A DNA stretch of 64,000 bases from Vicinamibacterales bacterium (GTDB lineage Bacteria; Acidobacteriota; Vicinamibacteria; Vicinamibacterales; 2-12-FULL-66-21): contig DATJFQ010000024.1 in NCBI GenBank assembly GCA_035495555.1, forward strand, positions 5,705 to 69,704. Reading direction: 5' to 3'. Below the pieces are notes generated by a model. The model was not told where the DNA came from. It made no database searches and saw only the letters and a list, made by a program, of their open reading frames with translations. The translations under genes were made by a program, and so were the position numbers. Positions within the stretch are counted from its first letter, which is position 1. The number at the start of each line of letters is the position of its first letter. This document shows positions 1 through 64,000 of the stretch, one piece after another.

Positions 1-465
1 GTGCTCCCGTTCGAGTTCACGGCGACGGCCCGAACGCTCGGCGGCTACGTCGACGAGCTGGCGAAGCTCGCAAAAGACGACTCGGCGCCGGCCATCGATC
101 TGACGCCGCTCCGAAGCGCCGTGTCGCATCTCGATCGCGCGGCGGCGGCCTACAACACGGCGGCCGCGCCAGACCGGCTCGACCGATTGAGCGGTACACA
201 ACTGGATGACGTGAACCGGCTCCTCTACACCAGCGAGCGCGCGTTCCGCTACGACCCGGGCCTGCCCCGGCGGCCATGGTTCAAGCACCTCGCTTACGCC
301 CCGGGTTTCTACACCGGCTACGGCGTCAAGACGCTGCCCGGCATTCGCGAAGGCATCGAGCAGAAGCAGTGGGATGAGGCCCGCAAGTACGTGCCGATCG
401 TCGCGCAGGCCATCGAGAAGCTCGCCGGGCAAGTGGAGCGGGCCACGCAGATGATCGACAGGTAA
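1..465 (+). CDS. C-terminal part of an M28-family peptidase with transferrin-receptor-like dimerisation domain (glutamate carboxypeptidase II/PSMA-like); 5' end outside window
   Basis: Frame is open to the left edge, stop at 463-465. The tail ...LYTSERAFRYDPGLPRRPWFKHLAYAPGFYTGYGVKTLPGIREGIEQKQWDEA... looks like the helical dimerisation domain that ends this peptidase family (recognised by eye). Confidence 0.55.
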   Translation: MLPFEFTATARTLGGYVDELAKLAKDDSAPAIDLTPLRSAVSHLDRAAAAYNTAAAPDRLDRLSGTQLDDVNRLLYTSERAFRYDPGLPRRPWFKHLAYAPGFYTGYGVKTLPGIREGIEQKQWDEARKYVPIVAQAIEKLAGQVERATQMIDR

Positions 466-554
466 ATCAACGGCACGAGTTCGCAACGACCGAACGACCC
501 AGGGCATCTCTCGATCGGTACGGCACAACGCCGACGGCGCGCTGCGCTGCGGTC

Positions 555-1193
555 GTGATTGCGTCGTTGATCCCGGTCCTTATGATCGAGGCAGGTCTGT
601 TCCTGTTCGAGTCGCGACTCCCGCCAGTGGTTCAGCGCGAACTGTGGGGTCTTTGCGAGACCCTTGCGCACGGACCAGTGCCGATGTACGTGCCAACCGT
701 TCGCGGCGGGCGCAAGATGAGTGTCGGCATGTTGTGCCTCGGCCGGCACTGGAACGCGCAGACATACCGCTACGAGGCGCGTCGGACGGATTTCGACGAC
801 CTTGACGTCCCGCCGCTCCCCGATCGACTCCGTGACATCGCGCGCGATGCCGCACGCGATGCCGGCTTCGAGATGTCGGCGGACCTGTGCATCATGAACT
901 ACTACACCGCAGAAGCGCGGATGGGCGTGCACCAGGACAAGGACGAACGGCCGGAGACGATCGCCCGCGGGATTCCGATTGTCTCGATCTCGCTCGGCGA
1001 CAACGCCCGCTTCGTCGTCGGCGGCCTCACGCGCCGTGAACCGACGCGGCCGCTGGTGCTCCATTCAGGCGACGTGCTCGTGATGGGCGGTCCGTCACGC
1101 CTCCGTTTTCATGGGGTGACGCGGATCCTGCCTGGCACTGCGCCGGCGGGCACTGGCCCGGGGCGCTATAACCTGACGCTGAGAGAGTGGTGA
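555..1193 (+). CDS. alkB: Alpha-ketoglutarate/Fe(II)-dependent dioxygenase AlkB (DNA/RNA alkylation repair)
   Basis: 212-aa ORF with GTG start. AlkB hallmarks are HQDKDE (HxD iron ligands), VSISLG, RLRFHGV and RYNLTLR near the C-terminus, collinear with E. coli AlkB. Confidence 0.85.
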   Translation: MIASLIPVLMIEAGLFLFESRLPPVVQRELWGLCETLAHGPVPMYVPTVRGGRKMSVGMLCLGRHWNAQTYRYEARRTDFDDLDVPPLPDRLRDIARDAARDAGFEMSADLCIMNYYTAEARMGVHQDKDERPETIARGIPIVSISLGDNARFVVGGLTRREPTRPLVLHSGDVLVMGGPSRLRFHGVTRILPGTAPAGTGPGRYNLTLREW

Positions 1194-1323
1194 CCACGAA
1201 AGATCAACTGCGCAACGTCACGACTACCGGGGACGCAAAGGTGTCTCAATCATCCTCGATGAGCCGTTTACGACGAGGCGGCCCTCCGCAACGAAGAGCC
1301 CGAGCGCGCAGCACAGCGGTCGT

Positions 1324-1920
1324 TTAGCAGTCGAATTTGGTGACGAGGCGACGGCTGCGGTGGGCGTCCAGCACGTGCTGACCGAGGCGCTTGCGGAGGA
1401 ACACCTTCGATTCCGCCTCGTCGCCCGGGTGACGCACGAACCGGATCACGTTGAAATTGAGTTGCGCCAGCGCCGCGCGCATCTCATAGAACCGGTTCTT
1501 CGTCTTGACCAGGATTTCGTCGAAACCGTTGGCGAGCGCCCACACTTCCTGCTCTTCGGTCAGCGCCCGGAAATGCCCCTGCCCGCGCCAGTCGCTCCTG
1601 GTGCCGCCAATCCACTGGTAGAGGACACGCCGGCCGCCGAAATCCACGTGGTCGGCGAGCTGCTCGACCAGGTCGGCCAGCTTGGGATCGCTCTCGTCCG
1701 GACGGAGTTCGTGGGCCACCTTGAACGAAACCGGCACGATGGTGCCCGGATCGTCCGGCAGCGGCGCCTCCGCCATCAGGATCTGATGGTCCCGATCGGA
1801 CAGCCGGCGGATGACTTCGCTCGCCGACTTCTTACGCGGGAAGTCCAGGAAGAACTCCTCGATGTACTGGATCTCGAGGGCCCCCTGGTGGAGCGGATAC
1901 TGCTTGATGAGGTAGTCCAC
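1324..1920 (-). CDS. GNAT-family N-acetyltransferase (family-level call only)
   Basis: 198-aa ORF. Acetyl-CoA-binding motif-A-like segment IGGTRSDWRGQGHFRALTEEQEVWALANGFDEILVKT. No closer match recognised. Confidence 0.5.
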   Translation of the reverse strand: MDYLIKQYPLHQGALEIQYIEEFFLDFPRKKSASEVIRRLSDRDHQILMAEAPLPDDPGTIVPVSFKVAHELRPDESDPKLADLVEQLADHVDFGGRRVLYQWIGGTRSDWRGQGHFRALTEEQEVWALANGFDEILVKTKNRFYEMRAALAQLNFNVIRFVRHPGDEAESKVFLRKRLGQHVLDAHRSRRLVTKFDC

Positions 1921-1967
1921 CGAACCTAATCATATCGAATCCGGGAGGGCGCGAATCGAGCGCCGGC

Positions 1968-4403
1968 TTACTCCGCTCTCAGCGCGACGATCGGGTCCAC
2001 TCGGGTGGCGCGCCGCGCCGGAATATAGCTCGCCACCAGCGCGACGGCCGTCAGAATCGCCGCGACGGCGCCAAACGTCACCGGATCCGTCGGGGTGACG
2101 GAAAACAGCATGGTCGAAATCCCACGCGAGACGAGCAGCGCGAGGACCGCACCGATCGCGATGCCCGTCGCCGCAAGGACCATTGCGTGCCCGACGACCA
2201 TCTGCAGCACCGTCCGCTCCTGCGCGCCGAGCGCCATCCGGATGCCGATCTCGCGCGTGCGTTGCGCCACCGCGTACGACAGGACGCCGAAGATGCCGAC
2301 CGACGCGAGCACCAGCGCGACGGCGGCAAAGATAGTGAGCAGCAGCATGTAGAAGCGCGGCTGCGAAATCGAACGAGCCACCACCTCGTCGAGCGGCCGG
2401 ACCTTGGAAACCGGGAGCGCCGGATCGATGGCGCGAACCTGGTCGCGCACCGCGTCGGCGAGCGTCATGGGCGGCGTCGCCGTCCTCATCACGACGGCCA
2501 TGGATTGCACCGGCCATTGCCGGAGCGGCATATAGAGCTGCGGCGCGTTGGCGTCGGCGAGGCCAAGCTCCTTCACGTCCCCGACGATGCCGGCGATTTC
2601 ACCGCCCGCCCGGTAGCGCTGTCCCCTGACCCGCTTTCCCCATCCGAGCCGGATCGTCTTGCCGATTGGATCCTCGTTCGGGAAGTACTGCCGCGCAGCG
2701 GAATCGGTAATGAGCACGACCTGCTTCGATCCGGCGCGATCGTCGTCCGAGAACAGGCGCCCGCGCTTCAGCGGAATACCGATCGTCTGGAAGTACGACG
2801 GGGTCGCCACGCGGATCTGCATCGAGGGCTGATCCTGCGGGGCGACAGGCGGGCGGCCGATGACTTCGAACGAGATATCGAACTGCATGCCGCTCAGCGG
2901 CAGGCCCATGACGGCGCCGACGCTGGTCGCTGCGGGGAGCGCGCGAAGGCGCGGCAGGAGTTCGTCGAAGAACGTGATGATGCGATCTTCGTGGTCATCG
3001 CCGTACTGCGCATCGGGAAACGTCAGCTCGAATGAGAGGGTGTGGTCCGGCCTGAACCCCGGGTCGACCGCCTGCAGCCGCATGAAGCTGCGCATCAGCA
3101 GGCCGGCGCCGACGAGCAGCATGAGCGCGAGCGCCAGTTCCGCGACGACCAGCGCTCCCCGTGTGCGCGCGCCGCCGCGCGCGCCCACCGCACCGCGCCC
3201 GCCGTCCTTCAGCGACGCCGACACGCTGCGGCGGGTGGAGTGCACCGCCGGAACGAGACCGAAAATCACACCGGTTATCAGCGCGACGACGATCGTGAAC
3301 CCAATCACCGCGCCATCGATCCGCACGTCGTCGAGACGCGGGATCCCTTCCGGCTTGAACTGCGCCAGAAACGCGACGCCCCAGACGGCGAGCAGCAGCC
3401 CGATCGCCGCGCCGATGACCGACAGGACGACCGATTCCGTGAGCAATTGCCGAACCAGCCGGCGCCGGCCCGCGCCGAGGGCTGTCCGAACGGCCATTTC
3501 CGTCTCGCGTACCGCCGCCCTCGCAAGCAGCAGGTTCGCGACGTTCGCGCACGCGATGAGGAGCACGAAGGCGACGGCGCCGAGCAGCACCAGCATCGAG
3601 GGCCTGATGTCGCCAACCATCGATTCCAGCAGCGGCACCGCGGTCATGCTGATCGAGCCATCCGCATCCGGATATTGCTTCGCGAGACGCGCGGCGATCG
3701 TCTGGATTTCCGAGGCGGACTGCTCCGGCGTGACACCAGGATTCAGGCGCGCGATGACGTAGAGAAACCAGGCCCCGCGCTGCTTGTTGACGAAATCGTT
3801 GTCGTAGGCAATCGGCATCCATGCCACGCGGTTGTCGGGAAAGTTGAAGCCGGACGGCATGATGCCGACCACTTCCTTGTCGATGCCGTCGATCTGAATG
3901 CGCCGCCCCACGATGCCCGCATCTCCGCCGAAGCGCTGCTGCCAGAGGTTATACGACAGGACGATCAGATTGGTGCGTCCGGGCGTGCTTTCGTCGGGGG
4001 CGAAGGTGCGGCCGATCTGCGCGCGCTGGCGCAGTACGTCGAAGAACGACGCGCTGACCGCGGCCACGTCCAGCCGCACCGGGTCACCCTGGCCCGTGAG
4101 GACGACGCGCTGGGTGTTGATCGCGGCGGCGTTCTCGAGAGATTTCGCGGTGTGCGCGATGTCGATGAAATTCGGCCCCGACATCACCGCGTGCTTGCTG
4201 CCGTCGAACACATGAAACACCGCCACCAGGCGGTTGGATTCAGCAAACGGCAGCGGCTTCAGCAGCACGCCGCGCACTACGCTGAAGATCGCGCTGTTCG
4301 CGCCGATGCCGAGCGCCAGCGTCAACACAGCGACGATGGTGAAGCCGGGCGCCTTCAGCAGGCGGCGAAGCGCGTAAAGAAAATCCTGGCGCAGAACATC
4401 CAT
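1968..4403 (-). CDS. ADOP-family duplicated FtsX/MacB-like permease (ADOP1, no prefix, no adjacent PadR)
   Basis: 811 aa. Starts [22 protein letters not shown]...[10 protein letters not shown]. Two MacB-like periplasmic domains, each followed by a 4-TM FtsX half. Ends [16 protein letters not shown]. Architecture of the acidobacterial duplicated orphan permease family (TIGR03434, from memory). Confidence 0.9.
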
Positions 4404-4581
4404 ATGGTGGGGCCGCTACAGCCAAAAGCGTACCGGCCCCGGTTCACGAGAGATCAAGGCGGCAACTTCGCCTATTCCCACCTCCCGACGGGAGTGCGGG
4501 GTGCACGCAGGACGGCGGCCGGTCGTCCGTTGGTCTCCCGGGTGTCCGTTACCGGAAGCGCCCGTCCCGGAAGCGAACAGC

Positions 4582-5136
4582 TTAGCGGCTGCGCCAGTCA
4601 GGGTTAATCAGCGCGTAGATGGCCTGGTCTCGGGCCTTTCCGAACTTGACGCTGCTGGAACGGAGGATCCCTTCCTGCTGGTAGCCGGCCTTTTCGAGGA
4701 CCCGCATCGACTGCCGGTTGTCGGCAAACGGCAGCGCGTACAGGCGCAGGAGTCCGCACTGCTGAAACGCATACTCGGACACGAGCCGCACCGCTTCGGC
4801 GGTGATGCCGCGTCCCCAGTACTCTTCGCCAATCCAGTATCCGATCTCCGCCGAATAGCGTTCGACGTCCGTCCCGGGTGAGAAACCGATGCCGCCAATC
4901 GGCTCATCGTCTACCGTGATTGCGAACGTGGTGACTGGATGCGCGTGCAGGACGCTTTCGATAAAGGTCCGCGCATCGCCGATCGTGTACGGATGCGGAA
5001 AGCGGTCGCGGAGCTGGCGCGCGACGTTCGCGTTGTTGGCGTGTCGCGCAAGGGGTTTCGCATCGCTGGCGCGCCATGTCCGGACGCGGCATCGGTCACC
5101 GTCGAGGTGCAACGTGCGATCGACTCCCAATCCCAA
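4582..5136 (-). CDS. GNAT-family N-acetyltransferase (RimJ/RimL-like)
   Basis: 184 aa. Contains RTWRASDAKPLARHANNANVARQLRDRFPHPYT, then IGYWIGEEYWGRGITAEAV and a typical Acetyltransf_3 C-terminal half. Confidence 0.75.
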   Translation of the reverse strand: MGLGVDRTLHLDGDRCRVRTWRASDAKPLARHANNANVARQLRDRFPHPYTIGDARTFIESVLHAHPVTTFAITVDDEPIGGIGFSPGTDVERYSAEIGYWIGEEYWGRGITAEAVRLVSEYAFQQCGLLRLYALPFADNRQSMRVLEKAGYQQEGILRSSSVKFGKARDQAIYALINPDWRSR

Positions 5137-5173
5137 CTCCCTGTGTCCAAACGTGCGGTCGAAGCAACCTGGG

Positions 5174-5944
5174 TTAGAAGAGGGTCTGACCGTTCGACTT
5201 CAGCCAGCGCTCCGACTCGCGGAATCCCGGATCCATCGACTCCACGGATTTCCAGAAACGACGCGAGTGGTTCGGATGCTCGAGGTGCGCGAGTTCGTGG
5301 ATCAGAATGTAGCGCCGGACTGACGGAGGCATCTGAATAAGCCGATAGTTGAGCGCGATCGTGCCGGCGCGTGAGCACGATCCCCAACGCGAGCGCTGAT
5401 CACGAACGCTCACGCGTTTCACCGTGAGCTGGTACTGCGCGGCGAGCGCGAGAAGCTGGGGCGGCAGGTCGCGTCCCGCCGTCGCGCGCATCGCGTGTCG
5501 CACCGCGTCTCGAATATCTGCTCCTGCGGAGACGGTGATGGTCAGACCGCCGAGCGTTGCGCGCAATCCATCCATCGCCGAGACGATCGTCAGCCGCTCG
5601 GGCGTGCCGTCGAGGAGGACGAGTGTCCCGTCCGCCCATGGTGACGGCTCGCCCGGCACCTGCAGACGCGCGCGCTGCCTCAGCGCCCACGAGAAGTGAC
5701 GCTCCGCGAACCGAAACGCCTCGGCGCGCGAGCCGCCTCGCGGAATCGTGACCCGCAGCGAGCCGTCAGGCCGCAGGCGCATGACGTAGCGTTTTGCACG
5801 CGGCATCCGCACGAGGTGGACCACAAAGCGCGACGCGCCAGAACCGATCGACAGCTCGCGCGCGGGCGGCGGCGATTCAGTCGCGCCCAATGGCAACCGC
5901 AGTTGTGCTGTGGGCATCTTCCGCACGGCGTTTCTCGCCATCAA
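5174..5944 (-). CDS. YgjP/DUF45-type (M48-like) metal-dependent hydrolase
   Basis: C-terminal block RRYILIHELAHLEHPNHSRRFWKSVE carries the HExxH zinc motif in the YgjP context. The exact start within the 256-aa ORF is uncertain. Confidence 0.7.
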   Translation of the reverse strand: MMARNAVRKMPTAQLRLPLGATESPPPARELSIGSGASRFVVHLVRMPRAKRYVMRLRPDGSLRVTIPRGGSRAEAFRFAERHFSWALRQRARLQVPGEPSPWADGTLVLLDGTPERLTIVSAMDGLRATLGGLTITVSAGADIRDAVRHAMRATAGRDLPPQLLALAAQYQLTVKRVSVRDQRSRWGSCSRAGTIALNYRLIQMPPSVRRYILIHELAHLEHPNHSRRFWKSVESMDPGFRESERWLKSNGQTLF

Positions 5945-5953
5945 CTCCAGCCC

Positions 5954-6385
5954 TCAGAACCGAACCAGCGGGCGGCCGTACGGCAGACCGGGCCACGGTT
6001 GCGATGCGAGGAGCACAAGCAACGAAAGGGCGAGGAACGTTTTCGCGTGGGGCGCTCCGCGATCGCCGCGGATTTTCCCTACGTGCGCCAGCGCGATGGC
6101 GATGATCATGCCGAAGGGATGCTCGACCAGGAAAAAGCGCGTCGCCGGCGTGTGCATGGCTGCCCCGAAATCGTGCATCGCAGCGGTCGTGTTCGGGCTG
6201 ATGAACAGATACAGCGCGAGACCCACGAGCAACTGCACGTCGAGGAGAATCGTGAACCAGAGGCCGGCCTTGCTGCCGGCACCGTGCCGCGGCGTCGCCG
6301 ACACCACCGCGGCGATGCCCGCCAGAATTGCCGCCCAGCGCAGCCATGAGTGGACAATCAGCGTCGCCGAATACATGCGGCGCAT
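5954..6385 (-). CDS. Integral membrane protein of unknown function (4 predicted TM helices)
   Basis: 143-aa ORF with four hydrophobic stretches (LIVHSWLRWAAILAGIAAVV, LWFTILLDVQLLVGLALYLFI, FGMIIAIALAHV, FLALSLLVLLA). Its stop is 10 nt upstream of the YgjP-like start, so it probably shares an operon with it. Confidence 0.5.
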   Translation of the reverse strand: MRRMYSATLIVHSWLRWAAILAGIAAVVSATPRHGAGSKAGLWFTILLDVQLLVGLALYLFISPNTTAAMHDFGAAMHTPATRFFLVEHPFGMIIAIALAHVGKIRGDRGAPHAKTFLALSLLVLLASQPWPGLPYGRPLVRF

Positions 6386-6507
6386 GATATCGCGTTCGGG
6401 CGGCTCGTTATCCGGACTGTCAAGATGAGTGGTCGCCCCCGTCGGGCCGTGCGGCGGCGGCCTTCAGGCCGCGAGCTGCGCCGCCTTGCCAACTCTGTCG
6501 GAATTGG

Positions 6508-6528
6508 ATATAACAACATTCGTTATAT
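6508..6528. promoter_or_regulatory. Perfect inverted repeat ATATAAC-N7-GTTATAT overlapping the PadR1 start codon (candidate PadR operator)
   Basis: Read directly: ATATAAC (6508-6514), AACATTC, GTTATAT (6522-6528); ATG at 6527. AT-only 7-mers stand out in this GC-rich DNA. Confidence 0.5.
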
Positions 6529-6883
6529 GAACCGGCGCGACATCGACCGGCAGCTGCCGCTCCCGCCCGCGTTCCTCCACATCCTCATCGCCATCGGCGA
6601 CGGCGAACGCCACGGCTACGCGATCATGCAGGCCGTCGCGGACCGGACCAGCGGCAAGGTACGTATGAGTCCGGGAACGCTGTACGGATCGATCCGCCGC
6701 CTGCTCGATGACGGCCTCATCGAGGAGGTGATGCGCCGGCCTTCGAGGGGCGATGATGACGAGCGGCGGCGCTATTACCGCGTAACGCCGTTCGGCCGGG
6801 CCGTGGCGACGGCCGAAACCGTGCGGCTGTCGACGCTGGTCCAGGACGCCAGGGCCGCCGGGCTGGTGCTGCGCAAGGGCTGA
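6527..6883 (+). CDS. PadR-family transcriptional regulator (PadR1)
   Basis: Start moved from 6350 to ATG 6527 (MNRRDIDRQLPLPPAFLHILIAIGDGERHGYAIMQAV...MSPGTLYGSIRRLLDDGLIEE...RRYYRVTPFG), a winged-HTH PadR signature. Its stop is 1 nt before the ADOP2 ATG. Confidence 0.85.
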   Translation: MNRRDIDRQLPLPPAFLHILIAIGDGERHGYAIMQAVADRTSGKVRMSPGTLYGSIRRLLDDGLIEEVMRRPSRGDDDERRRYYRVTPFGRAVATAETVRLSTLVQDARAAGLVLRKG

Positions 6884-6884
6884 G

Positions 6885-9467
6885 ATGCGGGTCCGCGATC
6901 GGTTGTTCGCATGGATCGTGCGGATGTACCCGCGCGAGTTCCGCGATCGGTTCGGGCCCGAAATGGCCGCTGCGTACCGCAATGCTCGCGACGATGCGGC
7001 GAGTCGCGGACTCGGGGCGCTGTCTTCGTTCTGGACCTCCGTTGCGACTGATGTCGCGATGCGGGCGCCTGGAGAACACCTCATGCTGACGATCGACGAT
7101 GTTCGATTCGCCCTGCGCAGCCTTCGCGCCGCCCCTGTGTTCGCGATCGTCGCGCTGGTGACGCTGGCGCTTGGCATCGGGGCCAATACCGCCATGTACA
7201 CCGTCGTGGAGGCCGTCGCGCTTCGGCCGCTGCCGTTCCCGGACTCCGGGCGCCTCGTCCGCATCTGGGAGAAGAACGACACGCTGAAAATCGCCCAGTT
7301 CTCGACGTCTGCGCTGAACTATTTGTCCTGGCGCGAGAAGGCGCGCGCGTTCGAGGATCTCGCCGCCTGGCGTTCCGGAAGCGTGACCGTGGCGACGGGC
7401 ACCGAACCCGTTCGCGTGCAGCGGATCGAAGCGACACGGTCGCTGCTGCCTGTTCTGCGCACCGAGCCAGTCGTCGGGCGGAATTTCACCGGCGACGAAG
7501 TCCGCGTCGGAGGACCGCGCGCCGCGCTCCTCCTCGAATCGTTCTGGCGCGATCGGTTCGGCGCCGATCCGTCCGTCATCGGGCGGCAGGTCTCTCTGGA
7601 CGGCGTGGCCCACACGGTCGTCGGGATCGTTCCCGATCGCGGCCTGGTCAGCCAGGTGCAGATTGTTACTCCGCTACTCATCGACCCCGCGAAAGAGTCG
7701 CGCGCCAACCACACGCTCACTACGATTGCACGCCTTCGCCCCGGCGTGACGCTGGCTCAGGCGCAGCAGGACATGGACCGCGTGGCGCGGGAGCTCTCCG
7801 GCGAGTTCGCAGACGATGCTCGATGGGGTACGGTGGTCGCGTCGTTCTACGACTGGCTCGTTCCGCCGGCGGTCCGCACGGCGCTGTACGTCATGCTGGC
7901 GGCGGTCGCCCTCGTTCTGCTCGTCGTCTGCACGAATCTGGCAAATTTGATGCTGGCGCGGGCGTCGGCCCGATCGCGCGAACTCGCGGTGCGCCTGGCG
8001 CTCGGCGCCACCCGGGCGCGAATCATCCGGCAAGTGCTCACCGAGAGCCTGCTGCTCGCGATCGCCGGCGGAGCGGGCGGTGTGCTGCTCGCCTGGCGTC
8101 TGACGCCGGTTGTGCGCCGCCTCGCGACCGGCGTGCTGCCCCCCGGGAGCACGGTCTCGCTGAACGCATCCGTGCTCTTCTTCTCGCTCGCGGTCAGCAT
8201 CGCAGCGGGAGTGCTGTTCGGCGTCCTGCCCGCTGCACTCAGCAGGACGGGTGACGTCGCGATGGTGTTGAATCGCGGAGGGCGGGGCGTCGCGCCGCAG
8301 CAGGGACTCGCCCGGCAGGTGCTCGTCATCTCCGAAGTGGCGCTGGCGACGGTCCTGGTATCAGCCGGCGCGCTTCTGGTGCAAAGCTATCAACGGCTGC
8401 AGCACGCCGACCTCGGATTCAATCCGAATCGGATCACCACCGCGATGATTGGCTTGCCTGCCGAACGATACGCGTCAGCCGAGTCCGCCATTACTTTCTA
8501 TCAGCGGCTGATGGCCGGCATCAGCGCGGCGCCGGGTGTGGAATCCGCGGCGCTCGGCAGCGGGCCGCCGCTGACCGGCGTGAGCACCGGTATGCCGGTT
8601 GGCGCGATCGGGGCCTCCCCGCTGGGAAGTGCGGACATGCAGGCCGACTGGCGCTTCGTCAGCGGCAATTATTTCGCGACACTCGCAGTGCCCGTCGTGC
8701 AGGGCCGCACCTTCGATCAACGCGAGATTGGTGAACATGGCCTTGCCAGCGTCGTGCTGAGCCAGAGCCTTGCGAGGGCGCTCTTCAGCGGCGACCCGCT
8801 GCAACGCCAGGTCCGCCTCGGCAATCGCAGGGTCTACACCGTCATCGGCGTCGTCGGGGACGTGCGCAATCTCTCGCTCGCGACGGCGCCGCGGCCAACC
8901 ATGTACTTCTCGAGCGGCGAATTGCTCTGGCCATCGATGACCATCGTCGTTCGGTCGGCCGGAGACATCCCCGTGGCCCAGACGGTCCGCCGCATCGTCG
9001 CTTCGCTCGATCCGGAGCTGGCGATCTTCAACGTGCAGCGGATGCGGGACGCCCTCGCGAACAACGCCGCGCAGCCCCAGACGACGGCGTGGCTGGTCGG
9101 GAATTTCGCCGCGCTGGCGCTGCTGCTCGCGCTGATCGGTGTGTACGGCGTACTCGCCTATCTGGTGGTGCAGCGAACGCGCGAGATTGGTGTGCGGATG
9201 GCGCTCGGCGCGACACCTCGCGGCATGACGTACGTCGTGCTGCGGTATGCGATGAGGCTGACCGGCATCGGCGTCATCGCCGGAGCCGCAGGGTCGCTGG
9301 TGGTGGGTCCGCTGCTTGCGTCGGAGTTGTATGGTGTGTCGGCGCACGATACGGCAACGATGATTGGGGTCCCGCTGGCGCTGCTTGCCATGTCGATGCT
9401 GGCGGCGTTCGTGCCCGCGTGGCGCGCCACGCGTGTGGATCCGCTCGTCGCGCTGCGCGCGGAGTAG
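6885..9467 (+). CDS. ADOP-family duplicated permease with N-terminal prefix domain (ADOP2)
   Basis: 860 aa. A 70-aa prefix (MRVRDRLFAWIVRMYPREFRDRFGPEMAAAYRNARDD...) precedes the conserved DDVRFALRSLRAAPVF...GIGANTAMYT. Duplicated FtsX halves. Ends WRATRVDPLVALRAE. Confidence 0.9.
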   Translation: MRVRDRLFAWIVRMYPREFRDRFGPEMAAAYRNARDDAASRGLGALSSFWTSVATDVAMRAPGEHLMLTIDDVRFALRSLRAAPVFAIVALVTLALGIGANTAMYTVVEAVALRPLPFPDSGRLVRIWEKNDTLKIAQFSTSALNYLSWREKARAFEDLAAWRSGSVTVATGTEPVRVQRIEATRSLLPVLRTEPVVGRNFTGDEVRVGGPRAALLLESFWRDRFGADPSVIGRQVSLDGVAHTVVGIVPDRGLVSQVQIVTPLLIDPAKESRANHTLTTIARLRPGVTLAQAQQDMDRVARELSGEFADDARWGTVVASFYDWLVPPAVRTALYVMLAAVALVLLVVCTNLANLMLARASARSRELAVRLALGATRARIIRQVLTESLLLAIAGGAGGVLLAWRLTPVVRRLATGVLPPGSTVSLNASVLFFSLAVSIAAGVLFGVLPAALSRTGDVAMVLNRGGRGVAPQQGLARQVLVISEVALATVLVSAGALLVQSYQRLQHADLGFNPNRITTAMIGLPAERYASAESAITFYQRLMAGISAAPGVESAALGSGPPLTGVSTGMPVGAIGASPLGSADMQADWRFVSGNYFATLAVPVVQGRTFDQREIGEHGLASVVLSQSLARALFSGDPLQRQVRLGNRRVYTVIGVVGDVRNLSLATAPRPTMYFSSGELLWPSMTIVVRSAGDIPVAQTVRRIVASLDPELAIFNVQRMRDALANNAAQPQTTAWLVGNFAALALLLALIGVYGVLAYLVVQRTREIGVRMALGATPRGMTYVVLRYAMRLTGIGVIAGAAGSLVVGPLLASELYGVSAHDTATMIGVPLALLAMSMLAAFVPAWRATRVDPLVALRAE

Positions 9468-9487
9468 GTTGTGGATACGATGGATAA

Positions 9488-10138
9488 GTGCTCGTGGTCT
9501 TCGATCTGGATGGGACACTCATCGACTCCCGACGCGATCTCGCGGACGCGGCCAACGCTCTCATCATCGAACTGGGGGGCCAGCCGCTCGCGGTCGACGA
9601 GGTCAGCCGGATGGTGGGCGAGGGTGCGGCCATGCTGGTGAGGCGCGCGCTGACGGCGTCGCAGCTCCCGGGCGTGTCCGTTGCTGCAGCGCTCGAAAGA
9701 TTCCTGGCGCTTTACGATGAACGGCTGCTCGCTCACACCAGGCTTTACGACGGCGTCGCAGACGTGCTCGGCGAGCTGAGTCCGGAACACGCGCTGGGGC
9801 TGCTCACGAACAAGCCGTTGGGCGCGACGCGGCAGATTCTCGAAGGGCTGCAGATCGCGTCGTTTTTCCGGTGGGTCCTCGGCGGCGACGGACCGCACCC
9901 GCGGAAACCCGACCCTGCCGGGCTGCTGCACATCGTCGAGCGCGCGCACGCCGCCATCGACGAGACGACCATGGTCGGCGATTCAGCGATCGATCTCGCG
10001 ACGGCCCGCGCGGCCGGCTGTGCGGCTTGCCTTGCGAAGTACGGATTTGGGTACCGGGACAATCTTCCGCTCCGCGGCGACGAACTGATCGCCAGTACGC
10101 CGCGCGACATCTTGACGTTGCTCGACCGGCGCGCCTGA
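9488..10138 (+). CDS. gph: HAD-superfamily phosphoglycolate phosphatase
   Basis: GTG start. HAD motif I VFDLDGTLIDS, motif II LTNKP, then GGDGPHPRKPDP and MVGDSAIDLATARAAG. Layout is typical of Gph. Confidence 0.75.
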   Translation: MLVVFDLDGTLIDSRRDLADAANALIIELGGQPLAVDEVSRMVGEGAAMLVRRALTASQLPGVSVAAALERFLALYDERLLAHTRLYDGVADVLGELSPEHALGLLTNKPLGATRQILEGLQIASFFRWVLGGDGPHPRKPDPAGLLHIVERAHAAIDETTMVGDSAIDLATARAAGCAACLAKYGFGYRDNLPLRGDELIASTPRDILTLLDRRA

Positions 10139-10332
10139 GCGGGTCGGAGGGCAAGTTCCAACGCTGCTCGTCCCAACCGGCGCGCCTGGCGAAGTGGTGA
10201 GGCGCCGCTACAGCGGGACGAACGCGCGCGTGCGAGTGACCGACACAAAGAGGTTCGGGCGCCGTCACTTTGCGCACGACGGTGCCGTCGTGGTCTCGAT
10301 ACAAACGCGGACAGGGCTTCGGCCCGTCCGCC

Positions 10333-10827
10333 ATGTTGACGCTGCTCGTCGCGCTCGCCCTCGGGACAGCGGGCTCTCCATCTGTGACGCCCCACGTTCG
10401 CGCGGTGTCACGCGTCGTCCAGTCATTGCTCGACGAAGCCGCGGGCCTTCCAACCACTGCGGCGCTCCTCCAGCGGCTCGATGCAAGCGATCAGTTCGTG
10501 TACGTCGAGTTCACCAACTCACCGGTGATCCCGAGCGCGCGAACGACGCTTGTCACCGCGACGTCCGGCGTCAGATTCCTGCGGGTAGCCATCAACGCGC
10601 ACGTCGTGCCGGGCGATCGGCTTCCGCTCCTCGCGCACGAGCTGCAGCACGCGGTGGAGCTGGCGGACGCGCCGGACGTCCGCGACGACGACGGCGTGCG
10701 GCTGCTGTATCGACGACTCGGGCACGCGAGCGGCGTCGACCAGTTCGAGACGGCGGCGGCGATTGTCGCGGAGCGGCAGGTCAGGCGCGAGATGGCCGCG
10801 CGCAACGGCCGGGATCACCGGTCGTAG
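10333..10827 (+). CDS. Small secreted hypothetical protein with HExxH motif
   Basis: Start moved to ATG 10333 (MLTLLVALALGTAG signal-like N-terminus). Contains LLAHELQHAVEL. No family recognised. The 3' end overlaps the guaB stop by 13 nt (convergent). Confidence 0.45.
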   Translation: MLTLLVALALGTAGSPSVTPHVRAVSRVVQSLLDEAAGLPTTAALLQRLDASDQFVYVEFTNSPVIPSARTTLVTATSGVRFLRVAINAHVVPGDRLPLLAHELQHAVELADAPDVRDDDGVRLLYRRLGHASGVDQFETAAAIVAERQVRREMAARNGRDHRS

Positions 10828-12347
10828 GACTCGCGGCGCGCCGACGCGGAGAGCTTGATCAAGTACGCCGACGGCGTGGCCCAGAAGCGCGCGCGCAAGT
10901 CGCGAAGGCTGTCCGCACCGCCGTAACTGATCGACGAGCAGAGGTGCTTCATCATGTCCCGCACGATCGTGCGCGCGGAGCCCCGGGCGGGGACGCTGAT
11001 CTCCATGCCTTCGGCGCCGATCGCTTCGAGCTCGACGCGATCCGCGTCCTCGACGTCGAGTCGGTCGCGAATCGCTTCGAGAGACGCCATGCCGCGCAGG
11101 ACCTTGAAAGGCACCTTGACTGCTTTCTGCTGCTCTGGCAGCAGAACCGACTTGTGAACGATTTCGCCTGGCGCCTCCTCGGTGCCGGCGAACGCGCTCC
11201 CGAGCATGGCAGTGTCGCCTCCGAAAATCAGCGCGAGCGCCAGCGCACCGTGGCGGCGGATGCCCCCGTCTGCGATGAGCGGCACGTCGCTGTCTGCCAC
11301 GACCGTGCGGCACTCGACGAGCGCCTGCGCCTGCGGGACGCCGAAGCTCGTCGTCATGCGCGTGGTGCAGCCGCCGCCGGGGCCGATGCCGACCTTGATT
11401 GCGTCGACCCCGCGGTCGAGCAGGAACTTCGCTCCCTCCGCCGTGCCGATATTTCCGGCGATGAGATCCACGTCGGGGTGGCCCTTTCGGAGTTCGGCGA
11501 TCGCGCGGTCCATCACGACGGAATGGCCGTGCGCGATATCGATGACGAGCACGTCGACGCCCGCCTTGATCAGCTCCGCCGCGCGCTCCAGGTAGTCACC
11601 CGTCGCGCCGATCGCGGCACCGACCATCAGGCGGCCGTGCTCGTCCCGCGTGGCAAACGGCAGCTTCCGCTGACGGACGATATCGCGCGAGGTGATGAGG
11701 CCGAGCAGCCGGCCGTCGTCGTCGACGAGCGGCAGCTTTTTCACGCGCCGCTCCGTCATGATCCGTTGCGCGTCGGCAAGGGAGGCGGGCCCGCGGTGGA
11801 CCACCAGATGGTCGAGCGGTGTCATCCGGTCGCGCACGCGTAAGCGGTCCGGCGTGACGAACCGGATGTCGCGTTCCGTCAACAGGCCAGCCAGCCGTCC
11901 GTTGGCGTCCGTGACCACGAGCGTGCCGACGCGCGACCGCGTCATCAGCGCCTTTGCTTCCGTGAGCGTTGCGTCGACGGTCACGCTGTACGGGTCGCGG
12001 ATGATGCCGTGCTGCGTCCGCTTCACGATCTCGACTTCCCGGACCTGCGGCTGGATGTCGCCGGGCCGGAATCCGCGGTCGATGATCCCGATCCCGCCCT
12101 CCTCCGCCTGAACGATCGCCATCGGCGCACGGGTGACGGTGTCCATGTTCGCGGAGACGATCGGCCGTTTCAGCGAGATGCGGCGCGTCAGGCGGCAGGA
12201 GAGATCGATCGCGCGTGGATCCCGCCGCTCGACGACGCTGAACTGCGGCGCGAGCAGGAAGTCGTCGAACGTGGCGCCGCGAACGAGATCGAGGACGAAG
12301 GCGATCGCGGCCCGATCCAGCGGCCGCGGAAACTCGGGAGGCACCAT
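10815..12347 (-). CDS. guaB: Inosine-5'-monophosphate dehydrogenase
   Basis: Start moved to ATG 12347 (MVPPEF...FDDFLLAPQFSVV). Contains SANMDTVT, a tandem CBS pair and the catalytic loop GIGPGGGCTTR. 510 aa. Confidence 0.92.
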   Translation of the reverse strand: MVPPEFPRPLDRAAIAFVLDLVRGATFDDFLLAPQFSVVERRDPRAIDLSCRLTRRISLKRPIVSANMDTVTRAPMAIVQAEEGGIGIIDRGFRPGDIQPQVREVEIVKRTQHGIIRDPYSVTVDATLTEAKALMTRSRVGTLVVTDANGRLAGLLTERDIRFVTPDRLRVRDRMTPLDHLVVHRGPASLADAQRIMTERRVKKLPLVDDDGRLLGLITSRDIVRQRKLPFATRDEHGRLMVGAAIGATGDYLERAAELIKAGVDVLVIDIAHGHSVVMDRAIAELRKGHPDVDLIAGNIGTAEGAKFLLDRGVDAIKVGIGPGGGCTTRMTTSFGVPQAQALVECRTVVADSDVPLIADGGIRRHGALALALIFGGDTAMLGSAFAGTEEAPGEIVHKSVLLPEQQKAVKVPFKVLRGMASLEAIRDRLDVEDADRVELEAIGAEGMEISVPARGSARTIVRDMMKHLCSSISYGGADSLRDLRARFWATPSAYLIKLSASARRESYDR

Positions 12348-12398
12348 GCGCCCATCGTATCGCGGGGCGCCGCCGGAACAGGCGCATAATAAGCAACG

Positions 12399-13406
12399 AT
12401 GCGATTGCTCGCAGCGGCCCTGGCCCTGGTCGTCACGCTTTATCCGCAGCAGCTTCCGGTCGTTCAGCTTCCGCCGCAACAGACCTTCGGCGAATGGCTG
12501 CTCGCGCTTCGCGCCGAAGCGTCGGCTCAAGGCATCAGCGACTCAACGCTCGATGCGGCGCTCAACGGTCTCGAGCCGGTTCCGGTCGTCATTGAACGTG
12601 ACCGCTCGCAGGCCGAGCTGGTGCTGACCCTCGATCAGTATCTCCAGCGGCGGCTGACGCCGAAGGTGATCAAGACCGCACGCGCGATGGGCAAAGAGCA
12701 CCACGACGTCCTCGCGCGGGTCAGCGCGAAATACGGCGTCCCGCCGGGAATCCTCGTCGCCGTCTGGGGACTCGAATCCAATTTCGGCCGGTTCAGCGGG
12801 GTGCGGCCGACCATCGCGACGCTGGCGACGCTCGCGTACGATCGCCGGCGTGCGACGCTCTTCCGCCAGGAGCTGCTGGCCGCGCTGCACATCCTCGACA
12901 GCGGTGACGTGAGCGTCGACCGGATGCGCGGATCGTGGGCCGGTGCGCTCGGGCAGCCGCAGTTCATGCCGTCGAGCTTCCTCCAGTTCGCGCAGGATTT
13001 CGACGGGGACGGCCGCCGCGACATCTGGACCTCGCTCCCGGATGTGTTCGCGTCGATCGCCAATTACCTGACCGAACACGGGTGGGCGAAAGGACAGATG
13101 TGGGGGCGCGAGGTCAAAGTGCCCGCGGCCGTTCTCCAACGGCTCGATAAACTGGCGCCCCTTCAGACCGAGGGCTGCCTCGCCCAGCGCCAGATGTCCG
13201 TGCCGCTCCCGCTGACGGAGTGGAGGAAGCTCGGCGTCACACAGACGTCCGGCCGGCGGCTTCCGTCGAGCGACCTCACCGCGTCAATGGTCCGCGCCGG
13301 CAGACGGGAGTTCCTGCTCTATCCGAACTACCAGGCCATCCTGGCTTACAACTGCGTCCACGCGTACGGATTGAGCGTCGCACTGCTCTCCGACAAAGTG
13401 CACTAG
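12399..13406 (+). CDS. Lytic murein transglycosylase (MltB/SLT_2 family)
   Basis: Signal-like N-terminus. Contains FGEWLLALRAEASAQGIS, VWGLESNFG (catalytic Glu context), LGQPQFMPSSF and the DFDGDGRRDIW EF-hand-like loop typical of MltB-type enzymes. Confidence 0.85.
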   Translation: MRLLAAALALVVTLYPQQLPVVQLPPQQTFGEWLLALRAEASAQGISDSTLDAALNGLEPVPVVIERDRSQAELVLTLDQYLQRRLTPKVIKTARAMGKEHHDVLARVSAKYGVPPGILVAVWGLESNFGRFSGVRPTIATLATLAYDRRRATLFRQELLAALHILDSGDVSVDRMRGSWAGALGQPQFMPSSFLQFAQDFDGDGRRDIWTSLPDVFASIANYLTEHGWAKGQMWGREVKVPAAVLQRLDKLAPLQTEGCLAQRQMSVPLPLTEWRKLGVTQTSGRRLPSSDLTASMVRAGRREFLLYPNYQAILAYNCVHAYGLSVALLSDKVH

Positions 13407-13442
13407 CACTCGGGAATCGCATTCTCCCGGTAACATTCTCGG

Positions 13443-14096
13443 ATGCACTCCGTAGAGACGATTGAGCCGTTGCTGCGGGAGCGACTCGCTGGCACGCTGC
13501 CCGGCGTCGAGGTACAGCTTCGGTTCGCCTCCGGCTTGCCGCGCAAGGGTTGGAAACCCGGCGTCTATCCAAGTGATGCCAGGGTTGCCGCCGCGCTCCT
13601 GCTTCTCTACCCCGGTCCCGAGGGACTGACGATCCCGCTCACGGTCCGCGCGAGTCACTTACGCCGCCACGCGGGTCAGATCAGCCTGCCTGGGGGGGCC
13701 GCAGAAGCTGGCGAGTCACTCGAGGCGGCTGCGCTGCGCGAAGCGCACGAAGAAATCGGTGTGCCGTCGGAGTCTGTTCGCATTCTGGGATCCCTCACGC
13801 CGGTATACGTGCTCGTCAGCGGCTTCACGCTCAACCCGATCGTGGGCATCACCGACACGCGACCTGACTTTCGCGCAGCCGCGCACGAAGTCGATCAAAT
13901 CCTGGAAGTGTCGCTCGACGACGTGCAGGACGCTTCGCGGATTCGAACGGGCACGCGCATCCGCGAGGGGGTCGCCGTCGAATATCCGTACTTCGATCTG
14001 CACGGCCATCAAGTGTGGGGCGCGACGGCGATGATTCTGGGAGAGTTCATCTCGCTGCTGCAGTCGCGGGGCGGACACAGTGAGATCGCAGATTGA
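13443..14096 (+). CDS. Nudix hydrolase, CoA pyrophosphatase-like
   Basis: Nudix box LPGGAAEAGESLEAAALREAHEEIGV, preceded by LTVRASHLRRHAGQIS as in NudL/PCD1-type CoA pyrophosphatases. Confidence 0.8.
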   Translation: MHSVETIEPLLRERLAGTLPGVEVQLRFASGLPRKGWKPGVYPSDARVAAALLLLYPGPEGLTIPLTVRASHLRRHAGQISLPGGAAEAGESLEAAALREAHEEIGVPSESVRILGSLTPVYVLVSGFTLNPIVGITDTRPDFRAAAHEVDQILEVSLDDVQDASRIRTGTRIREGVAVEYPYFDLHGHQVWGATAMILGEFISLLQSRGGHSEIAD

Positions 14097-14132
14097 TGAT
14101 TGCAGATTGATGATTGCAGATTGCTGATTGCA
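14084..14132. repeat. Heptanucleotide tandem array (GATCGCA GATTGAT GATTGCA GATTGAT GATTGCA GATTGCT GATTGCA)
   Basis: Seven contiguous 7-nt units read directly. The array overlaps the Nudix stop codon (14094-14096) and ends 9 nt before the convergent methyltransferase stop (14142). Confidence 0.95.
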
Positions 14133-14141
14133 CCCGGCGGG

Positions 14142-14573
14142 TCACACCATATAGGGCACGACGCGGCGCGTGCGGCGCATGTAATCGCGATACGCCGGGT
14201 ATCGCACGACGAGCATGCGCTCCTCCAGCAACATCCTGGCGATGGCGCCGACGGTAATCAACGCGCCGCCGGCAATGCTGAACCACGAGAGGTGGTCGAT
14301 GACCGCAGCCCACGTGAAGTAGAGGACGGCCGCATAGATCGGATGCCGCAGAACGGCATACGGCCCCGACGTGACGAGGCCGCCTTCCGTCGGGTTCGCC
14401 GCCGCATGAAAGCTGCGTCGTCCGAAGGTGATGCGCGCGTACAGCATCAGGAGGACGGCTGCGACCTGCACCGCGATTGCGACGGGTTCAGTCGCGAAGA
14501 TAAACCCGCGGTAGATCAGCACAGCCAGGCCGGCGATCATGAGCGCGAAGGCAACGACGGAGCTCACACGCAT
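14142..14573 (-). CDS. Isoprenylcysteine carboxyl methyltransferase (ICMT)-family membrane methyltransferase
   Basis: Start moved to ATG 14573 (MRVSSVVAFALMIAGLAV...). C-terminal signature LVTSGPYAVLRHPIYAAVLYF...EERMLVVRYPAYRDY. Confidence 0.7.
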   Translation of the reverse strand: MRVSSVVAFALMIAGLAVLIYRGFIFATEPVAIAVQVAAVLLMLYARITFGRRSFHAAANPTEGGLVTSGPYAVLRHPIYAAVLYFTWAAVIDHLSWFSIAGGALITVGAIARMLLEERMLVVRYPAYRDYMRRTRRVVPYMV

Positions 14574-14622
14574 GTGCTGCACCTGAACGAACGTCCGCCA
14601 TTGTATCCGGGTGCAGAGTTCG

Positions 14623-17277
14623 TCAGCTCCGCAACGTGCTGACCGGGTCGACCCGAATCGCGCGACGGGTCGGCAGATAGCAGGCCGCTGCGGCCGCGAC
14701 CGCCAGCGCGGCCGCAACCGCGCCAAAGGTGAGGGGATCGACAGGGCTCACGTTGAAGAGCAACGCCCGCATCAGCCGCGTGAGGGCGAACGCCGCCATC
14801 AGCCCGGCTACGAATCCCGCGCACACCGGCCGGAACCCTTCGCGCATTACCATACTGATGATCGACGCCCCCCCGGCGCCGAGCGCCAGCCGCAATCCAA
14901 TCTCCGAGCGACGGCGGCTGACAGAGAACGCCAACGTGCCATAGATCCCGATCGCGGCGAGGACGAGCGAGGTCAGCGCAAACCCGGCAAGTAACAGCGC
15001 GCGGAATTTCGGCGCCGCGACCGCACGCGCCGCCAGTTCCTCGAGCGGCCGGACACGACTGATCGCAATGTTGCGGTCCATCGTGGCGAGCACCTGCCGC
15101 ACGATGGAAACGGTCGCGACGGGATCCCCCGCTGTCCGTACCACCATCGTCATCTCGTCGGATGCGTATTGATCCTGCGGCACGTACACGACCGGTGGAG
15201 GGGCGTCGTCGATCGCTCCGACGTGCACGTCGCCGATTATCCCGACGATTTCGCGCGGTTGAGTCTCGCGCACCCCGAGATTGACACCGATGCGCAAAGA
15301 GCGGCCGATCGGATTCTCACCCGGCCAGTACTTTCGCGCCGCCGTTTCACTGATCAGGGCGACGCCGGCCCCGCCGCGGACGTCGGACCACGCGAACGCG
15401 CGTCCTGCGTGGAGTGGAATGCGCATCGTGTCCAGATAGCCGGGGGTGATGCAGCGCACCTGCATCGATCCCTCCGCCGCGGGACCCGTGCGGTCGGGGA
15501 AAGTTACGGTGCCTCCGAAGCCCGTGGGCGTGAGCGGCGGGAGCAGGACGGCACCGGCCGCGATGACCCCCGGCTGTCCCTGGAGACGCTGCGTGTACTC
15601 GCGGAAGAATGCGGCGTCGCTGTTGAACGTGGGATACGTGCCGCCTGGCAGCTGCACGTTGAACGTCAGCACGTGAGCGGCGTCGAATCCGGGCTGCACC
15701 CGGGTCAACTGATCGAAGCTCCGCAACGCCAGTCCTGCGCCCGCCAGCAGAACGACCGCCAGGGCGACCTGGACGGCGACCATCAGCTGCCGAAGCCCTC
15801 GACGGCTCGTGGTGACGTCCGTGCCCCGGCGTCCGTCCTTCAAGTACTTGCCGAGATCCGTGCGCGAGGCGATGAGCGCGGGAACGACGCCGAAGAGAAG
15901 ACCGGTCGTCAACGACAGGACCAGCGCGAACACCAGGACAAGCGGGTTGAGGCCGAGCCCGTCGACGCGCGGCAGGTCGGCCGGTGCAATCGAGAGCAGG
16001 ACGCGGAGCGCCCAGGATCCGACCAGGAGCCCGGCGATGCCGCCGCCGAACGCGAGCACGAGACTCTCGACACAGAGTTGGCGAAAAATCTGCGCGCGCG
16101 CCGCGCCGAGCGCCGAGCGCAGGGCCATCTCACTGATCCGCGTGGTCGCGCGCGCGAGGAGGAGGTTCGACACGTTCACGCACACGATCAGGAGCAGGCA
16201 CAGGACCGCGGCGAAGAGGACGAGCAGCGGCTGCTTGACGTCGGCGACGAGCTTGTCGAGGAGCGGCGTGACCGCGACGGCATATTCCGCCACCTGACGA
16301 GGATAGAGACGGGCCAGATCCGCTTCGATTGCGGCGATGTCCGCCTGCGCAGCCTGTTGTGATACGCCGTCCCGGAGACGCCCGACCACCGACAGATAAT
16401 GTGCGCCGCGCTGCCGCGGGGACAGCAACTCCGGCGTCAGCACCAGCGGAAGCCAGATCTCCGCGTGCTCGGGAAAGTCGAACCCCGGCGGCATGATGCC
16501 GACGATTTCGTGCGGCTTGCCGTCAACGGTCACCATGCGGCCGACAGCGGACGGATCGCCGCCAAACCGCCGCTGCCACAGCCGGTACGAGATCGCCGCC
16601 ACCGCCGCCGAATGTTCGCGCATGTCGCCGGCGTTCAGCGTCCGGCCGGACGCCGCTGGTACGCCCAGGGCGGCGAATACATCTGCGTCCGCATACACCG
16701 TGTCGACGCGCTCGGGCGTGTCGCCTGCGAGCGTGACGGTCGACGGGTTGTAAGCACCGAGGGACAGGAATGAATGATTGCGCGCACGCCAGTCCTGAAG
16801 ATTGACCGCGGAGACGGCAAACGGTCTGCCGTTGTGGACCTCGTTCACGTCCATCACGCGGCCGGCGTCTGGATAGGGCAACGGGCGAAGCAGCACTTGC
16901 TGGACGACGGTGAACATCGCAGCGCTCGCGCCGATCCCGAGCGCCAGGGTCAGCAGCACGCTCACCGTGAAACCGGGCGATTTCCGCAGCAGGCGGAGCG
17001 CAAACCTCAGATCGTGCAGGAACATGGGATCAACTCCCCTTCGCGCTGACGATTGGACGAGGAACGCCGGACGGTCGATGCGCCGGCATTCGCTCGCCAG
17101 CGCCACGACGCGGACTGCGAACCAGATCTCGATGGCGACCCGGGCCGGGACCGTCGCGCGACGGCAGCGGGCGCGGCGCACGCGCGAGAGATCTGCAACC
17201 GCAGGCTCGAAGCACCGGCGCCTGGCCGCGTCCGGCACGAATCGCGCGGCGAGCGACACGACATCAGGCATGCGCAT
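14623..17277 (-). CDS. ADOP-family duplicated permease with N-terminal extension (ADOP3)
   Basis: Track ORF (to 17421) trimmed to ATG 17277 (or 17271), because upstream codons overlap PadR2. 88 aa precede the conserved DLRFALRLLRKSPGF...GIGASAAMFT. An alternative canonical start is Met at 17025 (MFLHDLRF). Ends TRRAIRVDPVSTLRS. Confidence 0.85.
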   Translation of the reverse strand: MRMPDVVSLAARFVPDAARRRCFEPAVADLSRVRRARCRRATVPARVAIEIWFAVRVVALASECRRIDRPAFLVQSSARRGVDPMFLHDLRFALRLLRKSPGFTVSVLLTLALGIGASAAMFTVVQQVLLRPLPYPDAGRVMDVNEVHNGRPFAVSAVNLQDWRARNHSFLSLGAYNPSTVTLAGDTPERVDTVYADADVFAALGVPAASGRTLNAGDMREHSAAVAAISYRLWQRRFGGDPSAVGRMVTVDGKPHEIVGIMPPGFDFPEHAEIWLPLVLTPELLSPRQRGAHYLSVVGRLRDGVSQQAAQADIAAIEADLARLYPRQVAEYAVAVTPLLDKLVADVKQPLLVLFAAVLCLLLIVCVNVSNLLLARATTRISEMALRSALGAARAQIFRQLCVESLVLAFGGGIAGLLVGSWALRVLLSIAPADLPRVDGLGLNPLVLVFALVLSLTTGLLFGVVPALIASRTDLGKYLKDGRRGTDVTTSRRGLRQLMVAVQVALAVVLLAGAGLALRSFDQLTRVQPGFDAAHVLTFNVQLPGGTYPTFNSDAAFFREYTQRLQGQPGVIAAGAVLLPPLTPTGFGGTVTFPDRTGPAAEGSMQVRCITPGYLDTMRIPLHAGRAFAWSDVRGGAGVALISETAARKYWPGENPIGRSLRIGVNLGVRETQPREIVGIIGDVHVGAIDDAPPPVVYVPQDQYASDEMTMVVRTAGDPVATVSIVRQVLATMDRNIAISRVRPLEELAARAVAAPKFRALLLAGFALTSLVLAAIGIYGTLAFSVSRRRSEIGLRLALGAGGASIISMVMREGFRPVCAGFVAGLMAAFALTRLMRALLFNVSPVDPLTFGAVAAALAVAAAAACYLPTRRAIRVDPVSTLRS

Positions 17278-17599
17278 CGCGGGTGCGGGTGTCGAATTCA
17301 GCGATGGCTTCGGTGTAGAACGCCCGGGTCGACGTCCAGGCCTGCGCGCCCGCGTCGGTGAGCGTGTAGCGGCGTTCCTTGATGATTTGGCCGTCGACGA
17401 TCTTCTGGTCGTAGGCGCCATCCACGAGTCCGGCGTCCTCGAGCCGCGCCATCATCTGATAGAACGCCGGGGCGGAGCGTGCGACCCCTCGCTTCGCGAG
17501 CGCGCGGCGCAGGTAGCGTCCCGGCCGCTCCCCCGCGCGCAGTAATCCCAGCACCAGGAACTGCAGGTGCGTAATCGCTGGAATTCGGCGGCGTGACAT
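17264..17599 (-). CDS. PadR-family transcriptional regulator (PadR2)
   Basis: 111 aa. Sequence THLQFLVLGLLRAGERPGRYL...FYQMMARLEDAGLVDG...RRYTLTDAG has the PadR winged-HTH layout. Its stop overlaps the ADOP3 start by 8-14 nt. Confidence 0.8.
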   Translation of the reverse strand: MSRRRIPAITHLQFLVLGLLRAGERPGRYLRRALAKRGVARSAPAFYQMMARLEDAGLVDGAYDQKIVDGQIIKERRYTLTDAGAQAWTSTRAFYTEAIAEFDTRTRDAHA

Positions 17600-17614
17600 A
17601 ACGCCGCATTATAT
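17597..17614. promoter_or_regulatory. AT-rich imperfect inverted repeat over the PadR2 start (minus-strand reading ATATAAT-N5-GTTATG)
   Basis: Read directly. The half-sites resemble those at PadR1 (ATATAAC ... GTTATATG), and the right half again contains the start codon. Confidence 0.35.
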
Positions 17615-17694
17615 CAATTCACGAGCGCGGACGGCCCATCTTCCGGCGGATCTGGAAATCCGGCGGGAGAACGGAAATCGTCAATGGGAGCTGA

Positions 17695-20367
17695 TCAGGA
17701 CCGGACCAGCGTCCCTGGTTGGATGCGCGCGGCGCGCGCCGCGGGGACGAATGCCGCAAAGAGGGTGACGAACGCCAGCGCCAGAGCGGCGGCGGCCAGC
17801 GACAGCGGATCAGCAGGCGTGACGCCGAAGAGCAGCGCGCCCATCGGACGCGTGGCGATCGGCGTGACCGCCAGCCCGGCTGCGATCCCCGCGCCAGCCA
17901 GCCACGCCGCTTTCCGGAGCACCAGTGCGAGCACCGACGCCTTTTCGGCGCCCAACGCCATCCGGATCGCGATCTCGCGCTGCTGCTGGGCGACCGACCA
18001 TCCCATCAATCCGTAAATGCCGATCACGGCCAGCGTCAGCGCGAGCACGCTGAACCCCGTGACGAGGGCGGACACGAATCGCGGCCGAGCGACGGCATGC
18101 GCGATGTGGTCGTCCATCGTCTTCACGTCGGCGATCGCGAGCGTGGGGTCGAGCTCCGCCACGGCATGCCGGATCGACGGCACCATCTGGTAGGGGTCCC
18201 CCGCCGTCCTGACGACGAATGCCATGAACGGGAACGAGCGCTGGGACGCGGGCTGATAAATCTCGGGGCGCGGCGGAACGGCAGGGCCGAGATGGCGGAT
18301 GTCCGATGTCACGCCGACGACGGTCAACCACGGCTCTTCGGCGCTGATCCGCACGCGCTTGCCGATCGGGCTGTGTGCTGGCCATTGCTGCCGCGCAAGC
18401 GTTTCGTTGACGAGAACGACGCCCTGTGAGTTGCGGGTATCGGTGAGCGCAACGTCGCGGCCTTCGAGGATCCGGATGCCCATCGCCGAGAAGAAACCCG
18501 GCATGACGACCTGATATCCCCCGGCGGGCTCCTGTCCTGGTTCGGGAATCGGCCGGCCGTCCACCTGATAGGTCGTCCCGAAGTCATCGCCGCCAATCGG
18601 CAGGGTCACCGCCGATCCCGCCGCCGTCACGCCGGGAAGCGCGAGCAGCCGTTCCTGCAACGCCGCATAGAAGCGGACCTGTTCCGACTGATACTCGGCG
18701 GTACGACCGGTCAGATTGATCGCGAACGTCAGCAGGTTGCGCGTGTCGATCCCGGTATCGACGTGCGTCAAGGACGCGAAGCTGCGCACGAGCAGCGCGG
18801 CGCCCGCGACGAGCAGCACGGCAATCGCAATCTGGCAGGCGACCAGCCAATCCCGGACGCGGCTGCTGCGCCGCGATCCCGAGGCGCGCGTCGAGCCCTC
18901 GGCCAGCGCCGAGGTCAGGTCGCCCCGTGAGCACTGGAGCGCCGGCGCGATGCCGAACGCAACGCCCGCAAACACGGCGACGGCGGCGGCATAGATGAGC
19001 ACACGCCAGTCGAGCGTCACGCTCAGCGCGGTCACGTCGTCCGGCGCAACGCGCAGCAGCATGCGCACGGACCACCACGCGAAGATGGCGCCGGCGGCCG
19101 CGCCGGCCACGGAGAGGACGAGCGCCTCGGTCAGCAGCTGCCGCGCGATGCGCAGGCGTGTCGCGCCGAGCGCCCGCCGGAGCGCGAGATCCCGCCGTCG
19201 AGCCGCGCCCCGCGCCAGCAGCAGGCTCGCGACGTTCGCGCACGCAATCGCCAGCACGAAGACGACCGCCATCGCAAGCACGATGAGCGGACGTTCGAGT
19301 GTTCCGAAGAACTGCGTGCGCGCATCCACGAGCATGGCGGTTCGGCCGCCGTCCTGCGGGTACTGCACCGACAGGCGTGCGCCGATCGCGCGCACTTCCG
19401 CGTCCGCCTGCCTCTCGGTCACCCCCGGACGCAATCGCGCGACGACCCGGATATAGCCGGCATTGCGGTTGTCGCGGACGTCCCTGTCTTCGTCAATGGC
19501 GACGCGAGGTACGTCTCCGGGGCCCCCTGGCACGAAGAGGTCCGGCCCCGCACCGGCCGTCGGTGTGCCGGTGATGAACGGCCAGAAGAACTCGCGCGGC
19601 ATCACCGCGACGACCGTACGCGCCCGGCGATTCAGCGTGATCGCACGCCCGACAATTGACGGGTCGCCGCCGAAGCGCCGGACCCACAGTCCGTAGGTCA
19701 GGACGACGGCGTTGGGATCCGCGTGACCGCCATGAAAAGTGTCGCCGATCAGCGGACGGACCCCGAGCACATCGAAGAATGTCGACGAGACACTGGCGCC
19801 GGGGAGCGTTTCGGGATCGCCGCGGCCCGTCAAGGTATAGGAGATGTGGCTCAGCGCCGCGAACCCGGAAAAGCTCGTGGACTGCGCGCGGAAATCCATC
19901 ATGCGCCCTGGGCCGAACGGAGTCGGCCGTCCATCGGTGTTGCGGTTCCACAGGAACACCAGCTCGCCCGGATCCGTGAACGACAGCGGCCGCAGTAGCG
20001 CGGCGTTCACAACGCTGAAAATCGCCGTGTTTGCGCCGATACCGATCGCAAGGGTCAGCAGAGCGACGGCCGTGAAGCCCGGCGTCCGCCAGAGCCCGCG
20101 CAGCGCATAGTTGACGTCCTGACGCAAATCTCGCCACATGCTTTGCCGCCCCCGCTCCCGCATGACTTGCTCGTCGATCGTCCGGACCTCGCGCCGGATC
20201 CGCTCGAGGTCGCCGAAGCGCCGCTCCGCCTCGCGGCGCGCCGCGTCGGTGTCGAGCCCCTGCGCGCGCGCGTCGCGGGCCCGCATCTCGAGGTGAAACG
20301 TCAGCTCGTCGTCCACGTCGCGCCCGACGTCGCGCCACGGCCTGCGGTCTTGCCGACCGTCGCTCAT
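17695..20367 (-). CDS. ADOP-family duplicated permease with N-terminal prefix domain (ADOP4)
   Basis: 890 aa. An 83-aa prefix (..DVDDELTFHLEMRARDARAQGLDTDAARREAERRFGDLERIRREV..) precedes DVNYALRGLWRTPGF...GIGANTAIFS. Ends ARAARIQPGTLVRS. Its ATG overlaps the PadR3 stop (ATGA). Confidence 0.9.
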   Translation of the reverse strand: MSDGRQDRRPWRDVGRDVDDELTFHLEMRARDARAQGLDTDAARREAERRFGDLERIRREVRTIDEQVMRERGRQSMWRDLRQDVNYALRGLWRTPGFTAVALLTLAIGIGANTAIFSVVNAALLRPLSFTDPGELVFLWNRNTDGRPTPFGPGRMMDFRAQSTSFSGFAALSHISYTLTGRGDPETLPGASVSSTFFDVLGVRPLIGDTFHGGHADPNAVVLTYGLWVRRFGGDPSIVGRAITLNRRARTVVAVMPREFFWPFITGTPTAGAGPDLFVPGGPGDVPRVAIDEDRDVRDNRNAGYIRVVARLRPGVTERQADAEVRAIGARLSVQYPQDGGRTAMLVDARTQFFGTLERPLIVLAMAVVFVLAIACANVASLLLARGAARRRDLALRRALGATRLRIARQLLTEALVLSVAGAAAGAIFAWWSVRMLLRVAPDDVTALSVTLDWRVLIYAAAVAVFAGVAFGIAPALQCSRGDLTSALAEGSTRASGSRRSSRVRDWLVACQIAIAVLLVAGAALLVRSFASLTHVDTGIDTRNLLTFAINLTGRTAEYQSEQVRFYAALQERLLALPGVTAAGSAVTLPIGGDDFGTTYQVDGRPIPEPGQEPAGGYQVVMPGFFSAMGIRILEGRDVALTDTRNSQGVVLVNETLARQQWPAHSPIGKRVRISAEEPWLTVVGVTSDIRHLGPAVPPRPEIYQPASQRSFPFMAFVVRTAGDPYQMVPSIRHAVAELDPTLAIADVKTMDDHIAHAVARPRFVSALVTGFSVLALTLAVIGIYGLMGWSVAQQQREIAIRMALGAEKASVLALVLRKAAWLAGAGIAAGLAVTPIATRPMGALLFGVTPADPLSLAAAALALAFVTLFAAFVPAARAARIQPGTLVRS

Positions 20368-20714
20368 GTCGTCCGCGTCTTGCGCGCGTCGAACGCGCGG
20401 GTCACGGCCGCCGAAAAGCGGCCCCAGCGTGACAACTCGGCGCGCAGTTGAGCGCGGCCGTCTTCGGTGAGCGTGTACGAGCGGACGCGCCGGTTCGTGT
20501 CCGATTTCGTCCAGTGCGACGTAATCAGGCGTCGCGCCTCGAGGCGATGCAGCGCCGGATACAGGGACCCTTCCTCCACCAGCAGTTCGTCGCCGGTCGC
20601 CTGTTCAATCCAGCGCGCGATGCCGTAGCCGTGCAGCGGTCCCCAGCTGAGCGCTTTCAGGATGAGTGCGGTCAGCGTGCCCTGCAGGAGATCGACGCTC
20701 GTCCGGTCGCTCAT
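20364..20714 (-). CDS. PadR-family transcriptional regulator, acidobacterial type (PadR3)
   Basis: 116 aa. Sequence LLQGTLTALILKALSWGPLHGYGIARWIEQ...EEGSLYPALHRLEARRLITSHW...NRRVRSYTLTEDGR resembles the TIGR03433-type PadR that accompanies ADOPs (from memory). Confidence 0.9.
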   Translation of the reverse strand: MSDRTSVDLLQGTLTALILKALSWGPLHGYGIARWIEQATGDELLVEEGSLYPALHRLEARRLITSHWTKSDTNRRVRSYTLTEDGRAQLRAELSRWGRFSAAVTRAFDARKTRTT

Positions 20715-20721
20715 AGGCCTG

Positions 20722-20741
20722 CCATCATATACCTATGATGG
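20722..20741. promoter_or_regulatory. Perfect 8-4-8 palindrome CCATCATA-TACC-TATGATGG in the divergent PadR3/ADOP5 intergenic region (candidate operator)
   Basis: Read directly. It lies 8 nt upstream of the PadR3 start (20714) and 47 nt upstream of the ADOP5 start (20788). Confidence 0.55.
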
Positions 20742-20787
20742 TATGTGTCAAGTGCCTTCCGGCCCGTCTCGTCGTAGACTTTTCCGC

Positions 20788-23280
20788 ATGAGGACACTCG
20801 GACGCGAGCTCAGATTCGCCGTGCGCGCGCTGCGCAAGCAGCCGGCGTTCTCGGCCATCGTCGTGCTGACGCTCGGCCTCGGTATCGGCGCGAATACCGC
20901 CATCTTTTCGCTCCTCGATCAGGTGCTCCTGCGCCGCCTTCCCGTGCAGGACCCGCAGCAGCTCGTCCTCCTCGACGGCCCCGGCCCGTTCCAGGGCCGC
21001 ACGATGAACGCGCAGACCTTCTCGTACCCGATGTATCGCGACTTCCGCGATCGGACCAAAGTGTTCTCCGGCGTCCTCGGCCGCATGGCCACACCGGTGA
21101 CGCTCACGTTCAACGGCCAGGCCGAACGGGTGAACGCCGAGCTCGTCACCGGCAACTTCTTCGACGTGCTCGGCGTCCGGCCGGCGCTCGGCCGCGTGCT
21201 CAACGCGTCGGACGACGGCGCGCCTGGCGCGAATCCCGTGGTCGTCCTGAGCTACGGATACTGGACGCGCCGGTTTGGCGGGGACCCCACGGTTCTCGAC
21301 CAGACGCTGTCGATCAACGGCCACCCGATGACCATCGTTGGCGTCTCGGCTCGCGGGTTCGAAGGCGTCCAGGTCGGCTCGCCCCCCGATGTAATGGTGC
21401 CGGTGTCGATGAAAGCGCAGATGACGCCGACGTGGGACGACCTCTCGGATCGCCGAAGCCGATGGCTCACCGTGATGGCGAGGCTGGCGCCCGGCGTGAC
21501 GCGCGAGCGCGCAGCGGCGCAGATGAACGTCGTCTACCGCCAGATTCTGGAGGAGGAAGTCGCCACGCTGCCGAAGACGACCTCCCAGTCCTTCCGGCAA
21601 CGATTCGTCGCCAAGCACCTCGACGTGCTGCCCGGCGCGCGCGGGCTGTCGGATCTGCGAAGCGAGTTCAATACGCCGCTCATCGTGCTCATGTGCATGG
21701 TCGGGGTCGTCCTGCTCATCGCCTGCGCGAACATCGCCAACCTGCTGCTCGCGCGCGCCGCATCCCGGCAGCGCGAGGTCTCCATTCGTCTGGCGCTCGG
21801 CGCCGGACGGCGCCGCATCGTGATGCAGCAACTGTCGGAAAGCCTCGTGCTGGCGCTGACTGGGGCCGGCGCGGGATTGCTGTTTGCGACGTGGACCGGA
21901 TCGGCCCTGCTGGCCGCGCTGCCTGGTGACGGCGCCTCCCGCGGGCTGCATGCAGGCCCGGATGCGCGCGTCGTCCTCTTCGCGTTCGCCCTCGCCGTGA
22001 TCACGGCGCTCGTGTTCAGCGTCATGCCGTCCCTGCACGCGACACGGACACCTGTCAGCGGCGCGTTGAAAGAGGAGGCGGGGAACGTGGCGGGCGGCAG
22101 CCGGCAAGCGCGCGTGCGCGGCGCCCTCGTCGTCGCGCAGGTCGCGCTTTCGATGGTGCTGCTCTCGGGCGCGGCGCTGTTTGCGCGGAGCCTGTTCAAT
22201 CTGAAATCCGTCGATCCGGGGTTCACGATCGACCACCTCGTCACCTTTTCGATCGACCCGTCGCTGAGCGGATACGACACTCCGCGCAGCCGTACGCTCT
22301 TTCAGCGGTTGCAGGCGGAGCTGGCGTCGCTCCCAGGCGTGCGTTCGGTGTCGATGGCAGAACTCGGCCCGCTGACCGGCAACAACTGGAGCATGACCGT
22401 CAAGGTCGATGGATACGCAGCCAAGGAGAACGAAGACCTCAACCCGAACGTCGACGGCATCGGCGCCGGGTACTTCTCCACGATGGGCGTCCCGCTCGTC
22501 GCTGGCCGGGAATTCACCGCCGCGGACGATGCCGGCTCGCCGCACGTGGCGGTCGTCAACGAAACCATGGCGCACTACTTCTTCGGCAGCTCGAACCCGA
22601 TCGGCCGCCGCATCTGGTTTGGCCGCGATCGCAACATCGACATCCAGATCGTGGGCGTCGTAAAGGACACACGGTCGCTGAGCCTGAAGAACGACGCTGT
22701 GCGGTTCGTCTACATCCCGTACACTCAGGATCCGAATCTCGGTCCGCTGACTTTCTACGTGCGCGCGGCCGCTGGTCCCGCGACTCCCGCGGCAGCGGTG
22801 CGCGACGCCGTGCATCGCATCGATCCGTCGCTGCCGATGTACGACATGAAGACGATGACGGCGCAGGTCGACGATTCGCTGTTCGTCGATCGAATGGTGG
22901 CAGCGTTGTCCGTCGCGTTCGGCGCCCTGGCGACGCTGCTCGCGGCGCTCGGGCTTTACGGTGTGATCTCTTACGCGGTCGCGCGGCGGACGCGTGAGAT
23001 TGGCATCCGCATGGCGCTTGGCGCCGAGCGGACCCGCGTCCTATGGCTGGTGCTGCGCGAGGCCGCAGTCCTGGCGGGCATCGGCATCGTCGCGGGGCTT
23101 GGTGCCGCGATGCTGCTGGTCCGCTACGTTCAGGCGCAGCTTTACGGCCTTTCGGCCACGGACCCGCGGACGCTCGTCGCGGCTGCCGCCGTTCTGGGGG
23201 TCATCGCACTCCTGGCCGGCTACGTCCCCGCGCGGCGCGCGACGGCGATCGATCCGATGCTGGCGCTCAGGACGGAGTGA
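20788..23280 (+). CDS. ADOP-family duplicated permease (ADOP5, no prefix, divergent from PadR3)
   Basis: Start moved from 20662 to ATG 20788 (MRTLGRELRFAVRALRKQPAF...GIGANTAIFS). The upstream codons of the track ORF overlap PadR3. Ends ARRATAIDPMLALRTE. Confidence 0.9.
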   Translation: MRTLGRELRFAVRALRKQPAFSAIVVLTLGLGIGANTAIFSLLDQVLLRRLPVQDPQQLVLLDGPGPFQGRTMNAQTFSYPMYRDFRDRTKVFSGVLGRMATPVTLTFNGQAERVNAELVTGNFFDVLGVRPALGRVLNASDDGAPGANPVVVLSYGYWTRRFGGDPTVLDQTLSINGHPMTIVGVSARGFEGVQVGSPPDVMVPVSMKAQMTPTWDDLSDRRSRWLTVMARLAPGVTRERAAAQMNVVYRQILEEEVATLPKTTSQSFRQRFVAKHLDVLPGARGLSDLRSEFNTPLIVLMCMVGVVLLIACANIANLLLARAASRQREVSIRLALGAGRRRIVMQQLSESLVLALTGAGAGLLFATWTGSALLAALPGDGASRGLHAGPDARVVLFAFALAVITALVFSVMPSLHATRTPVSGALKEEAGNVAGGSRQARVRGALVVAQVALSMVLLSGAALFARSLFNLKSVDPGFTIDHLVTFSIDPSLSGYDTPRSRTLFQRLQAELASLPGVRSVSMAELGPLTGNNWSMTVKVDGYAAKENEDLNPNVDGIGAGYFSTMGVPLVAGREFTAADDAGSPHVAVVNETMAHYFFGSSNPIGRRIWFGRDRNIDIQIVGVVKDTRSLSLKNDAVRFVYIPYTQDPNLGPLTFYVRAAAGPATPAAAVRDAVHRIDPSLPMYDMKTMTAQVDDSLFVDRMVAALSVAFGALATLLAALGLYGVISYAVARRTREIGIRMALGAERTRVLWLVLREAAVLAGIGIVAGLGAAMLLVRYVQAQLYGLSATDPRTLVAAAAVLGVIALLAGYVPARRATAIDPMLALRTE

Positions 23281-23300
23281 CCGACCCGCCGGCGAATAGA

Positions 23301-26000
23301 ATGAGGAACATGCCTCATCGCACAGGCCTGATCCTCTTTCTTCTTCTCCTCACCGCGCCACTCGGCGCCCAGCGTCCTGCGAAGCCGGCGGCAAAATCGC
23401 CCGCCCCCGATGCCGCGCCACAGGTGGGCGTCAGCATCACGGAGCCGATGCTGAAGGGCGTCGCGGCCCGCGCCATCGGACCGGCAATCATGGGCGGTCG
23501 CATATCAGACATCGCGTACGACCCGTCTGATCCCTGGACGTTCTATGTGGCCACGGCGCACGGCGGCCTCATGAAAACGACGGACAACGGCGGTTCGTTC
23601 ACGGCGCTCACCGAAAAGGACGCGATCGTGTCGACCGGTGCCGTGGCCGTCGCGCCGTCGAACCCGAAGATCGTCTGGTTGGGAACGGGCGAGGCGAACG
23701 ATCGGAACAGCGCCGGCTTTGGAAACGGCGTCTACCGATCCACCGACGGCGGCTCGACGTGGACGCACGCGGGGCTCGACAAGTCTCGAACGGTCGCCCG
23801 CATCGCGGTCCATCCCACAAACCCGGATATCGCCTATGCGGCAGTGCCAGGCGACCTCTGGACGCCAACTCCCGATCGCGGTCTCTATAAGACGACGGAC
23901 GGAGGCAAGACATGGAAGGCCGTCCTGCAGGCGGAGGACCAGAAAGACAAGGTCGGCGCCGGCGACGTCATCGTGGATCCGTCGAATCCGGAAATCGTTT
24001 TCGCCGCGCTGTACGCGCGGCGGCGGACGCCGTGGTCGTTCGCCGCGGGGCCGGAAGCCAGCAACGGCAAGGATCTCGGGGGCATATTCCGCAGCACTGA
24101 CGGCGGCGCTACGTGGAAGAAGCTCTCGAACGGCTTGCCGCCAGCGGCGGGACGCATCGGTCTGACGGTCTATCCCAGAAATCCGAAGATCGTCTACGCC
24201 GTCGTGCAGAGTTTTGCCGGTGGCACGTCGAACATCGACGACGTAACCAGCAAGAGCGGCGGCGTGTTCCGCAGCGACGACGGCGGGGACACGTGGGTCC
24301 GGCGCAGCAACCTCGACCCGCGGCCGTTCTACTTCAGCCAGATTCGCGTCGACCCCCAGGACGATCAGAAGGTCTACGTGCTCGGCTTCATGCTCCACGT
24401 GTCCGAAGATGGGGGGAAGACCTGGCGTGAAGACCGGTTCAAGAACGTCCACTCCGACTGCCACGCGCTCGCCATCGATCCGCGCACGCCCGGACGGCTG
24501 CTCCTGGGCACCGATGGCGGCGTGTATCAGTCTTACGATCGCGGCGCGCAGTGGGCGCACGTGAACACGGTCGCCATCGGCGAGTTCTACCGGATCGCCG
24601 TCGACGACAGCACGCCGTATCGGATCTGCGGCGGCCTGCAGGACAACGCGAACTGGGTCGGCCCGAGCGCCACGCGCACGAAGGACGGCATCGTCAACGA
24701 CGACTGGACGAACATCGAAGGCGGCGATGGCATCTACTGCTTCTTCGACGCAACCGACCACAACGTTGTCTACGCGGAGTCGCAGTCGGGCACCGCGTAT
24801 CGCCTGAACCTGGAGAGCGGCGCGACGAAGGAGTTCATGCCGCAGCCTGCCGAAGGTCAGGCGGCGTTCCGCTTCCACTGGAGCTCGCCGTTCATCCGCA
24901 GCGTGCACGATCCGAAGCGCTTTTATCTTGCCGGCAACCGCGTGTTCATGTTCAGGGAACGCGGCGACGAATGGCAGGCGATCAGCCCCGACCTGTCGAC
25001 GAACAATCCCGAGCGCACCACGGCGACCGGCAGCGGTGCCGAAACGTACGGCGTCGTGTTCACGCTGGCGGAGTCGCCGCTGAAAGACGGAATGCTATGG
25101 GCCGGAACCGACGACGGCAAGTTGTGGGTGACGGAGGACAACGGCGCGCACTGGAGCGATCTCACGTCAACGCTTCCAGGCGACGCGAAAGGACAATGGA
25201 TCGCGCGGGTCGAGGCCGGGCATGCCGATGCGAACGTCGCATATCTGGTCGTCAGCAGCTATCAATCCGGCAATTATGCGCCGCTGGTGTACCGCACCGG
25301 GGACAAGGGACGCACGTGGCAGAGCATCGCCGCGAATCTCTCGAAGGACTGGCCGGCACGCGTCGTCCGCGAGGATCCGTCGAACCCGAGTCTCCTCTTT
25401 GCCGGGACCGAGACGGGACTGTTCGTCAGCTTCGATCGCGGCGGGTCGTGGCAGCCGCTCGGGGCTCTGCCGACGGTGCCCGTCGACGACATCCTCGTCA
25501 ATCCGCGCACGCACGATCTCGTCATCGCGACGCACGGGCGCAGCCTGTACATCATCGACAACATCTCGGCGTTGGAGCAGTTGACGGCCGAGAACGCGGC
25601 GACGCCTGCGCACCTGTTTCCGATCGCGCCCGCCGTCGCCTTCGAGCCGTTGCCGGGGTGGGTCGATTCGAATGGTTCGACGGGCATTTACCGCGGCGCA
25701 AACCCGCCGGTGGCGGCGTCCATCGACGTCTACGTCCACGCGTTCACAGGCGATTCGATCTCGATCGCTGTCAAAGGGCCTGACGGGAAGCCCGTCGCCA
25801 ATCTGTCCGCGCCCGGGACACCGGGTTTCAACCGCATCACGTGGGACCTGTACCCGTCGTCGGAACTTCTGACCGCGTATGGTGGCGAGGGGCGGAAGTT
25901 CGTCAAGCCTGGTGAGTACGAGGTGACGATGACGTACGGCGAGACGACCGAGACACAGAAGGTGACCGTCTCCGCGCTGCCAGATATCGAGACGCGATAA
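23301..26000 (+). CDS. Secreted BNR/Asp-box repeat beta-propeller protein (sortilin/VPS10- or GH74-like)
   Basis: Start moved to ATG 23301 (MRNMPHRTGLILFLLLLTAPLGAQ signal peptide). Repeated S/T-x-D-x-G-x-T/S-W boxes: STDGGSTWTH, TTDGGKTWKA, STDGGATWKK, SDDGGDTWVR, SEDGGKTWRE, TEDNGAHWSD, TGDKGRTWQS, SFDRGGSWQP. Confidence 0.8.
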   Translation: MRNMPHRTGLILFLLLLTAPLGAQRPAKPAAKSPAPDAAPQVGVSITEPMLKGVAARAIGPAIMGGRISDIAYDPSDPWTFYVATAHGGLMKTTDNGGSFTALTEKDAIVSTGAVAVAPSNPKIVWLGTGEANDRNSAGFGNGVYRSTDGGSTWTHAGLDKSRTVARIAVHPTNPDIAYAAVPGDLWTPTPDRGLYKTTDGGKTWKAVLQAEDQKDKVGAGDVIVDPSNPEIVFAALYARRRTPWSFAAGPEASNGKDLGGIFRSTDGGATWKKLSNGLPPAAGRIGLTVYPRNPKIVYAVVQSFAGGTSNIDDVTSKSGGVFRSDDGGDTWVRRSNLDPRPFYFSQIRVDPQDDQKVYVLGFMLHVSEDGGKTWREDRFKNVHSDCHALAIDPRTPGRLLLGTDGGVYQSYDRGAQWAHVNTVAIGEFYRIAVDDSTPYRICGGLQDNANWVGPSATRTKDGIVNDDWTNIEGGDGIYCFFDATDHNVVYAESQSGTAYRLNLESGATKEFMPQPAEGQAAFRFHWSSPFIRSVHDPKRFYLAGNRVFMFRERGDEWQAISPDLSTNNPERTTATGSGAETYGVVFTLAESPLKDGMLWAGTDDGKLWVTEDNGAHWSDLTSTLPGDAKGQWIARVEAGHADANVAYLVVSSYQSGNYAPLVYRTGDKGRTWQSIAANLSKDWPARVVREDPSNPSLLFAGTETGLFVSFDRGGSWQPLGALPTVPVDDILVNPRTHDLVIATHGRSLYIIDNISALEQLTAENAATPAHLFPIAPAVAFEPLPGWVDSNGSTGIYRGANPPVAASIDVYVHAFTGDSISIAVKGPDGKPVANLSAPGTPGFNRITWDLYPSSELLTAYGGEGRKFVKPGEYEVTMTYGETTETQKVTVSALPDIETR

Positions 26001-26005
26001 AGAGC

Positions 26006-26129
26006 AAAAAAAGGGGACAACCGCCATTTTTCGACAAAAATGGGGACAGCCAGCTATTGTCCTCTCGAGTCCCAAGTTGTCTGGCTGTCCCCATTTTTCG
26101 CAAATAATGGCGGTTGTCCCCTTTTTTTT
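26006..26129. repeat. Nested palindromic element, copy A (A7-GGGGACAACCGCCATT...AAAAATGGGGACAGCCAG / 27-nt loop / CTGGCTGTCCCCATTTTT...AATGGCGGTTGTCCCC-T8); probable bidirectional intrinsic terminator or MITE-like element
   Basis: Read directly. Left arm 26006-26053 and right arm 26081-26129 are reverse complements apart from a short central mismatch patch. Starts 6 nt after the BNR gene stop. A second copy lies at 42513-42616. Confidence 0.9.
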
Positions 26130-26175
26130 GGCTATGACGCTGAAACGGTGATTCGGCGTACGAAACCGTAGTCTG

Positions 26176-26226
26176 GCGCGCACCCGCACACCTGTGTGCG
26201 CACCCGCAAGCTCTTTGTGCGCACCA
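26176..26226. promoter_or_regulatory. Three direct repeats of a self-complementary GC box, (G/T)GCGCACC(C/A)G(C)A, spaced 20-21 bp, upstream of the HAF-repeat gene
   Basis: GCGCGCACCCGCA (26176-26188), GTGCGCACCCGCA (26196-26208), GTGCGCACCAGA (26217-26228), plus a degenerate GGTGCACACC (26232-26241). The core GTGCGCAC is its own reverse complement. Confidence 0.4.
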
Positions 26227-26288
26227 GATGAGGTGCACACCTCTGCAGGGCATTGCCGTTGCTCGATCTGCTCCGGAGGTCAACGACA

Positions 26289-27668
26289 ATGCGTCGCTTG
26301 CTGTTTACGGGCGCGGTGTGCGCGGTGCTGCTGTGCCCCGCCAGTCGATCGGTCCTGGCGGAGGGGCCCGGCTACACCATCACCAATCTGGGGACGTTTT
26401 CAGGAGTCGTCCCGTTCATCACCGGCATCAACGCCAGCGGTGCCGTCTCGGGATGGGTCCATACCGGCCTCGGCGATCGCGCGCTGCGCTATACCGATTC
26501 GGGCGGCTGGGCGCTCATCCCGGGCCTCGAATCAATCACGAGTTACGCATTCGGCATCAACGATCACGGCGACGTGGTCGGGACCGCTCTGCTTGCAAAC
26601 GGCGACATACGGGCGTTCCGCTACACCGATGGCGGCAGCGTTGAATTCGTCGCGCCGTTGGACGGCGGCAGGTCTACCCAGGGTTATGGGATCAGCAACA
26701 CCGGCGAGATGACCGGTTACGGCGACAAGTCGAATTTCACAACAGTTGCGTTCCGCCAGATGCCAGGCCTGCTCGCGCAGCCGATCGACGCATTCGGCAG
26801 CTCCTACTCAGCCGGGTGCGGCATCAACGACAGCGGCCAGGTCGCCGGGAGCTTCATGACGCCCGACAATCTGCTGCACGGATTCCGCGCGAACGTCGAT
26901 GGTACGGTCGCGGAGATTTCGGGATTGAACGGGCCTGAGAGCCAGAACTTCCCATGCGCGATCGACGGCGACGGTAATGTCACGGGGCAGGCCGAAACGG
27001 CCACTGGCGCCCTCCACGCCTTCCTGTTCAGCAGCGTCAATCCGCTGGACCTGGACTCGTTCGGATCCACCGGCAGCGCCGGCATTGCGATCTCGAACGG
27101 CGTGGTGGTCGGCACCTACACGCTCCCGGACAACGTGTCGACGCATGCGTTCAGGTACGATCGGACGACCGGCACGGTCGATCTGAATACACTGCTGCCT
27201 TCCGCGAGCGGCTGGGTGCTGACCGACGGCGGGGCGGTGAACGCCAAGGGCGTGATGGCCGGGCAAGGAACGCTGAATGGAGCGTCAGCCGCGTGGAAAT
27301 TGTCACCGCCTTCGGATACGACGCCCCCCACGATCGCTGCGCTGTCGGTGTCGCCGTCAGCGTTGAAGCCGGATCACAAGATGACGCCGGTCGTCGTCTC
27401 CGTCTCCGCGACAGACGACGTGGACCCGCATCCGTCCTGTTCCATTACCGCGATCGACGCGACCGACGGGGATCCGGGCGACGCCGCCATCACGGGTCCG
27501 CTCACCGCGTCTGTGCTGTCGGCGAAGGATGCCCGCGGGAACACCCGCGTCTACACGCTCACGGTGACGTGCAGCGACGCGTCACGGAATGCGTCGACGG
27601 GAACGGTAACGGTGCAGGTGGCGGGCAACGGTGCGTCGAAGGCCCTGACCAGGATCAAGGGAGACTGA
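26289..27668 (+). CDS. Secreted HAF-family extracellular repeat protein with C-terminal Ig-like domain
   Basis: Start moved to ATG 26289 (MRRLLFTGAVCAVLLCPASRSVLA signal peptide). Recurrent ...G.N..G.V.G......HAF/RAF motifs (IRAFRYTD, LHGFRAN, GALHAFLF, STHAFRYD), as in the HAF extracellular repeat family (TIGR03803, from memory). Confidence 0.75.
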   Translation: MRRLLFTGAVCAVLLCPASRSVLAEGPGYTITNLGTFSGVVPFITGINASGAVSGWVHTGLGDRALRYTDSGGWALIPGLESITSYAFGINDHGDVVGTALLANGDIRAFRYTDGGSVEFVAPLDGGRSTQGYGISNTGEMTGYGDKSNFTTVAFRQMPGLLAQPIDAFGSSYSAGCGINDSGQVAGSFMTPDNLLHGFRANVDGTVAEISGLNGPESQNFPCAIDGDGNVTGQAETATGALHAFLFSSVNPLDLDSFGSTGSAGIAISNGVVVGTYTLPDNVSTHAFRYDRTTGTVDLNTLLPSASGWVLTDGGAVNAKGVMAGQGTLNGASAAWKLSPPSDTTPPTIAALSVSPSALKPDHKMTPVVVSVSATDDVDPHPSCSITAIDATDGDPGDAAITGPLTASVLSAKDARGNTRVYTLTVTCSDASRNASTGTVTVQVAGNGASKALTRIKGD

Positions 27669-27689
27669 CCGGGCGCGGCGAGAACGCCT

Positions 27690-29648
27690 TCAGGAACGCT
27701 CCCGCGGCTCTTCGAGGTACGTGTACCCGTGCAGGCCGTCTTCGTAGAACTCGAGGAGACGGCCTGACTCTTCGAACGTCATGCGGCCCTCTCGAACGGC
27801 CAGCTCCACGTCCTGGCGCAACTTGCGCACCAGCGTCTCGGCATCGAACTCCACGTAGTCGAGCACCTCGCGGACCGTGTCCCCTTTGATGACCGCGTCG
27901 AGGACGACGCTCCCCGCGTCGTCCAGGCTGACGTGAACGGCGTGCGTATCGCCGAACAGGTTGTGGAGATCCCCCAGAATTTCCTGGTAAGCGCCGACGA
28001 GGAACACGCCGAGGTAGTACGGCTCGCCGTTGACGGTGTGCAGCGGCAGCGTCCGCTTGACGTCGCGGCGATCGATGAACGAGTCGATCTTCCCGTCCGA
28101 GTCGCAGGTGATGTCGCCGAGCACCGCATGATGGCTGGGCGGCTGATTCAGGAAGTGAATCGGCATCACCGGGAACAGCTGCTTGATCGCCCAGCTGTCG
28201 GGAATCGACTGGAACAGCGAAAAATTGCAGAAATACGTGTCGGCCATCGCGTCGTCGAGGCCCTGCAGGTCCTCGGGGACGTCTTCCATCTGCGCGACGA
28301 TCTTCTTGAGCTTGGCGAGAATCGCCCAATAGAGGTTCTCGGCCTGGCAGCGCTGGTCGAGCGGCAGATACCCGCCCGTAAACAGATTCAGCGCCATGTC
28401 GAGCGCCTGCTGGGCGTCGTGGTAGCTCTCGAGCGCGTTGCGGACCGACAGGTGTTGATACGTCTCGAGGAGGTCGATGACGGGCTGCTCCGCCTCGTCC
28501 GGCGAAATCGAATCGGGGATCTTTTCCTCGCCGAACGCCGACACCCCCAGCACGTTGAAGATGAGAACGCTGTGGTAGGCGACGATGGCGCGCCCGCTCT
28601 CGGACACGATCGTCGGGTGCTTCACGCCCGCATCGTCGCAGACGGTCTGAATGTGGTAGACGACGTCGTTCGCGTATTCCTCGAGGGTGTAATTCACGCT
28701 CGACTCGAAGTTGGTCTGGGAGCCGTCGTAATCGACGCCGAGGCCGCCACCGACGTCGAGGTACTCGAGACCGGCGCCGGCTTTGACCAGTTCCGCGTAG
28801 ATCCGCGCGGCTTCGTTCAACGCGCCCTTGACGATGCGGATGTTCGGGATCTGGCTGCCGAGATGAAAGTGCAGGAGCTTGAAGCAGTCCTGCATGTCGC
28901 GCGCCTTCAGCTCGGTCAGGCCGCGCAGCACTTCGGCAACCGTGAGGCCGAATTTGGAGCGGTAGCCGCCTGACCCCTGCCAGCGCCCACCGCCGCGCGA
29001 CGCCAGCTTGACGCGCATGCCGATCTGCGGCCTGACGCCGACCTTCTCCGCATACTTCAGGATGAGGCCCAGCTCCGTGTACTTCTCGACGACGGGGATG
29101 ATGTTGCGCCCGATCTTCTGGGCGAGCATCGCCGCTTCGATGTACTCGGCGTCTTTGAAGCCGTTGCAGATGATGGGCGTGTCGTTGGTCGCCTGCGCCA
29201 TCACGGCCAGCAGTTCGGGTTTCGAACCGGCCTCGAGGCCGAAGCCGTATTCCCGGCCGAAGTCGTGGACCTCTTCGACGACCTGCCGCTGCTGGTTCAC
29301 CTTGATTGGATAGACGCAGATGTAGCGCCCGTCGTAGTTGTGCTGATTGATCGCGGTCTGAAAGGCGTTGTGGATGTCGCCGATGCGATGGCGCAGGATA
29401 TCGGTGAAGCGAATCAGCACCGGGAGCCCGATGCCGCGGAGCATCAAGTGGTCCGTGAGCTGCTTCAGATCGATGCTGCGCGACGGATCCTTCGTCGGGT
29501 GGACGAGGACGTGGCCGTCTCTCGAAATCGAGAAGTACCCTTTTCCCCACCGATCGACTTCGTACAGTTCAGTCGCGTCGCTGACGGTGAAGATCTCTCC
29601 CGCCTGCCACGTGCGGTTCCTCGTTGTGGGGGTGCTCACTCGGTTCAT
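27690..29648 (-). CDS. speA: Biosynthetic arginine decarboxylase
   Basis: ATG 29648 preferred over GTG 29657. Full-length SpeA-like sequence: YEVDRWGKGYFSI, VYPIKVNQQRQVVEEV, HFHLGSQI, EYLDVGGGLGVDYDGS, LGDITCDSDGKI. Confidence 0.92.
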   Translation of the reverse strand: MNRVSTPTTRNRTWQAGEIFTVSDATELYEVDRWGKGYFSISRDGHVLVHPTKDPSRSIDLKQLTDHLMLRGIGLPVLIRFTDILRHRIGDIHNAFQTAINQHNYDGRYICVYPIKVNQQRQVVEEVHDFGREYGFGLEAGSKPELLAVMAQATNDTPIICNGFKDAEYIEAAMLAQKIGRNIIPVVEKYTELGLILKYAEKVGVRPQIGMRVKLASRGGGRWQGSGGYRSKFGLTVAEVLRGLTELKARDMQDCFKLLHFHLGSQIPNIRIVKGALNEAARIYAELVKAGAGLEYLDVGGGLGVDYDGSQTNFESSVNYTLEEYANDVVYHIQTVCDDAGVKHPTIVSESGRAIVAYHSVLIFNVLGVSAFGEEKIPDSISPDEAEQPVIDLLETYQHLSVRNALESYHDAQQALDMALNLFTGGYLPLDQRCQAENLYWAILAKLKKIVAQMEDVPEDLQGLDDAMADTYFCNFSLFQSIPDSWAIKQLFPVMPIHFLNQPPSHHAVLGDITCDSDGKIDSFIDRRDVKRTLPLHTVNGEPYYLGVFLVGAYQEILGDLHNLFGDTHAVHVSLDDAGSVVLDAVIKGDTVREVLDYVEFDAETLVRKLRQDVELAVREGRMTFEESGRLLEFYEDGLHGYTYLEEPRERS

Positions 29649-29706
29649 GATACACACGTTTTCCGGGAGCGTACCCCCCGAACGCGAGGAGAAATTCGCG
29701 GGACGG

Positions 29707-31887
29707 TCAGCGCGACGACGAACTGGAGAGATCGAGTGAGGGCCGAAGCTCGATGATGTGCGCGCGGGTGCCTTCCGCGGCGTCGATCCGGATCCCGTTC
29801 GCCGTCAGATCCGCGCCGCTCGTAGGCTCGAACCCGCCCCCGTCGACCGGGAGGATCTCGTACCTGGTTTCCGGGCGCAGCCCCTGCGGACGCACAGTGA
29901 TGTGGTCGCTGCCGCCCGCGTTCTGATACGCGAATATCAGCGACGTCCCCGACGCGAAGTCCGTCTCCTGGAGCACGTCCCATCGGCCCTGGTCGTCGTC
30001 GCCGACCTGAGGCGTGAGCAGTGTGGCGCTCGCGCCGCTGAGCGTGTCGCGAATGTCTTTGTAGATATCGATCTCGCGGCGGATGCCGGCCCGATCGTTC
30101 TCCGACAGGTCGGCGCCGCGCCAGGTCGTGCCCAGCATGCCGGGCATCCGGCTTCTGAAGGATGTCGTGAGATCGGTGGCGCCTTCAGGATCCTGCCATT
30201 CGCCATCGAAGACGAAGGACAGCAGCACCGGCGGCGGCATCACCACGCTGAGCCCTTCGAGGTTGTGGCGGACGTGGGGTGACGTGAACGTGCGGTCGTC
30301 CATCCACGCCGAGTCCGTCGAAGCGAGCATCCCGGGTTCGAGGCGGTTGCCGCCGCCGGAGCAATTCTCGATCAGCAGATCGGGATAGCGCTGCCGCAGT
30401 TCCGCGAGAATATCCAGCAACGCGCGATTGTGGGCGAAGTTGCCGTCGCCGGCTCCGTGGCCGTGGCCGCTGCGATCGCAGTTCACCCACGTGTTGTTGT
30501 CCCATTTCAGGTAGTCCGGATTGACATCGTCGATGAGGCGCGTGAGCCGCTCGAGGATCCAGTCGCGCGCCTCCGGGGACGCGAGGCAGATTTGCGCGGC
30601 TGGTGCCGTTTTGTTGGTGGACCCGGGACTGTACCGGCCATTGGACATCGCCAGCCAGCGCTCGCGCGCGAGACCCGGCTTCCCGACCGTATGCATGTCG
30701 ACGCGTTCCGGCTCCACCCAGAGACCGAACTTCATCCCGCGCTCGTGCGCGAAGTCGCTCAGCGCGCGGAGCCCGGACGGGAATCGATCCGTGTCCTCCT
30801 CCCAGACGCCGATGCCGGTCGTGAAGTCGGACGGGTCGCTTCCGCTCACATACCACCCCGCGTCGACCACGAACAGTTCGATGCCGAGGTCAGCCGCCGA
30901 GTCAATCTCCGAGCGCATCGACGCTTCGTCGATCGCCGTGCCGTACGCGAACCACGTGTTATAGGTCACCAGCGGCTGGTAGGGGCGCCCCTGGCGGACG
31001 GCGGCCATGACGAACGCCCGCATCGCTTCCGATGCGCGGCGGGTCGTCGCATCCGACAGCCCGATGTAAGCGTGGGGTGTCTCGAGCGGCGCCGCTGCCG
31101 AGGTGCTGAACGCGGGCAGGCCGACTGACGCGGCCAGCGAGTCGCCGTGGCGTGTAAGCGCGATCTGCCAGGATCCCGGCCAGAGAAGACCGCCGAAGAC
31201 GGCCGCCTTCTGCCGAATCACCTGAAACCAGGGCACCGCCTGTTCGGTCGCGCGTCCAGTCGCACCGATGTTCACGGAGGCGCCATCGTCCAGCGCGGTC
31301 GATTGCAGCGTGAAGCTGCCGCCGGCGTCGTCTGCAGTCTGCAGACCCGTGAGCCAGTGGATTCGGCCGTTGGCCATCGTCAGGTCGAGCCTGGGAAGCT
31401 GATCGATGTCAATCGCCCGCGAATCGGTCGGCGCGAGCGTCGTCCAGGACTCGATAACCGGCGCGCCCGCGTAACAGACGTAGTGGCGCTCGACCGAGAC
31501 GTGGAGATCCGCGGCTCGATACCGGGCGACCAGTTCGACGCCGGAACCGTACTGCGCGGTCGTAACGCCCTCGAAGGTGAATCCCTGCGTACTGAGGGTG
31601 CGGGTGGTTCCCGCCAGGGAAACGGTTGGTGGCGCGCCACTCGATGCAAGCCACTCCTCATCCGAACCAGGCGCGGTGAGACTGACCGGCATCAACGTGC
31701 GGTCGCGAGTCAACGTCAGTGTGAACGCAATACCCGGATTACCGATCGTGAAACTGCCGTCGTCTGCGCGATCGACATAGGCGTCGCCGTTATCGACCAG
31801 TCGCGTGTCGTCGCTGCGCACCGCCGTCGCCAGCAGCACGAGTGCCAAGGCGGTGACAGCCGTCCTGCGAAGTGGACTTCGGTGCAT
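29707..31887 (-). CDS. Secreted GH36-family alpha-galactosidase
   Basis: Start moved from 32490 to ATG 31887 (MHRSPLRRTAVTALALVLLATAV signal peptide). The upstream 200 codons of the track ORF translate heptamer repeats. GH36-type blocks: FVVDAGWY, DYLKWDNN, ENCSGGGNR. Confidence 0.8.
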   Translation of the reverse strand: MHRSPLRRTAVTALALVLLATAVRSDDTRLVDNGDAYVDRADDGSFTIGNPGIAFTLTLTRDRTLMPVSLTAPGSDEEWLASSGAPPTVSLAGTTRTLSTQGFTFEGVTTAQYGSGVELVARYRAADLHVSVERHYVCYAGAPVIESWTTLAPTDSRAIDIDQLPRLDLTMANGRIHWLTGLQTADDAGGSFTLQSTALDDGASVNIGATGRATEQAVPWFQVIRQKAAVFGGLLWPGSWQIALTRHGDSLAASVGLPAFSTSAAAPLETPHAYIGLSDATTRRASEAMRAFVMAAVRQGRPYQPLVTYNTWFAYGTAIDEASMRSEIDSAADLGIELFVVDAGWYVSGSDPSDFTTGIGVWEEDTDRFPSGLRALSDFAHERGMKFGLWVEPERVDMHTVGKPGLARERWLAMSNGRYSPGSTNKTAPAAQICLASPEARDWILERLTRLIDDVNPDYLKWDNNTWVNCDRSGHGHGAGDGNFAHNRALLDILAELRQRYPDLLIENCSGGGNRLEPGMLASTDSAWMDDRTFTSPHVRHNLEGLSVVMPPPVLLSFVFDGEWQDPEGATDLTTSFRSRMPGMLGTTWRGADLSENDRAGIRREIDIYKDIRDTLSGASATLLTPQVGDDDQGRWDVLQETDFASGTSLIFAYQNAGGSDHITVRPQGLRPETRYEILPVDGGGFEPTSGADLTANGIRIDAAEGTRAHIIELRPSLDLSSSSSR

Positions 31888-31973
31888 AGTTCTGTGGACG
31901 TACCAACGCGTGCAGCGGCCGGTTCGAACAGTTCGGACCGGCGCTGTGCGAAACGAGTACCACTCGTGCGGAA

Positions 31974-32530
31974 GGCGCGCGCACCTCGCGCCTCGCGCCT
32001 CCCGTCTCACGCCGCGCGCCGATCCGCCTTGTCTTGCGATGGGTCCCCGCTCGGACAACTCCGCCTCCGCGCAGGCAGAGACTCCGCCTGCGCTCCGGCG
32101 GGATCTCGCCGAAGCCGCTTCGCGGCGGAGGCGGACCCGCTTCGTGGTCGGCGGCGGGAAAGACTTCGACGAGGAGCCGCCTCCGCGCGACGCGCGCGCC
32201 CGTCCTCGCCCCCATCGCTGGTGAGGCGATCGGGCTCGCGCGCCTCTCGCCTCCCGCCTCGCGCCGCGCGCCTCGCACCGCGCGCCTCCCGCCTGACGCC
32301 GCGCGCCGATCCGCCTTGTCTTGCGATGGGGCCCCCGCTCGGACAGCCCGCTTCGTGCTCGGCGGCCGGAAAGATTGTCGACGAGGAGCCGCCTCCGCGC
32401 GAAGCGGGCGCCCGTCCTCGCGCCCATCGCTGGTGAGGCGATCGGGCCCGCGCGTCTCTCTCGCCCCACCTCCCGCCTCGCGCCTCGCACCTCGCACCTC
32501 GCGCCTCGCGCCTCGCGCCTCGCGCCTCGC
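31974..32530. repeat. Composite repeat region: heptamer arrays (GCGCCTC-type; 31974-32022, 32240-32302, 32466-32530) alternating with two copies of a hairpin-forming element (32009-32239 and 32296-32465; period 287 bp)
   Basis: Read directly. ACGCCGCGCGCCGATCCGCCTTGTCTTGCGATGGG...CCCATCGCTGGTGAGGCGATCGGG occurs twice. Copy 1 carries an extra ~80-nt internal hairpin. The last array abuts the TonB-dependent receptor stop (32531). Confidence 0.9.
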
Positions 32531-35380
32531 TTAGAAGTTGAAACGCACGCCGAACCTCGCGATGCGCGGATTCATGATTTCCGTCACCGCGTTGAACGTG
32601 TCGGCGTTTACGTTGTACTTCCGTCCGAGCACCGTGCCGCTGTTGAGCAGGTTGAACACATCGACATCGAACGACAGGTGCCGCGCGCCGAAGGAGAACT
32701 GCTTTTCGAAGCGGGCGTCGAGCGTCGACACGTTCGGCAGGCGGTACTTGCCCACATTGCTGCCGACCACCAGCACGTCCTTGAGGCCGTACACCGTTTC
32801 GTTCACCGACGTGTTGTCGGCAAAGAACATTTCCGAATATCCCTGACGAAGTGTCCAGTTCGCGCCAAGATTGACGCCCCACGGCCCCTGGTAGTACCCG
32901 TTCGCGATGAACTGATACTTCGGCAGGGTGAGATAGATCTGCGACTTGCCGCTGCCGGCGGTCGGGACGGTGACGGTCGCGCGGTTGACGAGCGGGTCGG
33001 ACGTGAGCGGGGTCGGATCCACGATGGAACGCGACGGATCGTCGAAATACTCCTTCTCCGAGTTCCAGGAGAACCCGAACCGCCCCATCCAGCGGTTCGC
33101 CAGACGCTTGGTCGCGGAGACTTCCACGCCGTTGAACGCCCGGTGATACCCCTCGCGGTTGGCCGTCAGCGTGCCGTTGCCGAGCGGCGTGGCCGCCTCG
33201 CTCAGCGCGTAGTACGGCTGGTGGACCGCCGTGCCGTCGGGCAGCGTCGCGTCGATATAGCCGTCGATCGCGTAGTCGGCGGTCGTGGCGCCAATGGGGG
33301 GAGCGACGTTCCAGAGCTGGTGCACGAAACGGCGCCACGTATAAGTGGCCGAGACGCCGAAGTTGGCCATCAGCTCGTGGTCGAGGCCAATCGCAATCTC
33401 GTGGGTGCGCGGCGCGCGGTAATTCGGGTCAATCTGATTGACTGGTCGTGTGGGGTCGGACGCGATGATGTTGCGCGACCCGAGGAACCGCCCGAGTTCG
33501 TCGGGCTCGATCTCGAAGTTCTGATTGCGGTCCACCGCGAGGTAGTACGAGTACGCATAGCTCGCCGCGGAAATGTTGCCCGCGACCGCCGCGTTCAGCT
33601 GTCCCGCGAACGACGAATAGCTCGCCCGGGCGATCGTCCTGCGCCCTTCGCCGATCGCGTACGTCAGCCCTGCGCGCGGCGACCACGTATTCCAGATGAC
33701 CGCATTCTTGACGGCCGGCGCGTCCACCGCCGGCAGGTCCTCCGGGACGACGGGATGAGCGTCGAGATGAATCGCGTCGGTCGAGGACGTCGCCCGATCG
33801 AAGCGCAGCGCCGCGCTGATCGTGAGCCGGTCCAGCGAGATCGTGTCGCCCGCGAACAATGAGGTGTACAGCGCGTGATTCACCTGATGGAAGGGCCGGA
33901 TGGCGATCGCTTCCGTGAGGTGTGTCTCGGGATCCAGCTCGAAATCCTCGAAGTCGCCGCCGTAACGCACCGTCGTGTCGTCCGTGTAACGGCGCGCGGA
34001 ACCGCCGAACTTCAGCTCGTGACGGCCGCGGAACCAGCTGCCGTCTCCGTTGAACACGACCTGCGGACGGTCGGTGTTTTCGTACAGGCTCGTGTTGTGC
34101 TGGACGCTGTTCGCGTCGATGAACACCTGCTTGTCGAGACCGCCTTTCGGCGTGAGCGAGAACGGCCCGTTGACGTGCGCGCCGCGCACGGTCAGAAACA
34201 GCGTGCTGGAGGCGACGTAATCGGCCTCCCCCTTGTACAGCTTCGACGGCCCGTTCTGAATCCACGTGGTCTCCGGTGGATTGTCCGGACCTGCGCCGCG
34301 CCCATCCTTCTTCTTGTTGCCGCTGAAGAACGTGAAGTTGCCGCGGAGCGCCTGCGTCAGGGCTGCGCTTGCCTTCGCGCCGATGTTCTCGAGCGTGGTC
34401 TTGTCGGGATAGCCGTCGAGCGTCTGAATGTTCACGTCCGTGCGCGCGAGCGATCCCCATCCCCAGAGGCGATCCTTGACGAGCGGGCCGCCGAGCTCAC
34501 CGCCGTAATCGGCGTACTTCGTGAGGCGATTGCCCTTCCCGCTCACGCCGCCGAGCGCGTCCACGAGATCCGCCGGCACGTTCGACGACTGGAGGTCTTT
34601 GTTCTCGTAATAGGTACGCGCGGAACCGTGCGCCGTATTCGTGCCGGACTTCAGCACGAAATTCATCTGCACACCCGCCGTGGCCTGCTGCGCGTCGGCT
34701 CCCCCTGTGGTGACCTGCATCTCCTGGAACATGTCGAAGTCGTAGTAACTGGGCGACGAACCGAGCGCGCTCATGTCGGTGATCGGAATCCCGTCCATGT
34801 ACCAGGTGTTATCGCCGGTCGAGGCGCCTTTCGCAATGTAGTTCGACTGCTGGCCGGATTCGGAGCCGCCAACGTTGACGCGGTCCACGATGACGCCCGG
34901 CACGGTCTGCAGCACGACCCACGGGTCCCGCGCCGATGGAATGTTTTGCAGCTCCTGGTTCGTGATGTTCGTGGAGATCGTCTGACGCTTGGGTTCGAGG
35001 ACCGGCACCTCCGCCGCGACCTGCACCTGCTCGGTGACCCCTCCGATGCCCATCGTGACGCGCAGCGGCACGACGCCGCCGGCGGTGACGGGGACGTTTC
35101 GGTTCAGGTAATCCGCGAAGCCGGACAGCGCGGCTCTCACCTGATACGTGCCGGCGGGGAGGTTCAGAAAATGCGCTTGCCCCTGCGCGTCGGTCGTGGC
35201 GCTCTGGTTCTGTGGTCCCGAAAGATCGACGGTCACGCCCGGGAGCACCGCGCCGGATTGATCCTGAGTCGTGACATCGATGCGGCCGGTGAATACCTGC
35301 GCGCCTGCCGGCGCCGCGGCACACACCATCGCCGCGCACGCCCACGCGAGCACGCGCTCGCGATGCAATGGATTGAACAT
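32531..35380 (-). CDS. TonB-dependent receptor with N-terminal CarboxypepD_reg-like domain
   Basis: Start moved to ATG 35380, preceded by a GGAGGG Shine-Dalgarno sequence. Has a signal peptide, the domain GRIDVTTQDQSGAVLPGVTVDLSG...GTYQVRAALSGF and the plug-like SARDPWVVLQTVPGV. The 949-aa protein ends ...ARFGVRFNF (terminal aromatic residue, typical of OM barrels). Confidence 0.85.
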   Translation of the reverse strand: MFNPLHRERVLAWACAAMVCAAAPAGAQVFTGRIDVTTQDQSGAVLPGVTVDLSGPQNQSATTDAQGQAHFLNLPAGTYQVRAALSGFADYLNRNVPVTAGGVVPLRVTMGIGGVTEQVQVAAEVPVLEPKRQTISTNITNQELQNIPSARDPWVVLQTVPGVIVDRVNVGGSESGQQSNYIAKGASTGDNTWYMDGIPITDMSALGSSPSYYDFDMFQEMQVTTGGADAQQATAGVQMNFVLKSGTNTAHGSARTYYENKDLQSSNVPADLVDALGGVSGKGNRLTKYADYGGELGGPLVKDRLWGWGSLARTDVNIQTLDGYPDKTTLENIGAKASAALTQALRGNFTFFSGNKKKDGRGAGPDNPPETTWIQNGPSKLYKGEADYVASSTLFLTVRGAHVNGPFSLTPKGGLDKQVFIDANSVQHNTSLYENTDRPQVVFNGDGSWFRGRHELKFGGSARRYTDDTTVRYGGDFEDFELDPETHLTEAIAIRPFHQVNHALYTSLFAGDTISLDRLTISAALRFDRATSSTDAIHLDAHPVVPEDLPAVDAPAVKNAVIWNTWSPRAGLTYAIGEGRRTIARASYSSFAGQLNAAVAGNISAASYAYSYYLAVDRNQNFEIEPDELGRFLGSRNIIASDPTRPVNQIDPNYRAPRTHEIAIGLDHELMANFGVSATYTWRRFVHQLWNVAPPIGATTADYAIDGYIDATLPDGTAVHQPYYALSEAATPLGNGTLTANREGYHRAFNGVEVSATKRLANRWMGRFGFSWNSEKEYFDDPSRSIVDPTPLTSDPLVNRATVTVPTAGSGKSQIYLTLPKYQFIANGYYQGPWGVNLGANWTLRQGYSEMFFADNTSVNETVYGLKDVLVVGSNVGKYRLPNVSTLDARFEKQFSFGARHLSFDVDVFNLLNSGTVLGRKYNVNADTFNAVTEIMNPRIARFGVRFNF

Positions 35381-35787
35381 GTTGTGGCCCTCCAAATGAG
35401 GGGTGCCGCTAGGCAATCGCAGTGCCCGCGTTCGTCGAACCGAAGCCGCAAGCCGCATTCTTGCAATCACTTGTGACGAGCGGCGCGTGCACGATGGCGT
35501 GACCCCCTCCAGTGGTGACCAATGCTGTCCGCGGTCGGCTCGCGGCGCGTCACGCGATGCGGGTTGCATCGCCGCGAGATTCAAGCGTCCGAAGATCGAC
35601 CGGGAAAAAATCGGAGATTCTGGATCGACAGGATGTCGAGAAGCTGTTCGCTCGGGCCCAAACCACTCCGGCGCGGGACATGACGAGTTCGTGATTTGGT
35701 GTCAGGACTGTAATCGTCGGCGCCGGCGATCACGCGAAAACGGCTGTTTTTCGCAGGTACTCCGCTTGCGAGTCGCAGACCTCATCC

Positions 35788-36162
35788 ATGCAGCCGATGG
35801 CCGTCAGGCGACTCGCGATTACGGTGCCGGGGTGGGCGTCGGTCGAACCGAAGGCATCCGTCCTGATCGTGTGTGCCGACCTGGAATTCAGCGGCGTTGC
35901 CGCTCGAGTGCTTCGTCGCGCGTGGTATGCCGCAGAAACGGCCCCGCACGGGGGCCACGCGTTTCTGGCGTGCATGCGTCAGCGATTTGACTTGATTCTG
36001 ATCGATACCCGCTCGATCGGCGGCAGCGAACAGTTCGTGGGCGGGCTGCTTCGCCACTGCCCTGGCGCGCGCGTGGCGCCGCTCGGCACCCGGCCGCGCG
36101 ACGCCGAGGAGTTGCTCGAGCAGATCGAAGCGCTACTTCCCGTTCCCCAGGCGAAACTCTGA
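35788..36162 (+). CDS. Single-domain receiver-like (CheY-fold) protein, probably a pseudo-receiver
   Basis: 124 aa. VLIVCADLEF...FDLILIDTRS...CPGARVAPLG follows the beta1/beta3/beta4 pattern of REC domains. The N-terminal acidic pair is replaced (CAD). Weak call. The 3' end overlaps the convergent LolA-like gene by 30 nt. Confidence 0.4.
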   Translation: MQPMAVRRLAITVPGWASVEPKASVLIVCADLEFSGVAARVLRRAWYAAETAPHGGHAFLACMRQRFDLILIDTRSIGGSEQFVGGLLRHCPGARVAPLGTRPRDAEELLEQIEALLPVPQAKL

Positions 36163-36885
36163 CGCGTCGAGCGGGACGTTCAGTTCGACGGTCGACACCC
36201 GCAAGTCAGCAACGACCTGCCCGTTGAGCGCCTGCTTCAACGAGAACGGCATCTTGACCCCGTCGACGTCGCGATAATCGGACATCGAAACCGATAGCGA
36301 CCCGCGGACGCCGTTCTGCATGATCGCAGCATCCACGCGGAACTCGAGGTACGAGTCGGTGTCGAGGTAATAGTCCCGTGTCGCGCCGTCGCTCGTCGTG
36401 ACCTTCAGATGGTAGGCGGGCCGGCCGCCGATATCTTCCTTCCCCGCAAACGAGACCTTCACGCCCTTCGCCTGGTAATCGAGCAGCGGGCTGTCGAATT
36501 CCGCGTCGCGTTTCATCGACGCCGTCTGCGGCGCTGGCATCTGAATCGGCTGCTCGCCGACTGCCGGGTTGAGCAGCCACGCGTTCGTGCCGTCGAACGC
36601 CTGCACGATCTTCTGTCCGTTGAGCGTGATTTCCTGGCGTCGGAGATTGGGACGCTTCAACTCGATGACCATCGGCGTGATCGTGCCCTGCACCGTCGCC
36701 GCCGCGGTGATGCGGACGGTGTTGACCGCCTTGAGCTTCTCCGCTCCGCCTTTAGCGGCGATGTTCTTCGACACGATCTCGTCGGCGGTGAGCGTGGGAT
36801 TCGGCGCCTGCGCCAGAACGGCAGACGAATACCCAACCCAGACGGTGAGTGCAGCCGAGATGAGCGAAAGGGGGACGCGCCGCAT
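36133..36885 (-). CDS. Outer-membrane lipoprotein-sorting (LolA-like fold) protein
   Basis: Start moved to ATG 36885 (GGAGG 5 nt upstream; MRRVPLSLISAALTVWV signal). LTADEIVSKNIAAKGGAEKLKAVNTVRI is the typical N-terminus of acidobacterial 'lipoprotein-sorting' proteins (from memory). Confidence 0.65.
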   Translation of the reverse strand: MRRVPLSLISAALTVWVGYSSAVLAQAPNPTLTADEIVSKNIAAKGGAEKLKAVNTVRITAAATVQGTITPMVIELKRPNLRRQEITLNGQKIVQAFDGTNAWLLNPAVGEQPIQMPAPQTASMKRDAEFDSPLLDYQAKGVKVSFAGKEDIGGRPAYHLKVTTSDGATRDYYLDTDSYLEFRVDAAIMQNGVRGSLSVSMSDYRDVDGVKMPFSLKQALNGQVVADLRVSTVELNVPLDASEFRLGNGK

Positions 36886-36962
36886 CGGGCCTCCTGAGGT
36901 CATCCAGTGTAACGTGCCGATGCGGAAAGAGTGGAAGCGGCCGGCGAACCGGCCGCCGTCTT

Positions 36963-37214
36963 TCAGACTCGCCGCCTCGCGACCAGTCTATAGATGACGA
37001 GCAGGACGATCGCGCCGACGATGGACATGAGCCAGCCGGCCGACTGGTTGGGGCCGTAGAAACCCATTGCGCGGCCGATGAACCCGCCAAGCAGCGCGCC
37101 CGCGATACCGAGCAGGATCGTGATAATGAACCCGCCAGGATCACGACCCGGCATCAACAACTTCGCGATGATGCCGACGACCAAGCCGAACAGAATCCAC
37201 GCCAAGATACCCAT
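36963..37214 (-). CDS. GlsB/YeaQ/YmgE-family (transglycosylase-associated) small stress membrane protein
   Basis: 83 aa. MGILAWILFGLVVGIIAKLLMPGRDPGGFIITILLGIAGALLGGFIG... is an unmistakable family signature. Confidence 0.85.
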   Translation of the reverse strand: MGILAWILFGLVVGIIAKLLMPGRDPGGFIITILLGIAGALLGGFIGRAMGFYGPNQSAGWLMSIVGAIVLLVIYRLVARRRV

Positions 37215-37357
37215 CGAGCCTCCTTGCCCGACGGAAGCGTTGCAATCTGCTCACCAGCACGGACGGTCAGCTCGGCTGCAGGCGTATGGCGGGCTGCCAC
37301 CGACAACGGATCTCAGACGTCGCGCCTCCGCCTTATGGCGACCCGAAGCGCGGAGGA

Positions 37358-38077
37358 CTAGTGCCGGCCCGCCGGCTGTTCTGATCGTGCGGACCGGCGG
37401 CCGCGCGCGCGCCGGACATGACGCGGCTCGGTTTCCGCGCGGCGCACCGCAGATTCCACCGGCGCTGCAGCCTGGGCCGGAATCGCTCGCGGTTGCGCCA
37501 TTTCCGGTGCCGGCTGCGCCTGCGCCAGCAGCGCCATCATCGGCGTCGTGCCCGTGAGCAGGAGGCCCAATGCGTGATACGCCGCGATGGCAATCACCGG
37601 CCAGAGCAGGCGAGAACCGGCAGCGGCAAAGCCAAACCCGATTGCGCCGGCCACGAGCAGATCGAGTGCGACCGCCTGGATCCGCGGTCCCACCCCCGGC
37701 GCAGGCGCGCGAACGGAAGAGACCGTGCCGGCCGTCGGACGAGGGGCGGCCGGCTGAGCGTCGGATTGCCGGCGTTCTGGCGGTTCTGCGGCTTTGGGCG
37801 GCGAGCCGCCGGCCGGTGCCGGTTCGGCGGGCTCGGACGGATGCTCTTCCTCTACGCGCCGGACGGCGAGCTCAGGGTCGAGCCCGATGGCTGACGCGTA
37901 CGAGCGCACGAAGGCACGGCGAAAAATGCCGCCGGGCCACCGCGACAGGTCGTCGGCTTCGAGCCCCTGGAGCAGAGGCACCGACACCTTCGTCTCTTCC
38001 GAAATTTTCGCGAGGGTCACGCCGCGGCGTTCACGTTCACGTCGCAGCCAGCTTCCGAGCGTCGTGGGTTCGGACAT
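37358..38077 (-). CDS. RodZ-like HTH (HTH_25) protein with low-complexity linker and C-terminal membrane segment (paralog 1)
   Basis: N-terminus LGSWLRRERERRGVTLAKISEETKVSVPLLQGLEADDLSRWPGGIFRRAFVRSYASAIGLDPE. C-terminal hydrophobic helices LDLLVAGAIGFGFAAAG / WPVIAIAAYHALGLLLTG. A paralog lies at 48665-49294. Confidence 0.7.
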   Translation of the reverse strand: MSEPTTLGSWLRRERERRGVTLAKISEETKVSVPLLQGLEADDLSRWPGGIFRRAFVRSYASAIGLDPELAVRRVEEEHPSEPAEPAPAGGSPPKAAEPPERRQSDAQPAAPRPTAGTVSSVRAPAPGVGPRIQAVALDLLVAGAIGFGFAAAGSRLLWPVIAIAAYHALGLLLTGTTPMMALLAQAQPAPEMAQPRAIPAQAAAPVESAVRRAETEPRHVRRARGRRSARSEQPAGRH

Positions 38078-38153
38078 CAGCTCCGGGGAACCAGAGGCAC
38101 GTTCACAGGGATTGGCTGAGTATGCGACGTCTGGGGATCTGAGGCAAGCTCAA

Positions 38154-38209
38154 CTTCGTGCCTGGTGCTCGGTGCGGGGCGCTCGGTGCGGGGTGCTTGG
38201 TGCTCGGTG
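38154..38209. repeat. Heptanucleotide tandem array (CTTCGTG CCTGGTG CTCGGTG CGGGGCG CTCGGTG CGGGGTG CTTGGTG CTCGGTG)
   Basis: Eight contiguous 7-nt units with a 14-nt higher-order period. Ends 5 nt from the stop of the hypothetical gene (38215). Lies 77 nt upstream of the HTH gene start (38077). Confidence 0.9.
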
Positions 38210-38214
38210 CGGCT

Positions 38215-38616
38215 TCAGTGCTGTCGTACGTCGCAGAACGCGCGCGTGCCGATTCGGACCGCGCTCAGTAGCAGCCAGACGATCAGCGGCGCGACGACGG
38301 TGGTGGCGACTCCCAGTTGCGCGGCCAGCGATGCGGTGAGCGCCGTGACGGCCAGTGCTGCACCGCGCGAGCACAGGTCGTCCCATTCCGCTCGCAGGTC
38401 GGCATAGCGGGCAGACTCGGTGCACACGAAGTCGGTGAACTCGGTCAGGACGAGGCTCCAGATGCCGGCGCCCGCGGCTGCCGCCGCTGCATGACCGGCA
38501 AGCGCCGCACCCACCATGTCCCACGATGCGTCGGGCCCGAGCCGGCGCACGACCGCTTCGCTCGAGGGATCCAGCAGCGCAGCGACGGCGTCTTCGCTGA
38601 ATGGCAGCGCAGGCAT
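38215..38616 (-). CDS. Hypothetical protein (Ala-rich, one or two hydrophobic helices)
   Basis: 133-aa ORF that fills the gap between neighbouring genes. No family recognised. Coding status uncertain in GC-rich DNA. Confidence 0.35.
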   Translation of the reverse strand: MPALPFSEDAVAALLDPSSEAVVRRLGPDASWDMVGAALAGHAAAAAAGAGIWSLVLTEFTDFVCTESARYADLRAEWDDLCSRGAALAVTALTASLAAQLGVATTVVAPLIVWLLLSAVRIGTRAFCDVRQH

Positions 38617-38703
38617 GTATGTGTTCTACGCTCCGCGGCTGACGCAGGTTCGCGGTGATAATTGCGCCACCGCCAACGACACGATGGAGCTCGGATTCGT
38701 CCT

Positions 38704-39561
38704 ATGGATCAAGACACCTACCGGCGTTTCTATGCGGAAGAACTGCAGGCCGTCTGCCGGCTGCGGTCGCACACGCTCGTCGATGCCTTCGCGAACGTCC
38801 CTCGGGAACGCTTTCTTGGCCCCGGACCGTGGCAGATCCGGACGATGGACCTGATGAACCCGGGCGCGGGCGGCTACTACGCGACCGAAGACGACGACCC
38901 CCGGCGGATTTATCACAACATCGCGGTCGCGATTGACGCTTCGCGCGACCTGAACAACGGCCACCCCGGCACGCTCGCCACCTGGATCGACTCCCTCCGC
39001 ATACGTCCGGGCGACCGCGTCGTCCACATCGGCGCGGGAACCGGATACTACACGGCCATCCTCGCGGAGACGTGCGGAGCGTCGGGAAGCGTGCTCGGGT
39101 TCGAGGCGGACGCGCGACTCGCGGAACGTGCCGCGGAGAACCTCCGCCCGTGGACGAACGTGCTGGTCTCACATGGGGACGGGACCGAGCTGGCCGGCCC
39201 CGCAGACGTGATCTTCGTCAACGCGGGCGTCACGTATGCGCATGGCGCCTGGTTGGAGGGACTCGCGGAAGCCGGCGGCCGCCTGCTGCTGCCTGTCACG
39301 GCGGCGTTCGGGCACGTCGGCAAGGGTTTCGTCGCGCAGATCGAGCGGACAGGCGACCGTTTCAGCGCACGCGGCAGCTCGCTGGTGATGATCTACAACT
39401 GCACCGTCGCGCGCGACGAGTCGCTGGCAGCGTCGATCGGCAAAGCCCTGATGAGCGGCGGAGTGATGAAGCTGCGATCGCTCAGGCGCGATCCGCACGA
39501 CGAAGATCCGACGTGCGTGATCCACCGGCAGGGAGCGTGTCTATCGGCAGCCGAGGCGTGA
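38704..39561 (+). CDS. SAM-dependent methyltransferase, protein-L-isoaspartate O-methyltransferase (PCMT)-like
   Basis: Start moved to ATG 38704 (MDQDTYRRFYAEEL...). Contains VPRERFLGPGPW, the SAM-binding loop VVHIGAGTGYYTAILAE and DVIFVNAGV, following the PCMT-family layout. Confidence 0.7.
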   Translation: MDQDTYRRFYAEELQAVCRLRSHTLVDAFANVPRERFLGPGPWQIRTMDLMNPGAGGYYATEDDDPRRIYHNIAVAIDASRDLNNGHPGTLATWIDSLRIRPGDRVVHIGAGTGYYTAILAETCGASGSVLGFEADARLAERAAENLRPWTNVLVSHGDGTELAGPADVIFVNAGVTYAHGAWLEGLAEAGGRLLLPVTAAFGHVGKGFVAQIERTGDRFSARGSSLVMIYNCTVARDESLAASIGKALMSGGVMKLRSLRRDPHDEDPTCVIHRQGACLSAAEA

Positions 39562-39582
39562 GAGTGGCAGTTATCGTCTCGA

Positions 39583-39641
39583 GCAGTTGTGTAGTTGGTA
39601 GTTGGTAGTTGGTAGTTGCGTAGTTGCGTAGCTCGCAGTTG
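39583..39641. repeat. Heptanucleotide tandem array (GTAGTTG-type: GCAGTTG TGTAGTTG GTAGTTG x3 CGTAGTTG ...)
   Basis: Read directly. Lies between convergent stops (methyltransferase 39559-39561, ogt 39657-39659). Confidence 0.9.
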
Positions 39642-39656
39642 CGGCGCGCCCCCGCG

Positions 39657-40163
39657 TCAGAACAAGCGCCGGTCCACCACCCCTTCATGAGACAGCAGCC
39701 ACTGCTTGCGCTCGAGGCCGCCGCCGTACCCGGTCAGGGTGCCGTCCGACCCGATCACGCGGTGGCATGGCACGACAATCGCGACTGGATTAGCACCGTT
39801 CGCGGCGCCGACGGCGCGAACCGCGGTGCGCTGCCCGATGCGTGTGGCCAGCGTCGCGTATGACACGGTCGACCCCGCAGGGATGCGCCGCAGGGCGTTC
39901 CAGACGTCCTTCTGAAACGGCGTTCCATTCAGTTCGACGGCCACATCGTCGATGGCGTGAATATCGCCAGCGAAGTAACGCGCGAGTGCGGCTGCCGCAG
40001 CCGGGACCGGCCGGCGCTCGCGCGGTTCGCGCCGATACCATCGATCGAACATCGTGAGCACGTCGTCGTCCAGGGACCCGAAGTGCAGGAGACACAGCCG
40101 GCCGGCGCGCTCCGCAATCGTGAGCGGACCGATCGGCGACGCGATCTCATCGAACCGGATCAT
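39657..40163 (-). CDS. ogt: Methylated-DNA--protein-cysteine methyltransferase
   Basis: Start moved to ATG 40163 (MIRFDEIASPIGPLTI...). Active-site motif VPCHRVIGSDGTLTGYGGG. The start lies 2 nt after the pbpC stop. Confidence 0.88.
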   Translation of the reverse strand: MIRFDEIASPIGPLTIAERAGRLCLLHFGSLDDDVLTMFDRWYRREPRERRPVPAAAAALARYFAGDIHAIDDVAVELNGTPFQKDVWNALRRIPAGSTVSYATLATRIGQRTAVRAVGAANGANPVAIVVPCHRVIGSDGTLTGYGGGLERKQWLLSHEGVVDRRLF

Positions 40164-40165
40164 CG

Positions 40166-42622
40166 TTACTTCACCAGGACAGATGCTTGCGCGGATCGTC
40201 CGTCGGCGTCCCGCACTTCGATCGCATGCGCGCCGACGACCAGCGGCCATGAGAGTGCCCGCTCCGACGAACTCGTGCCGAGGCGCTGTCCATCGATATA
40301 CCACGTCAGCGTGGTCGGTCGCACCGCGACCGCGCGAAGCGGCAGAGCCTGGAAGTCGCGCCGCAGCGTCGGATCGACACTGTACGTCGCGCCCGACGCC
40401 GGACTGACGACCTTCAGCACCGGCCCGTGCGACTGAACGTACGCAGCGCGTTCTGCCCGACGGCCGGACTGAAGTGGCGTGCTCGATTCCGCCGGGCCGC
40501 GCAACTGAAGATGCGCGCTATGTTCCCCACGCGCCTGCGCCTGCCACGCGCGGAACTCTGGCGGGTAGATGGTCAGCAGCCCCTCGTCGCTTCGATGGTG
40601 CCATGAGCACGGAAGCGCGACATCGCTCGTCCGCACCCACTCCTGCCGCTGATTCGGGCATGCATCGGTTGCGCGCATTCCCGACAGCGCACAAATCGAG
40701 GCGCGCTGCACGCCCTCGGGTATCGGCACGATCGGCTCGCCTTCCCGTGCATCCCCTCCGGTCCGCTGGACGGCGGCGAGCATGACGGCGTGGAACAGCG
40801 GCCCGGCTCCAGTGACACCGGAGGAATCGCGGAGCGGCGTTCGATCGAAGTTGCCGACCCATACGCCAACCGTCACGTCCCGCGTGTACCCGATCGTCCA
40901 GTTGTCGTGATACGCCTGCGATGTGCCGGTTTTCACGGCGACCGGAAATGGAAATTCCAGATTGCCCCCGCGGCCGAAGATGAATGCGCGCGCCTCGGGG
41001 TCGCTCAAAACGTCCGTCACCAGAAAGGCTGTTACGGGACTGACCATCGTGCGTGACGGCCGAGGCGATGAGGTGGCAACGGCGGTCGGAGAAACGTATA
41101 CCCCACCGCGCGCGAACGCGGCGTACGCCGCGACGAGTTCGTCGAGCCTGACCTCGGCGTTGCCCAGCGTCAGGCCGAGGCCGTAATACGCGGCGTTCTT
41201 GTCGAACGTCGAAATGCCGGCGCGGGTCAGAAACCGCAGCAGGGTGCTGACGCCGACGTCTGACGCGAGCGCCACCGCCGGCACGTTTTCGGAGCCGGCG
41301 AGCGCGCTCCTCGCGAGGAGCGGTCCGCGGTACTTCCCGTCATAGTTGCGCGGCGTATAGAGAATCCCGGTCTCCGCCGTCGGAAATGACGATGGGATGT
41401 CGGGCAGCATCGTCGCGGGCCCGCGTCCCTGCTCGAAGGCGAGCGCATAGGTGAACGGCTTCAACGCCGATCCCGGCTGCCGCGGCACACGCGGACCGTT
41501 GATGGTGCCGCCGTGGGCCGCATCGAAATAGTCGCCGGACCCCTCCCACGCCAGCCATTCCGACGTCCGATTGTCGAGCACGACGACGGCGACGTTGTGA
41601 GCGCCGTGGGCATCGAGCGCATCGCGCTGGGACGAAATGATTCCTTCGATGTCGCGCTGCAGGTCGAGGTCGATGGTCGTCTGGATGCGGGGCGGCCGCG
41701 GCGCGGGCACGTCGGCGAGGACCATCTCCGCGAAATGCGGCGCGAGAAAGGGCGCGTGGCTCCGCTCGAGCGAGAGCCGCTCGCTGAGGGCCGCCGTCAA
41801 CTGCTCCGGCGTCAGGGCGCCAGCCGCCCGCATGCGGCGGAGGACGTCGTGCTGGCGCGACGTCGCCGCACGGCTGCTCTTCCACGGATTGAACGCGGAG
41901 GGTCGCTGCGGGAGGCCCGCAAGGAATGCGGCCTGAGCCGGCGTCAGCATCGAGGGGGGCACGCCGAAGTACAGCAGGCTCGCCCGCGCCGCGCCGCTGA
42001 CCTGGTTGCCGTAGGACGCCAGGTTGAGATACATGGCGAGCATTTCCGGCTTGGAATACCGGTGCTCGAGCCGGAGGGCGAGAAGGATTTCGCGGGCCTT
42101 CCAGGCGATGCTGTGACGTGCCGCAGGCCCGCGTCGCTGGAGCAGCAATTTCGCGACCTGCTGACTGATCGTCGAACCGCCTTCGACGATCCGGCGCTCT
42201 TCGATGTCGTGCCAGAGCGCGCGCGCCCAGCCGAGCGGATCGACGCCTGGATGGGACCAGAAGCGGCGATCCTCCGCCGCAACCGTGGCAGCAACGAGCG
42301 TCGCGGGCAGCGCCGCGGGATCGATCTGCTGCAGCCGCGCTCCGTTTGCGGACAGCGCTTCGTACAACGGGCGCCCGTCCCGGTCGACGATGATCGTCGA
42401 AGGCGCGGCCGCGTCCTTCAACAAATCCGCCGGAACCGGGCCGCAGCGGATCCAAATCCCCAGGACACCCGCGAGCCCTGCGGCCGCCGCGCCCCGCCAG
42501 AGATGCCACCACAAAAAAAGGGGACAACCGCCATTTCTTTGCAAAAAAGGGGACAGCCAGGTAGGGGGCCCGGCTGTCCCCTTTTTTTGCGAAAAATGGC
42601 GGTCGTCCCCTTTTTTCGTCAC
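40166..42622 (-). CDS. pbpC: Penicillin-binding protein 1C (bifunctional GT51 transglycosylase/transpeptidase)
   Basis: GT51 motifs EDRRFWSHPGVD and GGSTISQQVAKLL. SxxK motif at PGSALKPF. PBP1C C-terminal domain. The start is ambiguous: GTG 42622 (GAGG 6 nt upstream, overlaps the A2M stop as GTGA) would translate palindromic element B; TTG 42514 would start just after it. The track ORF beyond 42622 overlaps A2M and is rejected. Confidence 0.85.
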   Translation of the reverse strand: MTKKGDDRHFSQKKGTAGPPTWLSPFLQRNGGCPLFLWWHLWRGAAAAGLAGVLGIWIRCGPVPADLLKDAAAPSTIIVDRDGRPLYEALSANGARLQQIDPAALPATLVAATVAAEDRRFWSHPGVDPLGWARALWHDIEERRIVEGGSTISQQVAKLLLQRRGPAARHSIAWKAREILLALRLEHRYSKPEMLAMYLNLASYGNQVSGAARASLLYFGVPPSMLTPAQAAFLAGLPQRPSAFNPWKSSRAATSRQHDVLRRMRAAGALTPEQLTAALSERLSLERSHAPFLAPHFAEMVLADVPAPRPPRIQTTIDLDLQRDIEGIISSQRDALDAHGAHNVAVVVLDNRTSEWLAWEGSGDYFDAAHGGTINGPRVPRQPGSALKPFTYALAFEQGRGPATMLPDIPSSFPTAETGILYTPRNYDGKYRGPLLARSALAGSENVPAVALASDVGVSTLLRFLTRAGISTFDKNAAYYGLGLTLGNAEVRLDELVAAYAAFARGGVYVSPTAVATSSPRPSRTMVSPVTAFLVTDVLSDPEARAFIFGRGGNLEFPFPVAVKTGTSQAYHDNWTIGYTRDVTVGVWVGNFDRTPLRDSSGVTGAGPLFHAVMLAAVQRTGGDAREGEPIVPIPEGVQRASICALSGMRATDACPNQRQEWVRTSDVALPCSWHHRSDEGLLTIYPPEFRAWQAQARGEHSAHLQLRGPAESSTPLQSGRRAERAAYVQSHGPVLKVVSPASGATYSVDPTLRRDFQALPLRAVAVRPTTLTWYIDGQRLGTSSSERALSWPLVVGAHAIEVRDADGRSAQASVLVK
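42513..42616. repeat. Nested palindromic element, copy B (A7-GGGGACAACCGCCATTT...AAAAAAGGGGACAGCCAG / 10-nt loop / CGGCTGTCCCCTTTTTTT...AATGGCGGTCGTCCCC-T6)
   Basis: Read directly. The first 24 nt (AAAAAAAGGGGACAACCGCCATTT) are identical to copy A. The element fills the A2M-stop/pbpC junction. Confidence 0.9.
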
Positions 42623-45600
42623 TGGCGGACCTCGATCACCGCGGTCGCGGTGCGGCCGAACACCTCGGGCTCGTACATCTCTTCGGCGCGGGCCGGCGCC
42701 GTCCGGAACGTTCCCGCAGTTGTGGCCCGGACGATATACGAGAAGGTGTGACGGCCTTCGGACAGTCGCGTCGCGAACAGCTCGACGCGATCGTCGTGGC
42801 GTTCGACGCGGTCGAAGCCGCCGCGCTGCCACCACGCGGTCCAGTCGCTGGCGTCGCCCTGGTCGTCCTGCGACTTCGCGAGGGACGCAGCCGACGAGGC
42901 GAACCACGACTCGACGGGCTCGAGGCCGGCTGGCACCGGATCCGTCACCGCGACGAACCGGCGTTCCTTCGTGAGCTGCAGCGTGAGCGTGACCCGGATG
43001 AGATCTCCGGCGTTGAACCTCGTCGCGGCCGGACGCGAGCCGTTTTCAACGTACGGTGCATATGCGCGTTCGAGGCGGATGCCCTGATCCAGTCCGTCCT
43101 GGAACAACTGATCGACGGCGTACCGGAACCGCGCCGAGTAGAACAGCGTGCCCTCTCCGCTCTTTGAGAACGTCAATGACTGTTCGGCACCGGGTGTCCC
43201 TTCCGACGCGAGCCGGGCCATCGGCACCTCCGCCGTGACGGCATCGGTAGTCCGTCCGGCAAAGGTGTGCGTCAACAGGCCCTTGCCACCGAGCGATGCG
43301 GTCGCCGTGAAATTCGGGACGACGGCTTCGTACTTGCGGTAATACGCGACGAGGGCTTCGAGCGCGAGCGCGTTCTCCTGCGTATTGCGCCAGCGTCCTT
43401 TTTCCCGCACCTGCAGCAGCCAGGTAACGAACTGCCGGTACCGATCGTCCGGTTGGCCGCTCTTGACGAGCGAGTTGAGCACGATGGCCGTGGATCGGAC
43501 ATTCGAGTTCCAGAACCAGAGCAGATAGGGATCGCTCAGTTCCTCGACGTGCGCCGTCGTTGCCTCCGGCAGGATCGAGTTGCCGATGCGGCGCCGCAAC
43601 TCGGCTTCGCGAACGCCAGACGACTCCCCTTTCGCAAGCAGCGCGTCGTGCAGATACGCGAGCGCGAACACCGGCATGCGGTCGCGGTAGCCATACAGGC
43701 GCGTGATGTTCGAATCTTCGTTGCGTCCGCCCTCGACGAGGACCTTCACCGCAAACGCCTGCCACGCCGTGTACATCGGCCACCACCCTTCGTTGGTTGG
43801 CGGCGCCTGCGCGAGCGACTCGTGAAGATACCTGTAGGCGCGCTCGCGCATCTGGGGGTCAACGTCGTATTTCAGATCGGATGCGACCTGGAACACGTGC
43901 AGCAGATACGCCGTGAGGTACGGCGACGTCGTGTAGCAGGCGCCGGGCCAGTACGCGAATCCGCCACTGGGGCACTGGAATTTCTCGAGTTCCTTGAGCG
44001 CCGACTGCGCCGTGGGCCGCAGCTTGGCCGCGTCGATCCCCGGCAGCCTGAAGGCTCCGCCGAGATCGGCAGCAAGGAGCATCGCCAGCGCGCGCGATCC
44101 GCGTTGTTCGGCGCAGCCGTAGGGATATTCGACCAGGTATCTCGCGCCTTCTCCGAGGTTGACGAGCGCGGTCGACGCGATCTCCACGTGCAGGCCGCCA
44201 AGCCCGGGGACAACGCCGCTCGGGATCGTCAGCCGCTCCGATGCGGAGCCGGTCGACTGTCCGACGGCCGCAACGGTTTCCGGCGACGCCAGCACTTCGA
44301 CCGGAATCGAATCTTCGAAAGCGTCCGACTCGCCGTTGAGCGACACGGTCACCTTGACGCGCGCGCGTCCGATCGCACGGCCGGCCGCATCGAACCGCAC
44401 TTCGACCGATCCGCCCGCAGGGACGTCCACGGTGCGCGGTGCCGTGTCGGAGAAGATCATCACGTCGGGATCAAGGCTTTCCACCGTGACCTTCGCCGAT
44501 CCCGCAGATGCAAGCTGACTGGTGACGACGGCGCCAAACGTCGCCTTGTCACCGACCGCAAGGAACCGCGGGAACGCGGCTTTCAATGTGACCGGTTTGT
44601 TGATCCGGATCTCTGCGTCGGCAGACCCGAACCGCGACGCCTTGTCGGCAGCGACGGCCATGATCCGGTACGTCGTCAACGACTCGGGCAGCTTCACGGC
44701 GACCGACGCGTGGCCGCGCGCGTCTGTCGTCACCGAACCGAGCCAGAACGCCAGCACGCGGAAGTCACGGCGGATCGTGCCTGCGCCGCTGTCCGCGCCG
44801 CCGCCGCCGCCGTCCGTCTCACCCTTCGGCGTCAGCACGCGCCTGGAGATGATGCGCTGCCGAGTATCTTCGGTGAGCACCGCCAGCGACTTCTGCACGT
44901 AAACCGAATCGAGGACATCCGGCGTCTTGTACGCCGTCAACGAGAGGACGCCGTAATCCACGGCCCAGAGAGTGACCTCGCTCTGGCTCGGGACGCCCTG
45001 AGGGTCCTTCACGTCGACCGTCACGCTCGCGCTGTTCGCTGGCCGGTACTCCTCTTTGTTGGCATGCACCGCAACCGTCAGCCGCTTGGATACGTCCTCG
45101 ACGCCAAGCCGTACGTACCCGACGCGGAACGCGGGCTTGCCGGGATCACTCGGATCGTCCCTGGCATTGGCAGGCTGCGCCGTCCGCCCTTTGATGAGGA
45201 CGACCGACACGAAGAGATCCGGAATCGCATCCTCCGTGATGGGCACGTCGACCGACTGCTGCGTGGACGTCAGTTCGAATTGGCGATGCGTGCGAATACC
45301 TTCTCGCTCGACCGTGAGGAGGGCCGTCGCGCGCTCCCACGGCGACTGGATCATGATGCGTGCGGTCTCGCCGGGCCGGTATGTTTGCTTTTCCGCGACG
45401 AGATCGATTCGGTTGTGATCGTAGCGTTCCCACGCGGTGTAGCCGCTACCGAGCGAATAGAAGCTTTCGCGCGTCACCGTGTAGCGGCCGTTGTCCGCAT
45501 CGGCGCGCGCCTCGAGCACGAAGTAGCCGCCGGCGGGCAGCGGGATGTCGATCGGCACGGGCGAGGCAGCTGAGGTCACTGTCCACGAACCGGCGGGGAC

Positions 45601-48492
45601 TTCCTTGCGTTCCGTGTCCCAGGTGTAGAACCCGTTCCCTTCCGCGCGGCGGACGCTGTTCCACTGAATCTGCGTCAACGTCACGTGCACGGGGATCTCG
45701 GGCACTGCCGTTCCATCCAGTGCTGCCGCCACGATCTCCGTGTGAATGCCCTTCGACTGCTCGTTGAAATATGGAATCCGCCTCACACCGATGTACCACG
45801 GCGCCGGATGCACGACAATGGACGCGCGATTCGCAATGTGCTGGCGCGAGACGTCCTCGACGTCGCCTTCCAGTGTGTATGTGTAAGGAGCGCCGGCAGC
45901 GGCGGCAGTCTTCAACGTGAGCGGAAGATTACCGGTCGCCGTCAATTGCGCGTCCTTCCCGGCCACCTCCGGCTTGAGCGGCATCGAGTCATCGCTTTCG
46001 CCGACGAATACCCAGCGGTCCGGCGGGAATGCCTCCGTAATCTTCTCGGGTGCGCTGTAGGCTCTCGTGCGCGTGAAGCTCCAGTGGGTCGGCCGCTTCA
46101 CCATCGGCGCGCCGAAGAGATAGCGTGCCTTGATCACGCCCGTCAGGCTGTCACCGGCGATTGGCGCTCCCGCTCCTCCGAGTGTCACGTCGACCCGGAA
46201 GTCCGGCCGGCGATAGGCCGCGACGAGGAAATTACCGCGGACGGTGCGGTACGACAGCCGGTAATCGAATTCGCGTCCCTCCTCCTCGCCGGGCGTGCGC
46301 GGACGCTGCCGGCGCTCGTCTGCCGCCTTCTGATCCGAAGCAAGGACCGCGGCAATCGAATAATCGCCGAGCGACCCATCCTCCGGCACCGCCATGGTCC
46401 AGTCCGCCGCGCTCCACCCGTTCACCTTGACGGTCCGCTGATCGACGATGCGATCGCGCGAATCGCGAACGGTGATCGACACCGGCGTGCCTTCCGCGAG
46501 CAGCGAAACTCCGGACGGCGCGTTCTGACGCAGGATGGCTTTGAGATGGACTTCTTCGCCGAGCCGGTAGACGCCGCGATCGGTGAAGACGGTCCCGCGC
46601 AGCAGGGGATCCGCGTCTTCGAGATCGAATCGCAGACCGAATTCCCACGGGCTCAGACCTTCGTTCCAATCGCTGCCGACGTATGCGAAGTCGCCGTCCT
46701 TTTCAGCGGTGACGAGGAACGCGAAGCGGTACCACTGGCGCGAGTCGCGAACCCGCGTGTTGGGCGCGACCACTGTTCCGTCGGCCCCTGTCGTTCCGGA
46801 CCAGAGCGTCGATCCATCCAGCTTCACGATCGAGACAGCCGCTCCCGGGACAGGCGCGCCGCTATCGAGGCGCGTCACGAACACGAGTGTGTTCAGCGGG
46901 CTGTCCTTGACCGTGATGCCGAGGGTGGTGACCTGGACGATGGTCGAGCGAATCGTGGGGGACCCATCCGGTTGCATCCACGCGCGAGCATGCTCGATCG
47001 GATCGCCCTCCTCCACCGCCGCCCAGACGAGCCCGGTGCCGTTGGACTTCAGCACCCGGGACATATCGAGGCCGTGCGAGTTGATCTTGTCGGGCGTGCC
47101 GCCGAGTCGCCGGTCCACCGGCTCACCATCGGGCGCCTGATGGAAGTTGTTCTGCTGCTGCGCAATGACCGTCGCCATCAGATCGGATGGGTCGAGCGCT
47201 GCCGCCCACTGCTTCACGTTGCGGAAGTTGCGTGCATAGAACGGGAGCTGCGCGCCACCGCCGGTTTCCCACACGCCGTGGCCGTCGCCAAAACTGGTGA
47301 ACGCGCGCTGGTGCCAGTTCTCGACCGCGCCCATCCACGTGTAGCCGAGCGTCTGGCCGTCGGCGGCCTGCAGCGTTGGCGGGAGTGTCAGCAGCCATTT
47401 GGTAGCCGGCGGCTGTGCCTTGAAGCCGCCATCCTCGACGGTCAGGTGCTCTTCCTCGTTCGCCTCGTCCCTGTTGCGCTGCCGCGGCGGCTCCTTTTTC
47501 TCCGGGACCGCTCGCCCGGGATCGGTGATGTCGTCGGCTTTCAATGCGGCGGCAAAGGCAGACGCCTTGACGGCCGCGCGGAAATCAACGGTATTGCCGG
47601 CGTCCGGATCGCATGTCGCCGTGCAGTGCACGCCGTCGACGAAGAAGGCGTGCTCCACCTCGACGACGTAGTCCTGAATCGCGCGGGACACCGCGCTTCC
47701 GGCAGGTGACGGAACGGCGCCGTCGGTCTGAATCCTGACGAAACTCTCTGGCGGAATCGGCGTCGTCAACTCGATGACCACAAGGTCTTTCGACGGCGTG
47801 AACCGCTTCTTGTCCCACGTCGCCGCCAGCCGGAGCTGAATGGGTCCCGACGCCTGCGCCGCAGCACCGGCGGTCGCGATTTTCTGCGCGAGCGCCTGCG
47901 CCGCGCCCGGATCGACCTGCGCGAGGCGCTGTTGGACGTCGGAGGCAATCGAAGGCGTGGTGAACGAGTGGGGCTGAAACGCCGCCGAGAGGTGTGAGAC
48001 GACGTCCTGCGGGTTGACCGGCTGATTGAAATTGAGCGCGACGAGCGCCGGCGCATCGTAGCGGCCACCGGGGCGATACCAGTTCGTCCGGAGGAGGCGC
48101 GCCGTTGGAGTCGTGAATTTGAAGGTGTACGCCTGCGCCAGCCGCCGTCCGCTGTCGGCGGCTGCCGTTTCGTCGATGGTGATCGTGTATTCCGTCGCCA
48201 GCGGCAGCCGTTTCGCGGGCGTGAAGACGAGGATCGTCGTCCCCGACCAGCGGAACGTGCCGGTCACGGCCGGGGTGATGTGAAAGAAGGCCGGCGGCAA
48301 TTGTGCTGGCACACGGCCCATCGTGACCATCGGTTCCGAAAAGACGACGCGGATCTCGCTGGCTTCGGCGGCCGACGCCGTTTCTCCTTTTGGTCCTGCG
48401 CTGACGACGCGCAGCGGCGGCGGCGTTTGCGGATATGCAGAAAGGGCGGAAACAAGAAGGCAGAAACAGACGAACACGGATCGGCGTGTCAT
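42619..48492 (-). CDS. Bacterial alpha-2-macroglobulin (thioester-containing, YfhM/ECAM-like)
   Basis: Start moved to ATG 48492 (MTRRSVFVCFCLLVSALSAYPQ signal peptide). The upstream codons of the track ORF translate the heptamer array. 1957 aa. Thioester motif in YPYGCAEQRGS. Followed by pbpC, as in the known A2M-PBP1C pairing. Confidence 0.9.
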   Translation of the reverse strand: MTRRSVFVCFCLLVSALSAYPQTPPPLRVVSAGPKGETASAAEASEIRVVFSEPMVTMGRVPAQLPPAFFHITPAVTGTFRWSGTTILVFTPAKRLPLATEYTITIDETAAADSGRRLAQAYTFKFTTPTARLLRTNWYRPGGRYDAPALVALNFNQPVNPQDVVSHLSAAFQPHSFTTPSIASDVQQRLAQVDPGAAQALAQKIATAGAAAQASGPIQLRLAATWDKKRFTPSKDLVVIELTTPIPPESFVRIQTDGAVPSPAGSAVSRAIQDYVVEVEHAFFVDGVHCTATCDPDAGNTVDFRAAVKASAFAAALKADDITDPGRAVPEKKEPPRQRNRDEANEEEHLTVEDGGFKAQPPATKWLLTLPPTLQAADGQTLGYTWMGAVENWHQRAFTSFGDGHGVWETGGGAQLPFYARNFRNVKQWAAALDPSDLMATVIAQQQNNFHQAPDGEPVDRRLGGTPDKINSHGLDMSRVLKSNGTGLVWAAVEEGDPIEHARAWMQPDGSPTIRSTIVQVTTLGITVKDSPLNTLVFVTRLDSGAPVPGAAVSIVKLDGSTLWSGTTGADGTVVAPNTRVRDSRQWYRFAFLVTAEKDGDFAYVGSDWNEGLSPWEFGLRFDLEDADPLLRGTVFTDRGVYRLGEEVHLKAILRQNAPSGVSLLAEGTPVSITVRDSRDRIVDQRTVKVNGWSAADWTMAVPEDGSLGDYSIAAVLASDQKAADERRQRPRTPGEEEGREFDYRLSYRTVRGNFLVAAYRRPDFRVDVTLGGAGAPIAGDSLTGVIKARYLFGAPMVKRPTHWSFTRTRAYSAPEKITEAFPPDRWVFVGESDDSMPLKPEVAGKDAQLTATGNLPLTLKTAAAAGAPYTYTLEGDVEDVSRQHIANRASIVVHPAPWYIGVRRIPYFNEQSKGIHTEIVAAALDGTAVPEIPVHVTLTQIQWNSVRRAEGNGFYTWDTERKEVPAGSWTVTSAASPVPIDIPLPAGGYFVLEARADADNGRYTVTRESFYSLGSGYTAWERYDHNRIDLVAEKQTYRPGETARIMIQSPWERATALLTVEREGIRTHRQFELTSTQQSVDVPITEDAIPDLFVSVVLIKGRTAQPANARDDPSDPGKPAFRVGYVRLGVEDVSKRLTVAVHANKEEYRPANSASVTVDVKDPQGVPSQSEVTLWAVDYGVLSLTAYKTPDVLDSVYVQKSLAVLTEDTRQRIISRRVLTPKGETDGGGGGADSGAGTIRRDFRVLAFWLGSVTTDARGHASVAVKLPESLTTYRIMAVAADKASRFGSADAEIRINKPVTLKAAFPRFLAVGDKATFGAVVTSQLASAGSAKVTVESLDPDVMIFSDTAPRTVDVPAGGSVEVRFDAAGRAIGRARVKVTVSLNGESDAFEDSIPVEVLASPETVAAVGQSTGSASERLTIPSGVVPGLGGLHVEIASTALVNLGEGARYLVEYPYGCAEQRGSRALAMLLAADLGGAFRLPGIDAAKLRPTAQSALKELEKFQCPSGGFAYWPGACYTTSPYLTAYLLHVFQVASDLKYDVDPQMRERAYRYLHESLAQAPPTNEGWWPMYTAWQAFAVKVLVEGGRNEDSNITRLYGYRDRMPVFALAYLHDALLAKGESSGVREAELRRRIGNSILPEATTAHVEELSDPYLLWFWNSNVRSTAIVLNSLVKSGQPDDRYRQFVTWLLQVREKGRWRNTQENALALEALVAYYRKYEAVVPNFTATASLGGKGLLTHTFAGRTTDAVTAEVPMARLASEGTPGAEQSLTFSKSGEGTLFYSARFRYAVDQLFQDGLDQGIRLERAYAPYVENGSRPAATRFNAGDLIRVTLTLQLTKERRFVAVTDPVPAGLEPVESWFASSAASLAKSQDDQGDASDWTAWWQRGGFDRVERHDDRVELFATRLSEGRHTFSYIVRATTAGTFRTAPARAEEMYEPEVFGRTATAVIEVRQ

Positions 48493-48558
48493 AGCGCGAC
48501 TCTGATCCCGTTTGACACCGCCCGCGCGAGTCTCGCTGGGCAGCGGCGGACTGATTTT

Positions 48559-48663
48559 CGACTGGAAACTGGCGACTGGCAACTGGCGACTGGTAACTGA
48601 AGACTGGTAACTGGAAACTGGCAACTGGCAACTGGCAACTGAAGACTGGTAACTGGCGACTAT
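48559..48663. repeat. Heptanucleotide tandem array, 15 units of NNACTGG (minus-strand CCAGTTG-type) with a 42-nt higher-order period
   Basis: Units verified one by one: CGACTGG AAACTGG CGACTGG CAACTGG CGACTGG TAACTGA AGACTGG TAACTGG AAACTGG CAACTGG CAACTGG CAACTGA AGACTGG TAACTGG CGACTAT. Lies 1 nt from the HTH gene stop (48665) and 67 nt upstream of the A2M start. Confidence 0.95.
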
Positions 48664-48664
48664 C

Positions 48665-49294
48665 TTACGCGTGCGCGCGGCGATCCTGAACGAACAGCGT
48701 CGGAATCCGCTGGCGCAGCAGGTCCGTGGCGCGTGACCCCGGCGACCTGCCGGTCAGCAGCGTGCCCGCGGTGTAGTAGACGAGTGCAGCGATCGCCATC
48801 GACGCGCCGAAACCAACGGGCGCCGCGAGTGAAAGAACGGACCCGGCGGTGAGCACCGCGGCCGTGTCGAGAATCGCGGCGAATGTGCGCGGCACGAAAT
48901 ATCCCTGTGCGGCGGCCTTCTGGATTGCCGAAGGAGCGGACGCGCGGCGCTCCACGCCACCGGGGATGAGCGCCGTCTCGTCCTGGTATTCGGGGGCTTG
49001 CCCGATGAGTTGCGCCTGGGCGCGTATCACGCGGGCCGCGCGGCGATCTCCGATCGGAAACAGGCGGCAGAACTCGTCGACGACTTCATCGGAATCCACT
49101 CCGACCGCGCGCGCGTAATCGCGGACGAACGCGCGGGCGAAGATGCCCGTCGGCCAGCGCGAGAAGTCGTTGCGTTCCAGCCCCTGCCACAGCTCGACCC
49201 CGACGTTGGTCACGCTGGCAATGGTTTCGAGCGAAATGCCCCGGCGTTCCCGTTCGCTCCTCAGCCGCGGGCCGAAAGTATCCTTGTCCGACAT
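48665..49294 (-). CDS. RodZ-like HTH (HTH_25) protein with C-terminal membrane segment (paralog 2)
   Basis: Start moved to ATG 49294 (MSDKDTFGPRLRSERERRGISLETIASVTNVGVELWQGLERNDFSRWPTGIFARAFVRDYARAVGVDSDE). Closely parallels 37358-38077. C-terminal helices AAILDTAAVLTAGSVLSLAAPVGFG / MAIAALVYYTAGTLLTG. Confidence 0.7.
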   Translation of the reverse strand: MSDKDTFGPRLRSERERRGISLETIASVTNVGVELWQGLERNDFSRWPTGIFARAFVRDYARAVGVDSDEVVDEFCRLFPIGDRRAARVIRAQAQLIGQAPEYQDETALIPGGVERRASAPSAIQKAAAQGYFVPRTFAAILDTAAVLTAGSVLSLAAPVGFGASMAIAALVYYTAGTLLTGRSPGSRATDLLRQRIPTLFVQDRRAHA

Positions 49295-49471
49295 GGCGGG
49301 TACAGCGGTCGAGCAATTGTCACGCCGCGGGAACGCGTCGGATTCGTCGGACGTTCGGAAGACAGGACGGCGGCGGTTTGCGATTTTTGTAATCGTCGAC
49401 ACGAATCCGGGCGTCGCGATGCGGACCCGCACCGCCGGCGCATATGATCGACGGGTCGGATCCGCGATTCC

Positions 49472-50482
49472 ATGTCGTCCCGCTGCCTCAGTTTCCACGC
49501 CGGCTATCGATGCCGGCATTCCGGCGTCTGCTGTCGGGCCGGATGGGACATCCCGTTCGAAGGGCAGGAGCGTGAAGCCGTGGAGCGTCTCCATCTCGTC
49601 CCACTCGGCGCGTTCAGAGATGGCGCCGACGTGTCGTTCGCGGCGCGCCGCGCCGACGGGGCCTGCGTCTTCCTCGAAGCCGGGAATGAACGGGTGCTCT
49701 GTGGAATTCATCGCGCCGCGGGTCAGCAGACGCTGCCGGCCGCCTGCCGGATGTTCCCGCGGGTCGCGCTTCGGGACTCGCGCGGATGGACGGTCACGCT
49801 GTCGCACTTCTGCCCGACGGCCGCATCGCTCCTCTTCGAGGACGACGAGGACGTGCAGATTGTCGACGCGCCGGCTTCACTCATCGATGTGGGACCGCTG
49901 GAAGGTCTCGATGCCGCCGACGCCATTCCCCCGCTGCTGCGCGACGGCGTGCTCATGGATCTGGAGAGCTTTTCGGAGTGGGAGTCGCACGCCATTAGGG
50001 TCCTGACTGCACGCGGCTGCACACCCGAAGCGTCGGTCTCGCGGCTGGAAGAGCTGACTGACGAGCTCGCGGGCTGGTCGCCTGGCGAGGGGGAGCTGAT
50101 CGATCGCGTTCGGACGGTTTTCATGAGCGAGCGCCCACCATGCGGTGGGGGCCTCCAGGCCTGTTCTGCTGATGCCGCCGCGGCCGGGTCGCGCGCGGCT
50201 CAGCGATGGCTCGCCGGGCATCTGTTCGGCAACTGGATCGCGTATCAAGGGCGCGGCCTGCGCACGATCGTGCGATACGTGCGCGCGTGCCTCGACGTCT
50301 TTCGCATCGAACTCGCCCGCGATGGCGACGCGCTGGAGGCGATCCGGCGCAGCGACTATCTCATCGTGCATGAATCGGATTCGCAGCAGCTCGCGGCGTC
50401 GATCGATGGACTCGCGAGGCGCGAGGCGCGAGGCGCGAGGCGCGAGGCGGGAGGCGGGAGGCGGGAGGCGGGATTTGACTAA
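49472..50482 (+). CDS. Cysteine-cluster protein, YkgJ/FliB (flagellin lysine-N-methylase)-like family
   Basis: N-terminal FHAGYRCRHSGVCCRAGWDIPFE plus ACVFLE...LCGIHR and FCPT resemble the CxxCxxCC-type zinc/iron-chelating domain. The last ~23 residues (ARREARGARREAGGGRREAGFD) are encoded by a heptamer array. Confidence 0.5.
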   Translation: MSSRCLSFHAGYRCRHSGVCCRAGWDIPFEGQEREAVERLHLVPLGAFRDGADVSFAARRADGACVFLEAGNERVLCGIHRAAGQQTLPAACRMFPRVALRDSRGWTVTLSHFCPTAASLLFEDDEDVQIVDAPASLIDVGPLEGLDAADAIPPLLRDGVLMDLESFSEWESHAIRVLTARGCTPEASVSRLEELTDELAGWSPGEGELIDRVRTVFMSERPPCGGGLQACSADAAAAGSRAAQRWLAGHLFGNWIAYQGRGLRTIVRYVRACLDVFRIELARDGDALEAIRRSDYLIVHESDSQQLAASIDGLARREARGARREAGGGRREAGFD

Positions 50483-50516
50483 TTGGTAATTGCGTAGTTG
50501 GGTAGTTGGGTAGTTG
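50413..50516. repeat. Two adjacent heptanucleotide arrays: CGCGAGG x5 + CGGGAGG x3 + CGGGATT (50413-50475), and TAATTGG TAATTGC GTAGTTG GGTAGTTG GGTAGTTG (50480-50516)
   Basis: Units verified one by one. The first array forms the 3' end of the upstream CDS, whose stop (50480-50482) opens the second array. pepT starts at 50541. Confidence 0.95.
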
Positions 50517-50540
50517 TGTTATTTGTCTCCTCTCATCACC

Positions 50541-51767
50541 ATGAACGTCCTTGATCGATTTCTTCATTACGTCACCATCGATACGCGGGCGGACGACAGC
50601 TCGCAGACCTGCCCGACCACACCGGGACAACTCGAGTTGATGCACGTGCTCGACGCCGATCTGCGCGCGGTTGGACTTACCGACGTCTCGATCGACGAGA
50701 ACGGATATCTGATGGCGACCATCCCGTCATCGGTGACGCAGCCGGTGCCGACGATCGGCTTCATTGCGCACGTCGATACGTCGCCCGAGATGCCTGGCAA
50801 CGGCGTCGAACCGATCGTTCATCGTGCGTGGGACGGCTCCGACATCGTGCTGCCCGACGACCGGACGGCTGTGCTGCGGGTCGCCGACAACCCCGATCTA
50901 GCCGCGCAGGTCGGCAACGACATCGTCACTGCCTCGGGCACGACGCTCCTTGGCGCGGACGACAAGGCCGGCGTGGCGGCTATCGTGGCCGCGGCGGAAT
51001 ACCTGATGAAGCATCCGGAAGTGCCGCACGGCACGATCCGGATTGGATTCACGCCGGACGAGGAGATCGGGCGCGGCGCGAACCGCTTCGATGTGGAGCG
51101 ATTCGGCGCGACGTACGCGTACACGCTCGACGGCGGGTCGGCGGGAGAGCTGGAGTACGAGAGCTTTTCAGCCGACGTCGTCCGTGTCACGTTCGTCGGC
51201 TTCAATACGCATCCCGGGTTTGCGACCGGCAGGATGATCAATTCGATCAAAGCCGCTGCGCGATTCATCGATAGTCTGCCCGCCGGTGTGCTCTCGCCCG
51301 AGACGACGTCAGGATATGAAGGGTTCGTGCACCCCTATCATCTCGACGCGGCCGTCGATCGAACGACCGTTCGAGTGCTGCTGAGGGACTTCGTCACCGC
51401 GACGCTGTCTGACAAAGCCGAACTCATCGAGCGGGCTGCGCGCGATGCGGCGAGGGCGTTCGGTGCCACGGTGGAGATCGAGCGGCAGGAACAGTATCGC
51501 AACATGCGCGAGGTGCTCGATCACCATCTGGAAGTCGTCGACCGCGCCCGCAGCGCGATCATGCGGCTCGGACTGACGCCGATCGAGCGGCCGATCCGCG
51601 GAGGGACGGACGGCTCACGGCTGTCGTTCATGGGGCTGCCGACGCCCAACCTGTTTGCAGGCGAGCACAACTTCCACTCACGGCTGGAGTGGACGTCGCG
51701 TCAGGAACTCGAGCTCGCTGCGCGCGCAATCGTGGAAATCGCGCGAGAGTCAAACATGAATCCCTAA
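50541..51767 (+). CDS. pepT: Peptidase T (tripeptide aminopeptidase, M20B)
   Basis: Start moved to ATG 50541 (MNVLDRFLHYVTIDTRADDSS...). Contains HVDTSPE, GADDKAG, FTPDEEIG and full-length PepT-like order. Confidence 0.9.
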   Translation: MNVLDRFLHYVTIDTRADDSSQTCPTTPGQLELMHVLDADLRAVGLTDVSIDENGYLMATIPSSVTQPVPTIGFIAHVDTSPEMPGNGVEPIVHRAWDGSDIVLPDDRTAVLRVADNPDLAAQVGNDIVTASGTTLLGADDKAGVAAIVAAAEYLMKHPEVPHGTIRIGFTPDEEIGRGANRFDVERFGATYAYTLDGGSAGELEYESFSADVVRVTFVGFNTHPGFATGRMINSIKAAARFIDSLPAGVLSPETTSGYEGFVHPYHLDAAVDRTTVRVLLRDFVTATLSDKAELIERAARDAARAFGATVEIERQEQYRNMREVLDHHLEVVDRARSAIMRLGLTPIERPIRGGTDGSRLSFMGLPTPNLFAGEHNFHSRLEWTSRQELELAARAIVEIARESNMNP

Positions 51768-51924
51768 TCCCTAATCGCCAATCGTCGAATCCCTGATCCG
51801 TGAATCCTGAATCCCGAATCCCCGAATCCCCGAATCGTGATTGCTTAGCCGATATCCAGATGAGTAAGTAACTCAGCGCGCCGCACGCCGCATGCCGCAC
51901 GCCGCACGACGCGTGCCGCACGCC
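51758..51924. repeat. Two heptanucleotide arrays between convergent genes: GAATCCC-type (51758-51845, ~12 units) and GCACGCC-type (51876-51924, 7 units)
   Basis: Read directly. The first array begins inside the last codons of pepT (stop 51765-51767). The second ends at the base before the VWA gene stop (51925-51927). Confidence 0.95.
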
Positions 51925-53724
51925 TCACCTGACACGAAACGGCACAAGTGCTTGCGCGTGGGCGCTGCCGGACGCCGCGCGGAACTCGACGAGATATTCA
52001 CCCCTCGCCAGGGACGCGATGGGCAACGACGTCTCGTACTGACCGTCAGGGCGGCGCGTCAGCGGGAGATCGGCCAGGGCGACGGCTCCCTTGTTGAGGA
52101 GACGCGCCGTCGGCGCGGACGATGGCGCCAGGGTTCCGGCGAGGCCGACACGAATCACGACCCGGTCGGACCGCTCGAAGTCGTGGCCGGCGAACGGCAC
52201 CGCGGCGTCGTTCGATTCGATGTCGCGCAACTCGATTCCCGTGCGTGCACGAAAGACACGCGGCGACGCAAAGGCGATCGGCACGCGGCCGTAGTCTGGC
52301 ACCGTGACCGAGGTGGTCCGCGCGCCGAGCGAAGCGCCGCCGGTATCGGTCAGCGTCTGGCGGATATCGACCTCGCCGGGCGAGACGTCGAAGGTCGCGC
52401 TCCCGTTCACCGTGCGATCGAAAAAGAGACGACCGTCGGGTGACACGGCGCGGACCCGGATGCTGACGTCCGTCCGTGCCGATGACGGCAGCCACGCCAC
52501 CGTCATCGTGGGGTGACCTCCACCGGGTTGGGTGCCGACCCAGAGATCGCCGTCGGCCTCCTCGGGGCTCACGACGAGGGTGGAGAGCGCATGCGTGACC
52601 TCCGGCGGCACTTCTGCTGTGCTCGCCGATGCGCGTGCCGACGCGATCGCTGCCAGCGTCGGTGCGAAATAGCCGCGTCGAGCGTGGACCTCGAGGCCGG
52701 GCCGGCTCACATGCACATCGATCTTATGGAACTTGCCGTCGGCGGGATTCCTGGACGAGCTGTACCCAAGCAGGTAAAAGGCGCTGTTCTCGGTCACCAT
52801 CTGCAGGAGGCGCTTTGCCGGCGCGTTGCTGCGCACGCTTTCCGCACCCGTGTCCGCGGACACCGACATCAGGACGCCGCTCATCAGCCCGAGGCTGCGG
52901 GGATCGAAGGTATAGACGGCCGTGTTGTTCTGATTGGCCTGCCGGATGAAATCCCGCAGCCAGTCCGCCTGGTCCGCCGGTCCGCCCATGGGACCAAAAT
53001 CCTCGGTCACGAGGAGCACGGCCTTGCGCCCTTCCTTGATCGTGCCGAGAAAGCCCACCGTCGCCTCGAGCGCGGACCGCGACACCTGTGAGCGCAGTCC
53101 CTCGACGTTCCCCGCCCGATAGAGCTGCGCTTCCTCCATTGCGCTGCGCGGCGGCAGGTATACGCCTCGCCGTCCTTTGAGCTTCGCCACCGTTTCGGCC
53201 AGCGCCCTGCGATCGCGCGTGAACTCGATCGCGTCCGACGGCGTGAGCTGATCGGTGATGGCCACGAGGTCCGTCGGCCCGAACGCGTTGAGCACGAGAT
53301 CGGTCAACGCTGCACGACCGCGGATGGCGGGCTCGAACTGGTCGATGTGGTACTCGTCCCAGAAGACGACGAACACGCGGACGTCGTCGCGCGCGGCTTC
53401 CGCGTAAGCGTGCTCGCGCGAACGGATCGGCAGCGACAGGTCGTCGGTCGGTTGCCCGTCAGTCTCGAGAAACCGGAACGCTTCGATCGTTTGCGGTATG
53501 CCGTCTTCGCTGACCGCGAAGTCGTCGCGTGTGAGATCCGTGAGCGGCTTGCCGTGTTTGTCGAGGACCGTGACGTCGACGCGGACCAGGTTTGTCGCCG
53601 CGCGAAACGTCGGCTGCTGCTGAGCCGCCGGCGGCGGCGCCTGTGCGCCGAGCAGCGCCGACGCAATCAACGCCGCAGCGCCGGCCGCCAACACCGCGCG
53701 GGGAAACCACATGGGAAGTTCCAT
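51925..53724 (-). CDS. VWA-domain protein with VWFA-related acidobacterial N-terminal domain
   Basis: Signal peptide, then PTFRAATNLVRVDVTVLDKHGKPLTDLTRDDFAVSEDGIPQTIEAFRF, which is characteristic of the TIGR03436-type family (from memory), followed by a VWA-like fold. The start is at 53724 or Met 53712. Confidence 0.8.
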   Translation of the reverse strand: MELPMWFPRAVLAAGAAALIASALLGAQAPPPAAQQQPTFRAATNLVRVDVTVLDKHGKPLTDLTRDDFAVSEDGIPQTIEAFRFLETDGQPTDDLSLPIRSREHAYAEAARDDVRVFVVFWDEYHIDQFEPAIRGRAALTDLVLNAFGPTDLVAITDQLTPSDAIEFTRDRRALAETVAKLKGRRGVYLPPRSAMEEAQLYRAGNVEGLRSQVSRSALEATVGFLGTIKEGRKAVLLVTEDFGPMGGPADQADWLRDFIRQANQNNTAVYTFDPRSLGLMSGVLMSVSADTGAESVRSNAPAKRLLQMVTENSAFYLLGYSSSRNPADGKFHKIDVHVSRPGLEVHARRGYFAPTLAAIASARASASTAEVPPEVTHALSTLVVSPEEADGDLWVGTQPGGGHPTMTVAWLPSSARTDVSIRVRAVSPDGRLFFDRTVNGSATFDVSPGEVDIRQTLTDTGGASLGARTTSVTVPDYGRVPIAFASPRVFRARTGIELRDIESNDAAVPFAGHDFERSDRVVIRVGLAGTLAPSSAPTARLLNKGAVALADLPLTRRPDGQYETSLPIASLARGEYLVEFRAASGSAHAQALVPFRVR

Positions 53725-53749
53725 CGGCAGAATAGCGCGTATTGCAAGA

Positions 53750-53961
53750 GCGTTGAATCCCCAATCCCTAATCGCCGATCCTCGGATCCCTGATCCTCAA
53801 ATGCCTGATCCTCGAATCCCTGACCCCGAATCCCCGAACCCCTGATCGCGAATCCGCGCATCCCGAATCGCGGATCCGGCGATGCTGGATGCGGGATTCG
53901 GGATGCGGGATGTGGGATCGGGGATTCGGGGATCGGCGATAAGGGATAAGGGATTCAACGC
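53750..53961. repeat. 212-nt inverted heptamer-array hairpin (C-rich GAATCCC-type arm and complementary G-rich GGGATTC-type arm) closed by a perfect 12-bp clamp
   Basis: GCGTTGAATCCC (53750-53761) and GGGATTCAACGC (53950-53961) are exact reverse complements. The interior units are largely complementary. The right clamp overlaps the xthA stop (53955-53957). Confidence 0.9.
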
Positions 53962-54710
53962 TTTTCCTCGAAGGTCGCAACGACCGGCGCATGGTCGCTG
54001 GTTCCGACATCGCGCTGGACGACGCATGAGCGTACGCGATCGAAGATCGACTGGCTCGCGATGACGTAGTCCAGGCGCCAGCCGATATTGCGCTGCCGCA
54101 TGTTCCGCCACGGCGCCCACCACGTGAACAGGCCGTCATTGTCGGGTTCGAGCGCGCGTCCTGTGTCGACCAGCCCGTGCGACAGCAGTTGCTCGAGGAG
54201 TGCGCGCTCCTCCGGCAACTGTCCGATCGCGCGCGGCTTGCGTTCCTTCGGATGTACGTCCAGGTCCGTTCGCGCGATGTTGATGTCGCCGCAGATGACG
54301 GCCGGGCGGCCCATCTGCTGGAGGTCCGCAGCGAACTGGTCGAAGGCCTCCAGAAACCGCATCTTCGCTGGAAAGTCCTTGCCCCCGTTCGGCACGTATA
54401 CGGATGCGAACGTCGTTCCATCGACGACGGCCGTGACGATGCGGCTTTCGTAATCGAACGACGGGTGCTCGAATGCTGGGCGCTCGGGCGAGAAGCGGCG
54501 GCTGATGTGCAGCGCGACGCCCGAGTACCCCTTGCCGCCGTGCCAGTAGCACCAATAGTCCTGAAGCTCGCAGAGCCACACGGGAAGCTGATCGAGCGCC
54601 GCTTTGGTTTCCTGCAGGCAGATGACGTCAGGCTGTTCGCGGTCGATCCATTCCTGCACCTGCGCCTGCCGAGCGCGAATGCCGTTCACGTTCCACGTGG
54701 CGATCTTCAT
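53955..54710 (-). CDS. xthA: Exodeoxyribonuclease III
   Basis: Start moved to ATG 54710 (MKIATWNVNGIRARQ...PDVICLQETKA). C-terminal DVGTSDHAPVV. ExoIII/APE1-family layout. Confidence 0.9.
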   Translation of the reverse strand: MKIATWNVNGIRARQAQVQEWIDREQPDVICLQETKAALDQLPVWLCELQDYWCYWHGGKGYSGVALHISRRFSPERPAFEHPSFDYESRIVTAVVDGTTFASVYVPNGGKDFPAKMRFLEAFDQFAADLQQMGRPAVICGDINIARTDLDVHPKERKPRAIGQLPEERALLEQLLSHGLVDTGRALEPDNDGLFTWWAPWRNMRQRNIGWRLDYVIASQSIFDRVRSCVVQRDVGTSDHAPVVATFEEKR

Positions 54711-54772
54711 CCATGTCGATCTTACCGCTCCGGATGCCTCGTTGAGTTCGGCAGCCTGAAGCCGCGCAGCGG

Positions 54773-57418
54773 TCAATCATGGCGCAGCGCGAGCGCGGGA
54801 TCGATGCGCAGCGCGCGAATGGCAGGAATGACGTGTGCCGCGACCGCGACCGCAACGAGCGTCAACGCGGCCCCGCCGAACGCTAGAGGATCGAGCGGGC
54901 TGACGCCGAACACGAGCGACCCGAGCAGCCGCGTCGTCAGCACCGCGCCTGCGACGCCGGCAGCGAGCCCCGCCGCGAGCAGCGTAACGCCTTTTGACAG
55001 GAGGAGGCGCAGCACCTCACGTGACGTCGCCCCGAGCGCGAGCCGGAGACCGACCTCGCGCGTGCGCTGTGAGACGCCGTACGCGACGAGCCCGTAAAGG
55101 CCAACCGCCGCCAGCAGCAGGCCGACCGCGGCAAAGCCGGCGAGCAGCCGCATTACGAACAGTCGTTCGCCGATCGCGCCGTTCACCAGCGCCGCGACCG
55201 ACGCGGCCCCGTACACGGGCACCGAGGGGTCGAGCTGACGCACGGCGGCAATTGCCGATGGCGCAAGCGCCGCCGCATCCGACGACGACTTGACGAGCGC
55301 GACAAGAAACGAATCGGTCGATTGCGATTCGGGCATGTAGACGGCCGGAATCGGCGGGGCGGCAAGGTCTTCGTGGCGAACGTCGCCGACGACGCCGACA
55401 ATCGTGCACCAGGGCCCACGGACGGCGCTCCCGATGCGAACGACCGATCCAATCGGATCGGCAGTTCCCCAGACCAGCCGCGCGGTTGATTCCGAAACGA
55501 CCGCAACGGGCTGTGAGGTCTCACCGTCTTCGGCTGTGAAGAACCGCCCGCGTTTCAGCGGAATACTCATGACCGAGAGGTAGGCCGGCGTGGTCCCGTA
55601 GCGCTGGATGCACGGATCGTCCACCGCATTCGGCTTCATGCGACCCTGGACATGGAAACCGCGGCAGTCGAAATCGCCGCCAAATGGAATCTGGTCGGCG
55701 AGCGCCACCGCTGCGACGCCTGGGAGCGCCCGCAGGTGCTCGATCGCCTGCGTCTGATACGCGCGAACCGCCGGATCCTCCGCGTATGTGCGTCCGCCGA
55801 GGATGATTCGCATCGACAGGATCCGGTTGGGGTCGAAGCCTGGATTGACGCGCGCGAGCGACGTGACGGACCGCAGCATGACGGCGGCGCCCGCAAGAAG
55901 CGTCAGCGCGATCGCGAGGTCGGCGACAACGAGGAGCGCGCGCACCCGTCCGGCTCCCGCGGCCGTCGTGCGCGAATCGACGGCGAGTTGGCCGCGGAGG
56001 TCGTCCCGCGATGCCTGGCGTATAGGTGCCAGGGCGACGAGCGCAGCCGCGACGATCACGACTACGCACGCGAAGAGCGCGACGCGCAGGTCGATTCCGA
56101 CCTCGCCGAGCCGCGGCAGCGTCTGCGGCGCCACGGCCGATACCCCACGCATCGCAATCGCCGCGAGCAGCAGCCCGCACGCCCCGCCGATCGCACTGAG
56201 CAGCGCGGTTTCGGTCAATAGCTGCGCCGCGATTCGCCGCCGGCCGGCACCGAGGACGACCCTCAACGCCAACTCGCGCCGCCGCAGCTCCGAGCGTGCA
56301 AGCAGGAGGTTGGCGACGTTCGCGCACGCAATCACGAGGACGCACGCGACCGCGCCCAGCAACAGGAGCAGTTGCGGGCGGGCGCCGGCGGTAATCGCGT
56401 CGCCCAGCGGCACGACGGCAACCGACCCCGGTTCGTACTGTGTCGGATACTGTGCGCGAAGCTGTTCGTGAACCGAGGTCATCTCGGCGGCGGCCGCAGC
56501 CGCCGACACACCGGGACGCAGCCGTCCGAATGCGCGCAGGTGACGGCAATCGCGGCAGCTGTCGCCCACGCCGACCGCGTATCCGAGCGGCGCCCAAATC
56601 TCGGCAGCCGTGTAGTACTTCGCAGAAATCAACGGCGGGAACGATGCCGGCATGACGCCGACCACGCGATACGGCAGGTCGTTCATCACGACCGTGCGCC
56701 CGACAATCGTCGGATCGCCGCCAAACCGCCGCCGCCACAGGCCGTCGCTCAGGACCACCTCGTGCCACGCGTCCGGGCGATCTTCCTCCTGCGTGAACGT
56801 GCGACCGAGAGCGGGGCGGACGCCGAGCATCTCGAAGTACGACCAGGTCACACGTACGCCCGCCAGCCGCTCCGCTTCGCCGTTGACCACGAGGGTTGGC
56901 TGAAAGGACCGCATCACGGCCAGCGATTCAAACGACCGGCTGCGCGCCTCCCAGTCGATGAACGTGGCGTAACCCACGCGTTCCGGATCGCCTGCCCTGG
57001 TCCGTTCGCCCAGCGAGACGAGCCGATCAGGGTCCGCATACGGGAGGGGCCGCAGCAGGACCGCGTCGACAACGGAGAAGATCGCGGTGTTCGCGCCGAT
57101 GCCGATCGCGAGCGTCAGGACCGCGGCGGCCGTGAACCCCGGCGCGCGGCGGAGCATGCGGAGTCCGTAGCGCAGGTCCTGCCGCAGCGCGTCGACAAAC
57201 GGCAGCGATCGCTGATCCCGAACGGCCTCGAGCGCCTGCACTTCGCCTCCCAGCTCGAAGCGCACCGCGCGGCGCGCCTCCTCAGCCGTCAGGCCCCGCC
57301 GCAGATGAAACGCTTCGAGTTCATCGCGATGAGCGGCCAGATCCGCGGCAATTTCCCGGTCCGAACGTCCACGGCCCAGCGCCCCCGCGATTCGCGACGC
57401 CAATTCACGGAGGTTCAT
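54773..57418 (-). CDS. ADOP-family duplicated permease with N-terminal prefix domain (ADOP6)
   Basis: 881 aa. An 80-aa prefix (MNLRELASRIAGALGRGRSDREIAADLAAHRDELEAFHLRRGLTAEEARRAVRFELGGEVQALEAV...) precedes DLRYGLRMLRRAPGF...GIGANTAIFS. Its ATG overlaps the PadR4 stop (ATGA). Confidence 0.9.
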   Translation of the reverse strand: MNLRELASRIAGALGRGRSDREIAADLAAHRDELEAFHLRRGLTAEEARRAVRFELGGEVQALEAVRDQRSLPFVDALRQDLRYGLRMLRRAPGFTAAAVLTLAIGIGANTAIFSVVDAVLLRPLPYADPDRLVSLGERTRAGDPERVGYATFIDWEARSRSFESLAVMRSFQPTLVVNGEAERLAGVRVTWSYFEMLGVRPALGRTFTQEEDRPDAWHEVVLSDGLWRRRFGGDPTIVGRTVVMNDLPYRVVGVMPASFPPLISAKYYTAAEIWAPLGYAVGVGDSCRDCRHLRAFGRLRPGVSAAAAAAEMTSVHEQLRAQYPTQYEPGSVAVVPLGDAITAGARPQLLLLLGAVACVLVIACANVANLLLARSELRRRELALRVVLGAGRRRIAAQLLTETALLSAIGGACGLLLAAIAMRGVSAVAPQTLPRLGEVGIDLRVALFACVVVIVAAALVALAPIRQASRDDLRGQLAVDSRTTAAGAGRVRALLVVADLAIALTLLAGAAVMLRSVTSLARVNPGFDPNRILSMRIILGGRTYAEDPAVRAYQTQAIEHLRALPGVAAVALADQIPFGGDFDCRGFHVQGRMKPNAVDDPCIQRYGTTPAYLSVMSIPLKRGRFFTAEDGETSQPVAVVSESTARLVWGTADPIGSVVRIGSAVRGPWCTIVGVVGDVRHEDLAAPPIPAVYMPESQSTDSFLVALVKSSSDAAALAPSAIAAVRQLDPSVPVYGAASVAALVNGAIGERLFVMRLLAGFAAVGLLLAAVGLYGLVAYGVSQRTREVGLRLALGATSREVLRLLLSKGVTLLAAGLAAGVAGAVLTTRLLGSLVFGVSPLDPLAFGGAALTLVAVAVAAHVIPAIRALRIDPALALRHD

Positions 57419-57765
57419 TGTGCCGGCTCCTCTCCGCGCCCGAGCAGGCGGGCCATGATGGATGCGGTGCGCTGCCAGTCGGCTTCCTCGAGGGCCAGTT
57501 GCTTACGCCCCGCGCGGGTCAGCGAATAGAACCGGGCGCGCCGGTTGTTCTCGGAGGTGCCCCAGGCCGACGCAATCCACCCGCGTTGCTCCAACCGCAA
57601 CAGTGCGGGGTAGAGGGTGCCCTGATTCACGTACAGCGCGTCGTCCGAAACCTGCTGCAGGCGCTGTGCAATCCCATACCCGTGGAGGCTGCCGATCGTC
57701 TCCAGCGTCTTGAGCACCATCAGGTCGAGGGTGCCCTGCATGATGTCCCGTTTCGAGTGAGCCAC
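57415..57765 (-). CDS. PadR-family transcriptional regulator, acidobacterial type (PadR4)
   Basis: GTG start at 57765. IMQGTLDLMVLKTLETIGSLHGYGIAQRLQQ...NQGTLYPALLRLEQRGWIASAWGTSENNRRARFYSLTRAGR is a close paralog of PadR3. Confidence 0.9.
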   Translation of the reverse strand: MAHSKRDIMQGTLDLMVLKTLETIGSLHGYGIAQRLQQVSDDALYVNQGTLYPALLRLEQRGWIASAWGTSENNRRARFYSLTRAGRKQLALEEADWQRTASIMARLLGRGEEPAQ

Positions 57766-57770
57766 ACATA

Positions 57771-57812
57771 CTCCTGTTGAAAAACAAAAGGAGCGTAGCG
57801 GATCTCCTGTTG
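57771..57812. promoter_or_regulatory. CTCCTGTTG boxes in the PadR4/ADOP7 divergent region: CTCCTGTTG-AAAAA-CAAAAGGAG imperfect palindrome plus a second direct CTCCTGTTG copy
   Basis: CTCCTGTTG at 57771-57779 and 57804-57812. Near-complement CAAAAGGAG at 57785-57793. Low-GC patch immediately upstream of PadR4. Confidence 0.4.
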
Positions 57813-57901
57813 GATGTCAAAAGGAATCGCCCGACGGAGGCGGCAGGATATGATCGAACGTCTGCTCGTTCCGTGACGTATCTGTACTGATCGAGGTTCG
57901 A

Positions 57902-60370
57902 ATGGAACGATTCGTCCAGGATTTGAGGTTTGCGGTCCGCGTCCTCCTGAAAGAACGCGGCTTCACGGCCACCGCCCTTCTCACCCTCGCCATCTGCATC
58001 GGCGCCAACGCCGCCATTTTTGCCATCGTCAACGCCGTCCTGCTCGAACCGCTGCCGGTGCCTCATCCTGAGCAGCTCGTTTACATGTACAACTCGTATC
58101 CGGGCGCTGGTGTCGGCGATCGCGGGTCGACCGGCGTCCCGGATTACTACGACCGCCTGCGCGAAACGTCCGTGTTCCAGGAGCAGGCGCTCTACAACAC
58201 CACCGGTGTGACGCTCGGACAGGAGGGCAACCCGCAGCGGGTGACCGCGATGGCCGCGACGCCGTCGATGCTGCGCCTGCTGCAGGTGCAGCCAATCCGC
58301 GGGCGCAGTTTCACCGATCAGGAGGGCGAACTCGGCAACACGAAGAAGGTGATCCTCACGTACGGCACGTGGCAGCAGTCGTTCGGCGGACGCGACGACG
58401 CAATCGGACAGTCATTGCGAGTCAGCGGAGAGCCGTACACGATCGTCGGGGTCCTCCCTCGAGACTTCTCGTTCCTCGACCCCGACATCAGGTTCTGGAT
58501 GCCCCTGGCGTTCACGGCCGAGCAGAAATCGGACGAGGCCCGGCACAGCAACAACTGGTCGTACCTGGGGCGCCTGAAAGCGGGCGCCACCATCGAGCAG
58601 GCACGCCAGCAGATCGACGCGCTCAACGCGCGTAACCTCGATCGCTTCCCGCAGTTGAAACAGATCCTCATCAACGCCGGCTTTCACACCGTCGTCGTCC
58701 CGCTGCAGGCGTATCTCGTGCGGCAGCTTCGCGGCACGTTGTATCTGCTCTGGGGCGGCGTGGCGTTCGTGCTCCTGATCGGCGTCGTCAACATCGCCAA
58801 CCTGACGCTCGTTCGATCCACGGCTCGCATGAAGGAGCTCGCGACGCGCCATGCGCTCGGCGCCGGGCTCGGCCGGCTGGCGCGACAGCTCTTCACCGAA
58901 ACGGTACTGCTGACGCTCGTTGGCGGCGGGGCCGGGCTGCTGCTCGGGTTCGCGGGCGTCCGGGCGCTCGCGCGTTACGGGCTGGCGGAGACCCCGCAGG
59001 GCACCACTGTGGCAATCGACGCACGCGTCATGCTGTTCACTTTCCTGCTCGCGCTGCTCGTCGGCGTCGCGATCGGCCTTGTGCCGGTCTTCGGAGTACG
59101 ACAGACGAACCTGAGTCAGGCATTCCGGGAGGAAGGGCGCAGCGGCACGGCTTCGCGGGGCGCGCGCGTCATGCGCCGCGTGCTCGTGACCGTGCAGGTC
59201 GCCTTTGCTTTCATGCTCCTCATCGGTGCCGGTCTGCTGCTGGCGAGCTTCCGGCAGATTCTCGCGGTCAACCCGGGGTTCCATCCCGATCACGTCTTGA
59301 CGGCTCGCGTGAGCCCACCCGCCACGCGCTACAAGGACGACCCGGCGCTCCGGGCGTTTGCCGATCGGCTGCTCGAGCGTGTCCGCGCGCTGCCCGGTGT
59401 CGAAGCGGCCGCCATCACGAGCAATCTGCCGCTGGGGGACGATCACAGCGACAGCGTGATCCTCGCCGAGGGCTACACCATGAAGCCGGGGGAGTCGCTG
59501 ATTTCGCCATTCCGAACGCGGGTCACGCCGGGATACTTCGCGGCCATGGGTATTCCGGTGAAGGTTGGACGTCCGTTTACCGCCTCCGATACGGACAAAT
59601 CACCGCGCGTCATCATCATCGATGAAAAACTCGCCGCGAAGTTTTTCGGTACGGAAGATCCCGTCGGTCGGCGAATGTGGCAGCCAGACAAACCGGAGGA
59701 ACTGTCCAAAGGGCCGGGACCGAAATCGGACTTCTACACCATCGTCGGGGTCGTCGGCAGTGTCCGCATGCTGGGACTCACCGAGAAGGGGGACGTCGGC
59801 GCGTACTATTTCCCGAACTCTCAGAATACGATGCGCGGGATGACGCTCGTCGTCCGCAGTTCCGTTGAGCCAGATTCGCTCGCCTCATCGATCCGGCGCC
59901 AGGTCTCGTCGCTCGATCCCGAACTGCCGTTGTTCGCCGTTCAATCCATGACGGCGCGGATCGACGAGTCGCTGCTGAACCGCCGCACGCCCATGCTGCT
60001 CGCTGTGCTGTTCGCCGCCATTGCGCTGTTCCTGGCGTCAGTCGGGATTTACGGTGTGCTCGCGTATCAGGTATCGCAGCGCCGCCGCGAGATTGGCATC
60101 CGGCTCGCGCTCGGCAGCGATGGCACGCGAATCTTCCGCCTGGTCGTTCGTGAAGGGCTGGTGCTGCTGGGCGCTGGCGTCGCCGGGGGGCTGGTCGGTG
60201 CGTTCGTCATCCGGCGCGCAGTCGAGTCGCAGTTGTACGGCATCACGGCGCTGGATCCGCGCGTGCTGGTGTCCGTCGCCGTCGTACTCGGGGTCGTCGC
60301 GTTCGTCGCGTGTGCCGTACCGGCACGCCGGGCGGCGCGCATCGATCCGGTCATCGCCCTGACCGAATGA
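57902..60370 (+). CDS. ADOP-family duplicated permease (ADOP7, no prefix, divergent from PadR4)
   Basis: 822 aa. Starts MERFVQDLRFAVRVLLKERGFT...IGANAAIFA. Duplicated FtsX halves. Ends ARRAARIDPVIALTE. Confidence 0.9.
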   Translation: MERFVQDLRFAVRVLLKERGFTATALLTLAICIGANAAIFAIVNAVLLEPLPVPHPEQLVYMYNSYPGAGVGDRGSTGVPDYYDRLRETSVFQEQALYNTTGVTLGQEGNPQRVTAMAATPSMLRLLQVQPIRGRSFTDQEGELGNTKKVILTYGTWQQSFGGRDDAIGQSLRVSGEPYTIVGVLPRDFSFLDPDIRFWMPLAFTAEQKSDEARHSNNWSYLGRLKAGATIEQARQQIDALNARNLDRFPQLKQILINAGFHTVVVPLQAYLVRQLRGTLYLLWGGVAFVLLIGVVNIANLTLVRSTARMKELATRHALGAGLGRLARQLFTETVLLTLVGGGAGLLLGFAGVRALARYGLAETPQGTTVAIDARVMLFTFLLALLVGVAIGLVPVFGVRQTNLSQAFREEGRSGTASRGARVMRRVLVTVQVAFAFMLLIGAGLLLASFRQILAVNPGFHPDHVLTARVSPPATRYKDDPALRAFADRLLERVRALPGVEAAAITSNLPLGDDHSDSVILAEGYTMKPGESLISPFRTRVTPGYFAAMGIPVKVGRPFTASDTDKSPRVIIIDEKLAAKFFGTEDPVGRRMWQPDKPEELSKGPGPKSDFYTIVGVVGSVRMLGLTEKGDVGAYYFPNSQNTMRGMTLVVRSSVEPDSLASSIRRQVSSLDPELPLFAVQSMTARIDESLLNRRTPMLLAVLFAAIALFLASVGIYGVLAYQVSQRRREIGIRLALGSDGTRIFRLVVREGLVLLGAGVAGGLVGAFVIRRAVESQLYGITALDPRVLVSVAVVLGVVAFVACAVPARRAARIDPVIALTE

Positions 60371-60374
60371 CGGC

Positions 60375-60405
60375 AAACAACCGCGTACAGCCCGCGTTGT
60401 TGTTT
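60375..60405 (+). terminator. Candidate intrinsic terminator after ADOP7
   Basis: AAACAACCGCG-tacagcc-CGCGTTGTTGTTT, followed by AATAAA, starting 5 nt after the stop. The stem is imperfect (one bulge) and was folded by eye only. Confidence 0.4.
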
Positions 60406-60416
60406 AATAAAGGCTG

Positions 60417-61115
60417 GTGCTCAGGACGGTTTTCCTCGATGCGGGCGGTGTACTTCTCTACCCCAACTGGTGGCGCGTGGCCGAGGCGCTCGCGCGGGAA
60501 CAAGTCGCGGTTGCACCCGAGGCTCTCGCCGCAGCGGATCCTTATGCGCGGCGCGAACTGGACGACCGCCGCACGATCGGCACGACGACCGACGCCAGCC
60601 GGGGGTGGCTGTTCTTCGATTTGATCCTCGAGCACGCCGGCATCTCCCGGTCCGAGGCGACGGCGGCGGCGCTCGCCGAGCTGCATGCGTACCATACGGC
60701 GAGCAATCTGTGGGAATACGTGCCGAACGACGTGGTGCCGGCGCTCGAAGCGCTCCGCGCGCGCGGGCTTCAGCTCGTTGTCGTGTCCAACGCGAACGGC
60801 ACGCTCCGCGCGCACATGGATCGGCTGAAGCTCACGCCGCTGTTCGACACCATTCTCGACTCGTCGGACGAGGGCGTGGAGAAACCTGACCCGCGCTTCT
60901 TCCGGATCGCGCTCGAGCGCAGCGGTGCGTCACGCGAGTCGACGATCCATGTCGGCGACCTGTATTACGTCGACGTGGTGGGGGCGCGAAACGCCGGTCT
61001 GCGCGGCGTATTGCTCGATGAAGCGAACCTGCGGCCGGACGCGGATTGCCCGCGCGTGCGAAGTCTGGATGATCTCGTGCGGCGGATCTCCGATGGAGAG
61101 TTCGATGCGGACTGA
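60417..61115 (+). CDS. HAD-superfamily hydrolase (subfamily IA-like)
   Basis: GTG start. Motif I variant VFLDAGGVLL, then VVSNANG and HVGDLYYVDVVGARNAG. Substrate not inferable. Confidence 0.7.
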   Translation: MLRTVFLDAGGVLLYPNWWRVAEALAREQVAVAPEALAAADPYARRELDDRRTIGTTTDASRGWLFFDLILEHAGISRSEATAAALAELHAYHTASNLWEYVPNDVVPALEALRARGLQLVVVSNANGTLRAHMDRLKLTPLFDTILDSSDEGVEKPDPRFFRIALERSGASRESTIHVGDLYYVDVVGARNAGLRGVLLDEANLRPDADCPRVRSLDDLVRRISDGEFDAD

Positions 61116-61136
61116 CGTCAGACGCCAAGACCTCCG

Positions 61137-62834
61137 CTACGGTGTCTGCCCCGCCCGCTCGATCTTTGCCCACGAATCCTTCAAGGTCACGGTGCGGTTG
61201 AACACCGGGTGCTCGGGGGTGGAGTCGAGGTCCACGCAGAAATATCCGAGCCGCTCGAACTGAAAGCGGGTGCCGTGCGGCGCTGCCGCTGCTGACGGTT
61301 CTACCTTCGCGTCGCGAATCACCTCGAGCGAGTTCGGGTTGAGATCCGCGCGGTAATCGCCGTCGGCCCCGGGCTGCTCCGTGTTGAACAGCCTGTCGTA
61401 CAGTCTCACTTCCGCCTCGACGGCGTGCGCCGCCGAGACCCAGTGCAGCGTCGCCTTGACCTTCCGTCCATCGGGTGCGTCACCGCCCCGAGTGGCCGGA
61501 TCGCAGCGGCAGTACAACTCGATGACCTCCCCCGTTCGTTCGTCCTTGATCACGCGCGTACACGTGATGAAGTACGCGCAGCGGAGCCGCACCTCCCGTC
61601 CGGGCGCGAGACGGAAGAACTTCTTCGGCGGATCCTCGCGAAAGTCGTCGCGATCGATATAAAGGACGCGCGAGAACCGCACCTTTCGCGTGCCGGCTGA
61701 GGGGTCTTCCGGGTTGTTGACGACGTCGAGTTCTTCGCTTTGCGCTTCCGGATAATTCTCGATGACGACGCGAAGCGGACGAAGGACGGCCATCACCCGC
61801 GGCGCATGCCGGTTCAAGTCCTCGCGCACTGCGTGCTCCAGCAGCGCGACGTCGATCACGTTCTCACGCTTGGCGACGCCGATGCGGTCGCAGAAGGCGC
61901 GGATCGCTTCCGCGGTGTACCCGCGACGCCGCATGCCGACGATCGTCGGCATCCGAGGATCGTCCCAGCCGCTGACAAGGTTGTCTTCGACCAGCTCGAG
62001 CAGCCGCCGCTTGCTCATGACGGTGTAGGTGAGGTTCAACCGCGCGAACTCGATCTGCCGCGGGCGCGACGGCACCGGCAGGTGGTCGATCACCCAGTCG
62101 TACAGCGGCCGGTGGTCTTCGTACTCGAGCGTGCAGAGCGAGTGCGTGACCTGCTCGAGCGCGTCCGACGGAGGATGCGCGAAATCGTACATGGGATAGA
62201 TGCACCATGCATCGCCGGTCCGGTGGTGATGCGCGTGGCGGATGCGATACAGCACCGGGTCGCGCATGTTGATGTTCGGCGACGCCATGTCGATCTTTGC
62301 GCGCAGGACGTGCGCACCGTCCTCGAACTCCCCCGAGCGCATCCGCGCGAACAGATCGAGGTTCTCGTCGACGCTGCGGCGTCGATGCGGGCTCTCGACG
62401 CCTGGCGACGTCAGCGTCCCGCGATTGACGCGTATCTCGTCGGCGGACTGGCTGTCCACGTACGCCAGACCGCTGCGGATGAGATGGACCGCATACGCGT
62501 AGAGCTGTTCGAAGTAGTCCGACGCGAAATGGATCTGCTTCCACTCGAATCCGAGCCAGCGGACGTCGTCTTCGATGGCGTCGACATACTCGACGTCCTC
62601 CTTCGTCGGATTGGTATCGTCGAACCGCAGATTGCAGGTCCCGCCAAATTCCCGTGCGACGCCGAAATCGAGGCAGATGGCTTTGGCGTGACCGATGTGC
62701 AGATACCCGTTCGGCTCCGGCGGAAAGCGGGTGACCACGCGCCCGTCGTTCCGCCCGGCGGCGACGTCCTCGGCGACGATGGCTCGGATGAAGTCGACGG
62801 CCTCGCGATCGGTTCCTGTCGGCGTTGAATCCAT
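61137..62834 (-). CDS. glnS: Glutamine--tRNA ligase
   Basis: Class I HIGH motif ([13 protein letters not shown]), [10 protein letters not shown] (KMSKS-type), full-length GlnRS order including the C-terminal anticodon-binding beta-barrels. Confidence 0.93.
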
Positions 62835-62836
62835 GG

Positions 62837-63412
62837 CTAGGCCCTTCCCGCGAACTCGCGCGTCTCGGTGTGCACCTTCACCTTCTCCCCTTCTTTGATG
62901 AAGAGCGGAACGCGGATCTCGAGGCCTGTTTCGAGCGTCGCGGATTTCGTGACGCCGCCGCTCGCCGTATCGCCGCGGACGCCCGGCTCCGTCGACGCGA
63001 CGGTCAGCTCCACGTGCGGCGGCAACTGCATGCCGATCGGGTTCCCGTTGAACTTCTGGATCTGCACCGGCACGTTGTCAACCAGCAGCAGCCGGTCGTC
63101 GCCGAGGACATCACCGCGGATGGTCAACGTCTCGAACGTCTCCTGGTCCATGAAGTGGTGGCCGTCGCCGTCGCTGTAGAGGAACGTCGCCGCGACGACC
63201 GTCAAATCGGGCTCTTTGAACTTGTCGGACGCTTTGAAGGTCTTGTCGAATACTGCGCGGGTGAGCAGGTTCCGCATCTTCAGGCGGACGAGCGTCTGGC
63301 CCCCTCGGGCGGTCGGCTTCGAAATCTCGACGTCCAGGCAGTGGTACGGCGCCCCTTCGTATTCGAAATACATCTTGCGCTTGACGGACATCGCTTCGAT
63401 CAGAGAGGCCAT
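62837..63412 (-). CDS. Elongation factor P family protein with EfpL/YeiP-like loop (KPTARGG)
   Basis: 191 aa with three EF-P domains. The tip of the beta3-beta4 loop reads [18 protein letters not shown] (compare E. coli YeiP/EfpL SPTARGAATLYKMR and canonical EF-P KPGKGQAF, sequences recalled from memory). Ends ...EFAGRA. Its stop lies 2 nt before the glnS start. Confidence 0.8.
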
Positions 63413-63423
63413 CGCTCTATTGT

Positions 63424-63451
63424 AGCGAGGCGGGAGGCGCGAGGTGCGGGG
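63424..63451. repeat. Short heptanucleotide array (AGCGAGG CGGGAGG CGCGAGG TGCGGGG)
   Basis: Four units read directly. Ends at the base before the OMP gene stop (63452) and lies 12 nt upstream of the EF-P-like start (63412). Confidence 0.8.
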
Positions 63452-64000
63452 CTATTTCATCGGACTGGCGTGGCTGCGGAAGACGAGGCCGATGGACGCG
63501 ACCATGTAGCGCAGATGGACCGGTCCGATTGCGGCGCCGCGGGGCGCGGAACTGTGCACGTTGCTGTAGTAGCGCAGCTCGAAGCGGACCCCGGTGTGCT
63601 GCGTCAGAAAGCCAACGGCCCCGCCCCCGATGTCGAAGCCGAGGCGCGTGCCCGTTGCCGTCTGGCCCAGACCGACGGCATCGGTCACCGATGCCCGTAC
63701 GACGCCGAGGCCGGCGGAGACGAACGGGCGCAGGAAGTACTCGGTGTACCGTCGCGGCGCGGCCACGACCACGTTCCCCATCGTCGCAAACGCGTAGCTG
63801 CTCTTGACCAGGCCCGCCGTCGACAGCGGGTCGCCGTCGCGCCCCTTGGGCCGATCCACGTGGAAGAACCCAGGCGTGAACGATACGACGCCTTCCGCGC
63901 CGAAAATCCCCTGCGACAGCACGGTGACCGCGCCTCCGAATTCCTTGTGCGTGGCGCCCGTCGCGTTCTGAATATCCACGAGCGATGTGTTGCCGCGGAA
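63452..64000 (-). CDS. Outer-membrane beta-barrel protein (OmpA-like/porin-type barrel); 5' end probably outside window
   Basis: Alternating amphipathic strands (GVRFELRYYSNV, VHLRYMVASIGLVF, LGFDIGGGAVGFL). The frame remains open upstream of the GTG at 63979 to the window edge. Confidence 0.55.
   Translation of the reverse strand, partial: FRGNTSLVDIQNATGATHKEFGGAVTVLSQGIFGAEGVVSFTPGFFHVDRPKGRDGDPLSTAGLVKSSYAFATMGNVVVAAPRRYTEYFLRPFVSAGLGVVRASVTDAVGLGQTATGTRLGFDIGGGAVGFLTQHTGVRFELRYYSNVHSSAPRGAAIGPVHLRYMVASIGLVFRSHASPMK

Follow-up and report, generated by a model that had tools for sequence, protein, structure and literature searches.

The 64,000-nt stretch analysed here (the window) belongs to a soil acidobacterium in the order Vicinamibacterales. 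It carries head-to-tail tandem arrays of short units between genes for, among others, a TonB-dependent receptor, a melibiase, an M20 peptidase and an alpha-2-macroglobulin. All thirteen arrays that a sequence-only reading had listed were recovered in place by Tandem Repeats Finder (TRF), and the stop codons quoted with them are true ORF ends (Table 1, in which the inverted pair at 53750-53961 is entered as two arms). TRF delimits the arrays at 14084-14132, 31980-32020, 32237-32307, 32469-32530, 38164-38211, 39585-39643, 48559-48661, 50413-50470, 50485-50516, 51757-51836, 51879-51928, 53755-53956 (in both orientations) and 63425-63452. The arrays lie in the 3'-flanking spacers of genes, where they abut or overrun the stop codon, and the only thing constant among them is the 7-nt step.

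Table 1. Heptanucleotide arrays of the window, their gene context and their variation in other assemblies (L085, L087 and L088 are contigs).
Position	Unit and structure	Gene context	Other assemblies
14084..14132	GATTGCA/GATTGAT, 7 units, 14-nt superunit	Convergent junction; includes NUDIX gene stop TGA 14094-14096; ends 9 nt short of PEMT-like gene stop (14142, minus strand)	
31974..32022	CCTCGCG-type	First of three in the spacer between TonB-receptor stop (32531) and melibiase start (31887); 86 nt upstream of that start	
32237..32307	CCTCGCG-type, ~10 units, within a 212-287 nt higher-order duplication	Same spacer	
32466..32530	CCTCGCG, ~9 units, 94% match	0 nt to TonB-dependent receptor stop codon (32531-32533, minus strand)	
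38154..38211	GGTGCTC/GGTGCGG, ~7 units, 14-nt superunit	3 nt to stop of ORF 38215-38625 (minus strand); 77 nt upstream of HTH-like gene start (37358-38077, minus strand)	
39583..39643	GTAGTTG, some 8-nt units (GCGTAGTT)	Convergent junction, PCMT stop (39559-39561) and MGMT stop (39657)	
48559..48663	NNACTGG, 15 units, superperiods of 14 and 42 nt	1 nt to HTH_25 gene stop (48665, minus strand); 66 nt upstream of alpha-2-macroglobulin start (48492)	+14 nt in L085
50413..50475	CGCGAGG x5 then CGGGAGG x4, plus strand	In 3' end of ORF 49472-50482; stops follow in all three frames (50476, 50480, 50487)	Alleles of 6, 9 and 13 units in other samples
50480..50516	TAATTGG/GGTAGTTG, units of 7-8 nt, TRF period 8	Begins at stop codon 50480; ends 24 nt before M20 peptidase start (50541)	8-nt (one-unit) deletion in one sample
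51757..51845	GAATCCC-type, units of 7-8 nt	Includes M20 peptidase stop TAA 51765-51767	+13 nt in L088
51876..51928	GCACGCC, 7 units, 21-nt superunit	Overlaps stop (51925) of 599-aa gene, minus strand	14 nt shorter in L087
53750..53870	GAATCCC-type	Left arm of inverted pair	
53872..53961	GGGATTC-type	Right arm of inverted pair; overlaps Exo_endo_phos stop (53955-53957, minus strand)	+15 nt in L085
63424..63452	CGNGAGG x4, weak array (4 copies, TRF score 35)	Takes up the greater part of the 39 nt from outer-membrane protein stop (63452) to EF-P start (63412)	Identical in 4 other assemblies

The sole tandem period over-represented in the window is 7, along with its multiples (14, 21 and 42) and an occasional unit of 8 nt, which bears out the earlier claim that the period holds regardless of unit sequence. 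A strict scan of periods 1-15 returned six arrays at period 7, seven at 14, two at 8, one at 3 and none at any other, against ~0.03 arrays per period in 30 third-order Markov shuffles. The same excess appears in 1.42 Mb from ~80 related Vicinamibacterales/Acidobacteriota loci, where the strict scan counted 70 arrays with period 7, 51 with period 14 and 26 with period 21, and 4-19 for each remaining period. With TRF at a minimum of four copies, the window and the loci together gave 114 arrays at period 7, 18 each at periods 8 and 9, three at 6 and five at 10. The units themselves are diverse, with ~45 distinct ones among ~70 strict arrays. A 14-nt superperiod is common, and the similarity of units within an array does not decay with distance, which is not what single-unit slippage would most simply predict.

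Within the window, arrays occur at three convergent junctions (14084, 39583 and 51758/51876) and at six tandem ones (31974-32530, 38154, 48559, 50413-50516, 53750-53961 and 63424). At the tandem junctions the array comes within 0-6 nt of the upstream stop, or overlaps it, at its stop-proximal edge, and 11-86 nt separate it from the next start codon; the earlier placement of arrays at gene 3' ends is correct. Several stops are part of a unit (TGA 14094, TAA 51765, the stop at 51925 and, on the minus strand, TGA 53955-53957). With a step that is not divisible by 3, a unit holding a stop triplet would bring any incoming reading frame to an end within 21 nt. The array at 50413-50475 lies upstream of its stop and codes for the protein's last ~22 residues, a C-terminal tail of CGCGAGG units that runs past the point where orthologs end, and in some relatives the M20 ORF is likewise carried on through an array. 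Closeness to stops is partly a consequence of intergenic placement, because arrays occupy most of the short spacers, and the earlier remark that tightly coupled junctions are array-free is true but trivial, since there is no room there. Arrays number 1.51 per kb of intergenic DNA at convergent junctions, 0.55 at tandem and 0.35 at divergent ones, and occupy 22% of convergent versus 10% of divergent junctions (Fisher p = 0.004); genes in the relatives were called by a crude GC3 method, so that divergent-junction counts and start-codon distances are approximate. The nearest stop lies at a median of 2 nt from the array in convergent junctions and 15 nt in tandem ones, with 22 of 45 within 10 nt.

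Array length varies between near-identical strains. Window positions 42729-63709 are 99.69% identical to contig L085, with 14 mismatches, and all indels between the two fall within arrays; they are unit-sized (14, 21 and 7+8 nt) but for a single gap of 1 nt at 50493, within the array of 8-nt units. An identical M20 protein is encoded by eight contigs from different samples, whose aligned spacers are set apart almost exclusively by unit-step indels of 8, 13, 14, 21 and 28 nt, some contigs covering only part of the arrays; in addition, L091 has a few base changes directly after the CGCGAGG array and L088 one substitution within the GCACGCC array. This gain or loss of one to four whole units, which the sequence-only reading had anticipated as a check, is the signature of slipped-strand mispairing. 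The steps of 14-21 nt, together with the 14-nt superperiods, suggest multi-unit events. Metagenome assembly may misassemble repeats; all arrays except the 53750-53961 pair are shorter than an assumed ~150-nt short read, and array-length alleles recur across independent assemblies.

The presence of arrays is uneven. At three orthologous 3' junctions they are found in only ~23-26% of species, and array-free species often have a gap of <40 nt or overlapping genes there; with so many relatives array-free at these positions, the arrays are dispensable. Among 60 long loci, 21 contain no array, and the number per locus is over-dispersed (mean 2.0, variance 5.6). Within a genome, the same unit may return at separate junctions (in the window CGCGAGG at three, GAATCCC and GTAGTTG at two each), and unit identity is 6.8% within a genome versus 1.3% between genomes. 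This recurrence runs counter to purely random slippage.

Some arrays are complementary to others, as had been noted for the arms at 53750-53961: the region 53725-53965 folds into a ~100-bp stem-loop (-136.6 kcal/mol, z = -8.3). Inverted pairs of this kind occur at about half of array-bearing 3' junctions and place a long stem-loop directly after the stop codon. Strong folding (z < -3) marks 13 of the 24 convergent and 14 of the 27 tandem junctions that bear arrays, versus 9 of 60 tandem junctions without one. Arrays in a single orientation are no more stably folded than shuffles (z ~0 to +2.2), and the region 48530-48664 folds worse than all 200 of its shuffles, its array being unstructured as RNA. 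In the spacer that follows Exo_endo_phos, the arms stay complementary, the unit varies among species (GGCTCAG/CCTGAGC, CAGGGAT/ATCCCTG, AATGCTG/CATTCAG) and the loop diverges; the GGCTCAG unit is kept across species at just 75-84% DNA identity. Inverted pairs with co-varying arms, and the retention of GGCTCAG, are likewise counter to purely random slippage. The AATGCTG/CATTCAG hairpin is found downstream of an HTH gene in loci L022, L046 and L070 and of Exo_endo_phos in L047 and L073, and in relatives ordinary REP-like hairpins take the same junction as array hairpins. On the basis of these predicted folds, a hairpin role is plausible solely for the half or so of array-bearing junctions with inverted pairs, which may act like REP-type 3' hairpins.

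The arrays are probably heptanucleotide long simple-sequence repeats (SSRs), comparable to the cyanobacterial STRR and the Xanthomonas GGGAATC arrays; the earlier view that set them apart from slippage microsatellites is not supported. Every array could instead be a dedicated, selected 3'-end element (a terminator, insulator or mRNA-stabilising structure) of a genome poor in hairpin-plus-U-tract terminators, which we regard as unlikely. The arrays do follow stops directly and, at tandem junctions, precede the next gene's start, in relatives ahead of a conserved TTGACA...TACTAAATACTTAGTA promoter-like motif; they are depleted at divergent junctions, no canonical terminator was found at any gene end in 44-64 kb, and half of the array-bearing junctions fold strongly, with hairpin arms kept or co-varying while loops diverge. 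A general 3'-end-forming structure, as first proposed, is nevertheless difficult to reconcile with single-orientation arrays that fold like shuffles, with the lack of a strand bias relative to the transcript (33 G-rich versus 25 C-rich on the sense strand), with the ~75% of species that are array-free, and often almost spacerless, at the same three junctions, with the third of lineages that have no array at all, and with a copy number free to vary among near-identical strains. A mobile origin, with the inverted pairs as REPIN- or MITE-like elements served by a dedicated transposase and the single arrays as their decayed halves, would account for one hairpin type (AATGCTG/CATTCAG) at different junctions of different genomes, for the return of units within one genome and for the 3' extragenic niche common to arrays and REP-like hairpins. 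It is very unlikely, as a comparison of ~40 window ORFs with Pfam found no transposase or Y1/RAYT-type gene, hairpins of the same type have unrelated loops, there is neither a conserved non-repeat core nor a target-site duplication, unit diversity is far above that of a REP family, and the internal 7-nt periodicity and unit-step indels require slippage anyway.

G-quadruplex (G4) or i-motif formation on DNA or RNA, proposed for the Xanthomonas/Nostoc GGGNATC repeats, was also put forward in the sequence-only reading for several arrays; as a general property of the arrays it is not supported. Some units have the form G3N4 or C3N4 (CGGGAGG, GAATCCC/GGGATTC, CGGGGYG), such oligonucleotides form G4 in vitro (PMC4692102), and GGG or CCC is present in about half of the relatives' units; by a rough calculation, however, ~35-40% of random heptamers at 66% G+C contain GGG or CCC. 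At least four G3 or C3 runs, and with them G4 or i-motif potential, are confined to about a third of arrays (4 of the 14 in the window and 42 of the 135 in the pooled set). A G4Hunter-type score above 1.2 is reached by a single short array of the window, and units such as GATTGCA, GTAGTTG, ACTGGCA, AATGCTG and AAAGTTA are incapable of G4, which makes this explanation highly improbable. We give scarcely any credence to the arrays as platforms for a protein that reads nucleic acid in steps of 7 nt, such as Rho, a nucleoid protein or an RNA-binding regulator, even though a strict period goes with free sequence, many arrays show a 14-nt superperiod and single arrays are unusually unstructured as RNA. 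We know of no sequence-independent 7-nt reader, the sense strand shows no C-rich bias of the kind expected of a Rho loading site, copy number is unconstrained, and arrays are missing from many lineages and junctions.

If the arrays are long SSRs, slippage would create and maintain them wherever extra DNA is tolerated, which may be the case after stop codons and not in constrained coding sequence, promoter or 5'-UTR DNA; array edges would therefore coincide with stop codons. Stop-free units would be absorbed into unconstrained C-terminal tails. Published work traces the period of 7 to a feature of the replicative polymerase, its contact with ~7 nt, and this is its putative cause here. As a less certain second layer, inverted pairs could form a long stem-loop from the stop codon to the next promoter, with a putative role in transcript insulation or 3'-end protection, their arms evolving in concert.

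REPs are single imperfect palindromes of 20-40 nt with a conserved core, tied to RAYT transposases. Although REP/BIME/REPIN elements share with the window arrays a 3' extragenic location, often between convergent genes, as well as stem-loops and species-specific sequence, they are not tandem 7-nt arrays and show no unit-step variation; the earlier judgement that the arrays are neither CRISPR nor classical REP/BIME is upheld. The STRR of heterocystous cyanobacteria, a phylum other than the window's, comprise few defined unit families (CCCCAGT, TTGGTCA and CAACAGT), the first of which the window's NNACTGG array (complement CCAGTNN) merely resembles. They too are 7-bp tandem intergenic units that often form hairpins, for which transcript-stability roles have been proposed (PMC2670836), and Calothrix heptanucleotides are cited in PMC4692102. 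The Xanthomonas GGGAATC and Nostoc GGGGA(C/T)T repeats (Rehm et al. 2015, PMC4692102) are similarly heptameric and ~90% intergenic, lie on average 28 nt from the upstream ORF and much further from the downstream one, are rare between divergent genes, form stem-loop-capable inverted pairs without strand preference, and keep a junction common to related species while length and sequence vary. Each of those genomes has one dominant G-rich unit and prefers four units, the G4 minimum, whereas here many unrelated units, most of them G4-incapable, form arrays of up to at least 15 units; the window's GGGATTC also differs from GGGAATC.

Among SSRs with units of 5-11 nt, heptanucleotides have been described as the most abundant class in many bacterial genomes, or in most of those surveyed (Mrazek 2007, as summarised in PMC4679880 and PMC4692102), and polymerase slippage is offered as an explanation (PMC4679880). 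As summarised there, this long-SSR class (Mrazek, Guo and Shah 2007) resembles our arrays in its head-to-tail 7-nt units and dominant period 7, its occurrence in large, high-G+C, non-pathogen genomes, its mostly non-coding position and its length variation by slippage, and it is read as a general expansion tendency, not a specific physiological role; the high unit diversity in one genome and the large share of inverted pairs set our arrays apart from that description. Lineage-specific, abundant intergenic heptamer tandems are also known as TAACTGA in Beggiatoaceae (PMC4679880) and as four-copy elements in Geobacter metallireducens (PMC2700814), each with a single fixed unit in 2-6 copies, in contrast to the diverse units of the window; TAACTGA lies mostly just upstream of start codons, unlike the 3'-end arrays here, and the Geobacter elements are found inside genes as well. 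A search of the accessible papers returned no report of heptamer arrays in Vicinamibacterales or Acidobacteriota. The arrays are a lineage-wide yet patchy property of Vicinamibacterales genomes, in which a kind of repeat known from cyanobacteria and Xanthomonas has apparently gone unreported until now.

Tandem Repeats Finder (TRF) recovered all 13 heptanucleotide arrays that a sequence-only reading had listed at nine gene junctions of the window. In a strict self-match scan of the window, six arrays have period 7, seven have period 14, and two have period 8, with a single 17-nt match at period 3 and none at the remaining periods from 1 to 15; third-order Markov shuffles of the window give about 0.03 arrays per period. 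The proposed 7-nt period is thus enriched over both shuffled sequence and other periods. The same spike is present in 80 related loci (1.42 Mb), in which the strict scan counts 70, 51, and 26 arrays at periods 7, 14, and 21, and only 4–19 at any other period that is not a multiple of 7. Counting only TRF arrays of four or more copies, the window and the 80 loci together have 114 with period 7, 18 each with periods 8 and 9, three with period 6, and five with period 10. Period-7 arrays are a property of the lineage, not a quirk of the window, and the finding is genuine and statistically well supported. Unit diversity is very high (about 45 canonical heptamers among some 70 strict arrays), and the distribution is patchy: 21 of the 60 loci longer than 15 kb are array-free and others reach seven arrays per 21 kb (mean 2.0 per locus, variance 5.6), with counts negatively correlated with G+C content across these 60 loci.

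The stop codons beside which the arrays had been placed are true gene ends in the refined gene map. Three of the nine window junctions are convergent and six tandem; at the latter, the stop-proximal array edge overlaps the upstream stop or lies 0–6 nt from it, and 11–86 nt separate the array from the next start. Several stops lie within array units (TGA at 14094, TAA at 51765, and the stops at 51925 and 53955), and the window arrays are all intergenic or touch only the last codons, one of them encoding an unconserved C-terminal tail. With crude GC3-based gene calls for the window and the 80 loci, array density per kb of intergenic DNA is 1.51 at convergent, 0.55 at tandem, and 0.35 at divergent junctions, the convergent value being about four times the divergent one. 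Arrays occur at 29 of 129 convergent junctions versus 19 of 187 divergent ones (Fisher p = 0.004), the latter count being inflated because small genes are missed. The nearest stop is at a median of 2 nt at convergent and 15 nt at tandem junctions (10 nt or less in 22 of 45), where the next start lies at a median of 46–88 nt, depending on the start-calling mode. The claimed closeness to stop codons stands as an observation, but is in part a by-product of arrays filling short spacers. At the orthologous junctions downstream of the window genes for the M20 peptidase, the HTH_25 protein, and the Exo_endo_phos protein, only about 23–26% of species carry an array, similar to the general rate at convergent junctions, and this occupancy rules out that an array is needed at a particular junction. 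Array-free species often have almost no spacer there.

Comparison of near-identical sequences reveals how the arrays change. The contig L085, from an independent assembly (JGI sample 3300061539), aligns to window positions 42729–63709 with 99.69% identity and 14 mismatches, and every indel falls inside an array: the ACTGG array gains 14 nt, the CGCGAGG array loses 21 nt, the GGGATTC arm gains 7 and 8 nt, and the 8-nt-unit array changes by 1 nt. A further comparison used eight contigs from different samples that encode an identical M20 protein (matched exactly from the ATG start listed in the table), each array being spanned by only some of them. In their aligned spacers the differences are almost exclusively unit-step indels of 8, 13, 14, 21, and 28 nt, among them 13 nt gained (L088) or 14 nt lost (L087) in the arrays downstream of M20 and 8 nt lost in the 8-nt-unit array (L093). 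The CGCGAGG array has alleles of 6, 9, or 13 units, the longest with new unit variants. Base changes are limited to a few directly past the CGCGAGG array in L091 and a single substitution within the GCACGCC array in L088. The pair L017 and L023, two related loci, was left out of the indel evidence, being swamped by scattered 1-nt indels that resemble sequencing or assembly noise. Arrays thus gain and lose units between strains. Unit-step indels are the signature of slipped-strand mispairing and contradict the sequence-only reading, which had set the arrays apart from slippage microsatellites. The step is often 2–4 units, and neighboring units are not more alike than distant ones, contrary to expectation: mean differences at lags of one, two, and three units are 1.13, 1.02, and 1.13. 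Steps of 2–4 units fit both the TRF superperiods (14, 21, and 42 nt) and the missing decay with distance.

Length change also reaches coding sequence. The CGCGAGG array encodes the C-terminal tail of a CxxCxxCC-domain protein, extending it by about 22 residues past the point where some 40 orthologs stop. The tail is of 6, 9, or 13 units in different samples (the window and the near-identical contigs L086 and L087), and the 28-nt allele difference shifts the frame. Stops in all three frames follow the array (50476, 50480, and 50487), so that translation ends promptly at any copy number. Similarly, the M20 reading frame is lengthened through an array in four relatives (L016, L017, L033, and L034).

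About a third of the arrays have an inverted partner nearby, and these pairs form hairpins. In the window, the whole spacer between the Exo_endo_phos and 599-aa genes folds into a stem-loop of about 100 bp (-136.6 kcal/mol, z = -8.3), with the stop codon as part of the stem base. Folding with z < -3 is found at 13 of 24 array-bearing convergent junctions and 14 of 27 array-bearing tandem junctions versus 9 of 60 array-free tandem junctions. Downstream of Exo_endo_phos in relatives, a hairpin follows the stop codon and precedes a conserved TTGACA...TACTAAATACTTAGTA motif, with arms of GGCTCAG/CCTGAGC (L017, L022, L023, L026, and L071), CAGGGAT/ATCCCTG (L070), or AATGCTG/CATTCAG (L047 and L073); unit variants are matched across both arms while the loops have diverged. 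Other species have ordinary REP-like hairpins at this junction instead, or nothing. The inverted pairs may have a REP-like role, in insulation or 3'-end protection, which we propose as a secondary and less certain reading.

Two further features of the Exo_endo_phos junction were observed. CTTGACA, a spacer, and the palindrome TACTAAATACTTAGTA stand just before the next gene in ten relatives (L012, L016, L022, L023, L026, L028, L030, L033, L071, and L079), and resemble a sigma-70-type promoter plus operator for that gene; the matching window junction lacks the motif and is followed by a different gene, the 599-aa one. In addition, small G+C-rich REP-like hairpins with CTTCAG/CTGAAG or TTTAG loops occur at this junction, which holds array hairpins in other species: CCAGGCTTTAGCCTGG in L043, L044, and L063, and CCGGCTTCAGCCGG or CCGCCTGAAGGCGG in L020, L071, L028, and L030. 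In L071 they are located within an array hairpin's loop.

Several functional readings of the arrays can be weighed against these data. Hairpin formation does not explain every array: arrays in a single orientation do not fold more stably than their shuffles (z about 0 to +2.2, most about 0 to +1.2), and for the 15-unit ACTGG array all 200 shuffles fold better. Intrinsic terminators combine a G+C-rich stem-loop with a T run; array hairpins share the stem-loop but lack a T tail, and between 44001 and 64000 no hairpin with a T run was found at a gene end (0 of 20 terminator-like matches), ruling this class out. Rho loading would involve a C-rich, unstructured sense strand, and the absence of strand bias relative to the transcript (33 arrays G-rich and 25 C-rich) argues against it. 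A tendency to form G-quadruplexes or i-motifs had also been proposed. Only 4 of the 14 arrays in the window have at least four G3 or C3 runs, as do 42 of 135 in the pooled set, so that such structures are possible for a subset and are ruled out as a general property. Phase-variation contingency loci are hypervariable, as these tracts are, but lie in promoters or 5' coding regions; here the tracts follow stops, and the sole coding tract alters only an unconserved C-terminal tail with stops in three frames behind it. The units are 7–8 nt, contiguous, and spacer-free, and CRISPR, with its repeats of 24–48 nt and unique spacers, was rightly set aside in the sequence-only reading. REP/REPIN elements constitute a single conserved family of imperfect palindromes with an associated RAYT transposase. 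Hairpins occur here at about half of the array junctions; their arms, however, consist of tandem units of many kinds, the loops of like hairpins are unrelated, and the window shows no transposase-like domain.

The most likely mechanism, and in our judgment a probable one, is that polymerase slippage with a 7-nt step produces the arrays, which would be tolerated and self-maintaining in 3' spacers. Simple slippage leaves two features unexplained: the recurrence of units within a genome and the occurrence of the same hairpin type at different junctions in different species. CGCGAGG is found at three window junctions and GAATCCC and GTAGTTG at two each, and identical units make up 6.8% of within-genome array pairs versus 1.3% of between-genome pairs. 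Given these features, some contribution from ectopic conversion, mobility, or sequence preference is conceivable; the ORFs of the 64-kb window include no transposase-like gene or domain. A more far-reaching proposal is that the 7-nt step reflects a dedicated, sequence-independent mechanism common to Vicinamibacterales, cyanobacteria, and Xanthomonas, with arrays as the raw material of ever-rebuilt 3' stem-loops and with pairs having concerted arms acting as evolvable, U-tract-free terminators or insulators at the stop codon. We consider this unlikely; if true, the high unit diversity of this lineage would make it the best system in which to separate period from sequence experimentally.

Records of heptanucleotide arrays go back to 1990 for cyanobacteria and to 2007 for bacteria at large. 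As relayed in two later papers, heptanucleotides are the most abundant class of long simple sequence repeats (SSRs) in most genomes, especially large ones of non-pathogens, and the proposed reason is that a DNA polymerase contacts a stretch of about 7 nt, favoring slippage (Mrazek 2007, via PMC4679880 and PMC4692102). The window arrays have all four characteristics of the heptameric SSR class (iteration, dominance of period 7, unit polymorphism, and a location mostly outside constrained coding sequence), and stand apart by their host lineage, a far wider range of units, and the proportion of inverted pairs. The GGGAATC arrays of Xanthomonas and the GGGGA(C/T)T arrays of Nostoc described by Rehm et al. 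(PMC4692102) are about 90% intergenic, at an average distance of 28 nt from the upstream ORF, seldom separate divergent genes, and frequently form inverted pairs; the junction is kept in related species while length and sequence vary, and no function was found (PMC4692102). The arrays studied here share the location at the upstream ORF end (median 2–15 nt), the rarity at divergent junctions, and the inverted pairs (about a third), but the GGGNATC repeats have a G-rich unit and at least four G-tracts able to form a G-quadruplex, whereas most arrays here have too few G3 or C3 runs. The STRR sequences of cyanobacteria, built of 7-bp repeats, form intergenic hairpins (PMC2670836); they comprise defined unit families in heterocystous cyanobacteria, and the different host lineage and the other, far more diverse units rule out STRR membership. 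Heptamer repeats with a fixed unit are also known from Beggiatoaceae (PMC4679880) and Geobacter metallireducens (PMC2700814). Our literature search found no report of such repeats in Acidobacteria or Vicinamibacter. The arrays are a known kind of repeat extended to a further lineage.

The window itself (66% G+C) carries ordinary housekeeping and envelope genes, including those for a TonB-dependent receptor, a melibiase, an alpha-2-macroglobulin, a PBP1-type transglycosylase, EF-P, GltX, and IMP dehydrogenase. Among GTDB species genomes, most relatives of the M20 peptidase bear the label Vicinamibacterales or Acidobacteriota, with few exceptions (best amino acid identity 73%), and exact matches to window proteins come from contigs of several soil-type metagenomes. 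Seven paralogous duplicated permeases of the MacB_PCD/FtsX type (810–930 aa) within 64 kb constitute a striking local expansion; several of them neighbor PadR regulators, and a PadR-family regulator precedes at least two. A higher-order tandem duplication, its copies spaced about 212–287 nt apart, lies in the 643-nt spacer from the TonB-receptor stop to the melibiase start, each copy consisting of a CCTCGCG array and unique sequence; CCGCCTTGTCTTGCGATGGG and CATCGCTGGTGAGGCGATCGGGC each occur twice, and these unique motifs are found nowhere else in the window. The 599-aa gene matches no Pfam family, and just 8 of the 80 related loci have a homolog. GAATCCC-type arrays border it on either side, and its slot, between the conserved genes for M20 and Exo_endo_phos, is a variable one. 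A 97-nt tRNA-Arg(CCT) called by ARAGORN inside the TonB-receptor gene is probably a false positive, since an Rfam scan of the whole window at the gathering threshold matched no family.

Positions of features in the window (nt; strand where assigned)
Feature	Position	Strand	Remark
MacB_PCD/FtsX permease	1968-4403		
PadR-family regulator	6350-6883		precedes a permease
MacB_PCD/FtsX permease	6885-9467		
MacB_PCD/FtsX permease	14623-17421		
MacB_PCD/FtsX permease	17695-20367		
MacB_PCD/FtsX permease	20662-23280		
Tandem duplication	31978-32530		CCTCGCG arrays
Inverted repeat	32125-32186		25 nt
TonB-receptor gene	32531-35584		
ARAGORN tRNA-Arg(CCT) call	33009-33105	minus	probably false
ACTGG array	48559-48663		
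CxxCxxCC-domain ORF	49472-50482		
CGCGAGG array	50413-50475		
8-nt-unit array	50480-50516		
M20 ATG start	50541		
GAATCCC-type array	51757-51845		downstream of M20
GCACGCC array	51876-51928		downstream of M20
599-aa gene	51925-53724	minus	
Spacer folding as stem-loop	53725-53965		
Inverted array pair	53750-53870 / 53872-53961		GAATCCC-type first arm
MacB_PCD/FtsX permease	54773-57418		
PadR-family regulator	~57415-57765		called in L085
MacB_PCD/FtsX permease	57902-60370		

Contig edges fall in heptamer arrays in L087 (position 1, ACTGGCA array) and in the related contig L027 (positions 2–47); arrays thus break short-read assemblies and will be under-counted in fragmented metagenome-assembled genomes (MAGs). 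Arrays extend or shorten the 3' ends of ORFs, and in Acidobacteriota MAGs they will confuse gene callers and terminator predictors. The phenomenon itself will not surprise a specialist in bacterial repeats. What is added is that an abundant soil lineage dominated by uncultured members joins the list of heptanucleotide-array hosts, and that it keeps the period while the unit sequence is almost free. Free units, natural unit-step variants, and stem-loops after stops together form a clean comparative data set, in which period-specific slippage can be weighed against selection for 3' hairpins, and make the lineage a useful, sequence-diverse test bed for where the 7-nt step comes from and what the arrays may do.

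Follow-up and report, generated by a model that had tools for sequence, protein, structure and literature searches.

The 64-kb window analysed here, i.e., the whole 64,000-nucleotide stretch of DNA to which positions refer unless stated otherwise, raises the question of whether a prefix-bearing permease, its PadR regulator and a second, divergent permease work together as one functional unit, with both permeases controlled by that PadR, as proposed in a preliminary description of this DNA, and whether such permeases can operate as a system without an ATPase. The gene order given in that description stands after the coordinates were re-read. The interval 14623-23280 holds ADOP3 and PadR2, a 95-nt gap (17600-17694), ADOP4 and PadR3, a 73-nt gap (20715-20787) and the divergent ADOP5. 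The similar locus reported at 54773-60370 is also present (PadR4-ADOP6 facing ADOP7), and the further pair at 6527-9467 and the lone permease gene at 1968-4403 were recovered as PadR1-ADOP2 and ADOP1, respectively (Table 1).

Table 1. Permease genes, PadR genes and candidate regulatory sites of the window.
Feature	Position	Strand	Description
ADOP1	1968-4403	-	Lone, prefix-less; TIGR03434 976.1 bits
Palindrome at PadR1 start	6508-6528		ATATAAC-N7-GTTATAT; overlaps PadR1 start
PadR1	6527-6883	+	PF03551 58.8 bits; not of TIGR03433 type; followed by ADOP2
ADOP2	6885-9467	+	Uncatalogued prefix; TIGR03434
ADOP3	14623-17277	-	Duplicated FtsX/MacB-type permease; TIGR03434 909.7 bits; N-terminal extension of ~84 aa
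PadR2	17264-17599	-	Small PadR repressor; PF03551 29.0 bits; predicted translational coupling to ADOP3
Candidate PadR2 operator and -10 region	17598-17612	-	Imperfect palindrome ATAATGC-G-GCGTTAT over PadR2 start codon
ADOP4	17695-20367	-	TIGR03434 886.5 bits; permease-prefix-1 domain at residues 9-62
PadR3	20364-20714	-	Acidobacterial-type; TIGR03433 124.4 bits; PF03551 75.0 bits; ATGA overlap with ADOP4
Candidate PadR3 operator	20722-20741		Perfect palindrome CCATCATA-N4-TATGATGG; inside PadR3-ADOP4 promoter
Predicted sigma-70-type promoter, PadR3-ADOP4 operon	20724-20751	-	TTGACA, 16 nt, TATGAT; 11/12 consensus matches
ADOP5	20788-23280	+	Prefix-less; TIGR03434 968 bits; divergent from PadR3, 73 nt
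ADOP6	54773-57418	-	Prefix-bearing; TIGR03434 886.6 bits; second locus
PadR4	57415-57765	-	Acidobacterial-type; TIGR03433 146.2 bits; PF03551 70.6 bits; ATGA overlap with ADOP6
Candidate PadR4 operator	57773-57791		CCTGTTG-N5-CAAAAGG
Candidate PadR4 operator	57806-57824		CCTGTTG-N5-CAAAAGG
ADOP7	57902-60370	+	Prefix-less; TIGR03434 859.7 bits; divergent from PadR4, 136 nt

By profile search, seven frames of the window were assigned to TIGR03434, the ADOP family, with scores of 806.7-976.1 bits against a curated cut-off of 622.3 bits that was exceeded in none of 14 control genomes. Each frame carried two PF02687 (FtsX) matches indicative of an internal duplication (for ADOP5, at 27398-27757 and 28619-28960 of contig C24). 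When ADOP4, the one ADOP used for structure search, was compared with solved chains, MacB (5lil, 5gko and 5nik) was nearest. All four PadR genes of the window passed the Pfam PadR model PF03551 (cut-off 27 bits), and PadR3 and PadR4 additionally passed TIGR03433 (cut-off 101.8 bits), a model for which PadR1 scored below cut-off (47.5 bits) and PadR2 gave no match. At each of the four junctions the PadR and ADOP genes overlap or abut. The start of ADOP3 was placed at position 17277, at an ATG overlapping the stop of PadR2, while the automatic list of open reading frames runs on to 17421. Pfam scans of the other large frames revealed housekeeping genes only. The ADOP copies stand interleaved with these conserved housekeeping genes.

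PMC3914696 quotes the name ADOP ('acidobacterial duplicated orphan permease') together with the family's first description, which was from acidobacterial genomes. The family has already been catalogued, along with the PadR that partners it, the N-terminal prefix and the orphan status, and the window agrees with the catalogue in its lineage (Acidobacteriota; here an uncultured soil member of the Vicinamibacterales), in a 67-copy expansion within the genome, in the usual lack of an adjacent ATPase gene, and in that PadR3, PadR4 and ADOP4 pass the corresponding models TIGR03433 and NF038403. By contrast, the curated partner models recognize neither PadR1 and PadR2 nor the prefixes of ADOP2 and ADOP3. 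Compared to MacAB-TolC, the ADOPs share an FtsX-type module of four transmembrane segments and a periplasmic domain homologous to MacB, but differ in being fused double permeases that have no fused NBD and no gene for an NBD, adaptor or TolC in the window. Dense ADOP paralogs on one stretch of DNA are also known from a 42-kb cluster of Psychroflexus torquis, in which about ten paralogs encode abundantly expressed proteins (PMC3914696). Unlike that cluster, which lies on a genomic island in a member of the Bacteroidota, the window copies are found among conserved housekeeping genes.

We favor, at a probability of roughly 0.68, a reading in which the window is a local accumulation of old ADOPs that are regulated independently of one another, with separate PadR-ADOP operons, signalling between prefix and PadR, and NBDs supplied in trans. 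Each ADOP would be one polypeptide in which two MacB/FtsX-type transmembrane modules are fused as a dimer and which has two periplasmic domains, and PadR1-ADOP2, PadR2-ADOP3, PadR3-ADOP4 and PadR4-ADOP6 would form four separate two-gene operons. In each operon a small PadR dimer would act at a private palindromic operator to repress the promoter from which PadR itself is expressed, the PadR gene would be translationally coupled to that of the permease, and the helical cytoplasmic prefix of the permease would most likely talk to PadR. By one-step membrane signalling of the HAAS-PadR type, permease activity or envelope stress may then free PadR and so lead to more permease. The permeases would not be ATPase-free but would most likely borrow MacB/LolD-type nucleotide-binding subunits (NBDs) whose genes lie at other loci of the genome. 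ADOP5 and ADOP7 would be ordinary prefix-less paralogs with evolutionary histories of their own, set head-to-head with PadR modules by local rearrangement and inherited synteny.

The density of the window is unusual for the genome, in which 67 ADOPs of ~2.5 kb each occupy ~4% of 4.43 Mb. About one ADOP would be expected per window and seven were found (Poisson P ~7e-5). Recent tandem duplication was considered as the origin of the cluster and rejected, as the window ADOPs are at most ~41-46% identical to any paralog.

The link between prefix and regulator was evident from the N-terminal ends of the permeases. In the window, all four PadR-led ADOPs are extended at the N-terminus by 69-84 residues, compared to 3-5 in the three remaining copies (in ADOP5, the TIGR03434 core begins at residue 5 from the ATG at 20788), and the proposed tie of the prefix to PadR coupling is borne out at this level. 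Genome-wide, the prefix-1 domain was detected on 14 ADOPs, each of which (14/14) is preceded by a PadR of the TIGR03433 type, and at least 28 of the 32 PadR genes adjoin an FtsX-type permease. The prefix of ADOP4 scored 44.4-48.7 bits with NF038403 (cut-off 30), and that of ADOP6 was borderline and below cut-off (22.8-28.2 bits), while no NCBIfam match at E<=10 was found for the prefixes of ADOP2 and ADOP3, the search with ADOP3 covering its first 90 aa. No Pfam match at E<=10, the DUF1700-type families included, was found for any of the four. In the alignment of the prefixes G42 and G57 are invariant and a GxP motif is not conserved. An AlphaFold2 model from a 10-sequence alignment predicted helices at residues 3-13, 20-40, 45-56 and 59-68, at a pLDDT of only 60 and a pTM of 0.35. 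The strict co-occurrence of prefix and PadR would be hard to explain otherwise, and we thus infer that the two interact, probably by direct contact.

Classical drug sensing offers another explanation, in which PadR would bind a small ligand directly and derepress an efflux permease, the prefix being irrelevant to signalling. The solved chains nearest to PadR3 are labelled as PadR-like family, i.e., small regulators such as 3f8b, which we take to be LmrR. In Lactococcus, LmrR has drugs as its direct ligands and regulates an ABC exporter. This explanation is considered unlikely, since it leaves the restriction of the prefix to permeases with an upstream PadR without a role, and since a published comparative analysis (PMC11237479) likewise argues for prefix-PadR interaction. 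In that study (Ravi et al. 2024, mSystems), which already put forward the idea of prefix-PadR signalling, HAAS-PadR dyads fused to FtsX/MacB-PCD permeases were described, with an example from Acidobacterium capsulatum. The window modules resemble these dyads in that a standalone PadR gene lies beside a gene for a multi-TM protein with a short helical N-terminal cytoplasmic domain. HAAS domains are recognized as three-helix domains with a kinked third helix, a conserved GxP and similarity to DUF1700, DUF1129 or DUF1048; by contrast, the window prefixes have neither a DUF1700-type Pfam match nor a conserved GxP in their alignment. By analogy to the dyads of Ravi et al. 2024 (PMC11237479), the prefixes may belong to the HAAS superfamily.

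Under the favored reading of independent PadR-ADOP operons, each PadR would have an operator of its own; candidates were found at PadR2, PadR3 and PadR4, and a palindrome overlaps the start of PadR1 (Table 1). The site from 20724 to 20751 was the only promoter-like site within 14400-23500. The PadR3 palindrome within it is the sole copy in the 4.43-Mb genome, even when three mismatches are allowed. Likewise, the PadR4 motif was found genome-wide at only its two sites with up to one mismatch. In related genomes, all 10 loci compared have it beside the PadR4 orthologue and at no other position in the locus. The same ATAATGCGGCGTTATGTCAC as at PadR2 recurs upstream of the orthologue in the relative G006, and PadR2 would bind at this palindrome. 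PadR2 orthologues with 70-74% identity adjoin ADOP genes in G006 and G013. Among the 18 TIGR03433-type PadR genes of the genome, most were judged by eye to have a palindrome or repeat, differing from gene to gene, downstream of a TTGACA-like hexamer. The sites of Table 1 are candidate binding sites of their adjacent PadR proteins.

The PadR3 operator bears directly on the proposal of a conserved unit, in which one PadR would govern a prefix-bearing operon permease and a divergent prefix-less permease from the same operator, e.g., as sensor and worker. Only 46 nt separate the end of the candidate operator from the start codon of ADOP5, and a search of the 73-nt gap gave ADOP5 no sigma-70 promoter of its own. 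PadR3 could therefore repress ADOP5 as well, and such co-repression is physically possible in this genome. The divergent layout furthermore occurs twice in the window and a third time in the genome, at C8, and the closest paralog of ADOP5 (C8_8354, 99% support) is the divergent partner of the PadR-prefix-ADOP module at C8. The modules faced by these two sister paralogs are not themselves supported sisters, either for the permeases (ADOP4 and C8_5176) or for the regulators (PadR3 and the C8 PadR). Moreover, only 3 of the 25 PadR-led ADOPs of the genome have a divergent ADOP neighbor, with one additional variant in which PadR is found on both neighbors.

Comparison to relatives was also at odds with such a unit. 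ADOP5 orthologues (58-68% identity) were detected in 5 of 40 relatives and were divergent from PadR in none of the five. In G006 the orthologue is upstream of, and co-directional with, the PadR3-ADOP4 orthologues; in G023 and G013 it is upstream of the ADOP4 orthologue with no PadR3 detected; and in two relatives it is solitary. ADOP5 and ADOP4 orthologues are thus still neighbors in 3 of the 5. Orthologues of ADOP7 (49-85% identity) were more common (24 of 40 relatives) and were mostly solitary, including in 11 of 28 close loci and nearly all of ~50 more distant loci. A divergent PadR4-ADOP6 module, intact or frameshifted, was found 5' of the ADOP7 orthologue in 10 of the 28 close loci. The direct conservation of the PadR4-ADOP6|ADOP7 layout in 7 related loci speaks for the unit. 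Against this, an AstE/AspA-like gene intervenes between the PadR4 and ADOP7 orthologues in three loci, and the operator stays with PadR4 while its distance to the ADOP7 orthologues ranges from 69 to 1265 nt. The unrelated flanking housekeeping genes (EEP, HAD and GlnRS) are equally syntenic at the ADOP7 loci, and thus the adjacency of PadR4 and ADOP7 is explained by descent.

The phylogeny that the preliminary description had called for pointed in the same direction. On a tree of all 67 paralogs, prefix-bearing and prefix-less copies did not form separate clades. PadR-led status required 20 changes compared to a mean of 20.2 after shuffling, and prefix-1 required 14 changes for its 14 carriers. 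The other outcome foreseen in that description, that prefix-less copies are recent truncations, also does not hold, since the paralogs share at most 46% identity. With 3 of 25 cases genome-wide, random scatter on the tree and ADOP5 orthologues that are never divergent, the proposal of two permeases under one PadR as a functional unit was not upheld, and we regard a conserved unit of this type as decidedly improbable.

A narrower version would be that a single-gene inversion set ADOP5 against PadR3, such that one operator gates ADOP4 and ADOP5 as a lineage-specific sensor/worker pair and, more broadly, ~60 orphan ADOPs depend on three or four MacB-type ATPases. We consider this combination quite unlikely. 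If true, it would be a 'few engines, many permeases' design that would be new for type VII ABC systems.

We also searched for the ATPase, adaptor and channel genes that would be expected to accompany MacB-type permeases. No match to ABC_tran (PF00005), HlyD_3 (PF13437) or OEP (PF02321) was found on the 77.9-kb contig C24, in agreement with the local absence noted earlier. The further premise of a system without ATPase fails at the level of the genome, where nine LolD/MacB-type ATPase (NBD) genes were detected, each at >185 bits. At C75 the gene order is HlyD adaptor, NBD, ADOP, and at C97 it is ADOP, ADOP, NBD; the NBD-ADOP adjacency of the C75 type was found in at least 11 relatives. Thus, the missing ATPase is a trait of the locus and not of the system. 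Of the parts of a MacAB-TolC pump, the C75 ADOP has both an adaptor and an NBD gene beside it, and the three ADOPs with NBD neighbors (3/67) depart from the 'orphan' label of the family.

These findings bear on an alternative in which the ADOPs are truly ATPase-independent, either acting solely in PadR signalling, as transmembrane sensors or scaffolds, or drawing on another energy source. Such a role would fit the 64 of 67 ADOPs that have no adjacent NBD gene, including all seven of the window, and the small number of MacB-type NBD genes (9) compared to ADOPs (67). It is nonetheless very doubtful given the operons at C75 and C97, the former kept with its adaptor among relatives, and given the way related transporters work: to our knowledge, every characterised MacB/FtsX/LolCE member operates by mechanotransmission from an NBD dimer. 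Sharing of NBDs has precedent in MsiK of Streptomyces, which serves type-I sugar importers, and the ADOPs resemble that case in having many permease genes without an NBD of their own and few NBDs that could act in trans. We know of no such sharing shown for MacB-type permeases. The favored reading, with NBDs in trans, would have the ADOPs share ATPases in a comparable manner.

In soil Acidobacteriota, few expansions of uncharacterised membrane proteins are as large as that of the ADOPs. Nothing at the locus is new in kind, but the analysis yields handles for experiments, which would be useful for testing the published HAAS-PadR signalling idea. These are the private palindromic candidate operators of PadR3 and PadR4, evidence of repeated reshuffling of PadR/prefix cassettes and permease bodies, and two candidates for a shared engine, namely the conserved adaptor-ATPase-ADOP operon and an orphan ATPase. 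The NBD at C113 had no permease neighbor among the large adjoining frames scanned. The NBD at C77:112809 was considered as a shared ADOP ATPase and rejected as not ADOP-specific. Identity to it is 76-96% in 36 of 40 relatives and 68-69% in two more, G008 and G009 give matches of paralog level only, and it looks like a housekeeping gene because it is kept across relatives, ADOP-poor ones included. The NBD at C23:6233 lies beside gatB and is followed by an unannotated frame of ~297 aa; our guess is that this NBD and the next frame are an FtsE/FtsX pair.

Seven long ORFs of the window (C24:5705-69704 of G000, a genome of 4.43 Mb, 123 contigs and ~66% G+C whose genes have their closest public relatives in MAGs titled Vicinamibacterales or Acidobacteriota) were found to encode permeases of the acidobacterial duplicated orphan permease (ADOP) family. 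All seven carried two FtsX domains and scored 807-976 bits against TIGR03434 (cut-off 622); for ADOP4, the sole ADOP so searched, MacB gave the nearest solved chains. Four small genes encoded PadR-family regulators, with PadR3 and PadR4 passing the acidobacterial model TIGR03433 and PadR1 and PadR2 falling short of it. The layout of 14623-23280 in the preliminary description, two PadR-ADOP pairs with a divergent ADOP5, proved exact. The ADOP3 start was read from the sequence as the ATG at 17277, which overlaps the PadR2 stop, although the ORF list extended the gene to 17421. All four PadR/ADOP junctions were overlapping or abutting, and the four PadR-led ADOPs bore a prefix of 69-84 additional N-terminal residues, compared to 3-5 for ADOP1, ADOP5 and ADOP7. 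The ADOP4 prefix was permease prefix 1 (NF038403), that of ADOP6 scored slightly under the cut-off, and those of ADOP2 and ADOP3 matched no curated model.

Features of the window and of other contigs (C-numbers) of the same genome; NBD, nucleotide-binding (ATPase) subunit of ABC systems
Feature	Position	Strand	Context
ADOP3	14623-17277	-	downstream of PadR2
PadR2	17264-17599	-	95-nt gap to ADOP4
ADOP4	17695-20367	-	downstream of PadR3
PadR3	20364-20714	-	73-nt gap to ADOP5
Palindrome CCATCATA-N4-TATGATGG	20722-20741		within PadR3 sigma-70-type site
TTGACA-16-TATGAT	20751-20724	-	sigma-70-type site
ADOP5	20788-23280	+	opposite to PadR3-ADOP4
BNR/sortilin-like gene, longest ORF	23043-26000		overlaps final 238 nt of ADOP5 (23043-23280)
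A2M-PbpC pair	40166-48624	-	
CCTGTTG-N5-CAAAAGG	57773-57791, 57806-57824		ahead of PadR4
Adaptor-NBD-ADOP set (L046)	C75:5025-9749	-	
HlyD-family adaptor	C75:8421-9749	-	
MacB-type NBD	C75:7663-8316	-	
ADOP	C75:5025-7466	-	
ADOP, ADOP, MacB-type NBD, CusF/SCO1-like protein (L047)	C97:8761-15752		ADOPs in tandem
MacB-type NBD (L049)	C113:17700-18356		between spermidine-synthase-like membrane protein and BNR/sortilin protein
PadR/prefix-1 permease loci	C93:15337-17021, C104:13386-15133		non-TIGR03434 permeases

By domain scans, the remainder of the window consisted of housekeeping genes; other products included IMP dehydrogenase, lytic transglycosylase, arginine decarboxylase, a TonB-type receptor, GlnRS and EF-P. 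The window also has a classical A2M-PbpC pair, in which the gene for a 2001-aa bacterial alpha-2-macroglobulin immediately precedes one for a PBP1C-type penicillin-binding protein with domains Transgly, Transpeptidase and BiPBP_C. The true start of the BNR/sortilin-like gene is probably further downstream, as its longest ORF runs into the end of ADOP5.

The genome was found to encode 67 ADOPs, 32 PadR proteins above the Pfam cut-off and 17 prefix-1 domains. A same-strand PadR preceded 25 ADOPs, and all 14 prefix-1 ADOPs were downstream of a TIGR03433-type PadR. The proposal that one PadR, its prefix-bearing permease and a divergent prefix-less permease form a functional unit was not borne out, as a divergent ADOP was present beside only 3 of the 25 PadR-led ADOPs (twice in the window, once on C8), with one additional variant on C111. 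Nor did the paralog tree reveal paired clades: PadR-led status required 20 changes versus a shuffle mean of 20.2, and the PadR-led partners and PadRs of ADOP5 and of its sister (the C8 divergent partner, 99% support) showed no supported sister relation. Prefix-1 required 14 changes for 14 carriers, well-supported sister pairs differed in state (e.g., C55_36753 and C60_50321), and ADOP7 was far from ADOP5.

Orthologues of ADOP5 were detected in 5 of 40 relatives (58-68% identity). In G006, the ADOP5, PadR3, prefix-ADOP4, PadR2 and ADOP3 orthologues were all co-directional in this order; in G023 and G013 the ADOP5 orthologue was ahead of that of ADOP4, with no PadR3 detected; and in G007 and G028 it was apart from any PadR module. 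Thus, the head-to-head arrangement reflects an inversion of ADOP5 that, among the genomes examined, was found in G000 alone. The palindrome of the G006 PadR3 orthologue differed from that of G000 and was absent upstream of the G006 ADOP5 orthologue. Incidental co-repression of ADOP5 by PadR3 is possible in G000, as 46 nt separate the candidate operator from the ADOP5 ATG and a sigma-70 search of 14400-23500 found no separate ADOP5 promoter, the PadR3 site being the only near-consensus one.

ADOP7 orthologues were widespread (24 of 40 relatives). Among 28 assessable loci (at least 59% identity), the PadR4-prefix-ADOP6 module was directly divergent in 7, separated by an AstE/AspA-like gene in 3 and reduced to remnants in 3; the others had an unrelated divergent ADOP without PadR (5), neither PadR nor ADOP upstream (9) or a tandem degraded PadR-ADOP array (1). 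Nearly all of ~50 more distant orthologues lacked an upstream ADOP or divergent PadR. Since the flanking EEP, HAD and GlnRS genes kept their position equally well, descent accounts for the adjacency. The PadR4 operator motif was always beside the PadR4 orthologue (10 of 10 loci) and 69 to 1265 nt from that of ADOP7, a range that, with the intervening gene, speaks against ADOP7 as a shared-operator partner. In MFD-named MAGs (L053, L074, L118 and L080), ADOP6 and some ADOP7 orthologues were split by frameshifts, which may be real decay or long-read homopolymer errors and were not counted as pseudogenes.

The PadR3 palindrome is perfect and occurred once in the genome, even at 3 mismatches; the PadR4 motif had no sites besides its two copies. 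ATAAC/GTTAT-type palindromes covered the PadR1 and PadR2 start codons, and in most of the 18 TIGR03433-type PadR genes, read by eye, a TTGACA-like hexamer was followed by a differing palindrome or repeat. These motifs fit PadR-ADOP modules that would be autorepressed and mutually insulated.

Seven ADOPs per 64 kb is ~7-fold the expectation. Recent tandem amplification was rejected as the origin of the cluster because no window ADOP exceeded ~46% identity to any paralog; judged by this divergence, the copies are old. The closest paralogs of PadR4 lead C88_21008 and C47_19084, ADOPs that are not close relatives of ADOP6 on the permease tree. On C93 and C104, a TIGR03433 PadR accompanied prefix-1 fused to ~1000-aa FtsX-type permeases absent among TIGR03434 matches; thus, the cassette heads non-ADOP permeases too. 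The trees, with weakly supported deep nodes, suggest that PadR/prefix cassettes recombined onto different permease bodies.

Consistent with the preliminary description, matches to ABC ATPases, HlyD adaptors and TolC-family proteins were lacking in the window and also in the rest of the contig. This lack holds for the locus but not for the organism, which has nine LolD/MacB-type NBD genes (TIGR02211, 189-241 bits; next best 140 bits). Neighbours were analyzed for 61 well-scoring ABC NBD matches of 69 listed, and two of the nine adjoined ADOPs (C75 and C97). An NBD-ADOP adjacency of the C75 type was recovered from gene coordinates in at least 11 relatives and thus represents a conserved core system; the C75 ADOP is non-orphan, and a histidine kinase follows the set. 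The CusF/SCO1-domain neighbour hints at a copper-related role for the C97 ADOPs. The genome-wide search for orphan ATPases yielded the C113 NBD, which had no permease neighbour among the large ORFs scanned and was confined to the family of G000 (15 of 24 genomes, 69-81% identity); this NBD is a candidate for serving orphan ADOPs in trans. The C77 NBD looks housekeeping, being present at 76-96% identity in 36 of 40 relatives, including ADOP-poor ones (68-69% in two others). The simplest reading, we infer, is that orphan ADOPs would use NBDs in trans.

The ADOP family (a name quoted in PMC3914696), its PadR partner, prefix and orphan status are already catalogued (TIGR03434, TIGR03433 and NF038403). 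The prefix-PadR signalling hypothesis is likewise published: co-occurrence here matches the HAAS-PadR dyad of Ravi et al. 2024 (PMC11237479), who list FtsX/MacB-PCD fusions from Acidobacterium. Examined as putative members of the HAAS superfamily, the window prefixes gave no Pfam match and showed no conserved GxP motif; their fold model was of low confidence. Useful by-products are the candidate operators, a set of ATPases that ADOPs might share, and evidence that permease bodies have repeatedly exchanged their PadR/prefix cassettes. In several Vicinamibacterales genomes, short G+C-rich tandem repeats (GGTTCTC, CGTGGTTCGTGG and GAGGCGCGAGGCGG types) fill and lengthen intergenic spacers, including the PadR4-ADOP7 orthologue gaps of L027, L030 and L045 and the region upstream of the PadR at C8:14774.

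Follow-up and report, generated by a model that had tools for sequence, protein, structure and literature searches.

Nested palindromes in a Vicinamibacterales genome as likely clusters of a REP-like repeat tied to a tyrosine transposase

Introduction

TIRYT genes are flanked by inverted repeats with the common motif GGGGWSAS, and the repeat families, which include an Acidobacteria group, occur as dimers and clusters (Di Nocera 2013, PMC3733652). Transposases of TnpA-Y1 subclass 2.1 carry the motifs NH[YF]H, W[EQ]/FQ, and YIELNP, have a median length of 238 aa, and end in a C-terminal tail; NHVH and Y[IV]HLNP are tabled as alternative motif forms, and REP-like hairpins were not found near subclass 2.1 genes (Quentin 2018, PMC6006769). 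For RAYT group 1, flanking 16-mers have about 12 occurrences (Bertels 2017, PMC5581495). TIRtron/TIRYT, subclass 2.1 of Quentin 2018, and RAYT group 1 of Bertels 2017 correspond to one another.

In the current view, group-1 RAYTs have no REP-type hairpins and a weak link, or none, to repeat populations. To our knowledge, cutting or movement of its own repeats has yet to be demonstrated for any group-1 RAYT/TIRYT. REP, REPIN, and BIME elements are reportedly associated with group 2 and group 3 RAYTs in Enterobacteria and Pseudomonas, and are said to have been described by Nunvar in 2010 and by Bertels and Rainey in 2011.

Here we describe two nested palindromes in a 64-kb window (the whole stretch of DNA analysed) of a Vicinamibacterales genome, copy A at 26006-26129 and copy B at 42513-42616. 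The elements are likely clusters of a REP/REPIN-like non-autonomous repeat, tied to an apparently single-copy HUH/Y1 tyrosine transposase of the RAYT group 1 / TIRYT / TnpA-Y1 subclass 2.1 kind.

Results

Both elements lie where an initial annotation of the window had placed them, and both stand far beyond chance. Specifically, the exact box GGGGACARCC occurs seven times in 64 kb against an expectation of 0.25, all seven boxes (7/7) fall within copies A and B, and none of 100 shuffled windows contains seven. The annotation had assigned four boxes to each element; seven are exact, but the eighth, on the minus strand of copy B (42601-42610, GGGGACGACC), has one mismatch to GGGGACARCC. The leading 24 nt (AAAAAAAGGGGACAACCGCCATTT) are the same in copies A and B, as had been claimed, and the elements are indeed low in GC for a GC-rich genome, with an A+T content of 47-54 % in a surrounding window of 63-69 % G+C. 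The inverted-repeat arms of copy A (26006-26053 and 26081-26128) are 48 nt long, 92 % complementary, and 27 nt apart, while those of copy B (42511-42561 and 42569-42619) are 51 nt long, 84 % complementary, and 7 nt apart. Arms of copy A and copy B are 88-91 % alike. The 27-nt loop originally given for copy A agrees with this arm search; the 10-nt loop given for copy B corresponds to a stricter stem than the one that leaves 7 nt.

The repeat unit is 29 nt long and reads A6-7 GGGGACA(A/G)CC GCC ATTTTT CGC. Two direct units, a variable centre, and two inverted units make up the nested palindrome. Copy A is a four-unit cluster (two direct and two inverted) with a long centre and forms a 48-bp imperfect hairpin. 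Its outer left unit (26006-26034, plus strand) contains an A7 run, the box GGGGACAACC (26013-26022), and then GCCATTTTTCG. The inner left unit (26035-26051, plus strand) contains ACAAAAAT followed by the box GGGGACAGCC (26042-26051). The 31-nt centre AGCTATTGTCCTCTCGAGTCCCAAGTTGTCT (26052-26082) is non-palindromic and belongs to a 'long centre' class, in which copy A and the elements of L133, L137, L139, L140, L142, L162, and L163 share a CTCGAG/TTCGAG core and a degenerate GGGAC. The inner right and outer right units (26083-26129, minus strand) are inverted, with boxes at 26083-26092 and 26112-26121, and run into a T8 run. Copy B is likewise a four-unit cluster, with a short centre, A7 and T6 runs, and boxes at 42520-42529 and 42549-42558 on the plus strand and at 42572-42581 and 42601-42610 (the latter being GGGGACGACC) on the minus strand. 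The GGGGAC core is present in 122/122 units of the unit consensus, and the tandem spacing is a regular 29 nt. The conserved core is thus GGGGAC, and the tetranucleotide GTAG / CGTC is absent from the consensus. In copies A and B, the outer boxes (GGGGACAA) depart from GGGGWSAS at its last position.

Each cluster is predicted to form a hairpin of about 50 bp flanked by A and T runs. The calculated RNA folds of the elements reach -75 to -84 kcal/mol (z = -10.5 to -14.3) on both strands, and the DNA folds reach -46 to -50 kcal/mol (z about -10 to -11). Single units of the window type fold weakly, at -2.8 to -7 kcal/mol, and three of four are indistinguishable from shuffles. Units from related lineages fold at -6 to -12.7 kcal/mol (z = -3 to -5). 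For the stem adjoining the core, 69.2 % of positions are paired across 66 units versus 62.6 % after shuffling, and covariation is 0.216 versus 0.115 (reached by 0/500 shuffles; slid controls, 0.125-0.128). At pair 8-22 of this stem, for example, AU occurs in 16 units, UA in 12, and CG in 10. Neither element reaches any gathering threshold in Rfam. At permissive E-values, the matches are generic long hairpins (plant and animal miRNA precursors, ftsZ-DE) that score far under their cut-offs, and were discarded as meaningless. In the literature, the box as a word turned up only in eukaryotic primers and comparable matches.

The neighbours of the two elements, a BNR gene end and an A2M/pbpC junction, are as the initial annotation had them. 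Upstream of copy A, a BNR/sortilin-type gene (23043-26000, plus strand) has its stop codon 5 nt before the element; its true start is probably near 23310, because homologues are about 896 aa long. Downstream, a gene with a weak DUF3466 match (26289-27668, plus strand) is preceded by a leader (26140-26288) that is conserved in relatives without copy A. Copy B occupies the gap between the stop of an alpha-2-macroglobulin (A2M) gene (42619-48624, minus strand; TGA stop at 42619-42621, adjoining the element) and pbpC, encoding PBP1C (40166-42514, minus strand; the analysed protein P0001 has 818 aa). The start codon of pbpC is uncertain, the candidates being TTG 42514, within the terminal run of the element, and GTG 42622, which overlaps the A2M stop. 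The frame from GTG 42622 is open across all of copy B. We rejected this open frame as a sign of translation, since 71 % of all frames are open across family elements. The element has the effect that gene callers extend pbpC through it by 36 codons.

The same units are scattered over many other loci in soil metagenomes, in genomes of a group of soil Acidobacteria. Scanning JGI metagenomes for the pattern GGGGACARCCGCCAT-N8-20-GGGGACAGCC returned 41 loci, among which are 25 distinct multi-unit elements with both orientations. Their patterns are ++--, ++-, +++--, ++---, and +++-, direct-only arrays (++++, +++, and ++) are also found, and the number of units per element varies from 2 to 5. The genes flanking the metagenome elements are unrelated to each other. 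Metagenome contigs frequently end at elements. A scan of a genome collection for GGGGACARCC-N15-25-GGGGACARCC gave at least 116 loci, mostly chance matches or unrelated tandem repeats, of which only those whose flanks are AT-rich and complementary were kept. At least five Vicinamibacterales and Acidobacteriota MAGs each have related variants at several loci. The density seems modest: the 64-kb window has 2 elements, sequences that carry the element have roughly one in every 20-30 kb, and several stretches of 13-20 kb from relatives have none. By blastn, copy A has no match among plasmids. Units like the small hairpin with a 13-nt core occur in MAGs labelled Acidobacteriota, candidate phyla radiation (CPR; Saccharibacteria, Nomurabacteria), Planctomycetota, FCB group, Thermodesulfobacteriota, and Alphaproteobacteria. 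Specifically, GGGGACAGCCACC hairpins are carried by CPR, Planctomycetota, FCB, and other MAGs, and the related core GGGGGACAGCCC is found in a Bacillota MAG.

Many family members lie within about 2-20 nt of stop codons, a count to be taken qualitatively because the underlying GC3-based ORF filter is crude, misses genes, and over-extends starts. In L143, checked by hand, the element exactly fills the gap between two convergent genes, 2 nt and 4 nt from their stops. Other members sit between divergent genes or ahead of a gene. In L001 (2040-2110) the element separates the genes for a pterin dehydratase and a TetR protein, and in L164, checked by hand, it precedes a methyltransferase gene by about 40 nt.

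Orthologous sites differ in their content. Copy A is present in L122 (95 % protein identity) and absent in L123 (86 %), L124, and L125, where the downstream leader is still alignable; in L123, about 40 nt of unrelated sequence replaces the element. The copy B element is also present in L147, which is 99.86 % identical to the window over 42559-44720, and in L117, a 95 % orthologue, again as four units. In more distant relatives (82 % and 79 %; L118, L119, L120) the called pbpC start overlaps the A2M stop, and the site holds a simple GGGGAC...GTCCCC hairpin (L118) or a single box (L119, L120). In L121 it holds three hairpins. Because all compared relatives carry some GGGGAC sequence there, the alignable record at this site shows apparent remodelling in place, not insertion. 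Among the compared relatives, neither a transposition event nor a precise empty site was seen at sites A and B, and no target-site duplication flanks copy A, copy B, or the metagenome copies. The proposal of a dispersed, possibly mobile family is supported by these data: units occur at no fewer than 25 distinct metagenome loci, one orthologous site lacks copy A, and the family is confined neither to two copies nor to identical orthologous loci. In the original description as 'MITE- or REP-like', the REP-like part stands, while the MITE part does not, as neither a target-site duplication nor a DDE transposase was seen.

The initial annotation had pointed to a RAYT-type transposase as a possible partner, and a Y1 gene bracketed by the same units is found in relatives, outside the window. 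In L130 (10925-11602, equivalent to L161 3933-4610), a gene encoding a 226-aa HUH/Y1 transposase is bracketed by ++ and --- units of the window's subfamily. The protein matches Pfam Y1_Tnp above the cut-off (42.3 bits, E = 1e-10) and the NCBIfam REP-associated tyrosine transposase model at 62.9 bits (E = 3e-17), under the 80-bit cut-off. It contains NHFH, YQ (in GHIYQGRY), YIEANP, and a conserved C-terminal tail of about 90 aa. Across 38 homologues, NHFH (the HUH motif) and the tyrosine of YIEANP show no variation or next to none. The AlphaFold model of the protein has a pLDDT of 87.7. Its best fold match in the PDB is 4ER8, E. coli RAYT / TnpA-REP bound to a REP hairpin (E = 1.4e-6; 17 % identity in the structural alignment), and IS200/IS605 transposases come next. 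Searching the PDB by sequence found nothing for the transposase; 4ER8 came up by fold search only. The fold match and the conserved HUH and Tyr residues support the predicted binding, cleavage, and mobilisation of the unit as single-stranded DNA.

The association between gene and repeat extends to homologues of this protein. RAYT homologues that were looked up, 94, 74, 69, and 59 % identical to the L130 protein, are each bracketed by the unit variant of their own genome. In L130/L161 and L167-L174, GGGGACAG boxes are direct upstream and inverted downstream of the RAYT gene; in L175, the 59 % homologue, the gene is bracketed too, with the loop orientation swapped. The neighbourhood of hypothetical gene, RAYT, and DAO oxidase is kept in the 69-94 % homologues and not in L175. 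The units upstream of the transposase gene number two or three in otherwise similar contigs (L167, L168 versus L169, L161). In a Bacillota MAG, GGGGGACAGCCC repeats lie on both sides of the gene for a 39 % homologue. Six plasmid homologues with 27-34 % identity were picked by protein similarity alone; three of the six are bracketed by inverted GGGGTCAG or GGGGACAG repeats in the upstream-direct, downstream-inverted arrangement, and a fourth has three direct copies, upstream only.

The transposase gene is absent from the 64-kb window by tblastn. It is presumably present elsewhere in the same genome, because L130 and the window are similarly distant from the same two populations: ERZ273113xx contigs (92-95 % for L130, 93 % for the window) and MAG SMAG_U15549 (80 % for L130, 77-87 % for the window).

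Discussion

The two elements add a new member, from Vicinamibacterales, to the known REP/TIR-RAYT kind of small mobile repeat; they are not purpose-built terminators, because the same repeat brackets an apparently single-copy tyrosine-transposase gene in close relatives. The closest likeness is to TIRtron/TIRYT systems. In both, a Y1/HUH gene is bracketed by inverted GGGG-A-C-A-G repeats, and repeat copies occur elsewhere as singles, dimers, and clusters (here two clusters in the window and the 25 metagenome elements). The protein of the relatives, whose gene lies outside the window, resembles that of TIRYTs in its NHFH and YIEANP motifs, its length of about 230 aa, and its C-terminal tail. 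Acidobacteria are among the known hosts, and the upstream-direct, downstream-inverted layout recurs in half of the plasmid homologues. As judged from sequence, the invariant core GGGGAC(A)G fits the motif published for the flanking repeats, GGGGWSAS, although the outer boxes of the present elements end in A (GGGGACAA). Other than that, the present units differ in being tandem at a strict 29-nt period, with built-in A/T runs that yield a terminator-like hairpin, and neither the Vicinamibacterales host nor the present unit sequence was found in Di Nocera 2013, Quentin 2018, or Bertels 2017. For subclass 2.1, no REP-like structure is reported in Quentin 2018, whereas units of lineages related to the window form a small co-varying hairpin.

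The elements are also reminiscent of REP/REPIN/BIME systems. Both consist of short extragenic units in inverted pairs and clusters, with an apparently single-copy, syntenic RAYT bracketed by inverted units (here in the 69-94 % homologues), long persistence at a site together with lineage-specific gains, and placement near stop codons; moreover, the best fold match of the transposase is E. coli TnpA-REP. In those systems, each unit is an imperfect palindrome of 20-40 nt and carries a GTAG/CGTC tag at its foot. The present units have a GGGGAC core instead, are AT-rich, and are barely palindromic alone. Direct tandems are followed here by inverted tandems, whereas BIMEs strictly alternate. The present protein scores 62.9 bits against the 80-bit equivalog cut-off and is 17 % identical to 4ER8, and the copy number is probably lower than theirs, which is about 100 or more per genome.

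We infer that the units are mobilised by the transposase. The enzyme would recognise units that contain GGGGAC when the DNA is single-stranded, as on the lagging-strand template, and would cut and rejoin them. Unit pairs would thereby spread to new intergenic sites without target duplications. Arrays would then grow, shrink, and decay in place through slippage or recombination between the 29-nt tandem units.

The description of the elements as two concentric bidirectional terminators is structurally accurate, with a hairpin and a T-run on both strands, and terminator activity is predicted from this structure. Because a transcript from either strand of a cluster would form a long hairpin with a terminal U-run, transcripts of the BNR gene are expected to end at copy A, and read-through from A2M into pbpC is expected to be attenuated, or made dependent on translation, by copy B. 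It is very improbable, however, that the elements exist primarily as bidirectional intrinsic terminators or mRNA-stabilising hairpins under host selection, with their likeness reflecting a preferred design and not mobility. The elements share with bidirectional intrinsic terminators an A-run, a stable stem-loop, and a T-run on either strand, copy A lies 5 nt past a stop codon, and many other members lie near stops or, as in L143, exactly fill a convergent gap. Canonical terminator-like sites are unenriched in the window between 20 and 40 kb (10 found versus 11.2 expected), so imported hairpins could be useful to the host. However, the stems of about 50 bp are far longer than typical, and independent origins would not be expected to give near-identical 29-nt units at 25 or more unrelated loci, nor units that bracket a Y1 gene. 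Termination cannot be the defining role of the family, because some members precede genes (L164) or separate divergent ones (L001). Copy B, moreover, sits in an operon junction, inside the A2M-pbpC pair, and in L118, L119, and L120 the called pbpC start overlaps the A2M stop. Termination as the sole explanation is thus unlikely, while termination as an added, secondary function is plausible, with chances about even.

Two further explanations invoke a different protein. Terminal inverted repeats, a variable centre, and subterminal boxes with direct orientation in the left half and inverted orientation in the right would fit MITEs derived by internal deletion from a DDE-type IS or a Tn7/Mu-like transposon, with the boxes serving as multiple transposase-binding sites at each end. 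We consider this the least probable of the explanations: target-site duplications are lacking at the window and metagenome copies, the number of units (2 to 5) and their orientation patterns vary, unlike fixed transposon ends, and the sole gene found bracketed, in the Vicinamibacterales homologues looked up and in the Bacillota MAG, encodes a Y1/HUH transposase and not a DDE enzyme. If the boxes were instead binding sites for a protein of the host that binds DNA or RNA (a nucleoid protein or regulator, for instance), the elements would be regulatory or architectural arrays and the transposase link incidental. The invariance of GGGGAC in all units and the regular 29-nt spacing are compatible with such sites, and E. 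coli REP and BIME elements are described as binding IHF, gyrase, and Pol I. This reading is nonetheless very improbable, since neighbouring genes have no common function, no candidate binding protein was identified, and the core is also found on both sides of Y1 genes from plasmids and from distant phyla, which argues for the transposase as the recogniser. Several other candidates were dropped: integron attC sites, which also form a nested four-box palindrome (no cassette array or integrase); DNA uptake sequences in inverted pairs (just 8 boxes in 64 kb, all within the two elements); and CRISPR-like arrays (no spacers).

A broader version of the transposase-tied reading, which we offer tentatively and regard as rather doubtful, is that group-1 RAYTs run a true REPIN-like system across many phyla, built on a small hairpin with the 13-nt core GGGGACAGCC-N-CC and a freely co-varying stem. 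In Vicinamibacterales, this system may have taken the form of stop-codon-free, terminator-mimicking clusters that the host tolerates or exploits at gene ends and, in frame, in the pbpC N-terminus.

The assignment to a REP-like, transposase-tied repeat accounts for a striking AT-rich palindrome in a soil lineage that is abundant yet little studied, and it is relevant to annotation because the elements break metagenome contigs. It provides concrete, sequence-defined repeats tied to a group-1 RAYT, a subclass without established repeat biology or biochemistry. Unit, invariant core, and matching protein (P0241) are specified in enough detail for oligonucleotide cleavage tests. At the A2M/pbpC junction, the gradation from one box through a hairpin to four clustered units naturally preserves the steps of apparent cluster growth in place. 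If the clusters do terminate transcription, host gene expression would be shaped by the repeats of a domesticated transposase.

Two nested palindromes built from a repeated unit

Both nested palindromes reported in the initial annotation, copy A (26006-26129) and copy B (42513-42616), are present at the positions given there. The exact box GGGGACARCC occurs seven times in the 64-kb window, and all seven occurrences lie within the two copies (expected 0.25; seven or more in 0 of 100 shuffles). The eighth box, in copy B, reads GGGGACGACC. The arms of copy A (26006-26053 and 26081-26128) are 48 nt long, 92 % complementary and separated by 27 nt; those of copy B (42511-42561 and 42569-42619) are 51 nt long, 84 % complementary and separated by 7 nt. 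Arm similarity between the copies is 88-91 %. A single long hairpin is predicted from each strand, with an RNA fold of -75 to -84 kcal/mol (z = -10.5 to -14.3) and a DNA fold of -46 to -50 kcal/mol. About half of each element is A+T, in a window with a G+C content of 63-69 %. A BNR/sortilin protein gene ends 5 nt upstream of copy A; copy B has the stop codon of an alpha-2-macroglobulin (A2M) gene on one side and pbpC on the other (neighbours assigned by Pfam). No Rfam match to the elements reached gathering thresholds, and permissive thresholds returned only generic long-hairpin noise.

When one genome per species was scanned permissively, the matches listed were mostly chance hits or unrelated tandem repeats; also among them were several Vicinamibacterales/Acidobacteriota MAGs in which this nested architecture recurs at several loci apiece. 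Scanning JGI metagenomes with the pattern GGGGACARCCGCCAT-N8-20-GGGGACAGCC gave 41 loci, including 25 distinct elements with at least three boxes in both orientations. Their arrangements are ++--, ++-, +++--, ++--- and +++- (signs denote box orientation), arrays of direct units only (++++, +++, ++) also occur, and the flanks are unrelated to one another. In 122 aligned units the consensus is TCGC A6-7 GGGGACA(A/G)CC GCC ATTTTT CGC with a period of 29 nt, and GGGGAC is kept in all 122. The elements fall into a class with a short palindromic centre (~15 nt, GTCTCAATTTGAGAC; 93 nt from first to last box) and a class, which includes copy A, with a long centre (~30 nt, a CTCGAG/TTCGAG core plus a degenerate GGGAC; 108 nt). 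The ends of metagenome contigs often coincide with an element or fall inside it, which a multi-copy repeat would lead one to expect; one contig 99.86 % identical to the window (L147) breaks off inside copy B.

Gain, loss and remodelling at orthologous sites

At site A, a locus with a 95 % BNR orthologue (L122) carries the same element as the window, whereas a locus with an 86 % orthologue (L123) has ~40 nt of unrelated sequence instead, its downstream leader (GAAACGGTGATTC...) being alignable to the window despite the absence of copy A. The element is also absent from L124 and L125. At site B, the 95 % orthologue (L117) has a four-unit element, the 82 % orthologue (L118) has just AAAAAGGGGACAA-11 nt-GTCCCCTATTT, the two 79 % orthologues (L119, L120) have one box, AAAGGGGACAACCGCGTTTTTCGCC, and the 77 % orthologue (L121, MAG SMAG_U15549) has three hairpins, among them the mini-palindrome GGGGACAGTCCCC. 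These states indicate that the A2M/pbpC junction has long been occupied and was reshaped separately in each lineage, and that site A, by contrast, is a recent gain. The alternative that only two copies exist, with identical orthologous loci in relatives and no empty sites, fails because L123-L125 lack copy A and site B differs among relatives.

The leader at 26140-26288 (GAAACGGTGATTCGGCGTACGAAACCGTAGTCTGGCGC...GCAGGGCATTGCCGTTGCTCGATC), upstream of a DUF3466-like gene, is conserved, aligns with L123 and L124 (both without copy A) and contains a 20-nt tandem repeat (26178-26225). It may be a regulatory leader.

Inverted units bracket a Y1/HUH transposase gene in relatives

In metagenome locus L130, units of the window's subfamily form a ++ array and, ~750 bp away, a --- array, which together enclose a single 226-aa ORF; L161 is the same locus from a different sample. 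The protein matches Pfam Y1_Tnp (42.3 bits; cut-off 23) and the NCBIfam model "REP-associated tyrosine transposase" (RAYT; 62.9 bits, E = 3e-17, under the equivalog cut-off of 80). Among 38 homologues, four residues never vary, namely N59, H60 and H62 in the HUH motif NHFH and Y122 in YIEANP; F61 is nearly invariant. The top fold match of its AlphaFold model (pLDDT 87.7) is 4ER8, the E. coli RAYT with a REP hairpin (E = 1.4e-6, TM 0.67 on target), followed by IS200/IS605 transposases. By tblastn, the 64-kb window has no copy of the gene. Identity between L130 and the ERZ273113xx contigs is 92-95 %, and between L130 and SMAG_U15549 it is 80 %. Because the window lies at the same distances from these two populations, its species, or one very near it, is the probable source of L130, on this circumstantial evidence.

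Four homologues (94, 74, 69 and 59 % identity) picked by protein sequence alone are all flanked by inverted units, each in its own genome's variant. The neighbourhood of a hypothetical gene, the RAYT gene and a DAO-type oxidase gene is common to the first three and not to the 59 % homologue (L175), which is flanked by GAAACGGGGACAGCCCCCGTTTC hairpins. In SMAG_U15549, the GGGGACAGTCCCC variant found at the pbpC junction also lies beside the RAYT gene (L170). Two or three units lie upstream of the RAYT gene, the number varying between otherwise similar contigs. Among more distant homologues, one of 39 % identity in a Bacillota MAG has GACAGGGGGACAGCCCTTTTGTCAC repeats on either side. Of six plasmid homologues (27-34 % identity), three lie between inverted copies of aaaaGGGGTCAGacccc, aaaGGGGACAGattt or aactGGGGTCAGagc, and one more has three direct copies on the upstream side only. 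The dispersed units, gain and loss at orthologous sites, and bracketing of a Y1 gene in relatives thus support the initial annotation's reading of a REP-like, RAYT-linked family.

Hairpin of the single unit

Covariation was examined in 66 units from 17 lineages, chosen by core and not by flanks, so that the invariance of the core in this set is by construction. The 13-nt core GGGGACA(G/A)CC-N-CC is enclosed by lineage-specific yet complementary stems (aaaat/atttt, gaaata/tattt, gaattc/gaattc, gaaac/gtttc). The paired share of cells in the 12-pair hairpin is 69.2 %, compared with 62.6 % in shuffles, and the covariation score is 0.216, compared with 0.115; none of 500 shuffles was as high in either measure. 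Sliding the partner by one column gives 0.125-0.128. The core-adjacent pair is AU in 16 units, UA in 12 and CG in 10. The single-unit hairpin is strong in L175, PL23a and Saccharibacteria (z = -3 to -5). Single units of the window's subfamily fold weakly (-2.8 to -7 kcal/mol; three of four no better than shuffles), and inverted-unit pairing dominates structure in the window's lineage.

Hairpins around the core GGGGACAGCCACC, whose complementary flanks are specific to the lineage, were also seen in L031, L091, L106, L073, L082, L092, L033 and L005/L072/L081, from MAGs labelled Nomurabacteria, Saccharibacteria, Pirellulales, FCB group, Alphaproteobacteria, Thermodesulfobacteriota and one unclassified bacterium. 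No Y1 gene was found inside the 8 kb retrieved per locus.

Terminator potential and the pbpC start

The A and T runs belong to the unit itself, so each inverted cluster forms a hairpin plus U-tract on both strands. The terminator reading is structurally valid, with terminator activity putative. The position of copy A would suit a terminator: the BNR gene stops 5 nt before it, and the next gene downstream has a conserved leader of its own. Numerous elements of the family are found 2-20 nt from a stop codon, and some fill convergent intergenic gaps exactly (e.g. L143). As further copies precede genes (L001, L164), termination can be no more than a secondary role.

In L118, L119 and L120, pbpC is called from a start that overlaps the A2M stop (GTGA). 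In the window (minus strand, 42514-42622), the pbpC frame from the GTG overlapping the A2M TGA is open through all of copy B, and in the 95 % relative the database entry for this protein (P0001) has a called length of 818 aa, to which the element contributes 36 codons. We rejected the open frame as evidence of translation, since stop codons are scarce in all six frames of the family: of 150 frames, 106 run open through the entire element (window 26007-26127 and 42514-42616 plus 23 further elements from L117-L163), compared with 17 % in shuffles. GTG 42622 and TTG 42514 are the candidate pbpC starts in the window, and the hairpin of copy B may attenuate pbpC. In L121 the caller places the start at an ATG within the element's central loop. 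Both main size classes (93 and 108 nt) are divisible by three.

Other repeats

The window also holds many 7-nt-period tandem arrays, e.g. ACTGGCA x14, CGCGAGG x8, CCTCGCG x9 and TGAATCCC x11. They lie at 14084-14132, 32239-32307, 32469-32530, 38164-38211, 39585-39643, 48559-48661, 50413-50470, 51757-51836, 51879-51928 and 53755-53956. The array at 48559-48661 overlaps the predicted A2M ORF start (48624), and those at 32465-32530 and 50413-50473 are mutually complementary (92 %). Regions 1-23300 and 54000-61000 contain several paralogous MacB/FtsX-type permease genes, which adjoin PadR regulators in relatives, and repeat families D1-D8 with 3-4 copies each at 60-74 % identity. In other genomes, GGGGACAGCC occurs in pure tandem arrays (L021 1373-1520, L007 1396-1540, L029 minus strand ~5740-5790) with units of 14 (GGGGACAGCCAAGT), 17 (GGGGACAGCCTCGACCC) and 10 nt (GGGGACAGCC); the hosts are Acidobacteriota, Actinomycetes and Streptomyces.

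Discussion

RAYT-like genes with flanking inverted repeats instead of GTAG REPs were described by Di Nocera et al. 2013 (PMC3733652). Many of these repeats have the motif GGGGWSAS, further genomic copies are single, dimeric or clustered ("TIRtrons", "TIRYTs"), and Acidobacteria form a sharply defined group. GGGGACAG of the present units fits GGGGWSAS exactly. According to Quentin et al. 2018 (PMC6006769), TIRYTs correspond to TnpA-Y1 subclass 2.1, or Bertels' RAYT group 1, whose members (median 238 aa) carry the motifs NH[YF]H, W[EQ]/FQ and YIELNP and a C-terminal tail; similarly, the 226-aa protein has NHFH, YQ, YIEANP and a conserved tail. The window elements behave like group 2/3 REPINs in the respects testable here, but they lack the GTAG tag, a defining feature of classical REPs, and so are not classed with them. 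They belong to the known, little-studied TIRYT-associated kind. REP-like structures were not found near subclass 2.1 genes (PMC6006769), and flanking 16-mers are abundant in groups 2 and 3 only, with ~12 occurrences in group 1 (Bertels et al. 2017, PMC5581495). The order Vicinamibacterales and the present unit sequence were not found in these accounts.

A different repeat with the same word GTGGGGACAGCCGCCCTCGGCTGTCC and the hairpin GGACAGCCG / CGGCTGTCC occurs in Terriglobia-type and other MAGs (L023, L069, L097, L105, L010, L099). Possibly this is the repeat that belongs to the Acidobacteria TIRYTs of Di Nocera et al. 2013.

The present family is dispersed with a conserved core, is gained and lost at orthologous sites, varies in unit number and consistently brackets a Y1/HUH gene. 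By analogy with IS200/IS605 and E. coli TnpA-REP, the transposase would act on single-stranded DNA, recognise the unit, and cut and rejoin it without target duplications; arrays would then change through slippage between the 29-nt tandem units. The useful product is a repeat and its transposase partner, both defined in sequence, for a RAYT subclass without established repeat biology, with indications that the recognition element of the subclass is a conserved-core hairpin common to several phyla.
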